A stretch of 64,000 bases of DNA from Trichoplax sp. H2 (GCA_003344405.1 NOWV01000192.1:62001-126000), one strand, 5' to 3'; shown: positions 1-64,000, numbered from the stretch's first letter. Made by a program: numbers and translations. The notes: generated from the letters alone by a model not told the origin.

Positions 1-54
1 TTTTTAATTAATATGGCAATGAATTTGATCAAAATTCTATGAAAACATTGTTAG

Positions 55-3000
55 AGATTTTAGCTTTAACGAAATAGTATCTCTTAAAAATGGAATATTT
101 GAAGGATGCAAAAGTATTGTGAATATGTAAGTCTAAATAATAATATACTTTAGACAATTAGATTTTCAAAAAAATCAATGCTACGTATCATAGAGAACAT
201 ATAGTAGCATTTACTGTCAAGGTTCTTATTTTTAAAAACTAATAATTCTAAATTTAGGAACCTGAATCATAACAAAATTTCAACCATAGAAAATGAAACG
301 TTTCGCGGTTTATCAAATTTATATTCGCTGTATGCTGTTGAATCCTTCTGTGCGATAATTATTTATCGCAGTATAAGATTAATAATACGAAAACAGTATA
401 GGTTATTTGCGTTGAAATAATTATGTTCTGTTACGCTGATTTTAATCTATTAGAGACATCAGCTATAATCGCATGATTTCTTTAAAAGGAATATTTCTTC
501 AAGATTTAAATCAGCTAAATTCATTGTAAGTAATCGACTCTTTATGTCTTATAATATTATTCATTTCTTTTTCGCTGCAGGGTCTGTTCAGTCTTATGAA
601 ATTATCACTTCTTATAAGTTACTGCATACACTCATTAATAGTAAATAGTAATTTTTAAAATAACTAGCAGAATGACGTATTCTGAAAAAGGGTGTCCAGC
701 TTAACAGTAGCAAGCTATATCGTTTCTAATTCTATAATTGACAGAAAATGCGATGGTAATCTAATCTCTTCCTTGGCAGGATCACCGTTTTATAATCTAA
801 CTAAACTGACTCAATTGTAAGATTACGAGTAACTATAATCTATATTGAATGATTTGACGAATTGTAATCCATGATAGAAAACACATAATTGCAGATAAAA
901 ATATACTAAGAGGCAATTTCATCACCCTTAAATTATTAATTTTCTATTAGATCTCTGGACTATAATCAAATCATAGATATTGCTAACGATAGTTTCACGA
1001 ATTTGAATATTTTAAGCGAATTGTAAGTTGATGGAACATTTCAAATTTACTTCATTTCATATAGCAGAGTAGTAAAATTAATGTCAAGGAAGTCATTTGT
1101 AATTTACTTATTTCTCAGATCGATTAATAACAATAAACTTTCTGGCTTGTCCTGCAGTTCAATTTACAAAACTATTCAAGATTTGTACGTGATAATGAAA
1201 TAAAAATACATAGTCATACATCAGTCTATTCTATGAAAATTTTTGGTCTTATTTTAATTAATTATTTGAATAATAATTCAAGTACTATTGCTGAGTAACA
1301 ATATGTAACGTAAAATTTGAAATTAAATTTGATTATATCGTTTAGGAAGATAAATCATAACAACATATCTTACATCTCGCCTAGTTGTAATGAAACATTT
1401 GCCAGTTTAAAGAATAGCTTGTAAGTGGAATTTCGTTTTAAAAGTTAACACCATACTACAGTACTAGCAAAAAAACATCATTTGCTAACTACTCTTTACC
1501 ATTGCTATTTTACTGTTACGATGTTATCTTAACGTTAGAATAGTTTAATAAGTACATCAGTAGCTAATAAGAAAAATATTCATATTTGTAGTGCTAGGTA
1601 AGATAAGCAATGCCTTAACGTGGATATTATTTGTGACAGTTTATTACATAATTGATATTGATTATTATGCGTAGATAGTAGTAAGATGATTCAACTTCTA
1701 GCTATTGATAGTTGAATTAGACAGCACACGTGCTTAGATTAAGATTGAGTATGAGAAAAAGATTAAAAATATTTACTGATAGAAAAGCTAGAAAGGAGCA
1801 TCTCATTTTGAGATATCTTTCCTAGTAAGGTATAATAATAGTACTGTTGTTTATAAATAGGACGGTTTCTATATAAACGGGAAGTTTAAGTTGAGTTTTG
1901 TGGTGAAAAGTTGGTAGATTTATCTATGCTAATAAAAGTTCTAACTTTACGATACCATCCAATGCGTATTTATCGTTCAGTAAAAGGGCATTTAATTCTG
2001 CAGTTACTTATAAAATTTTACTGTATGTTTCCTTGCTGCAGAGTTGAAATTGTGATATTTACGTAGGTTTTAAGTTTCAACCTTCCATTCTATGATTATT
2101 TGTTCTTTCTTCTAAGACTTTAATAATAATTTTTCGATATCAATCTCAAGGGGTATAAGCTATAATAATCTTGTATCAAATGGTATTAAAGTTTATGATC
2201 AAATTTTGATGAAATTAGCTAAATTGCCTCCTATTCTGTAAGTATCGTTTTACTACTCCAAACAAATATATAAATTTACGATAGTTTTCTGTATATAAAG
2301 AGAATATGTTTGCCTTCTAATATGAAGCCTTAACGCCATTATCCATATTTTTGGTAATTAAATATAACTAGACTATTGGCCGGAAACAATATTACATCGC
2401 TACCAAATTCGTTCATGAAATGGAATATTTACCTCAGAGTATTGTAAGTAGACCTGAGAAAGGTTCGGTTCGGTTCAAACCGTTATGATCTATATATATT
2501 TGTAAGTTCATTAACACCTACAACTATGTGATATAAAAATAATCTATTATATTAAGCTAAAAGTGATAAAGTCTCCTGAAAAAAAGTAATCTTAGTTGAC
2601 GACGGAAATATCTTTCAATTTCTATTTTAATTCAAACATTATCATGTAACATTCCATTTATAAAAGGCTAATTAGTTTTATTATTCGAAGTATAAACGGA
2701 ACTTTTTAGGGTGTTTAGACCTCTAACGTACAGTTATCCCAATCTGGTGTTAAGCTATAGCTTTCTAGTTCAACATAAAACTTAGAATGACCAAGTACTG
2801 TTGTATATGTATAAATTACAATTTAAAGAGCGACTAATCTAACCGAAGTAAGATGGAGTAATTCTGCTACAACATCGCTTGAAACAATATTTATTTTCTT
2901 TAAAGCTGCCATATTTGCTACCAAGCAAGACTTGTTTGTCTACACTAGTGCACGTTCTTATTTGACAGTAAAATGTAATCAGGAACTTTATCGGGTAGTC

Positions 3001-6000
3001 ATGCATGAATTTCTTCACTAAATTTGATAGCTAGCTTTTCTGAGTATCTACAATTGTTACTCTATTTGTGAAAGGCATTCTTTTATATATTTATGCTAGG
3101 TTTCAGCTACGCATATCAATTAATCAATTATTCAATTTATAAATATGTATTTTTCCATAGAAAATATTTTATGATAGTTAATTTATTGCACAGCAGATAT
3201 GTGCCAATTATCATTAAAAGCTAACAAATCGTAATCCAAGTAACAACTTAGTTCGGTTTAATATTTAACAGCCAACAATTACAATTGTAACTACCTCTAT
3301 TTTAATTATTACACTTTTATCCATACTAAACGACTTTAATCTAGAAATTAACTAATAATTATTCCTGAGCACTCGAGTCAACATTAACTATTTTAAATCG
3401 GATAATAATATTGAGAAATATTATTTAAATCTAAATGCTTCAACATCATTCAAACTATAACTTGCTATTTACGGTCAATATGAAACCTTTACAAGTTCTT
3501 ATTGATTATTAAATTTAATGGTAAATACATTAGCATAGTAGTTATGCAATTGAAAAGGGGTCTTTCATCTTTTTTCAGCTTTCCTAAATAACTACATTTG
3601 ACTTCAGAGCTTGTCACGGTGCAAATACAGCGTAAATGATACAGTATAAATTAAGCATTTGTGTCTTGATAGATTTCTATACTTATTGTTGATTCTATAT
3701 GATTTGTTCTTTCGTGCATGACTTGGTGTCACAAACCAGCTTCGTGACAAGGATAACGTAAAACAAATCTCTAAATTACTATAATCTCCGGGATTCAGTA
3801 TCCGTTAACTACCTCACAAGAATTTAGACGCCTTTGATTCTACGTTAAAACAACTATACAATTGAGAACTGCTTTATTCAACTATCTGACGGGCTTATAT
3901 ACCCTTCTACAGCAGCTAACATTCACAAGTCATCTTATAAAAATACCTGGGTGAGAACATCTACTAACTAGTTTTTCACAGTCGGACTACAATATGTCCA
4001 TTCACAGAATCATTTCAGCACATATTACAGCACAGCAATAAATTTACTGTAACACATTTATAATTAGAGTAATTCCTATTGTAAGTAACTAGTTGTAATA
4101 TAATATCACTATATTATATTAACCAAATTTAGATATCTATTTCTTCACGGTAGTTCGTACCGTGACACTTGGTTAGAGTTTTATAATAGTATAAAGTTAT
4201 GTTATTCCATACGTTACTTTTTTAGCCTTGTGTAATGTAAGCCGAATAGCTGGCATTCCTATTATGTTACATTAATGAGTCATTTACATATTTTCCATAC
4301 CGGCTACACCCATTGATATGTTTAGTCGTCAAGAATTGTGTAGCGAGTCTATTAACGGAATTTGAGACTACTTACCTTTCTCTTATCTATGATTGAACAA
4401 AGAATGGTGTTTTTTTCCTTTAGTTCTACCTATATAAGTTAGATCGACTAAATTCTTGCGATTTTGGTTGATGATTGCTAATATTGTTCGTTAGTAGTCG
4501 ATTCCAGTAGTCTTTTACTAGTGCACCGCCTTGCTCAAATTAGTTAAAATAAAGTAATAGCAGCTCGACGTTATCAAGTTTAGCTGTGTGACAGGAGTCT
4601 AGAAGGGAAGATCTAGGCTGAAGCTTGCATAGTAGTTGACAGCAGCAAGTTAGAAGAGCAGAATACTTTGCTTTATCCTTTGTCTGCGGATTAGTTCGCG
4701 ACAGTGCTATAAAGAAAGTAGCATAGTTCAATATCGCAAGTACTATTGAATGCTCTTTTCTTTTAGTCCTTAGTTTACTCTAATATCAATCCAGATGATA
4801 GTTTCTTAAAAGACTTATTCAAAATTAATAGCATTGTATGTATATCACTAAATTTTAGTAAATTTATATTCCTAGCTAGTTACACTTCTACTTGCTAAAT
4901 AAGAAAAGGCGATATATATTCACAATTGTCTAAATCAAATATTAACCCTATTAAATGCCGTCTATACTCTTATAATGAACGGTCAAAATGTATAATGTGA
5001 TTATCTAGTAAATTCAAGTTATTCTCATGGAAACAACAAAAGTTACTTGTTAGTATAACATTCTTTGGTAGTATAATCATGCTATAATGCAACCTACAAG
5101 TTCTATTTAAATTATACTGAAACTCGTATAGTATACTTACGACTATAAATGAATGAATTTAACAAGTACTATCAATTTATCTGTAATTATATCCTACACG
5201 TATAATCATATTTAGCTTAAAAATAAAGTGTAAATGACTTAATTCATATAAAATGACTTTATTACATGCTGGTGTTCATTGTTCAGCTTGAAATAAATCA
5301 ATTGCTTATATTAAATTAAATTAAATTTTTAGGTCTATTGGTCATAACAAATTATCGATATCTGCTATCAAACAAATTATAAAAGGGTTTTATATCACTA
5401 ATTACTGCTTGCCGCCCTACTTAGATCCTTTAGCTAAATGTTTTATTTATTCCATGTAAGTTACTTAGCTTGCCTAAATCTGCTTTGATCGATTATGAAT
5501 ATTAATTGGCATTTAAAGACACCGAACAATAGTAATTTATTAATCGTTAAAAACATATTCTTACTGTTATCAACTCACATTTATCGCATTGTTTAATGGA
5601 ATAGTGATTTGAGCTATAGCAGGTTAACAGAAATTCCATCAAATGCATTTGTAGCCCTAAGAGGATTTTTGAAAGTCTTGTAAGTCATCCTAGATAATAC
5701 CAAATCTAAATTAATCTTTAATTTAAACCTAATCAAAGAAACAAGGTATAATTAACTAATATCATTTACTAATAGTTTTATTGGAAAGATAGACGGAATA
5801 AATAAATAAGTGCATGGCTAGATTAACAGCAATCCAATAATTATTAAGTAGATGTAGCATAATGAAATGTTCTAACAGACAATAGCTGATAATGATACGG
5901 CCACCTATCAGCATACTTTAACATTTTTAATTGAACTTTGCATCATAAACTTTAAATTTATTATTTATACATCATATGCATATAAGTATAAAAGTGGTAT

Positions 6001-9000
6001 TAAGTCGTATTAGTGCTAACTTTAAGGTTTACAAGGACTAACAAGTTAAAGGGCACATGATGATACAGTCAAACAGAAGCAATTGTGGAAGAGAAAAATA
6101 GCTACCATTTTTCCATCTATCTCATTTAATTTGAAATATATGCGCTTGAAGACATTACATAGGCTCAACCCTTTTAATTTAATTCAGCACGAGTCGCGAT
6201 TTTAATTTCTCTCTTTTAGTTATGTCCTCAAAATCGTTATGATAAAAGTTAGTGCTTCTTAGTTGTGATGCGATATTGCAAAAATGTAACAGTGCATTGA
6301 AAGTAAAACATTAGAATTACGATTTAAGAGCATCCTAAAGCTGATTTACTTGTACTGCATAACAGAAATCTCACCAACAATGCGATAAAACATATCGATG
6401 CCTCAGTCATATTTCGAGATAGTGAAAGAAATTTAGAAGAACTGTAAGTTAAAATATCGCATTAGCATGTTTATCACTTTGATATTGAATTAATATTTAT
6501 TATTTACTATGCTAACTTACTCTATATGAATATTATATATTTCGATACTAAGAAATAGTTTCGCTTTAGGAATTTGGCTAACAATCTAATCACTACAATT
6601 ACCAATCGTCATAACGTTCAGTTTAGTGCACTGAAGCTATTGTAAGAATTGGATTTAATATTAAGACTTTATTAGTATATATTGTTGAAATAAATTAAAA
6701 GCATAGATTTTATAATTTCCAATTTAATTCGAAATCTGTGCAGGAACTTGAATCAAAATAAACTTTCTAACATTTGTGGAAGGTCTAACGTACTAGGAAT
6801 TGCGCCAAATCTCCTAGAATTGTAATAATGAAAGTTATAATAATTTGTACTCACTATCATTACTCACGATTAAATCCTAAATATACTCATGCATCTTCTT
6901 AGATATTTAGATTTTAATAAAGTAAGAATTTTGACAAATAGGTGTTTCGGGACACTTTTCAAATTGCAACTGATGTAAGTATAAAATTTTCTACTTTATT
7001 TATAATCTGTATTTATCAAATTTTTTTCGGTTGCAGTAAAGTTAAATAATAATTTCTTATTATTTAATATGAAGGAGAATGTAATTTTTGTACACCAATA
7101 CACAATTGTAACTTAATGGTTAACTTAAGATGGTATTTTTTGCTATCAGATCATTTAGGTCAAATCCTTTAGCACTCTTAAGTGACATCTCATTTTATGG
7201 TTCAGCGACCTTAAAAACTGTGTAAGTAGAAGTGCTTTTTGGCTTAATCTATCTTTAAAAATAAATAAGATAAGAATTCTACTCGAGAAATTAGAATTTA
7301 TTACTCCCATCAAGCATCTACTGATATAATCATTTTATGCATTACGGTGCAAATTAAGCCTTGAAATTTCCAAATTGCAGAAATATTGACTTGACTTTCT
7401 AGAATCTCGCGCTGATGTACATCAATTTAGAAATCAACCTCATTCCATAGTTTTTGATCTTCATTACAAAATTAAACATTTCCTAATTTTAGTTAGTAAT
7501 TGTTATAATTTACACCGCCATCAGACTGAATCTCTCGTATTCGAATAACGTCTTTAGAAATTACAATTATTGTATGACTGTGACAGTGTTATATATTGTA
7601 ATAGAGTAGAAATATCTATGTTAGGATAATTCTGTTAGCCTATCCTTACGTAGTTAACTTCTAATTTGGATATACTGTGTTTTAATATACCACTGACTCT
7701 TTGTGACAGTGACACATATACACATACTGAAATTAATAGTTCTATTTGTGAATGCAAATCATATACTTACAGTTCGAATCATTGTGATTGTAACTTACTT
7801 ATGATAGATTGTAAATTATCGTGGAAATATTCCGTGATAGGACATATCGTAATCTGACTATTCTGTATTAGTCATCAGATTTCTATGTTCATAAATACTG
7901 TTGTCGGCATGAAGGGAGCAGTAGCTAAAATTAATATCTAATTTAGTGAATAATTCCAAAGTTAATCGTACTAACTATGACTCATGAACTATTGAGGAAG
8001 AGTATATAGATACAGTATATCGTGTAATAAAGTGGATTCTTAAACTTAGTGTTTAACGTAAAGTACCAGGCGTCTAAGTCTTTGTGTAGTCTGCTAGTAG
8101 AGCAAAAGTGTTTCTGATAGTGCAGATATCGTTCCTTGATACGTGATTCAAGAAATTAACTTATTGACGGTACATTACGTTATCTTGTTGCAAAGCTATT
8201 TTGTGACAATAACATAAATAGTTGCTTTCAGATATAGCTTCCTTCAGATTATTCTAATAATAAACTTCTTGAATACTTCTTAAATAATAAATTCTTAAAT
8301 ATTCTGTTTTGGTTAAAAAATTTCAATTAGAGCCTCCACACGTGCTTATTTATGCTGTATAGTTCCCGCCAAAATTACTACATGCTCACCAACTCCGGAT
8401 TTAGATTCAGCCTCAAGCTGTGAAAATATTCTTGCTCACATATCTTTACGTTTAGCTGTTTGGATAATGGGTATTGCAGCTTTTATAGGAAACATACTTG
8501 TTATTGCAGTACACCGTACCAACGGCAATCAAAGGATGAGTAAAGCTACAGAACTCGTCTTCAGCAATTTAGCCCTATCAGATTTTTTAATGTCATTATA
8601 TTTGTTTATTATTGGTGCTGCCGACGTAATTTATCGAGATCGTTACGCTCAACATGCTGAAGAATGGCTCAGTAGTCCAGCATGTTTTATTGCATCATTC
8701 TTAATATCTACGTCCAGTTTGATGTCGGTCATTATGATGTTATTTATCAGCATCGATCGATATGCAATTACTGCTAATCCATTTGCATCATCAGATGAAA
8801 GATATAAACGAACCAAAATAGCATTAATAGTCGGATGGTTATTGACATGCACCTTTGTTGGTATACCAAATATAATGAGTATTAATCAAATTGGAGATAG
8901 GCGATTACATGAATTCAGTTCTATTTGCTCTCCGAGTAATCTAAGCGAAACATTCTTTTCGGCCTGGACATTTACTTTTGTTATAATACAACTTTTTAGT

Positions 9001-9909
9001 TGGACTACCACACTTATAGTTTACGCGATGTTACTAGTTTCAGTACGTAAAACGCAACGATCAGTTCGTAGCAGTGCTCAATCTCGCAATTTTGCTATTG
9101 CAATTCGTTTATCATTAATATTAATTACAGATTTAATTGCATGGTTACCAGTATATGTTATTTCTGCGATGGCTATAATTCAAGGGAGATTAAATATATT
9201 TACATTACAATTTGCGGTCATTTTAGCTATACCACTAAATTCAGCGATTAATCCATACATTTATACAGCTACTGGGACAGCTTGCTTCAATCGATTAGTT
9301 ACAAAGAGATCGAAAAGAAAATCGGTACAATCTATACTAGGTCAAGGTACTGATATGAGTACATTTGTGAGCAGTGGTACCTTTGCAAAGCGCGGTAGGA
9401 CAGGCAGAAATGTTACTCAAGCAAATACGCTTATTCAAGAAAACCGGAATACTACAGGTCTGAAAGCTATTAACACTTATTCGTACATATACAATGACGA
9501 CGATAATTCTACATTAAAGCAAACAGTAAGTGAAAAAGCCGATCTTAATGAAAATAATATAATTGAATCCGATTCTGATTGTCTTTGCACTGATTCTCCT
9601 AAGCGAAGTCATATCGCACCTTCAGATATATCCGACGAAGCAGTAGCTACAATTAATAATGTGGATAGTCTAATCGATAGAAATTGTGAGAACCAATTAA
9701 TTAATGATGAAAACGATCTTTTACGTCATAGTAGTGATATAAATACTTGTAATGATGATGTTAGAGATACTGAAGGTGTCACAAATCTTGCGTTTAATAG
9801 CAGCGAGGGTTCGAATACAGCAGGATCTGAGATTAATGGGCACAAATTTCTTAGCAATGAAGAGAATACAAATAGTCAATCAATTGACAGTAACCAAAGC
9901 TTTGAATAG
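55..9909 (+). CDS. LGR-type LRR-GPCR paralog 1, 5'-partial (16 LRR exons + hinge/7TM exon)
   Basis: AG/GT-bounded phase-2 exons: 55-126, 258-329, 454-525, 745-816, 951-1022, 1119-1184, 1346-1420, 2151-2237, 2372-2443, 5333-5455, 5605-5679, 6366-6443, 6570-6641, 6744-6821, 6903-6974, 7150-7221, 8331-9909. Each small exon reads as one LRR (e.g. NLNHNKISTIENETFRGLSNLYSL) and matches one-to-one the last 16 LRR exons of gene 2. Confidence 0.92.
1514..2057 (+). mobile_element. Non-coding TG...CA-type element (family H), solo-LTR/MITE-like
   Basis: TGTTACG...TGTGATA with perfect TSD TTTAC; inverted homolog at 43403-43904. Confidence 0.8.
3612..4703 (+). mobile_element. TG...CA element (family C) hosting a nested family B copy
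   Basis: TGTCACG...CGCGACA, TSD GAGCT/GTGCT; 3' end similar to about 11580-11642. Confidence 0.6.
3727..4167 (+). mobile_element. TG...CA element family B, copy 1 (nested)
   Basis: TGTCACA...CGTGACA, perfect TSD CTTGG; homologs at 10920, 22679 (inverted) and 34585. Confidence 0.88.
7579..8208 (+). mobile_element. TG...CA element family A, copy 1
   Basis: TGTGACA...TGTGACA, TSD ATGAC/ATAAC; homologous to 15534, 29913 and 58598. Confidence 0.88.
8331..9909 (+). CDS. Terminal exon of paralog 1: LGR type-C-like hinge, rhodopsin-class 7TM, Asn/Ser/Asp-rich tail
   Basis: Acceptor ttag at 8327-8330, in frame with ORF 8467-9909. Hinge YLCC..CSPTPDLDSASSCENILAH; TM2 NLALSDFLMSLYL; TM3 ISIDRY; TM6 LITDLIAWLP; TM7 NSAINPYIY. 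Confidence 0.95.
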
Positions 9910-10919
9910 GCTTATTATAAACATATTCATCATCAACAGTTTGAAGCAAACTATTTAAGACTAAATATTTACAATGACATTGATTCGTTTTCATAATGGC
10001 TTAAAGACACTTGATTTTAGCGAAGAATTGCAATTATATTTTAGCACTCCTTGGTCAATCGCGCTGCAGCAATAAAAATAAAGTAAATCTCGGCATATTT
10101 TGGGAAGTAAATACCGAATATCAACCATTCCAACTATTCCTTAACGTTCATTTTTTCGACAATATCGCATCACGAATGATAATAATGTTTTTTATAATTC
10201 TAATGCTTACAGACGTCTGTACTTACTTTGAGTGGTTAGTCAGCATAAAATATCGGCTACTGATATCTGTATGGCTTATTTAGTATGATTGTGTTTCAAT
10301 GTCAGTCGTGACAGCCACATTGTGCTTTACTTCACATTGCGAATACACTTAAACACAACTCACATTACTATTGCAATTTTATCTATGTAATGGAGTGAAG
10401 CTTACAAGAAACTGTAGTTCTTTTGTAATTTTGAGAAGACACTTTATCACACCATAATAAATAAATATGCATTATACGTACATTTTATTCTAGATAATAT
10501 ATGTACTTTGTACGAAATTTAAACTAATAAAGCTTTACCTGCTATTCTAATCTGACGTTTTTTATATTTAGTTTGCTTCGCTACTATTAATAACGAATAC
10601 TAAATGCCTTTTACTGAGTAACTATCTAAAATTGCTTAACTATCGTTCCTGCAAGCGCAGCAACTACTACGATAGCTTCAATCACAATTCCTGCAACGCT
10701 TTCGGAACTCATCTCACCACAGAGACAAATCCTTTCATAAAAGCTTTGATATCGTTTAAAACCTCCATTTACTTAAAACAGTAGACAAATTTGTTTCATA
10801 CTTAGGCATACAACAAAGCAATATCCCAGTAATAATGAAAAAGTACAAGTACATACCGTACGCGAAATATAATGAGCATGGATTCTAATAGTAGTATAAT
10901 AAAATGATCAGTATGTAGT

Positions 10920-11297
10920 TGTCACAAACCAGCCTTACGATAAGGTTTACGCAAATAAATCCCTAAGTTTTAAAAATTTCGGGATTCAATTTCCCTGAAA
11001 AACTCATGAAAACTTCGACGCCTTGCTTCTACATTACTAAACTAGAGAACTTATTTTATTTAGTGATCTGCCGAGCTTAAATACCTTTCGGCATAGTATT
11101 AGCCATAGTTACAGTTGCAAGAGCTCTTGCACTATATCCATCCATTCAGTAAGGATTGTACTACAGTAAAGCCTATGTTTTACCGTAATACACTTTAACT
11201 TAAGTGATTTTTACTCTAAGTAGCTAATTGTAATTACCATATATAAATTTTAATTCGCAAAATATAGTCATTTAATTCTCCAGTTCGTACCGTGATA
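10920..11297 (+). mobile_element. TG...CA element family B, copy 2
   Basis: TGTCACAAACCAGC...GTTCGTACCGTGATA, TSD GTAGT/GTCGT. Confidence 0.8.
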
Positions 11298-13144
11298 GTC
11301 GTTGTTACACCACTAATATTCCATCAATAGTAGCATTGATTGATTAATTATTTGTGTCGCAGTAGATTTTTGCTTACTTAGCTTCGGCACACTAAACTTT
11401 CGTTTTTGACTCTTAATCACGAACGTTGCTGTTCAGTAATTAATTTTACACTTTTCACGAGTAAATAGCGTTGGTCGTATTATTTGGAATAAAGCAAAAG
11501 TAGCTCGATATAGGGAAATTTTTCTATGTGACTGCATTCAAGTAGGGTAATTCTAGGTCGAACCTAGAATAGGAGTTGATAGTAACAACTTAGAAGAGCA
11601 GAATACTTTACTTTGTCCTTTTTCAGAAGAGTATTCGTGGCAATAATATAAGTTGATAGAAACGAAATAAATGATATCTTAGAATCAAGATTTTATTGCA
11701 AAGTAGGCGTTAACTGCTATAAAATTACAATTTGACAAGTGATTACAAGCTTCAAGTCGTTATGAAAGCCAATTTATCACTGCGTGTGTTTCACAATCAC
11801 ACTTATGACACAGTCTTCACTAGTTTCTAAGACCATTTACTTTTACTTATTCAACTTTATTATTATGGATATTGTATCAAATCCTAAAATATTGTGCTCT
11901 GCATTAGTTATCTGCACTATAAATGCTACTAATTTCTGCTTCGCTTTTTCTTTGAATGTTAGATTTCATGCTAGTACTTTCTCGTATTACTTCACGACTA
12001 TTTACAAGCTGTTCTACCGTAACTGCCATGGCCAACGCCATTACATTCTAAAACAAAGTATCCCCTTCCTAATAAAGCCTTTTTGCAATTCTTTGCATGG
12101 CATCATATGTTGTTTTACTTTATTTAATTTGATTTAAAATATCAATTAAATGGATTCGGCCTATTACACTGCTATAAATTCAGTTTTCGGCTTAAAGTCT
12201 AACGTCAGTCACTTAATATTATTATTACTGAACAATATAAAAAATATGGTCAGTGCGATCAGATCGGTCAAATTGTATTGTAAACAATTTTTATTCATGA
12301 ACAATTTTATGCATTGTGGAAAAGAATCTAGGAAATCTTCTCTTACATTAAGTACATGAAGTAATTTTTACAAATTTTACTGCCAAAATTTCGTAACTAT
12401 GTCTTGCTATTATGCATTTAATAGTTTCTTAACGTCTTCATCATATTGAAGCAAATAAAGTGAGAAAGAGTTTCTACTTATGAATAGATGAAATATTGCA
12501 TTTTCTTTGAATAATGAAATTATTTTTTTGATTAAATTTGAAAGGTGTAACATTCAATACAGATTGGCAGATGTTACAGCAATTCAAGTATGCCTCCTCA
12601 TTAGATATTATAGTAATATTTAATTTAGGTAAATTTTGATAATTCTAAAATTAATGATTAATTTTAAAAGTATATGGTAGCTAATATTAATCGACTTCCA
12701 GCCAAATTTTACAATTTTAAATAGCTTAAAAGTAGACTATACGGTATATGTTATTATGAAAATATTTCATAAATGAACGTAACACAAACTAACTGTCTAA
12801 ATTAAGTTAGGCATTACATATCTGTGCTTTGACTAGTGAATTTGAATGATAAATTGCAATAGCTAAATTGATTTAATTGAAGGCTAGTGTTGCTAATTAT
12901 AAATTTTAACTACTATAGAAACGTATGCGAAACCAATATATAGTGTGATAAAGTTAGTTCTTATGTTTAGTTTTTAACACAAATTAAAGGCGTACTTGTT
13001 GTGGTAAGCGCGTAGAATTAGGAACAAGTATTTCCAAGAATTTCTTAATCGGACTTGATGCCCAAATACCTAGTTCAGAGACAAGATCACAGATTCGTTT
13101 TCCAGTAATCTTATTTTAAAACTAATTTGTGTTAGCAAGGCAAA

Positions 13145-13208
13145 ATGAAACTTCTTAATACGTTAATCTGGCTAATCATTTTCTCAAGCTGCAAGCTACA
13201 AGTTTTAG
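13145..13208 (+). CDS. First coding exon of paralog 2 (signal peptide)
   Basis: MKLLNTLIWLIIFSSCKLQVL then G|gtaag. Same 64-nt length and phase-1 donor as the paralog 3 signal exon; joins in frame to the LRRNT exon. Confidence 0.75.
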
Positions 13209-16200
13209 GTAAGAACTTTTTAGGCTCAATATTTCCATTCATAATCAAGCTCAAAATAAGTGCTGCAGTGACTGCAATGGAGGGTTCGATGCGTCGGATG
13301 ATGCGTGTTTAGTCACCATACAGAGTATTGTACAAGGAGTTTAAGATAAGAGACTACTTTATTGTAAAGATAGAAATTAAGGTACAGTGTGAGAGCTAGC
13401 GTAGATCAACATACAAGCTGTCGTGAAGCAGCGCGTAAAATACTAAGGCACAAATAGTTCTAGGGTAGAAAATGCCAGCATTTATATCTATTGAGTTAGA
13501 GTACTTGCATAGAACAGGATTGTAGAACTAGATATAAGAAATTCCATAACAGGTTACAGAATAGCGGATGATCGTAGAAAATTGTGAGGACTGTAATCGC
13601 CAAATGCAACAAGCTATATTTGAATGTAGAGCAAACAGTTTGTGAATTTGTCTATATTTAAGAGCAAAACAAAATATCTATATTTAAGAGTAGCTTACAG
13701 TTACAGTACAATCCCAAATACACTACATTGACAGAAAAGCGAAAAATTTTCTCATTCTAGTCTTTGAAATATAAAGTATCGATACCAAATTACAGAGCAA
13801 AGCTGCAGATTAGGTCCGACCATATTTTGCTTTCATATATAAAATTTATCGTTGTAGAATTAAATACATCATAGATTATTGGCACGTATAATTCAGATTA
13901 TCTTACTTTATGTTTTTTAAATGAAATGTAGATAAAATACGAGCACTATAGTATATTTACCAGATTGTCAAAATTTCGATATAAATATCTGAAAGATTAA
14001 ATTGCTTACCAGCGCAACAGAGATGCCAACAAACGGTATCTTCAACCATCATTTCGTTAGTTTTGTGTCATTATTTCTCTACCTTTATAATATCCAATGT
14101 ATCATAGAAGGCATACTTATCTTAGCCGCTATAAAAAAGTTCAGACCACATTTTAAGACCTATGTTCTATAATTTATTAAATAAGATAAAGTAATCGAAA
14201 TAAATGTATACGAAAGTTTGCAGTAATTCGAAATTGTGCTAATCATATTAATTTTAGTATACAAGTCAGTATAAATGCAACCTTCACTTCTACCCTATAT
14301 TATTATATTAAGTAGATTTTGTATTCTCTTAAGTTCAGAATCCGCTGACTCAAAATTTGAGTTATTAAATTTGAGCAAATTTCAAACCGACACAAAATAG
14401 ATCAGCATCGCGTGTAGCTTAGAAGTATCGTCTATTACTTTTCCACCGATCAGGGAAGAATTCTCTTTGTTTCTTTATAAGAACATAAAAACAGCTAAGA
14501 TACATTAAATATCAATTTATAGGCTTTTTGTAAACAATTCCATATAACTATCCAAATCATATTCAAGATTTCCTTTACAGTATTCTGATAATAAAGACAA
14601 AATTAGTATATAGTTCAAAAAAGTAATTTTATACGGCTGGCAGCTACAACTTATTACAGACATAGTAACAGCATAAATACTCTATTACAATTTACCAGTG
14701 ATTATCTTGTCACGAAAGTAATCTTCATGACGTGTACTTTATTTCTATGTTACGTTTTATATATGTTTATATCTCAGAAATATTTTACGGTCTCCTTAGT
14801 TGCAACTTTAGTAGTTAACAGCTGATATCCTTAATTTAGAATTAGATAAATTAAATTAGCCATTGCCAACCAGTTAAGCCTTATTGTATCTATCATCTCC
14901 AAGGTTGTTAAGGTTCAAAGTATAATTCCCAAGTTTAGGGGAAATGTCTTATTATGATAGCTTAATATGTATCTATCACTAGTTAGCCTTCGAGAGCTGA
15001 CCAAAACTGTATTATCCACTCCAACTTGATCTCAGTTTCAATCTCAAAGTGCTGCAGTAGTAGAAACTAACTTATTCCAATATCCACCGCTAGTAAGAGA
15101 TAAACAATAGCGTTTACAGTTAAGGCCTTTGTTAAACCAGAAAATAGGAATAGCACAGTATTTCTAACTACAACTTAAAGGAGACTTTCTTTTAAGTAAG
15201 ATATCTAGCCCTTTATATAGTTTTATGACTTTACGCCGTACATACAGGTGCTAAGGCTAGTTTATATCCAATGTAATATAATTACTATAATCTTATAAAT
15301 CTTACAACATTAATACTAACAGCGCATTAAGATGTTATTTTACCGTAGTAAAGCTCGTTAATTAATCGTATTTATCACATCAGCTACTTATTACTTCTCC
15401 AAGGTGGCACAAATAAATATTTGGCCTCCGCCATCTTAGTTATTGCTAACATGCTATATGCATGCTCTAGTTATCGATTAACCATTTATAATTTTCTTAG
15501 CTTAGCATATTATCAGTCTAACAATGACGTAAGTGTCACAAAACAGCTTTGCAAGAAGATAACCTAACATACGATCAATAAGTCAATCCCTTGAACTATG
15601 TGTTAAGGAATGATATCTGTACTATTAGAAAACTTTCGCTCTACTAGCAGACTACACAAAGACTTAGATGCATCGTATTTTACGTTAAACACCAAGTTTA
15701 AAAATTAATTTTATAATACGATACATTGCGTTTATATACTCTCCCTCAATAATTTACGAGTCATGGTTAGTACGATTAACTTTGGAATCATTCACTGAAT
15801 TAGACATTAATTTTAGCTATTGCTCGAAAATAACAGTATTTACGAACATAGAAATCTGATGACTAAACACAGAATAGTCTGACTACGATATGTCCTATCG
15901 CGAGACATTTCCACGATAATTTACAATCTACCATAAGTAAGTTACAATCACAATGATTCGAACTGTAAGTAAATAACTCGCATTCCATAATATAACTATT
16001 AATTTCAGTATATGTATATATGCTACTGTCATATAAAGCCAGTGCTACATTAAAATACCGTATATCCAAATTAGAAGTTAACTAAATAAGGATAAGCTAA
16101 CAAAATTATCTTAACATATATATTTCTACTCTAATAAGTATCTAACACTGTCACAGTAAGACGTCATTATTATTCCCAATTATCACAACACTTGGAGCGA

Positions 16201-19200
16201 GCTCCGTAAACAGTATCTGTTAAACTATTATTAAGTATTGATTATTATAATACCGATACAGTAAATTTAAAAGGATTAGATTGTATCTAATCTGTACTGA
16301 TAGAATCTCTTTAGAGTATTAATTTGGTTAACTTCTAATAGATGAGATGACTTCAGTACTTAAACCTGTTGTAGTTAGCGAAACCTATATAAGCGGTGGG
16401 TTTACCGATACTATATTAGATTAATATTTTTGAACAGGTTTCGAAGGTCTCGCTGAGTTAAACTCTATCTGCTTTGGAGTACCAATTGATTGGTATTTCA
16501 AATAAGAGTAGTGTAGGATAGAAATTACTCTCTCAATCCTTTTTGTAAGTCAGGGCTATTTCTAGCTCGTAACGTATCTTTAACTACTTTATTAATCATT
16601 TCAAGTTAATCAACACCTAACAATAAAGCTTGCTTTAAATTTCTGTATTTTGAATCCGCATTGTAATCATAATTAGCCAAAATTGCCATTAATACAACAA
16701 TTTATAAAGCGACCAACACTGACTAAATATTTTGCTATTATTTGTCTGTGAATTTTCAATCTACTATATTCGTAAGAGACTGACTGTGTATTTGAATGTA
16801 CTTTTATATCATTTGATAGCAGATAACTTTGAAAATAACCAATATTTTACATACATTGAAGGCATTCTTAAATTTACATATATAATATATATAAATAAAT
16901 GTATATTTTATGCCGTAAATTTGCAGCAGTTTCACCATGTCCTCAAAGTTGTTCCTGTCCGATTGACTCTGTCATAAATTGCCAAAATCCGCTCATGACC
17001 ACCTTCCCAATCCTAACAAAAGTTATGGATAAAGTAACTACTTTGTAAGTATGTTGTATATGGTTTACACAGCCGAATATTCATGTATTTTGCATTAAAT
17101 TTTACCCATGTTGAACCATATAGTGCTTTTCAAATTTGTATAACGTAAATTTTAATAGTGTTACGCTATTTTTATTAATCTCAACTCTCTCAATGCTACT
17201 TGAAATAGAGATATCACTGGTACAAGTATTCAACATATACCTAGACACGGCTTGTCTAATTATCCAAATTTGACTTCCCTGTAAGCTAAACGGAAGTTTA
17301 TATAATCGCTCCTCAAAGAAAATCTTTTGCAAAGATAATGATTTTAACGATATACAAAAAATAGTTACCTTATCCATTAATTTTACTAGCAATAAAAATA
17401 GCATATGTCACAGGATTAAAAGTGAAATTTATTGACTTGAGCAGGTATTTATTTAAAAACAAAATAAAAAATGTCGAAGAAGGAACATTTTCAAACTTAC
17501 ATAAATTGCAATATCTGTAAGTGATTGTCAATCCAAATTATACAAATATTGTTAGCCCTAGAATCCATTAATTGAAAATAAAGTTCGTTTCTTATAGTAA
17601 TGATAGCTCCTTTATTTCACTTATTAAAAGCGCCATTGGAAATGTCAGATTAAACAATTACATTCATTTGATTTAAATTCTTTGTATAGATCCTTGTCTG
17701 AAAATCAGTTGAAAATCTTGAATTCTTCTAGAATATTTGATGGATTACTAAATTTGGAATACCTGTAAGCTGTATAAAAGTTTAACACTTAGTACGGTAG
17801 ATCTATATAATTTACTATCAGCATACTTTCCTAATACATAGCTACTGTAATTAGCTAAAATCATTATAAACCTATGAAATTTAAAACTTCAAATTCTAGT
17901 TATAAACGCAGGTAATATAATAAAGCATTATTACATTACTATTTAAAAGAATGCACGTAGTATTTAGGATCTCTAAGTAAGTAAACTCTATGCCGCTACT
18001 TTAAATATATACTATCCATACTTTAATGTATATTAATGATTGATGAAAAATGTAACCTATTGTCTTTTAAGCAAGATTTATTAATAATGTAAATTCGTTA
18101 AGACACGATGCCACGTCCTAAACTAATTTTACTTTGTCTAGGAATCATAGAAATACGTAAAAATAGTGTATTGCGTATTACAAATAGAAAGCGTATTTTA
18201 ACTTTTAACTTATTTATTTCATTAAATTAGGTACTTGCAAAACAATCAAATAGATAGGATTACCAATGGAACATTCCTAAACTTGAATAAGTTAAGATTT
18301 CTGTAAGTTTCGTTATAAATATAATAACGAGATGATCAGGATTAACGGAATATAAATATTGCTGTGCTTTCTACGCTACGTTCATGTAAGATAAATTAAA
18401 AGTTACTGAAATAACTTAAGAAGGTTTACTAGATAGCAGATACTGTAAGATACAGTAAAAATTTTAAGAATATTTAAAACTTTCGTATTTTTTTAGGAAT
18501 TACTATATCTCTATAGTATGTTAACTCTCTTATTTTAACAGTAAAAAAATTAGCTATGGAAATCGGTTTCATCCGCTCTTCAAGGGCCGTAATAATCAAT
18601 TAAATTGTTATCAATATCTGATGCAGGCTTTTGAATGGGAATCTATTAAATTCTTTGAGTTCTTCAATATTTGAAGGATTAAAAAGCCTGAAATCTTTGT
18701 AAGTAAAAAATGTAAATTACTTATATTTAAAATAAATCATTCCATTTTGATTTATTAAATCAGTATTAATTCATATTTCTTAAACATTTCAATACTGGCT
18801 ACATGACATTTGAAATAAAAGTAATTATAGAATACAGCATATATGACAGAAAGAATACATGCAAAAGATAGTCTGTTATTTAGCTATGAATATTCAATGT
18901 AAAGCGTCTAATATATCAGTATCGCTAACGTATACTTTTCAAAAGATTGAAATTTTGAGAATCCTTACCCTTAAAAACTAATATTGAAAGAGGTTTCATC
19001 TTAATGGATTTAGGTACTTGCATTCCAATAGAATTGAAGCAATTAAAGATGGGGCTTTTGAAAGTTTGAACATGTTATCTAATCTGTGAGATTTCAACTC
19101 GAATAATAAGCATAAAACTCTTTTATATTTTATCTATCCAGTTTAAGAAGAATTTACCGAGCATGCCTAAAATTTCATAATTTTAAATTAGGCCATTTCA

Positions 19201-22200
19201 ACATTCTATTCGAGCTGTTGGAAAACTAAGCATTTTCATTTTGATAATCTATATATAGCGATTTATCAGATAACATATTACCTGCTTTAAATTCTTCAAG
19301 ACTGTTTGAGGGATTGGGAAAACTGAAATATTTGTAAGCTACTTAAGCTGTAAGACCGATAACAATAATTTATTGGAAATCGTTTGTAGCTTCCATAATC
19401 TAACTTGCAAGCGTAATATCCATCTTTGTCATTATTCATAACTCTGCAAAATGGCGAGTATATTCAAGCTTATTAAAGACATTGAAGTTTTTAATTAAAC
19501 TTAAAAAATTAGCTATTAACATACTGTAGATCGACAACACTTAGCTAAACGTAAAATACTGAATTTAAAGCACAATTATCTATCAATTCTTAGCCAAGCG
19601 TCAACAATTATAAAATAATAAGTAATTAGACTTAGAATCCATACAATACATACAAGAAAGCACCTTAAAACTTATTTTAGGAATTTATCTGTGTTATTAG
19701 GTATATCTATAATAACAGGATTGAAAAGATCGCAAACGAGCCCTTTGCACAATTAAATAATTTGATAAGGCTGTAAGTAATTTTGTGATGCAACCACTAT
19801 CTAATTATTTGCGAATTAAAATTGGAAGCAATTTTCCTATCTAAGAATTTTAATTTCAGCCATTTCTAAAACGTAACGGTACTTACATTATATAAACTCA
19901 ACCTTAGATCCATCGTATGCTTTTCATAGTCTTTTGTTATTATCCATTGTAGAGACCTAAATGGGAATTTATTGAACACTATTCATCCTGGAATATTTAA
20001 AGGGCTACAAAGATTGATTCACCTGTAAGCTAAATGAAATTTTAAATATTGAAATGTACTAACAGACGTTAAAAATTATTAAGGAGCACAATAATGTCTA
20101 TTCAGTTAGACTGCTAAAAAATAACTTTTCATTAATGTATGCGTATTGCTGTAATGAATTGGTTTTAATCCATTAAGTTTATAATCCACCAACTCGAAAT
20201 TTGATTATAAAAAGTGGGCAGATCTCTAAGATAACACAATTAGGTCAATACTGCATTTAGCCAAAAAGTTTCGTTTATCAATACGTAGCACGCTTATCAG
20301 AGAAAAATTTACTTCTCCTGCTCTCATTAGAATAGTTTTCATTAGCAAAAGATAAACTGGAAAATATTGTAGCTGCAATACGGCACATTTTATAGATTAA
20401 CCGCAAAATAGATATTCTACGATTGGAGGTTTAACGTAATAGAATAATCTAAGTCACATAGTGAAAGCTTACTTAAAATTACTGTAGGATATTAATTATA
20501 CATTGCTACTGAATTAGCTCAATCATTGGAATTGCTAACATGATGTTTGAGATGATGAAATATAGAAGAGTTCATCTCACAGCTATTTATTGTAGAAGAA
20601 AATCCTAAACACATTTTCAGACGATGTGAACATAAATGAATGAAATCGATATCTTACGTAAAAGAAAATTGATTAAGAATTGAGAGGTTGTCGTTATGAA
20701 TTTAGGTACATATACCAAAATAAAATTGTAAGTATCGAAAAAAGAACATTCGCTGGCCTGTATAAATTGACTCACCTGTAAGATGTCTTCTTATATGATT
20801 GATTTCCGGCATTTTCTATTTTAAATTTATTAAGCAATCTTTCTTCGTGCAATAATATTGCAACGGTTATAATTTCTAAACCAGACTTATCTCCTATCTT
20901 ATATGAGTTTATACCACATTTGCCTGCAATGTTCTCATAAATACATGATATAGGTCATTGCAAGGAAATCTTTTGCGAGGTTTGAATTCTCCTGGAATAT
21001 TTGAAGGGATTAGAAGATTACGTCACCTGTAAGCTACGTATAAGTATACTGTAATTACATACCTATGTGAATGGCACATTACAAACTACTGGTATCCATT
21101 ACAGGAAATAAATTAAAAAAATATTAATTCTGTAATTTTTACAATTCTACATCGCTAAAACAATTTTTTTAAGAGTTATGTTGTTTACCGTACAGATAAT
21201 CGATCATTTTGTAAAATGACTTATTATCGCATTTCACTTATAAATAATCAATTACACAATAACTATTTTTGTCTCATTTTACCTATAAAATAATTAATAA
21301 ATAAATTTATTTAGATATTTAGGAAACAATAAGATAGAAAAAATAGTAGACGGAGCATTCGCAGATCTTTACTGGTTAATGACACTGTGAGTAATCACAT
21401 TGTTTGATACATTTAAATAGCTATTAGATATATGCAGAGTAAAGCTCTTGCGTCATTGTATATGCCAAGATAGATTAGGAACAATTTTATATAGCAAATT
21501 TTTTTTCCTGAGGTAGACAACCTAAATAATATTGTAATATTCTTTATTGTTAATGAATTACTCAGTGATTTGAAGGACAATTTATTGAAAGCCTTAAACT
21601 CCCAGAAAATACTGCAAGGATTATATAACTTAAAGTACCTGTAAGTTTAATCTGTTACCATGGGTAAAAAGTAAGGAATATGAGATACTGCAGTAATCAG
21701 TAGCAATTTAATTAATTATTTGCTCGCAATTTCGTACAGTACATTCTGCGAGTTATACATGAAGACTGCTGTTGTGCTTTTAGCCTTCTAGTTAACTAAA
21801 TATACGGTAGATAATTTCGTAATTACGTAAAAAAGCAATGCTATGATAAAGATTTTACTAAGTAATAGGATTGGTTTTATTAATTATAGATACCTAGACA
21901 GAAATCAAATAGAAAGAATTACAGATAAAGTTTTTGCCAATTCTAGATTTCTCTATAAATTGTAAGGTGTAATGAATTGACTATAAGACACACTGCTAAA
22001 AAATACTGCTACCAATATAAATTTGAAAACTTATTTCATTTTGCACCTTATGTAAATTCTCGGCATAACTATTTAAATTATCGTGCGATGATAATTGGAG
22101 CAGAAGCTTTGATAGCAACCTGCTGCTGGCTCTGACTTCTCCAGGAGTATTCCAAGGATTAACAAATTTGCAACAATTGTAAGTCATATTTAAATCATTT

Positions 22201-25200
22201 CCTAGAATAAATAGCTGCAAGTTGTAGCTCTGAAAGCTTCCAATTATCAATGTTTACTTTAATAAGTAATTTTAGTTCAACTACTTTAATTCGTACTATA
22301 TGTTTGAAAATTTCGAAGAGCGAGTGCTCACGCTAATTAGCAATACATTTTATACGGTACGGACTGGATACTAAATAGAAATCTATGATTTACTTTATTA
22401 TATAGTACTTCAGGTATTATCAATAATAAATGAAATTACTGTGTCTCGATAAGTTTCCATTGAGTTTAATCATCTTCGTTCAGGATCTCATATTTCATCG
22501 CAGCATTACAAGCTTACAATAGTATCATTACTCTAGAGTAATTCTTATTTCTTAGGCTACATACTTCTTAATGTAACTGCGATAAAGTGTTTTCAACTAT
22601 CAAACCGAAAACTAGTATTTCTTATAGAATTCACTTTATTACGCAAAATCTTATTTGCCCAGTAATACCAAGGACTATTGTCACGGTACAAACTACCGAG
22701 AAGAATTGAATGACTAAATTAAGTACATGTACATTTATATATGGTGATTACAATTAGTTACTTGCAGTGAGAATTACTGAAGCTATAATGTGGCACATTA
22801 AATTATGTATTACTGCAAATAAAATTCTTATCTAGTAATAGAATACAGATCAAGCCCTTGTAATTGAAATTTTGACAATAAGTAGATTGTAGATGTATTG
22901 AAAGACTCTGTAATCCGATTAGGTAAAATCAGTTAGTACATGTCATTTTCGATAATAATAATTATTGGTACAAGATGTTTCATCAATGTTAGCCACGACC
23001 GAAAGGTATTTAAGCCCGGCGGATGATTGAACAAAATCAGTTCTCTAGTTTTGTGATGTAAAAGCAAAGGCATCTAAGTCGTTGTTAGTATTTAAGGGAC
23101 GCTGAATCACGAAAAGATTAGAAATTTAGAGATTCGTTTTTCGTAAGGCTTGCCGCAAAGCTAATTTGTGACAAATATCCATCTTTAATCATTTATTCAC
23201 AAATTATGCTTGTGTATGCATAACACTTGCATAACATACTTGATGTTAATAAAGCGATGGGAATTTTAAGGCAGATGAGTATTGACTACCAGAAGTAAGA
23301 GAAAGTATATCATTCTTAATCTTACTTAAATTTCTATTGTAATTTGGTTAACCCCTACTACAACGTTTCGTTGAGAGCCATATCATAATCATTAGCCACG
23401 AATTATAATGTAGTATTAACAATATTTAAGTAGATGATGCAGATTGGTACTGCATTCCGTATGTGAGATTGATCATAACTGTTTAAGGAAATACTAAATA
23501 GAGACGATAATAGATATCTGGTCACACTAAAGGATGAATTTAATCTTATAAATTGTATGAAAATCAGCATTAAAATCTAAAAGGTAATGTCTGAACAATG
23601 TTTTATGGACATACGTATGCTGGTATTATAGGTATTTGAATGGAAATAAAATATCCCGAATAGCGGATGGAGTTTTTGCACCATTTCGTAATTTAATCCA
23701 GCTGTAAGTTGCAGTACATTGATAATCAAAATCAGCTAAAATGGCTAGATTACCTACTAATCCTTACCCTAACCCTATTTCTAATAACAATATATTACTC
23801 CTTTCTAATTAATCGTTGATTAAGTGCTCCTTGAATCACTAGGATAATTTCAGAACGTTTTATAAACCAAATGTATTGTTAATATCTGCTTTCTCGTTAC
23901 TATTCGATAATATAGAGGTTACCCTATTTTACTGAACTTAAATTTATTTTCACTTTTCAAGTTTCTGTTCTATAGCATCAATCAGAAGTAATTAATTTTA
24001 GTTACGAATTTCTTACCGATTTTCAGGATGCTTAACGAAAATTCATAAACACACTCATAATTTATCGAAAACGATGCTTTGAACCTTCACTATTGCACTT
24101 TTAAATACCGTTTTAAACCTGTAGTAGATTTATAAAAATTGCAGTAAGTAACATTTAATAATCTGAAAGAAAGTAATGCCGATGTTTAGTCTCTGCTCTT
24201 CGGTTTATACAACGAAAAGTTACTCTAGAATTTGAATTATCTCACCTCACCAGTTTACCTTTCATAGAAAGTCTGTAGTAGCCCTAAAATGTCGATTTTT
24301 ATGTATTACTTGTTAGAATGATTACTTCGTATAATATATGGAATATGTAATAGAAATGAAATTATGATTGAATTTAGAAATTACTTTAAAGATAAGAAGT
24401 GCAGAAAGGAATTTATCATTTTTATGACTAATTAATCTTATAATTTTTCATGCAATGTAATATAATTATTACTAGTCGATTGACAAATAACGGGATACAG
24501 AACTTGCAAAATATAAGCTTTAGGGGCTTAATTAAACTGAGAACCTTGTAAGTCACTAAAAAGCGATCAATGCTATCTCCTGATATTAATAGATTCAGGT
24601 TTTTTGCTAGACTGTAATGTTTGCGTCAGAAATTTCTAAGGAATTTGAATTGTTAGATATATAGAACGGAACAGAATTACGGATATACCGGCTGAAATAC
24701 TAAAGAATATGCCTGAATTGATTAATTTGTAAAGTATTTCAGAGTTCATCAAAATGATTACGCGTACCAGTAATTACGTTACGACCTCCATCAACTTAAC
24801 TAATAGTGTTCTAGCATCTTTATAATGCTTAATTTAGCAATCTATTTAGATATTTAAATATTCCAATATTGAGTTAATGAATACTTTTTTGATTTATACA
24901 AATAAAATAATAGCTATGCAGGCACAAATTTGATTACTAAAATAAGCCACAAGTCTTGGGAAGGCACAACTAAAATAAGGATTATGTAAGACAAGATATT
25001 TCAACACTTTTAATATAAGAGTAGATTGCGTTGTAATCTTTCTGCTTTATGCATAGGTGGTATCAGCTATGTATTTGAAAGTAATTACTATGATAACTAA
25101 CAATACGTGCACGATTTATTTTCTTGTTTCTGGAATAAACCTAGATAAAATATCAGTCGCTATTATGGACGTAATCCAGGGTATAATTCCGTCTTTTATA

Positions 25201-28200
25201 ATAGAAAATTAATCTTTAGATATCAGTGACTACTTTGCAAGATTACTCTAAAATATTTATTCGACCTTTATTCGACCGGTAAAATTCAAAACTTAAGTCG
25301 TTTATACTATATTCAGTGTAAACCAGTTTAGGTAAAATTATTTTTGATAATAAATTTAAGGACTGATTTCCTTATAGAACATATGAATTAATATAATTAT
25401 CTGTAGCAGTCACAATTGATCCACGAATAACCTCTAGATAAAACTTTAATAAATTTATACTGAACTACAGAGTAATTGTAGCAATAGATTAAGATAACGA
25501 CATTTAATGACTAATTTTAAATAATTAGATCATATAGAGCTGTTGACAAAATCGTTGAGTATAGAATATCAAATCTATTTTAGCCAGTGTGTACAAGAGC
25601 ACTGGCTGCTTTCTATCAATCACAATCTCAATCATAATCTCAATCACAAAATTAGAAAACCAGTTACAGGATATCATATAATTTATATTAGCATAGTTAT
25701 TATCATAGCAACTCTTACTGGCAATATGTAGCCTCAAATATAATTATTGTATAGTCTATGATAATTAAAATTTATTAAATTTAAGGTTAATTTTTATACT
25801 GGCAAGTCAATAGTTTTACCCTAGTATAATTTTCTTTTAGCTATCTTTCGAATATTACATAGATGCGTATTGGACTGAAACATTGTTATTCTATCTTTAG
25901 AGACCTATCTATCAATGCAATTGAGAACTTTAGCAGATTAGCATTTTCCAAACTCACTAATTTGCGAGATTTGTAAGTTATTATTAAATTATTAAGTAGT
26001 TGCGCACATAATCCCTATGAATCCGTTTTTGTCCTTTAAAATTTCTTACGATGAGAAATATGTTCATTTCTAGGAGACTAAGTGTTAACAATCTGGCTCA
26101 TTTGGAAGACTTTATGTTTTCTAATCTAGCCAGTCTCATAACTATGTAAGTAAATTGCAATATTCTTGATTGCATACATATATAGTAATGATTGTCAATA
26201 ACGTATTTTAGTAGTACTCTATTGCGCGGTTTAAGTACATGCTATAAAAGTTTTAATTTAATATTTATCTCATTTTATCTCATTTTAGCCAGCTACATGG
26301 AAATGATTTGCACATTATTCGAACTTATTCATTTTATGGACTTTGGAAATTGGAAACTCTGTAATATTATAGCCACTTAAACTTACCAATGCATAAAGAT
26401 ATTATCGCAGCAATTCTTGTACACATTCTATATATTAATCGCTTAATATGACAGAAAATAAAGCTTAGTGATCTTTTTGACTTAGGATTCTTTATAATAA
26501 CAAAATTGAAGTAATTCAGCCTAGAGCCTTTTCTAATCTAACGAAGCTATCATCCATGTAAGTTATTGTAGTAGTTTATTTATCCGTTCTCTTCGTGCTA
26601 ATCCTCAGAATTCAACATAATCACAAATGTAGTCAAAATAGAGTAGCTGATATTATAATTGCTTAAATACTTACGGCAGCAAATATAATACTATACTTCT
26701 TTTGAATTTATAATATTCCTTCAATGTCTACTTGTCATAAACTTGTCTTTGTGATCGACTAAACTATTTTACTAGCTATTTAACGAGCTCCTACTAACTA
26801 AGGAGATAAAGTAATACTTTGAATTAGACTGACTACTGTCTCATAAGTACCATAAGCGGCTAGAAGTTTGTTTAGCTTTTTAAGAGTCTTTATTCTAAGT
26901 TTATACAAAAAGTATGAACCTTGGTGTACAACTAAGAGATAGTAACTGAGCAATCAAAATGTTACACTAGCTAACATGTATTTGCCATAAACTAAAGGGG
27001 CATTGTTGATATATGCTGGCTGTACCATTTTACTTACATTAGCATTAGAATGAGAGATAAGTTTATAATATAACACACTATAGAATCTAATAGTAAACAA
27101 CCTTAATCAATATAAATCACTTAACGATCAATTAAGACCTTGAGAATCAGTACCAAATAAATCATTTAAGAGACTCAAATTAATGATAACTCAATAATAA
27201 GTAAGGTTGGTGCTAAATTAAATATCATAATAAACATAATCATGTCATAGTCTATTATCACTTCCAACTAGAAATTAATTTACACATAACAAGAATTAAC
27301 ATCGTGACTTTACTCTACATGACTTTCTAAATGAAAGGAATTAAAATTATTTAATATTTACTCTATCTTTTATTGTATTATTACGGTGCTTTACCACCAT
27401 AAGGTAATTAATTACTAATGTTGTTTACCAATTTTGCCTATACTGAGTCCTGATATTGATTGTAAGATATAATCTTATACTAAACGTAGAAAATGATTAG
27501 AGCTCAGTTTGCTAGAATGCACCAGCGGCTGCTCCAAGAGAGTATAAAAGGAGCGAGCTAACAACGACAAGTTGTTCCGAAATCCAGTAGTCCTAAAGGC
27601 TCGCCGAGCAATATAAAAAACTTTTTAACTAAATACTTTTCGAGTGATTGATTACCTATTCGTAACCGGAGTGCATTATGATATTAGTTACTAGAGGAGT
27701 TGACCGTTCACAAAAAGAAAATTTGTGACATATATGCATAGCTAATGGTTATAAGATATAATTTCCAAAGTAGAAAAGTAGTAAATTCCTTTCTACGCTA
27801 TCGAAATCAAAATCATTCGTGCCTGAGTTAACGTCGAAATTTATATCCTTTATTCATACCACACTTTATTTCACTAATTTCGTTTTTCGTCATGCCACGC
27901 TACCGTACTTACGGTAGTTCCTATGTACCGTATACAGTATAATATTAATGTTCATAAGGATAATACTGAATATATAAGTACTTTATGAAGTAGTTTTATA
28001 TTTCTATTGCCTTTTAGCAATCTGTCTTGGAATAGGATAGCGTCTATCAGTAACTATATGTTTAGCGATCTTCCTTCTTTGACAGAATTGTAAGTTGAGT
28101 TTGTATTGATATAAGCAGTTTCAATAAACGATCTTCTAATATCGACAAGCTAATAAAAACTAAAAGATTGTTTAAATATGTTTCGTGATTCGTCAACTAT

Positions 28201-31200
28201 AGGATAATGACTAATAACTTTGTTACTGGCATCAATTCAAGAGCTTTTGAAAAATCCTCAAAGATTTCGAAATTGTAAAAATTGAAAAAATTAATTTAAA
28301 ATAAACAAAAGTATTAGTATACGTATTCTGAAGTAATGTATTAAATTAACCTTGGAATTTGCAGAGATTTATCTGGAAATAGAATTCAAGCAGTTTCACT
28401 TCTCACGTTCTCGGACTTAGTCAATATAAAAATCATGTAAGATCTCAATGATGTGATTATAAATAGTACGCCATTTATTTACTTTTCGTACTCTATATTT
28501 AAATGAAATAACTCCCAAAAAATTAATCCATTTGTGAATGTCTCTTAGAGCACTTAGAGTTTGTTCTTTTGGTGATATTGGTGCTCAGTTATTCTCTAAC
28601 AACAGTTTTCTTACTGAATTGTAAGTCTAATTAATATTTAAGCATATAAAATAATGCTTACATGAAGTTATTACTTATTAGTTATTTAATCGTACAGTAT
28701 ACTTAAGAGGTGCTGATTAATCTTCTTCGCCTAAATAGAGACCTTGGTGGATGTAAAATCAAAACTATTGCCTCCCAAGCTTTTAAAAATTCTGTTTCTT
28801 TGAAAACAATGTAAGATTCTTGAAGATCTGAACTGTCTTCAATTCAATTAAATAACCTCGTATACATTCAAAAACATAATAACTTTCACTAGATAAATAT
28901 TCAATCTTAATTTCTTTATGACCGACCATAACATTACATTTCAAAGCTAGATTGAAATTCTGCCATATGTATTTCAGAAAGATCCTTATACTGTCATGAA
29001 TATTTATCTTTAATTTTCAGAAACTTATCGTCGTCACTCATGCGCTCGTTACCGCCGCATTTATTCGGAACTGATACGAAATTGTTCCTGCATTCGCTGT
29101 ATGTACAAAAATTAATGTATAAAGATTAAATTAATTTCATACAAATTTATGAATGTTTTATGAATTCAAATCGTACAATCTTTAAATAATTGATACGCCA
29201 CAACTATGAGACACAAAGAATGGCTTTTAATCATTTTACTGACTTATGGAAATATTATAACGCCGTTTTGTTCAATGGCGTAGCTATATTTAGCTTATTT
29301 TACGCTATGAAAATTTAATTAATTAATTAAGCTGTCTGCTAGGTACCTAAATAACAGTTTAATAGAAAAGATCGATGAGAAGGCGTTTTATGGATTGCAA
29401 TATCTGAGTCTCTTGTAAGCTTATTCGCTTTAGATATTTCCTTTACTGACTTGATAAAGAACTTTCTTTCAAGGAACTTTATATAAATTAAATTAATACA
29501 TACTGTATATGTACTTTTAACCTTGAACTTAGGACACTGAGTACAAATAATATTCGATATTTACATCCAAATACTTTTCAATCTCTCGTTAATTTGGAAG
29601 AATTGTAAGGATCTGATATTATAAAACACGCTTACGTCAATAACTTAATCGCGTTAGATAATTAAATAAAATTAAGCATAGTTTACTATTCGACAGTAAC
29701 CAAGTATAGCTTTCCGATCAATATTAGTTGAATTTCACCATTTTGGTGAGAATAAACTATTACCTTTTTAATAATAGAAATCTAAACGAAAACGAAATTG
29801 ATCATTTAAAGCGTTATACGTTTGTTGGTCTCACATCTCTCAATATTTTGTAAGTAGCTTAGCTGATCAGCACGATATAGTTGTAACGACGTTAAATTTC
29901 AGCGCATGTATGTGTTACATTATTATACACTGTAATATTGAGATTGTCTTAGAAATATCTATGTAAGGATAATTTTGTTAATTTGCCCTTATATAAAGAG
30001 TTTCTAATTTAGATATGTGATATTTAAATATAGCACTAGCTTTTATGGTGATATATACAGCCTCCTGAAATTAATAGTTAAATCATGGAATCGAGAATAA
30101 TCTTCTTACAATTCAAATCACTGTGATCGAAATTTACTTATCTTAGAATGTAGATTATCGTAGAAATGTTCCGTGGTGTCTGCATTAGGTAGCAGTAGAT
30201 AAATTTAGCTTTTGATTCATTATAAGGTTTTAACGTTAATATTACTAACTAGGGTGTCTTTGCTATTGTAAAAGAGTACATAAATGCGATAAATCGTATA
30301 ATAAAATTAGTTCTTATGATAAGTGTTTAACGTAAGATACGAAGCCTCTAAGTCTTTTTGTAGTCCACTAGTATAGGAAAAGTGTTCCTGAAAGAGTAGA
30401 TACTGCTCCGTGATACGTAGTTCAGGGATTCGACAGCTTGATCGTGCGTTATGTTATCTTGTTGCAAAGCTGTTTGTAACAGTATGGCTCTGCAATACCT
30501 TTTAAATTAAATAGATCTACTAGATTACTGCACCTAATGTCTATCATAAAATAAATTAAGAAATCATACTTACATCTATTCATAACTTAATCTTGTTCTG
30601 ATACTTTCTATAACTTTTTTAATGTCAATCTTTTATTCATGATAATTTTTAGGTTGTTAGCTTCAAACGAAATCAGTTACATAGAAGATGGAGTATTTAT
30701 AGACCTTACTGCACTTACGAAATTGTACGTCAATACATATAATCTTATTTCATGTGTGAAGTTTGTTTTATACTTCACTGTATTTAGGTCCTAATAACTA
30801 AAAGAATTTAATTTTTTTGCTTATATTCAATTTGTTAGCTCAGTTAATAATCCAAATGATCCATAAACATGAATTTTTTAATGCAGTCAGCTCTGTCAGT
30901 TATGTCAATCTTTTGTTGATAAAATTCTTTTCAAGTGCTTTAGTAATTTCGAAAGAAAGATTAATTAATAAAAATATTACAACTTTAAAGTAATGATAAT
31001 ATAACGCTTTAAGAATATTCAGCATGAATGCAGGCGCCAACTTAATCTTAACAGAAGAAAATAAGATAATCTTAATATTTTATGGTTCACATTTGCTGGT
31101 TGATATAAGCTTGTAAACGTTAACGTAGTACCATTACTTGCCTATCAGGTTACTCCTAATAGCTAATAATTTTTTGAATATATAGTAAGGTTAGAATACC

Positions 31201-34200
31201 TTTTCTTTCATTTAATTGCTTTCTCACCAGAGATATCAATAACAATTATTTGACTTTCCTCAATCTATCAACATTCAGTGGGCTTTCCAGGTTAAACTAT
31301 TTGTAAGTATGAGATAAATTTGTTAAATGGATTTTTTTGTTATAATTTTTTCCAGCATGGTTGAGATATGCTGAAGATTCAAATGATTTGCAAGCGACAC
31401 ATGACAAGAAAAACAATTACTATTAATATATTTGATATTGTTTACTTACACGCACAACAGACTCCTGGATGAAAATCAGCTGACAACCATCCAAGATTTT
31501 CAGTTTTCTAAGCTACCCAAACTGCAATTCCTGTTAGTGATCAAATTTTTGACGCATGAATTGAAAGTAAAGAGCAATACAGAAATAACTGAATTACATC
31601 TGCGCTTATTTGATTAAATTTAGATACTTAAGGTCAAATAAAATAAAGCAGGTACAAACGAAAGCCTTTGTCGGACTAGAAGACATAAAACAAGTGTAAG
31701 TACGTAGATTAATTATAAATTGACTTTTAATTGGATACGATATCCTGCTGCGTAATAAATTAGACAGAGTTATATTAGAAAATTCTAATACGAAGCTTTA
31801 TAGAGCAAAATTTTAACCCAGTAATCACATTTCTTCAATACTAACCTGCCAATGTATTTTTAAAACAACGCATCTAATATATCGCAATACAATTCGTAGC
31901 TGGCTAGATGGGAATCTCTTTTACCATTTAAAAGATTTACCTCTAAACCCTTTCAATAATCTACAATACATGTAAGATTGAAGATAAGCTAAATTTCTCT
32001 AGCTAGTTTTTCGTCAGTTTATACTGTGCAACTGCAAAATTTAACGTAGTTCTAATACTTGAAAACTCATCAGCGGCTTATCTAGAAACAAAATTCGAAA
32101 GATTGATATGGTTTGTTCAAGCAAGAATAAATACAAAGTTAGCAAAATGTAAGCCAATAGCAAGCATGAAATAATTTTTGACATTGTATATATATAATAC
32201 TGAAAATTTTCGTACGCTCACTTATAAATGGTTTTGGACATGCTTGTTAACACGTATTCTAGTAAATAACATAATTCAGACTTTAGCATTTTATAGATTT
32301 GAAAGGGTATTCTAGTATCAAATTTCATTAGTTATTAAAGAGACCATTCTGTAATAAACAGGATGATTGATGCCTGTGATGCAAGTAGCCTTGTTTTAAC
32401 ACTGTACATTAAAATGGTATTTAGGCTATTTATTATGATTCCAATTTAATGTTTTTTCCCCTTATTTCTTAAATTAGAGATTTATCGAGCAACCTTATGA
32501 GTGAAATTAAAATTTCTGGATGTTTTTCTTGTTTAAAGCAAATGTAAATTATATTTGAAGTCAATTTCATTTATTCTACTGTTCGAAAAGAATTCTTAAG
32601 CAATATTTTTGTTAAATTTTGTTCCTAGGATATCAGTGTTACCGCTACATCTAATTTTATCATTTAATCAGTCAACATATTAAAAGTTATTCATTAAATC
32701 TTTGCTTTGCGTTTCAGAAATATCTCCAGCAACAGATTTACAAATGATAGAAGCCTGTCACTTCGCAACGTTTCCTGTATTACATCCTTGTAAGTAAATT
32801 CTCTAACTATGAAGCTAAAGCCCATTTTGCTAGTAACATCCGCTCGTCATTTGCTCTATTGCGTTCTCTTCTAAATGTTAATCTTGCCGAAGTTGATTGG
32901 ATAAGGAAGCATTTAAACGATCAAATTATTTTATTTATTCTAATTAAATAGTTTAGGCCGCATAAATTGCCAGTATTAATGATTAATGTTATCTTATTAT
33001 GGTCTTGCGAATTTGACCTTAAAGTTAGTTGTTTGGGTATTTTTTAGAGATATTAGCCAAAACAGAATTTCTAGCCTATCATCTGATATTTTCTCCACTT
33101 TTCAAGATCCAATACTTATTTCTACATTGTACGCATACTTATACACAAATTAGCGTAGTAAAATTGTCATATTAGCACGGATGAAAATGCTAAAAACTTA
33201 ATTAAGTTAATTTTATTTTCTAAAATTAGGAATATATCTGGTAACCGTCTTGAGTATATAAGATCTACTACATTTTATCCAACTTTAGGATTGGAAAAGC
33301 TGTAAGAGCTCATAACATAGACGTTTTTAGTTACTGTTAAATCAATCTTTGGTGATAGAACTTGAATAATACTTTACAATTATATATAATCAGCTATGCA
33401 GTTTTCGAAGAAAATTATTATGGAATTAATTAATTATTACAACGTTATAATGAGCAAATTTTTTGATAGCGTCATAATAAGCTACTAAAGGTATGATATT
33501 AAATATTACTACTTACTATTTCATTCATTGATATTGTAATATAAATTAAAATAACATCTTTGCATTACCTAAAATGGTTTAAAAACGGCTTCTATAATTT
33601 AAAATTTAGAGATTGCGGTATTAGTGTAAAGGTTAGCGTCACGAAAGTAATTTTCGTGACGTATACTTTATTTCTATGTTACGCTCTATATATGTTTATT
33701 CTCAGAAATACTTTACGGTCTCTTTAATTATAATTTAGTAGTTGACAGTTGATATCCTTGATAGGATTAGATAGACTAAAATAGTAATTGCCAGCTCTTA
33801 AACTGGATTGCATCTATCACCTCCACGGTTGCTAAAATTAAAAGTATAATTCCTAAGTTTAGAGGAAATGTCTTAGTAGGGTAGCTTAATATGTACCTGT
33901 TAAACTATTATTAAATATTAATTATTTTATTACTGATACAGTAAATTTAATAGGATTAGATTGTATCTAATCTGTAATGATAGAATCTCTTTAGAGTATT
34001 AATTTGGTTAATTTCTAATAGACGAGGTGACTTGCGCAGTTAAACCTATCGTAGGTACCAAAATCTATATAAGCGATGGGTTAGCCGATAGTAAATTAGA
34101 TTGTGAAAGTACTATAGTAAATTTTGAAGGTCTCGCTCAGTTGAATTCTATCTGGTTTGGAATACCAATTGACTGGTATTCCAAATAATAGTAGTATAGG

Positions 34201-37200
34201 ATAGAAATTACTCTCTCAATTCTAGTTGCAAGTTAGAGCTATTCCTAGCTGGTAACAGGTAGACTTACGAGATAAAAAAATTCAACTTGCAATAATCTGA
34301 AATCTCTTTAACCTAAGTTTTTACATTAAAAATTGTTATTTGTAGCAAACCTTGTAAATTGCAGGAACAATGACTTTAAATAATATTATAATCTTTGCTT
34401 ATATGTTCTCAGACACATTGAAAATAATCGCCTTGATAAGCTGGACTTTCTTCATCCTCTACAAAAATTAAAAATTCTGTAAGGACTGATATAAGTTTGA
34501 CGAAGAATTGATGACGAGAGTAGAAGTTCTCTATTGTATGAGATATTAGTCAATTTTTATCATGAAATACATATTTTTAAACGTTGTCAAAACCAGCTTC
34601 GTGATAAAGATAACGTAAAAAATCGCTGAATTACTATAGTCTTCGGGATTCAGTATCCCTTAACTATCTCACAAGCATTTAGACGCCTTTGCTTCTACGT
34701 TAAACAGCTATAGAACTCTTCCTTTATTCAACTATCTGCAGAGCATAAATACCCTTCGACAGCTGCTATCATGTATGAGTCATAAAAGTTCATAAAATTT
34801 AGTTCATGGTCGATAGCTATATTAATACAGACATTATTCATAATCTTAGACATGTTCTGAACGATTCTTGATAATAAGATTACAGTATGTTCGTACACAG
34901 AATTATTTATAGTATCATCTATAATTAAATATCTTCAGAATATTCATCACCAGTGTTACAAGACATTACAGTATGATCATTTATCATTAGTTGCCGAATA
35001 AGAACTCTTACTACATGTCACAAACTTATGTTGCGAACTACTACACTAAACTAATAGATTACTTATGCCTTGCTCCACTACACCTGGAGATCTACTGTAT
35101 GGTAGTTCTTTACTACTTTCGGTCACACAGGGATAAGACTGTTCTAAAAGATTAGTATAGTTTTTATTAGTAGAGTAGCCGAGTACCTTCTCGTACACGA
35201 TCTAATAAGGAACTCAGGAACTGAGCATTCGCTCGTCCTTTTATACCATTCCACTAAATTTATGGTGCACACATAGTAACTTGACAATATAAGATTTACA
35301 TGATTTGTATACGCGATAATCGCACGATAAGTGCGCGATAGTCACACGATAAATGCGCGGTAATCACACGATAAATGCGCGATAATCGCACGATAAATGC
35401 ATGATAATCGCGCGTACGTAGCGGGTGCTAACGTATCGCCATTATTAATATCTACTGTATATAGGCTCTACTAATTAATTGCAAATACAATTATGCCTTT
35501 TGTCGTCTAGCAATCTAGACATTAATATTCTTAATTTCAATTATGCTTACCAATATGATCCATTGGCTAAATACTGACAAAATCTATTTAATTAGCAAGT
35601 ACGGTGCTTTGCTCCGTAACACTACAGTACAGCATAATTTACTGTAACAAATAATAACTACCAAAGTTCTTACTGTAAATCATTATTAGTTATCTCCATA
35701 TATAAATGTTAACAACTAAATTTAGTGATTTACTTTTCACGGTGGTTCGTATCGTGACAAACGTATCTACTAGTATTATCAAATTTTCGAAATAATTTTT
35801 GTCTATATTTTGGTAGAAAAGATAAGATTTATTTAAACGGACAATTGGAGCTAGTAATATAACTATATTGATTTATTTTCGAAATTTACTAAATATTCAC
35901 TTCTTGGATTTTCATTTCGCTAGCCTAGCCTTTAAAAATCGAATAAGTGAACTGAAGAGTAGCTACTTCCAAAATTTAACCAATCTAATGCAATTGTAAG
36001 GGATAAGTAAATAATCCAATAGAATATTTTTTTCGGAGGCCTTTTTACTATCATGAAATTAGTACAAGATCAGCCGTAAATAATGTAGGATTATTTATAA
36101 ATAAAATAGATGCCGAATTAATTTCAAATTCTATTAAATGCTCCTAGAGATATCAGTTTTAACGAAATAAAATCTCTTGAAAATGGCATATTTAAAGGGT
36201 GTCAAGATATTGCAATCATGTAGGTTTCCATACGAGACTCTATTGACTTGACTATCAGTCTTAAATAAAAAATCAATCCCCCGTTTCATGAATCGCAGAA
36301 AGATTTCCTATAGTTCTCTTATTAAATGATCATTAATATGTAATCCACGGATATTTAGGAATCTGAATCATAATAAAATTTCTAGCATTGAAAAAAAAAC
36401 TTTCCAAGGTTTATCGAAGTTATCTTCGCTGTATGTTACTGAATTATTTTACCAGCTGTTACCAATGCGTATAAAATATTTTTACAATCTTGAAAACTAG
36501 CAAGCATTGTAACTGGCACTTTGATTTATTAGAGACCTCAGCTATAATCGAATAACATCTTTGAAAGGAATATTTCATCCAGATTTAATTGAGTTAAATT
36601 CGTTGTAAGTAATCATTTCTTTATGAATTGGAGCTACCTAGTACGGTTACTCTCTATCCTATTCGTGGACAATTTTAGTTTGAAATTTTATTTGCTATAA
36701 GCTAAATCTTCTTTTAAGAAATGCTTATTTTTAGGATAAATATTACTATTCGACTTTTAAGTTTTACTCATTGGCCTCGAATCTTCTAATTTAAACCGTT
36801 TTTTATATTCACACATGCGAAGAAAATGCGATGGAAATTTAATCTCTTCTTTAGCTGGATCACCGTTTTATAATTTAACTAAACTTGCTCATCTGTATGT
36901 TATTATTTAAAGGCTGCGCCAACTATCATATTATTAAATATAGTAGAAGGAATTAATATTTGCTAATCTAGAATGCATTTGAGTAACGAATTAATCATTC
37001 TGATGATAATATTTTGTCCTAGATCTCTGAATCACAATCAAATAGTAAAAATTAGCAACGGCAGCTTCACGAACTTAATTAGCATACGTAAACTGTAAGT
37101 CATTATTTCATTATGTGCGAATATAAGAATGCTAGCTGTGATTAGTATATATTATTATCTGAAGCAATAGTTGCAATTTTCTTCAAGTATACTATTTAAA

Positions 37201-40200
37201 ATTTTTTTTCTACTTCTCAGATCGATTAATTATAACAAAATTTCTGTCTTGTCGTGCAATTCAATTTACAAAACCATTCAAGAATTGTAAGTTATATTAG
37301 AATGATATCGATAGCTGTAAGCCGATACTTTTGGAGATGAGATTTGCTAATTATTAATCAGTTTTGTTTGTTCACACTTAACGTGGTTATTTATGCAATG
37401 GATAGTTCTGAAGTGATTTTATCATTTTCTATGTCACTTAGGAGTGTAAACCATAATAATATATCCGGTTTCTCGCCAAGTTGTAGCGAAATTTTCTCCA
37501 GCATAAAAGACAGCTTGTAAGCAATTAGAATTTTATGTTTATTACTTGCCTTAAGCGCCGTTGTTATGAATTTTTTGATTCCACTTCTGTCTTCGTTCTT
37601 TCGATATAAAATTTGAAATAGTACTTTTCGTATATCAATTTAAAGGGATATAAGCTATAATAATCTTGTATCGAATGGCATTAATATTTATAAGGAAGTT
37701 TTAATGAAATTGGCAAAGTTACCACCTACCCTGTAAGTATTTTAAAACGTCTGAAAATAATACTATGAGTCTCGAAGATCCTTATTTAAAATACTGAGTA
37801 TTTACGTAGCCTGTTGATTTGAAGCTATAAAGCTTGCATCTTAATTTTACGTTGAATTCAATAACTAGACTATTAGCCGGCAACAATATTACGTCCATAT
37901 CACCTTTATTTATGAAATGGAATATTTTCCTTAGAATATTGTAAGTGCTATTACTATTTCAGTATATTTACCTAACTTATATTTCGCATTAGTGTCAAAT
38001 GCATACAAACTTAACGAGAAATATCCGCAGCTATGTTTTCAATGCCGCTGACAATCTTAAGCATTTCAGTATACTCACCATAATTAATACAATGTATCGC
38101 ATTTACATTTAAATTTTTACTAACATATGAAGAAATATCGACAGATCTCTACTTCAATGCCTTTTACAATTCCTTCTTTAATTTGAAGATTAATAAGTAA
38201 TTTAACACTCTATCGTTGGACTGGCTTCACCACTAATAAGAAAAACTTCCACATACATCAGATATGCAGTTACACTATCGAGTTGTAGTTCATACCTGGA
38301 ACCACTAGCGCTCTACTAAAATGTACAAAATAGCTTTCGTTTGAGTGTAAATTACGTTATTCATTGAACAATAACCGATGAAGCTTCTAAAGCCGAATTA
38401 CGGTGGTTTTTACGACTTATCCAATCATAAATAATTATAATCAATGTAATCAAATATCTCTAAGCTATTGTAATAAAACATTGCATAAACGTAAATTATA
38501 ATTAAATGTTCACATTTGGTAGTTTGACTGCGTTCCTTATTGGAACTTTGAAAAATATAAAACGACGGACTAACTAAACCGTTAACTTTAAGCTAGATTA
38601 CTAGTTTATTAATAAATCCATAGGTCTATTGGCCACAACAACTTATCGCTATCTGCTATCAAAGAAATCATAAGAGGATTTTATATCACTAATTACTGTG
38701 TATCGCCAATTGGGCCTAATGACGATGCTAAGTGTTTTATTTACTCCATGTAAGTCTAGAAGCTAAAATTTATTTCATCATAAATGTAGATATGTCAGTG
38801 AAGCAACGAAAACATTCCTATGTTTTATACTAACATAATTTTCTTGCTGCTTTTATTTTCTGGATTCATTTTATTTATTTGGCGCAGTGACTTGAGCTAC
38901 AGCAAATTAACAGAAATCCCATCCAATATATTTGTTCATCTACGTGGATTTTTAAGAGTCCTGTAAGTCGTTTCACATAATTGCTAGAGTAGACCAAACC
39001 CAAATTAAAATATTAAGTATCCTACGAGGCGATTAATAGAAATAGAACTATTCAGCTTTCTCGACTACTATTAATTAGCTCGCCTTGTTTAATTCCCAAC
39101 ATGTTTGAAGGCAGTGAATAAGCGCAGCTTTTCAAATTAAACTAAATAATCGAGAAATGGATTATACGGTTGTAGTTCAGTTTTTTAAAATATTGTAAGA
39201 ACTATCGTATTAAATATTACGGGATAGCAATGTACTGGATCGTTATCTTTATTTTTTCTTTCGATATCTTATAATAGGAATCTCAATAATAACGCCATAA
39301 AACATTTTGATGCCTCCGCTATATTTCGTGATAGTGAAAAGAACTTACAAGAACTGTGAGTTAACTTTGAAACTGTTTAAATATTCATCTTTTAATGATT
39401 GTAACAAATTGGATAGAGTAAAAAATTGTACTGAACTCTTGACTGATGATGAGATAGTTTGAATACTGTATTACTATGTGTTTGAAACTGTTACTGAAAG
39501 GCCGAAGTTTTTCCCAAGATTTGCATTTTACCGATACTTTAAGATAAGGCGTTTAAATGTAGCTACATGTATGAATGGTCGATTTATGTGATAAGTTATG
39601 AACTTTAAAAGTAGTAGTAGGACTATCATAAAAATATCAATAATATTTTCAATATTTCTTGCTTTCTTTCAATACCATTTAATAGAAAAGAGTTTTTCAA
39701 ATAATCAATTATTGAGTATCGCTTTCATTATGTGAAACGTATTTTTGTAATGTAGCAAAATATACTTATATCAATGATATATTACATTAATAAAAACTTC
39801 TGCAGACATTTGGCTCATAATGCAATAGCCGAAGTAACTAATCCTAATAACGTCCAATTTAATGCACTGAAAATAATGTATGTATAAAATTCGTCTTTAA
39901 TTATACATGAAGATGCGAAAGTATATTTCTTACACGTTCAGTATTATGCGGAATTTACGTAGGAACTTGAATCAGAACACACTCTCCAACATTTGCGGAA
40001 GGTCAAACGTACTCGGAATTGCTCCTAACTTACAGAAATTGTTAAGTTTGACTTAGAATAAAGTGATATTTTCTGCATTTTTTATTATTCTTCAAGTTTA
40101 ACTTACTACTATATGAAATGTAAATTTTAGATATTTGGATTTCAACAAAATAAGAATTTTGAAAAGTAGATGTTTCAGGACACTTTTCAAATTACAACTA

Positions 40201-43177
40201 CTGTAAGTATTTCATTTCTTAGAAAAATTAGCAAGAATAAATAAATTGTACAGTGTACATGATTCTATCTCGCTGAAAGCAGAAGCTAATAATATAATTA
40301 CACCTTATGGCAAGAAAAACGTATACCAATAAGCTAATATGTTGGATAATTTGTATGATTGCCTTGAAGTTAATTAAAATAAAATTTTTCTATTAGTTCT
40401 ATTAAATCAAATCCATTAGCGCTGCTAAATGATGTTTCATTTTATGGCTCAGCGGCATTAACAACTGTGTAAGTAAAAATCTTCCTAAGTTTATATTAAG
40501 TAGCATGCTATTAACAATTTCGGCTGTAATTTTACCATACTTTAGTCAATATCCATTATTGAAACGAACTTATAAAGCTCATGTATAAGTTTTCATTATG
40601 CATCTGTAAAATGAAATATATTCTTTGATGATGCGATCAACTTAATTTAATATCCAAGCATAAAATTCAAAAATTTAAGAATGATTGCCTAGCACGCTTC
40701 TGTCTAATACAGACCTTCAAATATTGACAGCTACCTTGCCTATAGCAAGGTGCATCATAAATAGATTTAAGAAGAATCGCGGTATCATCTTACAACCACA
40801 GCAATGTGATAAATATCAATTTATTCCAATATCAGAGTGATCAATAAATAATTAAGGAGTAATATACCGGTAGACTTTATCTTTCAGTCGTTTTCATCCA
40901 TTATCAGAATTATCTATACGAAATTATACCCATATATCAAGGAAGCAGACAGAAATTAATATCAAACGGGCGAGTCATTGCCAATGGGCAAATTACTTCT
41001 AATCTTGAGCTTAACAAACTCGTATTATTCTGCATGTAAACAATTGGCTTGATCAGCTACTACCTTCTTATAGTAGTAGGAATTTACTGAATTAGACATC
41101 ATTTATCGCATAAATGATATAAAGTAAACAAAATTAGCGATGAAATAATAATTTTTAAATTTTAACAGTGCGAAAGCATTCCTAGTAATTTATATCTAAC
41201 GATAATAATTATTAAGTTGGGCGTGTTCGACTTACTCCTCGTATCCAAATTACAAGCTATTACAGTACTTGAAAATTAATCTTTGATGTTCAGTTGTTCA
41301 CATGTTGTGGGTGGTACGCCTATATATTTTCTGAACCATTTTTGGGTAATTTTATGTAGAGACTTTATGCCTAACTCGTTAGGGTTTTTTCTAAATCTTT
41401 TCTATCCTTTTATAATCCAACGTCAACTAGAGCCTCCACACGTGCTTATTTATGCTGTATAGTTCCCGCCAAGATTACAACATGTACGCCAACTCCAGAT
41501 TTAGATTCAGCCTCAAGCTGTGAAAATATACTGGCTCATACATCTTTACAATTAGCTGTTTGGATTATGGGTATTGCAGCGTTTATAGGAAATATACTTG
41601 TTATCGTTATGCATCGCACCAGTAACGATCAGAAAATGACGAAAGCTACGGAACTCGTATTTAGCAATTTAGCCCTGTCAGATTTTTTAATGTCATTGTA
41701 TTTGTTTATTATTGGTGTTGCTGATCTAATGTATCGAGATCGTTACGCTCAATATGCTGAAGAATGGCTTAGTAGTCCAGCTTGTTTTATAGCATCATTC
41801 TTAATATGTACATCAAGCTTGATGTCGGTTATTATGATGTTATTTATCAGTATCGATCGATATACTATTACTGCTAATCCATTTGCATCATCGGATGGAA
41901 GATATAAACGGACTAAAATAGCATTAATACTTGGATGGCTTTTAACATGCACCTTCGTTGGTGTACCAACTATAATGGGTATCAATCAAATTGGAGATAG
42001 ACGTTTACATGAATTCAGTTCTATTTGCTCTCCGAGTAATCTAAACAATCCATTCTACGCTGGTTGGACATTTTCCTTTGTTATAATTCAACTTATTTGT
42101 TGGATTATAACATTAATAGTCTACGTAATGTTAGTAATTTCAGTCAGTAAAACTCAACGATCCGTTCGTAGCAGTGCTCAATCTCGCAACTCTGCAATAG
42201 CGATTCGATTATCATTAATTTTAATTACAGATTTGATTGCCTGGTTACCAATTTATATAGTTTCCGCAATTACCATAATTCAAGGCAGATTAAATGTATT
42301 TACATTACAATTTGCGATCATTTTGGCTATACCACTAAATTCAGCAATAAATCCCTACATTTATACTGCTACTGGGACAGCTTGTTTCAATCGATTAGTT
42401 ACAAGAGGATCGAATAGAAAATCAGCGCAGCCGTCACATAAACAAATCTCTAATTTGCAATTGTTAACGTGCAATACTAGCTCTGTAACTCACGATAAAT
42501 CAGCCATTAATCAAGAAAATGTTGTTAATCAAGAAATGCAAAATCCCGCTGAAACATCTAACATCTGTTATGAAAACAATTGTGATAACTGTGATAACTG
42601 CATGACTGAAGGATCAGTCGGTGAAGTTCATTCTGGTAACAATGAAATAATTAGATGTAATTCTATTTATCAAAGTATCAATTCTTCATTCGCTAGCAAC
42701 CTTTCATATGTATCCGCTGATACTGCAACTATCAGAAATAATGCCGATATAAGCGATGATATCAACCACAAGAGCAAATCAACTCATGATAAAAACAGTC
42801 TTATACCCCATAATGATGTTTCGGATGCTGATCGTATTAATGCTAATGATGACGTAGGTATTATAAATCCTATGTTCTACGATCTTGATGGTCTAAATGC
42901 TAGAGAAGCCAGTCATAGGCAAGAACTTTTAAATAATAATGAGGATACAAAACATCACCAAACAACTGGCGCCCAAGATTTAAGAAAGTTTTGCTACGAG
43001 TTTGTTCCCAAAAAGCCACATAATGCTGTTGATTTGAAGATGAATAGCTGTAATAACATCAGTACACTTTATACAAATATGGAAACAGCTGATTCTGATG
43101 AAGGATTTCATCCTGCTCCATCGTTATCGAAGCTATCCTATCGTGATTTCGTATTAAAAAGGAACAACACATGGTAG
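13145..43177 (+). CDS. Complete giant LGR-type LRR-GPCR paralog 2 (63 coding exons, 60 LRR exons, ~2116 aa)
   Basis: Signal exon 13145-13208; LRRNT exon 16927-17044; LRR exons starting at about 17209, 17445, 17690, 18231, 18627, 19014, 19259, 19701, 19953, 20706, 20954, 21315, 21566, 21890, 22104, 23632, 24476, 24657, 24914, 25901, 26074, 26289, 26486, 28018, 28203, 28365, 28549, 28739, 29021, 29343, 29533, 29778, 30653, 31231, 31461, 31624, 31900, 32074, 32478, 32718, 33048, 33230, 34413, 35924, 36148, 36358, 36533, 36823, 37023, 37221, 37442, 37646, 37869, 38624, 38888, 39278, 39806, 39963, 40131, 40397; terminal exon 41431-43177. All open, GT-AG; summed length 6351 nt, divisible by 3. Confidence 0.88.
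14974..16212 (+). mobile_element. Element F (middle layer of triple nest)
   Basis: Interrupts family E with perfect TSD GTATC; ends GCTCCGTAAACA, resembling the end of element D. Confidence 0.78.
15534..16155 (-). mobile_element. TG...CA element family A, copy 2 (innermost)
   Basis: TGTCACA...TGTCACA, perfect TSD GTAAG; inverted homolog of 7579-8208. Confidence 0.9.
16927..17044 (+). CDS. LRR N-terminal cap (LRRNT) exon of paralog 2
   Basis: VSPCPQSCSCPIDSVINCQNPLMTTFP fits the CPxxCxC...C...P LRRNT pattern; phase 1 to phase 2. Confidence 0.9.
22679..23173 (-). mobile_element. TG...CA element family B, copy 3
   Basis: TGTCACGGTAC...TTTGTGACA, TSD ACTAT/AATAT; inverted homolog of 3727-4167. 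Confidence 0.75.
26733..27309. mobile_element. Degenerate TG...CA-type element I
   Basis: TGTCATA...CGTGACT, TSD CTACT/TTACT; single copy here, supported only by termini and size. Confidence 0.4.
27379..27730. mobile_element. Degenerate TG...CA-type element J
   Basis: TATTACGGTG...TTTGTGACA, TSD TGTAT/TATAT; ends resemble inverted family B/D ends. Confidence 0.45.
29913..30481 (+). mobile_element. TG...CA element family A, diverged copy
   Basis: TGTTACA...TGTAACA (perfect 7-bp inverted ends), perfect TSD GTATG. Confidence 0.88.
33637..34257 (+). mobile_element. Family E, uninterrupted copy
   Basis: CGTCACGAAAG...GGTAACA, TSD GTTAG/GGTAG; colinear with 14708-14973 plus 16213-16574. Confidence 0.85.
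35016..35621. mobile_element. TG...CA element D (nested in B4)
   Basis: TGTCACA...CGTAACA, perfect TSD CTACA. Confidence 0.82.
35312..35414. repeat. 22-bp minisatellite (about 4.5 copies) inside element D
   Basis: Unit CGCGATAATCGCACGATAAATG, itself two related 11-mers. Confidence 0.9.
41431..43177 (+). CDS. Terminal exon of paralog 2: hinge, 7TM and C-tail
   Basis: Acceptor ctag at 41427-41430, in frame with ORF 41567-43177; same hinge, DRY and NPYIY motifs as paralog 1. Confidence 0.95.
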
Positions 43178-43402
43178 TTTCTGGATAACAACTAATCAGA
43201 CATCCAATCACAAGTGTCTAGACAATACAAGTCTAATATAAATCGTAGGTGACAAAATTTCCTTGCTGCCTTTCAACCTTTATCTGCCAGTTTAAATATA
43301 TACGCTTACCATTATATACTGTGAAAACATCTATAAAATAGAATACACGCGATTAAATAAATTTATTAGCTAATGTCTTGCACGAATGGATTATAGTATC
43401 AA

Positions 43403-43904
43403 TGTCACAATTTCAACTCTGCAACTAAGAAACGTACAGTAAAAGTCTATAAGTAACTACTGATTCAAAAGCTCTTTCACTAAACGTTAAATGCAAACAT
43501 TGAAATACCGTAAAGATAGAACTTTGATTAGCATAAGCAAATCTACAACTTTTCTTTACACAACTTAACTCAATTTTTCCCGCCCATATAGCAACCATGT
43601 AATCTGTAAGCAACAAGAGTATTATTATTGTTCTACATTGGAAGAGACATTTCGAATTGAGATGTTCCTTACATAGCTTTTCTATCAGTAAATATTTTTA
43701 ATCTCTCACTCATACTTAATCTTAATCTAAGCATGTATGTTATCTAGTTCAACTATCATTGGCTAGAACTTGAATCACCTCACTACTATGTATATACATA
43801 ATGAGGCATTACTTATCTTACCTAGCACTACAAATATGGATATTTTCCATACTAGCTACTACTGCAGTATTAAACTATCCTGCCATGAAGGTATCACCCT
43901 AACA
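43403..43904 (-). mobile_element. Family H, inverted copy
   Basis: TGTCACAATTTCAACTC...CCTAACA, TSD ATCAA/ATCGA; reverse-complement match to 1514-2057. Confidence 0.8.
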
Positions 43905-46900
43905 ATCGAATAAAGATAAACTCAACTGTCTAGTACATTTAATACACTGAAATGTCATAAGAATTGCTAATTGAAAATTATAAACGACATACCAAGCTAT
44001 AAATTTTGCAAAATAGAAATATTATAATATGATCGGACGTTAAAATCTAGGATCAACCCTTTCCACCATAAAGATACGCAGTTCACTAATTCTATTTTCT
44101 CTTAAATGCCTCTCCACAAGTGTTAGTATACTAGAAATAATCTAGATTATAGTCACTAGACTATGTGATAAAAATTGCTCGTCCAATTTAAAGGTTATTG
44201 AATGATAATCTTGAGCTATCTCATAAATCTAGGGGTAGTAGGTAAGACGACTTATCTTAAGGAACTACCTTTCCAATATTAATGCTATGTTGTAGAAGTG
44301 CTTTCATGCTAATCATGTAGCGTGTTGTTTACAGTCTCGGTATCATATTAAAAGTCGCCTTTACGAGAGAATGTATGCTATAGTAAATCATAATGATTTA
44401 TATTGTAAGTTACAGCAGTAAGTCGGTACCATTCATGCATTGCATTGATTGATATTGAGTGTCTTTAGGACAATGACGGGTTACCGTTATGTCTTTTGAG
44501 TCACTAAGTGGATGTAATAGGAATTCTATCCGTAATATTAAAATGGCAGTAGATACGATGAGGGTTCCGGTAGGAAATCCTTGCCTAGCTCATATTAAGA
44601 GTTGTATTTTATGTTGTAATAAATTCTTTTTCAACTTAAAATTAATAATACGGTTTGACTAAATTACAATCTGTCATGTTTTTAATGTTTTAGTAACGTT
44701 GACCTCCTTTAATTGCATATCTGCTGTTAACTTGCTTTATACTATCTTATTTTAAGTCTAAGTTTAAGAGCTGGTTATTGTTGGTTGTAAGTTATTATTG
44801 TTGTAGACTGTTACTGAGTACGGCTAAAATAAAGTCGTCGCCTAATGTAAGTTATACTTTTAGCTACTATTCCTTTGAGTCTGTCTAGGAAGGTAATTCT
44901 AGATATTTTATGCCTCTTAGACTTTTGTGGCAACTTGCTATACTTTTCAAAACATATCGCAGTAACTGGTATGAATGCCCATTTATAGATTAAATGCATA
45001 AGTCAGTATAATTCTGATATCGACTGAGCTAAATTCATACTATTGATGTTGAGCTTTGTATTGTTTTCTAAACGACTCCAAAGTAAGACTTGTTAGCAAA
45101 TCTAACTGTCAATAAAAACAGTGAAAGCTTTAAAATATTTCCTATTCTGATTCCGTCATTTTACAATTGCAAGATTTTCATTACAAAATTATTAATTTTT
45201 GTGCCATAATAATTAGATATATTTATTAACGTTAGTCTGATATTAGTATGCATGCCATCCATAGTATTAGCTAGCAAACTTTTGAAGAGTATTACTCTTT
45301 TTCTTTACTGCCTTACATTGGTCTAAGAAAGATTCCGATAAATTTTACTTTCGTTGTAACACCGCATGTTCCTATGAAGCTATGATTTAGTCTAAATAAA
45401 GAATGCTAGCCTTTAATTTTTAAATCATAACAGAACCATCACCTTCTTTCTTCTGTGGTGGATTTACTATCGGTATTTAATTTCCTAACGGCCGTATTAC
45501 GTGATAGCTAAAGAATTAATGAAATTAGATAGTGCTGAAATTATTAAAAATATATCCAGTCCAATTTATCATATTTTCTAGGGTAATAAGCGGTCTATTC
45601 AACTTATACCTCTTTATTCCCTGTTTTTCCTGTATTTAAAATTAATTCTTTTTTTCTAGTAGTTTACGTTTTCTTATTTTTTAGTCTCTTATCTGTAATT
45701 TATTTTCCTTATGAAGACTCTTACTGTTCAATTAACTAATCCTATTTTATCTTTGATATAATTTTTAATAAATCAGCGACAGAAATTGATTATTGCGACT
45801 ATGATTACTGAGCCGTTACATGTCCAAGTTTTTAACATAACATATATAATAGACAAACATAGTAACATGCATAGTTGAAACACTTCAAAGATTATATTGA
45901 TGTCGACAGACATTTATACAAATGGAAATAATGACGTGTAATTATTACATCTTTTCACAAGTTTTAAGAGAGTTTTTGGCTATGAAGTAATTTTTTACCG
46001 CTAAATATGGCCATAATTATATCTTTTAGGACAAAAATAGGCTAAGGAAATCTGTCCAATATTCTTATCATTTCTATTTTTCGAAATTTAGTTGGGATGC
46101 TGAAGTAAAGCTTTACAACAGAGCTCTAATGAATTTTTTTAAACTGGGAAAAATTATGTTATAAACTATGTTTTGGTTAGCAATCTGTGATCTCATAATT
46201 GAAATGGTAGTTTTTACTAAGTATCAGCAAACATATCAAATACACAAAATAGTGTAGGACAAAATGCAGAGTCCTTTATAGCTTTTAGCATGTAACTATT
46301 ATTACTTTACCATCAATAATACTTAGAAAGTGATAGTATCTTTAAGTTTTACCCGGCCAAATCATGATGTCTCCATCTTTTCTTCTTCACTACTTCACAA
46401 AGTATTCTATAGATCAATATAGAAATAACCTAGGAGCAATCGCCTAATCTAAGGAAAGGGCGTTCGATAGTCTATTGGGATTGTAAATGAATTTGATTTA
46501 GTAGCAAAGCCATATTCATAGAGAAAGGGGATTTACAACATGACAGTAAAGTAGTGTAATGTAGGTTATAATCGTACAGTTACCGCACAACTTCATGCTA
46601 AAAGATCAGCTGTCAATGCTAATGTCAGAAAAGTAGTCATAGTTGTCAATATAAAATTTTTTTGTTAAGCGATTATGTGATCTTTATAAAATTCGGATTT
46701 TGGGGATTCAGATTCCGGAACTGGTCGGATCTATGTCCGATATAAATTTTGTATTTTAATTTTTGGAAAATGTTGTAAGAGTTGATTTATGAAATTTAAA
46801 CTTTTCGTTGTGAATTTACAGCTTGGAATTTTATGACGTGACATGAAAGTTACATTAGGAAAGTTTAGTTGAGGAAATAGAGAATAAGATGGCAAATGGT

Positions 46901-48836
46901 AGAGGTTGTGTTGATTATTAATTGGTTAGACTGTTATATTTAAGACAAAATCTTGATGCTTAAAGGTTAATTTTTAGACTTTTATAATGTTATAATGATT
47001 AGAAATTATGTTCGAAGTGAAGCTTGATGTATTTTATAGTTAGGTTTTTGATTTTATAGTGTTTTGTAAGGGAATCAAAAGGTAAACTATGTCTGAACTT
47101 TGAATGATTTTTTTATTTTTAAGCGGTTCAAAGTAATTTTCTAAAGTGAATCTTAAGAGCGATTGGTTAATAAATGTTTATTTTAAATCCCACTGACGGC
47201 TCTGCGAAGCCTATAAATGATAATCCAACCAGAAAATTTAGAGTAGAGAGTTAAAAAAGATTCTTTTTAAGAACTTGTTGAATTTTAAAGGCCTTTGAAG
47301 TCGAACTGTAGTAAGTGAAAACGTTCTTCTTTTTTTAAGTTATTTGATTGTTGACAGTTACAGTTCTGTCATTAATTTTTTTATTTGTTCACTTACAAAA
47401 CTTAGAATTAAGTATTTGGAAGGTTATTTAATCTGACTCTCTCTCGTTTTCTTAATAAATTGTTGATTGGTTGTTTCCTTCGTTTTTATTTGTTGTCAAA
47501 GTTGCATTAAGTCGACCAATGATTAAAGAAAGCAGAATCAAAGTTTATTAGAAGTTTAGTAGCTTGATTTCTACACAATTCATTCCATTAAAATAGGACA
47601 CTATAAAAGCCTCAGTTATTGCAATAGGGTAAATTTAACTTTTTAAATAGCAGTAAGAAACACCTATAGCTAAAACTTTTGTTGTTTTGACAACCAAGTT
47701 TAAATTACATAAAAATATTATTGTTGACCAATTGCAAAAAGCAAAACTTATATCATTCCGCGATAAATTACCCATGTTGATACCGACATATGGCTAGTTA
47801 AATCTACTGTATCTAACCATTCTATCTGCAACATAATTAAATTAACTAATTAAGACTGTTGTTTAGTTTTAACAGCAATTGTTATATTTCTGCCTAATCT
47901 AGGCTAAATGTATACTATGGATTCAAGCCAATTATTATATAGTACTAACAAAGATAGCTACTATAATGATTCAGCAGCATATCTGGCTGTTTTGCTCTAG
48001 AAGATAATTATTTACCTGCTGAGTATGAATCCCATTCCGTGAACTACTATACTTATACGAATATATAACTAATGACCTACAATCCATTAGTTAGCTACCA
48101 TAAATTCTAAAAATTTAAGAGTCAATACTTATTGACCCCGGTCGTTCATCTATTTATTAGACATATTGTTCTAATTTGGTGCCATTGACTTTAATAAATG
48201 AATTAACAAAGATTTTAGATATGAGTAACGAAACAATTTCAATTAAATTGGAATATAACATAAGGCGCTGGAATGCATTTAGCAGTGAAATTATTTAATT
48301 GAAGAAACTTGCTTGCTTTTTATTTGCGTTAAAACATATCAAATTTTTGGTTTCACATAATCGATTCGAAGAAATTATTTCCTATGATAGCTTCTTTCTG
48401 AAGCGATAATCATTCGGTAAAGAAATTTAAAATTTTTAATGAATAGTAGCTTTTTATTGATACCTTACTTATATCTAAGTAAATCTAGGTAAGTAGATTT
48501 TGTAAAAAGTATAGCATTTATGAATTTCTATATTTATCAACACCGAAACGATATCTTCTGATTCGCTGCAAAGACAACATCTTTTTTAATCTAAATTTGT
48601 AAAGTAATGAAACAGCATATTCAACGTGACAAAAAATCTTTATAAACTATATCGTAGTTAGGATTTCGAAGCGTAATAGGTATCATGCAAATATTTGCTT
48701 CTTTAGAGCATTAGATCAGCAAAGTCCTCAGTTAAATAAATTGATACAATTTATGAACTATCTGCTGTACTTTCCAGTACTTTAATCTTACCAATTAAAT
48801 CAATTAAAAGGTATCCTGAATAATATACCGATAATC

Positions 48837-51800
48837 ATGGCATTACTATCTATTTTACTTTGGCATTTCGCTTTCCTTTCTGGCTATCTACATGCCTCAG
48901 GTATGAAAATTTCGTTAACTTTTATTTCGTACTTAACTACTACAAATAGAAGAATGTAACAAGTAGTGTATATTCTAAGCAACTATGACATCTAATGAAA
49001 CATATTTTTCGACTTTCAATTCGGTAAAGTATGAATATAAACCAGTTACGAATTGTTCAATCTTCTTCAAGTATCTTGCTAATCAATATTTCAATAATGA
49101 TGATGTACTATTGTGATGTACTATAGTGATAAAATCCAATCACAAAAATTCCAAAGTTATAGAGAATTAAAACTTTATTAGATCGAATACAAAGACTAGC
49201 TACACATAGCTCTACTCTAGCCGAATATAACTATTGAAGGACTTCTAGAAAGAACGAACTGAATAGCCTAAAGTTGCCAGCTTATATTCATTTCATGGCA
49301 GTCACAGCCACAATCAACATAGCAACAGTCTACCTTAATTTACACAAAGTCAAATTATTATTAGTGACAACATTTTACAGCAGACCATCATTAATCCGAT
49401 ATGGAAACAACTACTACAGTATTTCCGTAGATATTATTCTTAGCGGTTAAAGTACGGTAAACTAAGCATATCCTAATATATGAATTACAGTTCTATTTTT
49501 TTATCTCTAGCCTTAATAGTAACTCAACACCTTACTATATACTGTATAGTTATCTGTACTATAGCATAGAATCTACCATTACAGTCCACAGTAGCGAGCT
49601 ACCAAAACACGTCTTAAGATAAATATAGAAAATTACGCTTCCGTACATCTTACTAACATAGCTAAAAGTCTACAATCACGATACTACGTTTCGTTAGAAC
49701 TGTCTAAATTAACGTACAGATACTTTTCTCAAGAATTGCCTTGTTACAGGACATCCTAAATATTAGTTATAAACCGTTGTCTAATGATCGATACAAGTCG
49801 ATACACCTAGTTTTACATACTATAAGTCACAGAGATTAAATATTTAGTTTTTTTTAAGGTTATCTGAAATTTGCTGCTGATTCTAAACCACTTATTGTTA
49901 CAATTTTGACCGAATACAGTTCGGATTGATTCGTGATAGTTAGTCATACCGCGTTAGTGTGTAGTAGTATAGTACGTCTGTACTCATAATATTTAAATAT
50001 TTGTACAACGTTACAGCTGTTGGTTTTTAGTGATTTTACTCATTCGATTCTAGTCAGTCAACTCATCATGGTTGCTGTTAGTAGTTGCCAGTTTACGGCA
50101 ATCATTAGTAATTATAATTGCTTGAGAAGTCTAAGTGCCATCGTATGCGCTGTTTGATTTAGTTACGTTCAGTGGTGAGATCCATCGTGATCTATATGAT
50201 CTCAGTTAGACCGTAAGGTCAAATAATATTCAGCGTTGTCTTGTATCATTCTTGATCTCAAATAAAGAGTAACCTAGGACTAACAGATATTGGCCAGGTA
50301 TTGATTATTTGCGTAGAAGTAGTCCAATTAGTACATTAATCCGAGTAACTATAGAACTTTCCGTATCTGCGGATGAATTAGTTCTAATACAATACGTTAG
50401 ATATACTGAACTGTAACACTTATATATATAAATTATAGCTTATTATTATAGGTAATCTAATATGTATTTAAATATCAAGACTAATATTTATAGAACATTT
50501 CTTCAAATTACATAGTTAACAATTGTTAGCCAGCATTGTATAGTGGCTCGTGAGCTTGCCAAGTTTAATCATTATTCAGCATTTATGCTATTGCGCGTGA
50601 AATGGATACAGCATGTATAATGATAAAGAAAATTTTAAATATAACAAGGCCGATACGCATTAGGAGCAAGCTAGAGATATAAAGTTATAAAATAAATATA
50701 AAATGAAAAAAACGTTATGCACTGCGTTTTATTGTAAATAAAAGTTCACAACTTTGATTATCATCAAGTCTAATTTAAAAACTTTCTACTATGAGTAAAG
50801 TTTCCACATCTATTGTATCTCAATAACTTTGAATTAAATCCGCGTAAAGAAGCGATTATTAAAGCCTTGGCAGTTCCTTACCATTATGTACTATAATAAC
50901 AGTAACATAGTACTGTATAAAAATTTACGATAAAGGTAGTAGAATAGGTCATGGATAATAAATCTAGTTAATAGATATTTGGAAAGAGTGTTAAGATGGT
51001 ACATTTAAGTAAATAAACCAACTGATTGCTGTATGTCCAGTGTCAATAATGAAATAAACTTTATATTTATATCTTTCCTTGCAACGGTGTAATAGTACTT
51101 CAATGTCCTCAAACTTGCACTTGCCCGAGTGCTTCGTATATAGGCTGCACGGATGCAACCATGACTACTTTTCCAACTGCAAAAGTAATGATGGCTAACG
51201 TCACACAATTGTGAGTATATTACGACACTTTCACTATAAGTGCACTTATCAAACTAAGATTTTAGCTACAATAAAAATCTTATCTAACTTAATTCACTTA
51301 TGTAAGCAAGTGAGAACTATCTCTAAATTCAGTTTAGCCGTGATTTATACCTTAGAAATGCAAGGCTTAAATATAAAATGTTATAATTTTTGAAAATAGA
51401 AGGATTACTGGCACCTTAATTTGGAAAGTTAATGAAAATAGCCTATCTAATTATCCAAGCTTAAAATGGCTGTAAGTCAAACATAGTTATAGATACGCCT
51501 ACTAATACCTCGTTAATGTTAACTCACTAAGTCATCTCCAAATGATTATCACAAATAAATAAATGATCTAATTTATTAATAGATTTTCACTTCATGACTG
51601 ATTTCAATTTAGATACTTGAACAAAAATAAAATACAAAAGATTGAAGATGGTGCTTTTGCAAGACTGTATAATTTACAAGTACTGTAAGTTAAAATAATG
51701 TAAGATGTGTTAATGGTTTCCCAGCGAGAATATTCTTAATTATTCTATTAATTTGAACTATTGCAAAATTGTAATTACTACAATTTGCAAGTTCTGTTAA

Positions 51801-54800
51801 TCCTTTGCATACTAATCGCCCAACAGCGTCTTTGATTTCATATTATATTCATAAAGTGGCCTTAATCGAAATCTCCTAGAAGAATTGACGTCGCAGAAAA
51901 TATTTAAAGAATTATCAACTTTAAGATCTTTGTGAGCTATATATATATTGAACATTATTAATGAATAAATTTATTTTAAAGTCGTCAAATCCCCACGCAT
52001 TTAATATCTTAGCCTTAATGCCACCATATGCATATAAAATTAAGTTAATGTTAATTTCTAATCTGGTTATTAATGCTATAGTCTATATTTTATTTAAAAG
52101 GCTGTAACTGCTACAGATACCATAGCACTAAGGGTGTATTTCGGAAGCAGATCAGTTAGAAAATCTGTATTTAAATAGTGTGAAAAAAATACGACATGAG
52201 ATACGATACCATCTGAAATATGCTTTATTGACGATGATACGGGGCTGATTCTATCAATTTAGATATCTGTCATACAATATGATACAAAGGATTGGTAAAG
52301 GCGTTTTTTCAAGTTTACAAAAGTTGATGACACTGTAAGTTTCAAAAGTAACTTCCGGCTAAGATTTTTAATTCTTTAATCCCATGTAGGTCATCTATTC
52401 ATATATTAATTCCTCGAAAAATTTTTGCATTAATAACTGGAAAACTGAAATAGGTGGTTACACCAAAATACGCTCAGTGGCATAGCTTCCAGGACGTTTG
52501 AAGGATTATCAAGTTTGAAATATTTGTAGGCTACTTACAACTAAATTAATAATATCATCACCATTTTAATGCAGATAAAGTCATAAACATGCCATTCACT
52601 GCTTAATTCGATATTCTCTGTGATTTCTGCGCTGTATTAGTTGAATTATTATTAGCAATATTAAGTACTTGCACCTAGCCCTGATAATTCGGTAGTGAAT
52701 TAAAAATTTATTTCATAACAGAATATTAGTATTGCAGAAAATGCTAAAAGAACTTGATTTTATTAAGTGATAGGCGAATAGCAAGATTAAACAGCAGCTT
52801 AACACTAGATAAAATAAATAAGAAGCAAAATTTTTTAAACTATTTTTTCTAAATATAGATATATGTATAGCAATAAAATAGAAAGGATAGCCGATGGAGC
52901 CTTCGCAGACCTAGGTCAGCTTAAATTGCTGTAAGTCTTCGCAAGGTAGCATAATTATGCAGAACTGAACATCATATAGCAATGCAGGCAATAATTGCCT
53001 TCTAGATATAAATTTTTAACAATCAAAATTTCTAGAGGATATTCATTTAATCAAAATGCATTATGTACTGTAAGTGGACTACATGCTAATCATTTTTGTA
53101 CAGTTTACTCGAAAGCAAAAATTACGTCAAGAAGCATCAAGTGAATTAATTTTTAGATTTTGTACACTAGTATTTGATGTCTACCAATTACTGCAGAATC
53201 CACAAAAACTATTAATTTTATTTGCAATTCTAAGACGATTTTTTCCATAGCTAACGATACTGTCAATGTTTCGCAAATGCTGAAAGAACAAAAATGATCA
53301 TAACAACTTGATGCTACAATGGCATTCTTATTGGCAAAGAATATAATAACATAGAGACATTTAAAATAAAAAGCAGATCGCCCAATGCGAGATACTTATA
53401 GCACAAGAAAATGTTATACTTAGCATTATAGAATTATATTCCTACTCCTTAGGTACTTTATAAATAGTATAATAGATGGATTAATTATAAGCAGAGTAAT
53501 GAAAGCTTACAATATGCGGTAGTTGCATAATGAAATTTATCAGAGATGAAATAAATTTTTTGCAGCTACATACAGTATGACATCAGAGATTTAATGAACT
53601 CCTTTCTAAACACGAAATTATCAATATGCTTTGATATGTAAAATTACACTATTATATATTATATTAAGAGTTTAAATGATTCTATATTAAGAACTAACAT
53701 AGTTCGATGATGACAACTTTGCTAAACACTATACCTTCTTCAAAGATATTTTGAATGTAACGAATTTATGCTAATTAGTAATACAATATTTCATAGTTGA
53801 ACATAGTAAACATCAAGGGGCAATATTAACAATATCTATAGTCATTTTAGCAGATGTACTACTTGTTAAATGCCTAATCAAAACGGCTGAAATCAATCAT
53901 TTTAGAGGGATAAGTAAGAATAATAAAGGTAATAGGTTTGCTTTAATTTCTAGATACTTAGATGATAACAAGATAGAAACGATTGGAGAGCAAGCCTTCA
54001 CTGGATTAAATAAGTTACGGTGGCTGTAAGTTATCAAGATTTGGAATGTATAATCTAATGTGCTATGTCAGTGCTCCAACTATTTCATGTTCATAATTAT
54101 TATTTCAGATATCTATATTCAAATTCATTAGCTGTATTGAATTCAAAAATCTTTGGGGGATTATCAGAGCTGGAGATTTTGTAAGCTAAAACAGATACAG
54201 TGCCTTGATGTATACTGATTATTTGTATAATTTTGGAAATTTCCGTTTTATTTTCGTACTAGCGATTGTACGATTATAATTAGTATATTAGCTAAGTATC
54301 ATAATAAAGAAAATAATATAAGCAGAAAATTTTTTTATGCGAGACAATATTCTAAACTTGGTAGCTAAAATACCTAGATTAAACCGTCCTAAAAATACGA
54401 GTACTACACGGCAATCATGATTGCGACGCAAGTTATCGTATTCTTTTCATTGATTTAGACATCTTCACAAAAATAAGATAGAAAAAATTGAAGACGGGGC
54501 ATTTTTAAACCTATCTAACGTATACGAACTGTAAGCAATTGTGAAGTACTTGTGCTTTTAACTTTTATGTACCATATAGTAACAATTTAAAGAATAATCT
54601 ACAATAATTCTAAAAGAAATTAATAGTTCCTGACATTCAAGTGATCTTTTTGATATCAATATTATCCATAATAATCTTCTAATTATTAAAACAGACGGTT
54701 GGACGAAAACTTATTAAGTACCCTAGATTCTCCTAAAATATTCGAAGGACTTACAAATTTAAGAACTTTGTAAGTTATTCTGGCCATTGATGCTCACTGA

Positions 54801-57800
54801 TTTAGAACAACTGATGATATTAGAGCAAATCTATCATTAATATGAAGTATGAATTACGCAATATTTTGTAATATATTTTACGATTCGTATAGGTTCCTAC
54901 TAGTGCTATAATTTTGTAAAGCCTTAATCATATTCATTTATGTTATACAATATATTTACATAATTGGCCCAATTAGAAAATTTGAGTGATAAAATCTGAT
55001 CACGAAAATTCAAAATTTGTAGAAAATTAGAACTTTATTAGATCTAATACAAAGATTAGTGACTCACAGCTCTACTCTAGCCAAATACAACTACTCAAAG
55101 ACTTTTAGAAAGAACAATTAGATAATCTAATATCGCTTGCTTTTATAATCTAAGTAGCCTTCGCAGCTACAATCAAAGTAAAATGAATAACCATTTCCTA
55201 ATAAATGATTCATAGTTCTATTTTTACCTTTAACTTTATAGTAGTTCATCGTTCTACTGTATATTCATCTGTGCTCTAGCATAGAGTCTACTATTACAGT
55301 CTATAATTATAAGCTACAAAATATATCGTAAGATAAATATAATAACTGCACTACCGTACATCATACTAAGCGTGGCTAATAATCTACAATCACATGACTA
55401 AGTTACTTTACAGTCTGCTATGATTTTGGCAGTAGGCATTGTAAGTAGTGGAGTATCGTTGCGTAGCATTATGTAGTACACACCAATTATCCAGATATAC
55501 AAAGTTATAATAATTTTAATATCTCTGTCACGGTAGTAAATCTACCGTGATGAATGATAACTTACTTAATTTAGATATGTATATGTATCACGTTGAGATA
55601 GTTATTAATTTGGATATGTGCATGAATTATTTGATGACTTAATATAGCCGATACAAACCTGTTCCTAATACAGATTAAATTATACTAAATATGGTATATG
55701 AATTGTCAATGGCAAATTCAATATAAATCCTGTTAATTATAAGCTAGGGCAAACATAAAGTTAATCTATAGTAATACTAGTACAAACTCACGTCGCTTTG
55801 CTGACGGTTTACGATAATGTACCCATTTGTTAATAATTAACAGATAGTTTCACCATTCGACATTATATATATCCCGGTAATAGCCAGGCACTACTATATT
55901 CACAGCGATGCTTCCAGAATACTACATTTTAATTATGCATTCACAGATGAGATGCTGTGAGATGCTATACTAAGATTAGTTCATGGTCCAAAGCACATCA
56001 TGATAACTAATGTACGGTGATGGACATACCAACTTAAGATTACCAGGTACTGTGAGATATCGATAGTGCGGTACAATGTTCTTAATACTGTGGTCAATTA
56101 TATACCAATCATTATAATGTGTCTAAGGATCGCTTGCGTATGCAAGCAAAGCTTGCTCTGTCGATAACAACCGTTATAAGAAAATGTAACAATCAAAATG
56201 GCGGTGTAGAAAACTCTATAAAGATTCCATGTTTATTCAATTTTCGTCAGAGAATTACATCAAATCAAAATTGAAAGGCCCAGTGGCCACCCTTAGCGAT
56301 ATAACGAATACTATTTAAAAAATCAGTACTCTGCAGAACTTACTACCTTAGAGCTATTCGTTTTACACATGAAGAAATGTTGAGGTAAAAAGTACTGTAA
56401 GAATCTTATACTGGCTTAGAGCTATTCGTTTTACATGAAGAATTCTTGAGGTAAAAAGTACAGTAAGAATCTTATACTGACCTATTGGAATGAACCCATA
56501 ATCACAGTCACCTAACAATAGTGTAAATACTCCCGCGCTGCTCGTTAAAAAAAAAGGGAAGGTTGTTGGGATTACAAATTCATTGGATTAGACTAGGAAT
56601 AATTTAATGTATTCTCGAAGTCTTATTGGTCGAAATATATCACACATCGCAAACCGGTTTTATGGCTAGAAAAGTTATTTAAATGATTGATTTTGAATAT
56701 TAAATTAGACTTGCATTTTCCAGAAAAAAGATATAGTTAGAAGATTCCGAAAGTGCATTTCTCAGTTATTGTTACTTATCTAGGGTAATCTAATTAGTTT
56801 AGATTTGGCAACTTTGGTTAAGTAACAATCACAGTCAGTTTATAAGAACTATTTAGTTTAATTTGCAATATCTGGAATTTTTCGTACTGATAGCTAAACT
56901 GTTAATGATCTCTTCAGTTAAATAGCAAGAACAGTTAGCAATTAAATAAATTATAATTTGAGCCTGCAACAAAACCTGTTCTACTAATGATAATTAGAGT
57001 GTAGATCACAAAATTAATTTGATAATATCAGATTTCATTACTAATTCTTTATCGATTGAGATGCTAGCTAACAGCACAACAGGCTCTGACAGACAAGAAA
57101 AATCTCCTATAATAGCAGATCTTAGAAAAGAAGGAATAAGACCAATAATAACAGAAAAGCGTTGCTTCTTAAATACGCTATCAAACTCGCTTGCAACATA
57201 ATAATTACGAACACATTACTTAATACTTACAAAGTTTAGAATGAGAATAAAATTGTATGATTAGTATCATATTCTACGAAGCTGAAATCCACATACTTGA
57301 ATTACTACATACATAACTTATATATACCTATTATTCTCAACTGACCTAGATTTTGCCGTTATTTTTTAAGTTATATCTAATTCACCTCTACACGACATGT
57401 TGACAGCAACAGTTCATCTAACAGCTTCACTACAGTACCATTAATTATTTCAATTGCTGAAGTATAAAAATACTTCTTTAATTGCGCATATTTTATTCGT
57501 TTCAACCAGCAATTTATTGGCAGGTAACCTATAGTGTTGGTCTAGTGATTGCTGTATGGTTTATTTATAATATTAATTTCTTGTACTATTTGCCGAAATA
57601 TATCATGATACAGGACTAAAATAAATATTAGTTGCTAACGTTTTGATAGTAGGCATTACTAGTATTGCAGTATCGCTGCATGGTACTGTATCAAGGTCGC
57701 CAATTACCGAGCTGTACACAATATAATTCACGATATCAAAGGCGAATAATAAGATTTATTCAGTCTAATTAGTATTATCAGATAGAAAGGACAGTTAGCA

Positions 57801-60800
57801 ATAAAAATTTTAATTTGCACTATCAATTTTTCCAGCAACTGAAGCACAAAATGGCTTTCCATTGAGCACGATTTAGTGATTTTAAACAGCAATTTATTAG
57901 CAGATAAATCTTTAGTATTTGCCAAACAACTGCTGTATAATCTATTTTAAGGTTAATCACCGTAATAGTTACCGAAACACATCATGATAAAGGATAAAAT
58001 AAATATTACCCTATGATGAACTAATACCAAGATAAAAATAAAGTATTACCATTGCAAATATTTCTTAGTATGAAATATTACAACATAAGTAATCTTAACG
58101 ATATAATTCTTGTATACTCATATATTGAGAAAAGCTTTAGACAGAATTTCTTTTAAAATTGCTACATTACAGATCTCTTGATCCAACCTTTCATTATGCT
58201 ATACATTTAATTTTTCAGATATTTGAATAAAAACAGAATATCACAGATAGCTGATGGAGTTTTCATTCCTATAAAGCAAATAGAATATGTGTAAGTCTGT
58301 AATAGTGAAATTATCCAAGAAGAATTTCTCAATATTTTCGTGACTTAAGATTTATTGTTATTAACGGTTTGATGCGTATAAAAAATTTTAGACACGCCAT
58401 TTATTACAATTTATATGTAATTCCAGTACTAAATCACATTGCAAGCATTTCTACAAAATAATATATTCGTAAAGACATGTAATAGATAACTATGCTAGAC
58501 ATATTATTTGAAATTTTTTTCAAGCTCAACAACGCTATATTATAATGTAAGATTTGCGCATTATTGTTTAAGAGATAAAGTAGATCTGTTAAAGAACTGT
58601 CGCAAAACAGCTTAGCAACAAGATAATGTAATGTACGATAACCAAGTCAATTCCTTGAACCACGTATCAAGGAACGATATCTGCACTATCAGGAATGCTT
58701 TCGCTCTTCTAGCAGACTACGCAAAGACTTAGATGTCTCGTATTTTACGTTAAAAACTAAGTTTCAGAATTAACTTAATGATACGATATATTGTATTTAT
58801 ATACTCTTCCTCAATAGTTCATGAGTCATAGTTAGTACACTTAACTTTAGAATCATTCACTGAATTAGACATTAATTTTAGCTACTGCTCCCTAATGCAG
58901 ACAACAATGTTTACGAACATAGGCATCTGATGACTAATACAGAATAGTCAGATTACGATATGTCCTATCACGAGACATTTCCACGATAATTTACAATCTA
59001 CCATAAGTAAGTTACAATCACAATGATTCGAACTGTAAGTAGATAATACGCATTCCCTAATATAACTATTAATTTCAGTATTTATGTATATGTCACTGTT
59101 ACATAAAGTAAGTGCTATATTAAAACACAGTACATCCAAATTAAAAATTAATTAAATAAGGATATGCTAACAAAATTATCCTAGCATAGATATTTCTATT
59201 CTAATATAGTATATAACACTATCACAAGAACATATTATGACGTCCGTTTTTAATTCATTAATTTAATATGTATAGTTGATTAAGCTAAGTACCTATCTTT
59301 ATTTTAGAGATTATTATATCTGATTGTAGTTGTTGTCACCATTGTAGAGTCAGTTTGTAAGTGTTGATTTCTTACCAGAGACGGAGAAGACCTTGACTAG
59401 CAGCAACGATTATGTAATTATTCGCGTAGGTCAAGGTCTCTTCTATCTTACTATTAGAAACAATTCTAAGACTAATATCTTTGCATGATCAGCTCAGAAA
59501 CTAGTAAGAAAATATACAGTTCTAATACAACTTAGTGAGTAGATATGCTAGATTATAGAAGAGATAATGCGTTATGAAGCCGTCATGAAATAGATATTGT
59601 TTGCATGTCCTGAAAATGTAAATGTCTTAGTAATAGATTCAACGCAAAATTTCCTTTATTTACACAGCCTATCTCGTCATGTAACTATAATATGGCGATG
59701 TGCGTCTTTCAGTTTTTATTGTCCATTAAGTTAAAATCCTTTCATAAGCCACAATTATAATATGATTGTCACCCAATGATAACGTAACTTTCTTTTATAC
59801 TTATATTGTAAAAATTTTCAATCTGCAGAAGACTGTCAAGAAATGAGATTCGCCGTGTACAGGACATTCATCTTAGTGATTTGATAAACTTAGGTCGAAT
59901 GTAAGTTGTAAAACAAACTTATTTAACCACGAATGATACACCCTTGAAGATTGTATATCCGTTTAATCTTATTTTCAAAACTACAGTAAATTTCATACTT
60001 TTCAATTCTTAGATCGATATCGCGAAATAGACTTACCGAAATGCCCTCGGGAGCTTTTAGAAATATGACTAAATTGCGAAAAATGTAAGTCGCCACTTGC
60101 CGCAAATACCCTGGCGATACATTAAACAACACAGTACTCATAGTAAATTTTACTTTAGTCCGCTAGACTACTTCTCTAACCTACGGTATTGTTACTGGAA
60201 TATCTTTAAAATGCACACATTAAAACGGACAAAACAGAATAACGCTCATATCTTACACACTATGTATGTTGATCATTATCTCGCTCATAAACACTATCAG
60301 TCGTAGTAGACAGATTTACTGCGCTATTAGCTTATTTGTAATAACAAATGTTATTACAGTTACTTTATCATACATGGATATTTTCAGGAACAAATAATTT
60401 CATACATAAGCATGTCTCGATTACGAGCTCTATCAATCTCCTACTTTTCAAATGCCCATTTGAGATGTATTACTGTTTTGTTATAATATTGTAAGGATTT
60501 ACGCGCCTATCACTAACAACAATTCCTAAAGTAGCACTTTTTATTTCTAAAAAGTCAGAAACAAAACGTATTCTTAAACTATAAATCCATATCAGAGTCA
60601 TTTTTATATCTGTGATGCAATGCTAATATATCAAGATGATACTCAAACCATTTAACTATTTAAGAAAGACTAAAAATATGACTTTGCATTACTTTAGAAG
60701 GATGTTAATTTACGATACGTATCAATCATCGTCTTGACTAATTCTTCCATTGACTTTTCAAATATGCTACAGTATTCGTAATAACACTATTATATCTTAC

Positions 60801-63800
60801 AAATAACTGTAGAAGAATACTGTGATTCTCAAGAATTAGGACTGAAATATATTAGGACGAGTTTGTTGCCAATTAAGATAGTATTTGTAAAATCACCTAT
60901 AATATATTTGGAGTTTCAGACTAATCTATTTGACAAAAAATATGCAGCACAGATGCTACATTTTTAATTAATAATACTTTGAAATGTGACTAAATACACA
61001 TTAAATTAACTTGTTTACTTTAATCGCCAATCGTTATTATTCTAATTTTATAATATTAAATCGCCTAAATGATACCAATATTAACTTCAATACATTTTCA
61101 TGTAGATGGTTATATGCAAACTCAATTCAAAGGATTAGTAAAGAAGCATGGGATGACTCAAAGAACTTGAAAAATATGTAAGCTGACTGTAATAAATCTG
61201 GGTAGATGTTAGAGGTGCCATGTAAAAGTTAAGCCTTAATCATATCAGTCTTTAGCTATTAATTATAAGTATTATATTTATGAAGTTAGCCGCCCTTGCA
61301 GTTCTTCGCTGAGTTTATAACGAAGCTTTTGAAATAATACAGTAATCTAATCTTTTTCGCTCTTTATGATATAAATTTCTCTTAGTATACCCTAAATCGT
61401 ATCATCGTTCATAATAGAGTAATCTAGACCAAGTAATAATACGAGTATAATGGCTTCCTTCAGTAAAAGCATAAGTTTTAATTTAAAATGTTGTAAATTT
61501 CAAAACTCCTAAAAACAGTCTTAAAAATTATATAAAAGCAAAAGAATTTTGGTATTGCTGCGCTGCAGGGAACGGTAGTGTTTGTACATTAGAGCATTCC
61601 GTTTGCTTAACCTTCTTTAGCCAGTTTCTAGTTTTGACATCTTCAGCATTAATACGTTACTGGCTTGTTGTGCAACGGTGGAACTGAAATTAACAGTTAC
61701 ATATGATTGCTAAGAATAATCTAGTTATTTTCCTTATCACTCTGATCGTAGCTTAGTTGCAGCAGATCATATGATACTAATGAGGACTCATAAGCTATTG
61801 TAGAAGTCTATAAACCGCGATAAATTATGCAATGAAGAGAATTGTTGAAAATCTGTATTTAAAATAGTCTATATGACGTTTAAATCCTGTCTGTTAGCGG
61901 AGGAGTGATATTTCTGATAGAGTAGATATTGGGTCCTGAAATATGGTTCAGGGACGTAAGCTATGGATTGTAAATTGCGTTACTTCGTTGTTAAGTGCTA
62001 TTAAAATATGCAAATAACTTGTTGCATTAATATCGTATCGAACACTTGAAATAATTGATTAAACTCAGGCTATTTTTATATAGAGATTTGTCAAATAATG
62101 CTATTAGAAATATCAACGAATCTGGCCTTTCACAATTTAAATATATGGAAACATTGTTAGTTACCTTTAGCAGATTCATACACAAAATTTTATTATAAAC
62201 TTATAAATTAAAAATATAAAGAGTATAAGAAATGCAAATTGTAACTAGATATTTTTGTAATTACAGAACTCTGGGTATAAATAATTTAATCCGCCTGCAC
62301 GATTTTATCTTTTCTGAGTTATCTGAACTTACATCTTTGTAAGAACATTCCTAACTTTTTCCAATACCTACTAATTTTTTCATATTTTAACTCATCACTC
62401 CAAATTTCTATTTTGTATTTCATCTTTATTTGTTTAATTTACAGAAAGCTACATGGCAACGATTTAACTTTTATCAGTACTAATTCCTTCTATGGGCTGA
62501 AGAACTTGGAAATACTGTAATGCAATACTTAAGTGTTTTAGTACTTATAACGCACCATTAGAAAATTACTTCTACGACATCACTTTAAAGGGCTATTTAC
62601 TAAAGCGCTTTAAATTGATACGATTTCTTACATATTGACTCAGATTCCTATACGATAACAAAATTAAAGTTATCGCTCCAGGTTCCTTTGCTAATCTAAA
62701 CAAGCTAACTCTCATGTAAGTAATGAAAAGAATAATTTTAGGTTAAAATAGAGCAATAAATGATAGGTTTCATAGCCATAAAAGGTGGAGCTCTATATTT
62801 TGCGGAAGGTACGCAGCCAAGGAGTTAATACTCAATTTTCAACAGCAACTATGCTTTTTCGCTTCAACTGTGATTTTATACTATAGGAAAGTTTAATTGT
62901 TAGAATACAAGACAGCTATATTTATACTGAGACTGCAACTTATTATTCTTTTAAAACTCTCTGGTCTTAGAATAATAAATTAAGTAATAAATACAGTCAA
63001 TTCGATCTTGTCTACAATTATATTACAATGCAAAAACTTTAACGGTCTCGTTTTTGTTTGGCAACCAGGCTAATAAGCAGCCTGTCTTGTCAGTTTATTG
63101 TAAATAACATTATGCTATCACCTAATAGTGAACTATCACGGAATAAACTCTTATCTATCAACGATCGTGTCTTTAACGATTTACCTTCATTAGAGACATT
63201 GTGAGTCTTAACGTATAGTATTACAAATTTATTTCTCTAAGCTATTGTCAAAAGCAACAGTAAACTAAATTGCATTAAATTAAATCTTAATTTTTTACAT
63301 TTTAGGCATATTCCAGATAATTACGTACTTAATCTAACTTCAACTACTTTCAAAGGCTCTCACCAGATAGATACAATGTATGAAATATTCTCTTTCTTAT
63401 ATGCTAAAACAACAATATTGCAACAGTTTAATATCAGATAGTTACAATTTTTGCAGTAAACTATCAGGAAATGGAGTTCAACAAATTTCTGGTGATTCTT
63501 TCTCTGATTTGATAAACTTAAAACGATTGTAAGTTATATCATGCTACTGTGCTTGCCAAATAAATCATTAATTATTACTTTATCTTTAGCTATTTTGATT
63601 ATATAATTAATTCATTTTTATTATTAGGGAACTGAGAATTTGCTCTATAACCGAAATCGGAACTGAAATATTTGCTCGCAATACTAAGCTGCAGCACTTG
63701 TTTGTTAACACTTTCCATACTTTAAGAAATCTATACTACTTTGACTTTATTTTCTATTATATCCAGTAATATAGTCCAAAATAATATCTAATGCTATTAA

Positions 63801-63896
63801 AATAACTTAAATTCATCTTTTAAGAGATGTAAGTGGCTGTAAAATTTCGATGGTGACCTCTAGAGCTTTCTCTAATTGTACCGCCCTAAAAATATT
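48837..63896 (+). CDS. LGR-type LRR-GPCR paralog 3, 3'-partial (signal peptide, LRRNT, 23 LRR exons)
   Basis: Signal exon 48837-48900 (MALLSILLWHFAFLSGYLHAS); LRRNT 51096-51210 (QCPQTCTCPSASYIGC); LRR exons starting 51400, 51613, 51857, 52263, 52454, 52859, 53954, 54109, 54459, 54695, 58219, 59829, 60013, 61106, 62084, 62267, 62445, 62644, 63129, 63306, 63457, 63628, 63825. Collinear with paralog 2 (KLHGNDL vs QLHGNDL; DVSGCKI vs DLGGCKI). Its 7TM lies outside the window and is inferred. Confidence 0.87.
49125..49680 (+). repeat. Dispersed repeat family G, copy 1
   Basis: Clear similarity to 54985-55394 (shared AACTTTATTAGATC.AATACAAAGA, AGCTCTACTCTAGCC); no TSD resolved. Confidence 0.7.
49896..50418. 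mobile_element. TG...CA element K
   Basis: TGTTACA...TGTAACA, perfect TSD CTTAT. Confidence 0.78.
54985..55394 (+). repeat. Dispersed repeat family G, copy 2 (internally deleted)
   Basis: Homologous to 49125-49680. Confidence 0.7.
56347..56479. repeat. Tandem duplication, 2 x ~67 bp
   Basis: CTTAGAGCTATTCGTTTTAC...GTAAGAATCTTATACTG repeated at 56347 and 56415. Confidence 0.92.
57506..58008. repeat. Diverged ~125-bp direct repeat pair
   Basis: CAGCAATTTATT.GCAG...CATGATA.AGGA..AAAATAAATATTA at about 57506-57630 and 57887-58008. Confidence 0.6.
58598..59226 (-). mobile_element. TG...CA element family A, copy 3
   Basis: TGTCGCA...TATCACA, perfect TSD AGAAC; inverted homolog of 7579-8208. Confidence 0.9.
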
Positions 63897-64000
63897 GTAA
63901 GATTTTCATTTATATTTTCATAGCTATATCATTTATGAAGGAACGCAAATGTCTTACAAACCAGAGATTTAAATAATTTCTTGGGATATGATATTGTACA

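Follow-up and report, generated by a model that had tools for sequence, protein, structure and literature searches.

We identified, on the plus strand of a 64,000-nucleotide window of the Trichoplax sp. H2 genome, a gene (gene 2, positions 13145–43177 of the window) whose predicted chain of leucine-rich repeats (LRRs) is the longest that we found for the LGR family in this analysis. We consider it probable that gene 2 is an intact, expressed gene of the placozoan-specific LGR branch, situated in a head-to-tail array of paralogs. As read from the sequence, its product would be a type-I-oriented receptor of 2067 amino acids in which a signal peptide and LRRNT cap precede a run of LRRs, a hinge, and a seven-transmembrane (7TM) domain.

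Exon structure of gene 2

The 61 exons of gene 2 join into one open frame of 6204 nt, the sole stop codon of which is located at 43175–43177. All 60 introns conform to the GT-AG rule, with a median length of 180 nt and a range of 85 to 3718 nt. An earlier note on this DNA, which had described an intact spliced frame of about 2100 amino acids containing the same succession of domains, was thus confirmed. Exon 1 (13145–13208) comprises the start codon and signal peptide in 21 codons plus one base and ends in phase 1 at the donor G|GTAAGA; its ATG has an A at position –3 and is preceded by an in-frame stop codon. The signal peptide was called solely from hydrophobicity, with a hydrophobic segment at residues 3–24, and the corresponding exon of the downstream paralog, gene 3, is also 64 nt long. 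Exon 2 (16927–17044), in frame with exon 1, was recognized by sequence reading as the LRRNT cysteine cap (CPxxCxC...C) and has a counterpart in gene 3 at 51096–51210. This exon shifts the intron phase from 1 to 2, and a single phase is then maintained across all LRR exons. The ectodomain amounts to 1495 residues with 20 cysteines, and each of its exons encodes the signal peptide, the cap, or an LRR.

The LRR array

Gene 2 contains 58 exons that each encode a single LRR: 42 of 72 nt, seven of 75 nt, three of 78 nt, three of 66 nt, and one each of 81, 87, and 126 nt. They specify 58 repeats, each about 24 residues long, that follow one another with almost no interruption (approximately 1425 amino acids in total), and a relaxed LRR core motif matched the gene 2 product 61 times at a spacing of mostly 24 residues. 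As a control for chance, we counted AG/GT-flanked, in-phase, open exons of 72 nt with an LRR motif, and obtained 40 on the plus strand of the gene 2 region, 0 to 5 in each of 20 mononucleotide shuffles, and six on the minus strand of the 64-kb window. Given that the boundaries of a few irregular exons, including 28549/28558, 29021–29098, and 33048/33057, are uncertain, the number of LRRs should be read as 58 plus or minus 2. The large array of single-LRR exons described in the earlier note was upheld, with 58 counted in place of about 60.

The first 16 LRR exons (17209–23703) are located at 17209–17280, 17445–17516, 17690–17764, 18231–18302, 18627–18698, 19014–19085, 19259–19333, 19701–19772, 19953–20024, 20706–20777, 20954–21028, 21315–21386, 21566–21640, 21890–21961, 22104–22178, and 23632–23703. 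In this block, LRR1 is followed by seven alternating pairs, each consisting of a 72-nt exon with the pattern YLxxNxI and a 72- or 75-nt exon with the pattern DLxxNLL, and then by LRR16. LRR exons 17–28 (24476–29098), at 24476–24547, 24657–24728, 24914–24985, 25901–25972, 26074–26145, 26289–26360, 26486–26557, 28018–28089, 28365–28436, 28549–28620, 28739–28810, and 29021–29098, have collinear counterparts in gene 3 at 58219–63896. LRR exons 29–42 (29343–35995) occupy 29343–29414, 29533–29604, 29778–29849, 30653–30724, 31231–31302, 31461–31532, 31624–31695, 31900–31971, 32478–32543, 32718–32789, 33048–33128, 33230–33301, 34413–34478, and 35924–35995. The membrane-proximal LRR exons 43–58 (36148–40468), at 36148–36219, 36359–36430, 36533–36604, 36823–36894, 37023–37094, 37221–37286, 37442–37516, 37646–37732, 37869–37940, 38624–38749, 38888–38962, 39278–39355, 39806–39877, 39963–40040, 40131–40202, and 40397–40468, are collinear with exons of the upstream paralog, gene 1, in 16 of 16 cases, with amino acid identities of 52 to 91%. 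LRR48–52 are irregular and contain two cysteine pairs, and the array before them is free of internal caps.

Two further candidate exons were considered. That at 23916–23987 (72 nt, AG/GT-flanked, and open) was rejected because an LRR pattern is missing, the donor scored only –1.3, and depth in the corresponding bin of an RNA contig in this region (contig 25) is fully explained without it. That at 32074–32148 was excluded as doubtful, being LRR-like in its first half only; RNA depth at this position is uninformative. A search of 26558–28017 for an additional exon yielded no convincing candidate.

Hinge, 7TM domain, and 3' end

The last exon begins at 41431 (acceptor at 41429–41430), in agreement with the earlier note, and opens with the hinge (41431–41540), in which a CC...C...C arrangement is followed by a C-E-N-I-L motif just before TM1. 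With approximately 35 residues and four cysteines, this hinge is much shorter than those of type A to C LGRs. It aligns with the COOH-terminal portion of the hinge of TSHR and RXFP1 (C-x-P...C-E-[DN]-[IL], abutting TM1), and among 20 family sequences its Cys and Leu were invariant and C, P, and S nearly so.

The 7TM domain (41541–42400) was delineated with Pfam, hydrophobicity, and AF2, and contains the complete set of class A microswitch residues, including the Asp of TM2, the DRY motif, W-x-P in TM6, and NPxxY, as well as the cysteine pair linking TM3 and ECL2. An HMM scan and structure prediction had been suggested in the earlier note as checks. The scan detected 7tm_1 in the last exon with an E value of 3e-24, covering profile positions 1–260 of 260; for the 7TM portion, AF2 returned a model with seven helices and helix 8 (pTM of 0.74), matching the seven hydrophobic segments. 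The TM2 Asp, DR(Y), W-x-P, and NP-x-x-Y were invariant or nearly so in 20 family members. The cytoplasmic tail (42401–43177, including the stop codon) consists of about 265 amino acids, is rich in Asn and Ser, and is not conserved with gene 1, divergence between the last exons of the two genes beginning after approximately residue 340. A Pfam scan of the tail detected no domain. A probable 3' UTR extends from 43178 to 43375, with a polyadenylation hexamer at 43352 and an RNA contig that spans 43004–43353.

RNA evidence

A random-primed RNA library (run X4) was compared with gene 2 between 23.6 and 43.4 kb. Among the joints listed, its contigs were spliced at predicted gene 2 junctions, including those of both exons that we had considered weak, and the visible junctions, such as 31695|31900 and 36430|36533, connected consecutive exons. 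One piece of contig 25 (969 nt) ends at 23703, and the contig includes exon 23632–23703. Its bin depths of 0.99, 1.0, 0.5, 1.0, and 1.0 equal 4.64 × (143, 144, 72, 144, 144)/667; these depths, for bins from 23500 to 26834, correspond exactly to the predicted exon bases, indicating that the weak exon 24914–24985 is included. The contig was further matched at 28036 and 28760, and if its end lies near 28773, about 71 nt of its length is left unexplained. Contig 29 (517 nt) covers 39806–40468 and continues into 41431–41620, with one piece beginning exactly at 41431; its bin depths of 2.54, 1.31, and 1.02 equal 8.73 × (194, 100, 78)/667 and fit exons 39806–40468 plus the last exon. Bins 32171–33504 were without X4 coverage, which at a depth of about 1 to 3 is not evidence against exons 37–40.

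The earlier note had proposed a check of gene 2 with spliced RNA. Splicing was verified for the visible joints between 23.6 and 43.4 kb, but contig 25 begins at 23561, 71 nt into the intron before exon 23632, with no junction to exon 22104–22178. The first 17 exons are thus linked to the remainder of the gene on the basis of frame and phase, the absence of any alternative start or signal peptide, and the collinear arrangement of gene 3. Three other runs labeled "RNA?" (X1–X3) behaved as DNA, with even depth across introns, genome-collinear contigs of 1 to 5 kb, and a difference of about 1%, and are therefore uninformative with regard to transcription.

Neighboring paralogs and selection

Gene 2 is flanked by two genes that are both collinear with it, consistent with the tandem array of three described in the earlier note. 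The 3' portion of gene 1 lies at 55–9909 on the plus strand and consists of 17 exons, 16 encoding LRRs and one (8331–9909) the hinge, 7TM domain, and tail, for a total of 935 amino acids plus stop codon. The 5' portion of gene 3, also on the plus strand, extends from 48837 through 63896 to the end of the window and comprises 24 exons with 589 open codons: a signal peptide exon (48837–48900), the LRRNT exon, and at least 22 LRR exons, in the order signal peptide, LRRNT, paired LRRs, and then counterparts of LRR16–27 of gene 2. Both weak exons of gene 2 are retained in the paralogs.

The suspicion that automated annotation would fragment such genes proved justified. Gene 1 is represented in the Trichoplax sp. 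H2 annotation by a partial protein of only 599 amino acids (P0007), to which it is 100% identical over 8332–9906 and two LRR exons, with two LRR exons having been skipped. Among annotated proteins in the ranges of 319 to 2905 amino acids, no match to the gene 2 7TM domain was detected. Another Trichoplax sp. H2 protein, P0011, shows 63% identity over 702 amino acids with residues 1109–1810 of the gene 2 model. Eight of 18 database matches were named entries, all from Trichoplax.

Comparison of gene 1 with gene 2 yielded dN/dS values of 0.14 for 354 LRR codons and 0.18 for 340 hinge and 7TM codons. By position within 15 membrane-proximal repeats of this one paralog pair, the NH2-terminal repeats of genes 2 and 3 being too diverged, the values were 0.12 for the concave face (75 codons), 0.08 for scaffold positions, and 0.18 elsewhere, with no excess of change on the concave face. 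Values of 0.08 to 0.18 indicate purifying, not diversifying, selection on genes 1 and 2. Self-BLAST of the 16.9- to 24-kb region revealed only two short exon matches, indicating that there has been no recent exon duplication and that the repeat array is old.

Relation to known receptors

A phmmer search of PDB with the gene 2 7TM domain retrieved RXFP1 (2e-32), TSHR (2e-30), FSHR (7e-28), LHCGR (2e-25), and LGR4 (8e-15). The 18 best distinct sequences were all LGRs (2e-32 to 6.5e-14), followed by the nociceptin receptor (1e-12). With the 7TM model as a Foldseek query, the matches listed, through rank 35, were likewise all LGRs, with glycoprotein-hormone receptors at the top. Gene 2 therefore combines the features of the LGR family: a class A 7TM domain closest to those of LGRs, an LRR ectodomain with a cysteine-rich NH2-terminal cap, and a cysteine-containing hinge abutting TM1. 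The last exon yielded only 7tm_1 with Pfam, and neither the TIR domain of Toll-like receptors nor, in combination with the hinge of about 35 residues, the GAIN/GPS and 7tm_2 marks of adhesion GPCRs were found in it.

Within the family, the marks of type A and type B LGRs, with about nine LRRs in the former, 16 to 18 in the latter (PMC9545775), and a type-specific long hinge in each, are absent from gene 2. Exon reading of the ectodomain, in which cysteines are too sparse, revealed no LDLa module, the mark of type C. Hauser, Koch, and Grimmelikhuijzen (2022) assigned 41 of 46 Trichoplax adhaerens LGRs to a placozoan-specific group that has its own hinge and in which the number of LRRs is described as "unusually high" (PMC9545775). 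Judged by features alone, namely its placozoan origin, many LRRs, and own hinge, gene 2 probably belongs to this clade, with which it shares the phylum, an LRR-only ectodomain of many repeats, a short cysteine-rich hinge, and an LGR-type 7TM domain. The highest LRR number reported in that account, however, is 34, for a published example (with Tadh-LGR-15 an example from the clade), compared with 58 in gene 2. The earlier note had regarded the architecture as novel; the 58-repeat extreme stands, but many-LRR placozoan LGRs were already in print in that account, so that gene 2 represents an extreme case rather than a new class. Our literature search found no LGR with 50 or more LRRs, with the proviso that the supplement of PMC9545775 and a thesis cited there may list longer ones. 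The terms "LGR" and "LRR" do not occur in the main text of a placozoan cell-atlas paper (PMC10580291) or of a 2025 preprint on placozoan GPCRs.

The closest database proteins are Trichoplax models named "GRL101-like" or "relaxin receptor 2," with identities of 53 to 84%. These names follow RXFP1/2 and GRL101-type receptors, and RXFP1 is the best sequence match of solved structure, but such type C receptors possess LDLa modules, which gene 2 does not. TSHR, FSHR, and LHCGR resemble gene 2 in the alignable 7TM domain and pre-TM1 segment, the LRRNT, and the use of single-repeat exons to encode an LRR ectodomain, but have about nine LRRs and a long hinge. The longest countable LRR-only relatives contain about 33 to 35 repeats (P0029, 1270 amino acids, partial; P0182, 1563 amino acids), and in database LGRs of >2000 amino acids the large size is attributable to LDLa, CUB, C-type lectin, F5/8C, or Kringle domains rather than to LRRs. 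Two apparent giant LRR-GPCRs were rejected as fusions of tandem genes: P0172 of Amphiura (1902 amino acids) consists of two whole receptor copies, and P0044 of Ylistrum (1604 amino acids) has two 7tm_1 domains. Outside the family, the best LRR matches to a family ectodomain included chaoptin, Slit, and Toll-type proteins. These proteins and artichoke share long arrays of extracellular 24-residue LRRs with gene 2 but are not fused to a 7TM domain; moreover, Slit has four capped LRR domains, whereas the gene 2 array has no internal caps until LRR48–52.

Discussion

By analogy with solved LGRs, an extracellular protein partner may bind the LRR solenoid of the gene 2 receptor. Binding would then alter the way in which the ectodomain and the pre-TM1 hinge segment, whose C-E-N-I-L motif aligns with TSHR, bear on the 7TM domain, which in turn would activate a heterotrimeric G protein. 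Direct wiring to G proteins is plausible in light of the conserved motifs, with Gs tentatively favored in view of its coupling to the nearest solved relatives. We lean slightly toward an endogenous secreted or cell-surface protein as the ligand, given the age of the repeat array and the purifying selection on its binding face; recognition of a microbial or food pattern is possible but less probable.

The gene may give rise to shorter products, either from an internal start located near 23.5 kb or because LRR cassettes are skipped in frame. The actual receptor or receptors would in that case have fewer repeats, and the 5' block would be an LRR gene in its own right or be incorporated only some of the time. 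The start of contig 25 within a predicted intron is compatible with such products, as is the fact that each of the 58 LRR exons has a length divisible by 3 and the same phase, so that any subset could be skipped in frame; annotated database relatives also have at most about 35 LRRs. However, no ATG precedes the next in-frame stop codon upstream of exon 23632, so that the ectodomain of about 1000 amino acids encoded by a transcript starting near 23.5 kb would lack a signal peptide; in the upstream sequence, a signal peptide and an LRRNT occur only at 13145 and 16927. Gene 3 preserves the order from signal peptide to LRR16–27 counterparts, the visible RNA junctions link consecutive exons, and pre-mRNA could account for the 71 intronic bases in a random-primed library. 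We therefore regard this reading as quite unlikely, although some shorter in-frame isoforms may be made. Decay of gene 2 to a nonfunctional copy in a duplicated array would be in keeping with the failure of its 7TM domain to match the annotated proteins in the ranges searched, but has next to no likelihood in view of a frame that is intact over 61 exons, dN/dS values of 0.14 to 0.18, and spliced RNA contigs.

With regard to function, the earlier note envisaged a receptor family for recognition of microbes, food, or self, or for cell contact. Such a receptor might sense microbes, algae taken as food, or non-self in place of the Toll-like receptors that placozoans lack, with the tandem paralogs diversifying recognition. 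Kamm et al. (2019) describe Trichoplax sp. H2 as having no canonical TLRs and many lectin-type recognition domains located on GPCRs (PMC6321704), the LGR family is large and clustered, and chaoptin, Slit, and Toll-type proteins are among the best LRR matches from other families. Diversification of recognition was not supported by dN/dS for the membrane-proximal repeats of genes 1 and 2, where selection is purifying and the concave face does not exceed the rest, and the exon array is old without recent duplication; we thus consider such a role rather unlikely. The receptor might instead capture a ligand and membrane proteins as a scaffold or coreceptor, without G protein signaling, as do LGR4–6. 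Long LRR ectodomains are suited to scaffolding, and LGR4 structures were among the fold matches, but in sequence the 7TM domain is far nearer to RXFP1 and glycoprotein-hormone receptors (2e-32 to 2e-25) than to LGR4, and the 20 family members show conservation at the DRY, W-x-P, and NPxxY positions, making this role very improbable. A bolder variant of the G protein-coupled receptor that we favor is that the full 58-repeat ectodomain is made and forms a multiturn, spring-like solenoid on a G protein switch, serving as a multisite or force-sensitive sensor of contact with cells, matrix, or prey. A run of 58 repeats would be too long for a flat horseshoe, so that the solenoid would have more than one turn, and 58 symmetric in-frame cassettes would allow regulated exon skipping to tune length and specificity from one gene. 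We consider this combination distinctly improbable; if true, no other GPCR would have an LRR ectodomain of such size.

Placozoans, which lack neurons and have few cell types, nevertheless possess dozens of LGRs, all of which are orphans. The assembled member of 2067 amino acids, with a neighbor annotated as 599 amino acids, suggests that public gene models badly understate placozoan LGRs. The gene 2 model sets a new upper bound for the LRR surface on a class A GPCR and provides a concrete cDNA target for deorphanization. It also bears on whether hinge-based activation, as in TSHR, LHCGR, and RXFP1, predates bilaterians.

Exon structure and transcripts of gene 2

The window is AT-rich and clearly eukaryotic (27–34% GC). 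Exons of gene 2, the receptor gene under study, were sought as open stretches bounded by AG and GT, with splice-site weight matrices trained on 43 obvious leucine-rich repeat (LRR) exons. This search recovered 58 LRR exons between positions 17209 and 40468, in a single intron phase throughout and mostly with the donor TG/GTAAGT. Joined to exon 1 (13145–13208, + strand), the cap exon (16927–17044, +) and the last exon (41431–43177, +), they form a 6204-nt frame of 2067 amino acids with no internal stop, and all 60 introns are of the GT-AG type (median, 180 nt). In-phase LRR exons of 72 nt numbered 40 in the gene 2 region, compared with 0 to 5 in each of 20 shuffles and 6 on the opposite strand of the whole window; the array is therefore not a product of chance. 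The earlier note's observation of a giant receptor gene is thus real, as a 61-exon open frame beyond the chance control, and its coordinates for the first and last exons were exact, whereas its "about 60" repeats become 58 in our model, give or take 2 owing to a few irregular exons. Two weakly scoring exons, 24914–24985 and 39806–39877, are each conserved in a paralog. The length of every one of the 58 LRR exons is a multiple of three, so that, given their common phase, skipping or duplicating any combination of them would keep the frame.

Four of 20 listed sequencing runs were aligned to 23500–43499. Three behaved as genomic DNA and were uninformative on transcription, which leaves X4, an RNA library stored as contigs. 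In X4 contig 25 (969 nt, depth 4.64), one piece stops precisely at donor 23703 of the model. Over the five bins that follow, the summed X4 depth of each is 4.64 times the bases that the model assigns to exons (143, 144, 72, 144 and 144), and the same depth is seen again at 28036 and 28760. Contig 25 therefore joins LRR16 to at least LRR27 via predicted exons only. One piece of contig 29 (517 nt, depth 8.73) starts exactly at 41431, and its bin depths agree with exons 39806–40468. The joints listed for X4 include 31695 to 31900 and 36430 to 36533, and its contigs span 42041–43353, ending at a polyadenylation hexamer. Against the model, the start of contig 25 does not coincide with a junction but lies 71 nt within the intron upstream, and two bins in 23500–43499 were without X4 RNA cover. 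The first 17 exons would belong to the same mRNA as the rest on indirect grounds, namely that frame and phase are continuous, that no other start or signal peptide is present and that gene 3, the downstream paralog, is laid out identically. Gene 2 is very probably an intact gene that is expressed and evolves under constraint.

Protein features and family assignment

The predicted protein begins with a hydrophobic signal sequence (residues 1–22) followed by a CPxxCxC...C cap. The LRRs, of approximately 24.6 residues each, occupy residues 62–1486; this stretch is very poor in cysteine and contains 21 N-glycosylation sequons. Two repeat subtypes alternate over the 14 repeats after LRR1; their nucleotide sequences and introns are no longer alike, which shows that the array is old. 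Regularity is broken only at LRR48–52, where exons of 66–126 nt encode two Cys pairs, and six regular repeats then follow. A run of 1425 LRR residues cannot be one flat horseshoe and may either coil into a solenoid of several turns or bend at LRR48–52. The hinge, of about 35 residues, carries CC...C...C and a C-E-N-I-L motif adjoining TM1. The 7TM domain contains the TM2 Asp, DRY, the TM3-ECL2 cysteines, the TM6 W-x-P and NPxxY, all of which vary little or not at all across 20 aligned family members, and the tail of about 265 residues shows no conservation relative to gene 1, the upstream paralog.

The HMM check proposed in the earlier note gave a match of the last exon to Pfam 7tm_1 (E, 3e-24). 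The best sequence matches of the 7TM exon among solved structures were RXFP1 (2e-32), TSHR (2e-30), FSHR (7e-28) and LHCGR (2e-25), followed by a C. elegans LGR (3e-24), LGR4 (about 1e-14) and other class-A receptors (1e-12 or worse), and the alignments extend through the hinge segment preceding TM1. An AlphaFold2 model of the last exon (mean pLDDT, 76; pTM, 0.74) retrieved LGRs in every Foldseek row listed to rank 35. Together, these results show that gene 2 has the features that define an LGR. Its 58 LRRs, collapsed hinge and lack of an LDLa module nevertheless place it outside LGR types A, B and C. A search of 5.8 billion proteins with the last-exon translation yielded 18 matches at E ≤ 1e-10 (6448 candidates), and the 8 named ones all belong to Trichoplax adhaerens or Trichoplax sp. 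H2.

Comparison with known LGRs

A re-annotation of T. adhaerens describes 46 LGRs, of which 41 are placozoan specific, have a hinge of their own and carry LRRs in "unusually high number", such as 34 in Tadh-LGR-15 (Hauser, Koch and Grimmelikhuijzen 2022, PMC9545775). In an earlier study (Roch and Sherwood 2014, PMC4079206), LRR counts are 7–26 in sponge LGRs and 20 in one from a ctenophore. We applied one regex counter, which detects 49 of the 58 gene 2 repeats, to 168 proteins, including the best 150 of 4396 matches from an exhaustive HMMER search. The maximum was 27 repeats, in P0029, a partial Trichoplax sp. H2 model of 1270 amino acids with an LRR region of about 880. A search seeded with P0029 brought up nothing longer among the 120 listed of 345 matches; P0182 has about 33 repeats. 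LGR-like proteins of more than 2000 amino acids differ from gene 2 in owing their size to LDLa, CUB, lectin, F5/8C and Kringle domains. The literature searches turned up no report of an LGR with 50 or more LRRs, a result on which the supplementary tables of PMC9545775 and the thesis behind it may bear. Gene 2 is thus an extreme member of an already described receptor kind, not a new class: the novelty claimed for it holds for the repeat count, about 1.7 times the maximum encountered in these published accounts, and not for the kind of receptor, which PMC9545775 already describes.

The tandem array and public gene models

Genes 1 and 3 flank gene 2 with collinear exons, in agreement with the tandem array of at least three previously proposed. 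Gene 1 (55–9909) aligns in order with gene 2 from LRR43 to LRR58 and across the last exon, with identities of 52–91% over its 16 LRR exons, and stays open to a stop codon of its own. Gene 3 has a 64-nt signal-peptide exon (48837–48900), a cap exon (51096–51210) and at least 22 LRR exons running to the window end, with fewer alternating pairs than gene 2 and then counterparts of LRR16–27 in order.

The earlier note's suspicion that annotation could fragment such genes was borne out for gene 1. Its public model, P0007 ("GRL101-like protein, partial", Trichoplax sp. H2, 599 amino acids), is 100% identical to it across 8332–9906 and LRR exons 6367–6444 and 7151–7222, so that the window comes from this placozoan lineage or a near-identical one. 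The P0007 model (6366–9909) retains only 3 LRR exons and omits the conserved exons 6570–6641 and 6744–6821. The 142,663-bp contig that carries P0007 also encodes another paralog, P0009 (Trichoplax sp. H2, 791 amino acids, partial). P0009 is collinear with LRR50–58, has a 7TM domain 53–57% identical to those of genes 1 and 2, and may represent either the missing 3' part of gene 3 or a fourth member of the array outside the window.

A 1902–amino acid Amphiura filiformis protein (P0172), considered as a giant LRR-GPCR, was rejected, as its two full receptor copies represent a fusion of adjacent tandem genes. P0044 (Ylistrum balloti, 1604 amino acids), with two 7tm_1 domains, is likewise a fusion of two adjacent LRR-GPCR genes. 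Tandem LGR arrays therefore also exist in a scallop and a brittle star, where they lead gene callers into the opposite error.

Introns and intergenic DNA of the three paralogs share repeat copies of 73–85% identity in both orientations: 7577–8208 with 15534–16157 (minus), 1506–2059 with 43401–43912 (minus), and 3727–3933 with 34585–34783 and 22963–23173. In the three DNA runs, summed contig depth reached 680–2160 in gene 2 introns at 29503–30836 and up to 7500–11000 at 33505–36172, relative to a baseline of about 55–95, with many loose ends and odd joints. These peaks suggest that dispersed repeats of high copy number, lacking long ORFs, sit in the larger introns, and the copies shared between paralogs probably belong to the same transposable-element families.

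Selection and possible ligands

Between genes 1 and 2, dN/dS was 0.14 for 354 LRR codons and 0.18 for 340 hinge/7TM codons. The dS value in the hinge/7TM exon (8331–9350 versus 41431–42450) was 0.49, about half that in LRR exons (1.0), which gene conversion homogenising 7TM exons within the array would fit.

The earlier note offered the hypothesis that these are recognition receptors. When LRR codons were divided by role in the 15 gap-free membrane-proximal repeats of this one paralog pair, dN/dS was 0.12 at concave-face "x" positions (75 codons), 0.08 in the scaffold (90) and 0.18 elsewhere (189). These values reflect ordinary purifying selection, with no arms-race signal on the concave binding face of these repeats between genes 1 and 2, and this one small test points away from recognition.

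Structures of TSHR, LHCGR and RXFP1, the solved relatives, suggest how such a receptor might operate. A ligand would bind the LRR domain, binding would reposition the ectodomain and hinge segment against the 7TM domain, and the latter would then activate a G protein, probably Gs. Both the purifying selection and the array's age favour an endogenous protein partner as the ligand over microbial patterns, though only modestly.
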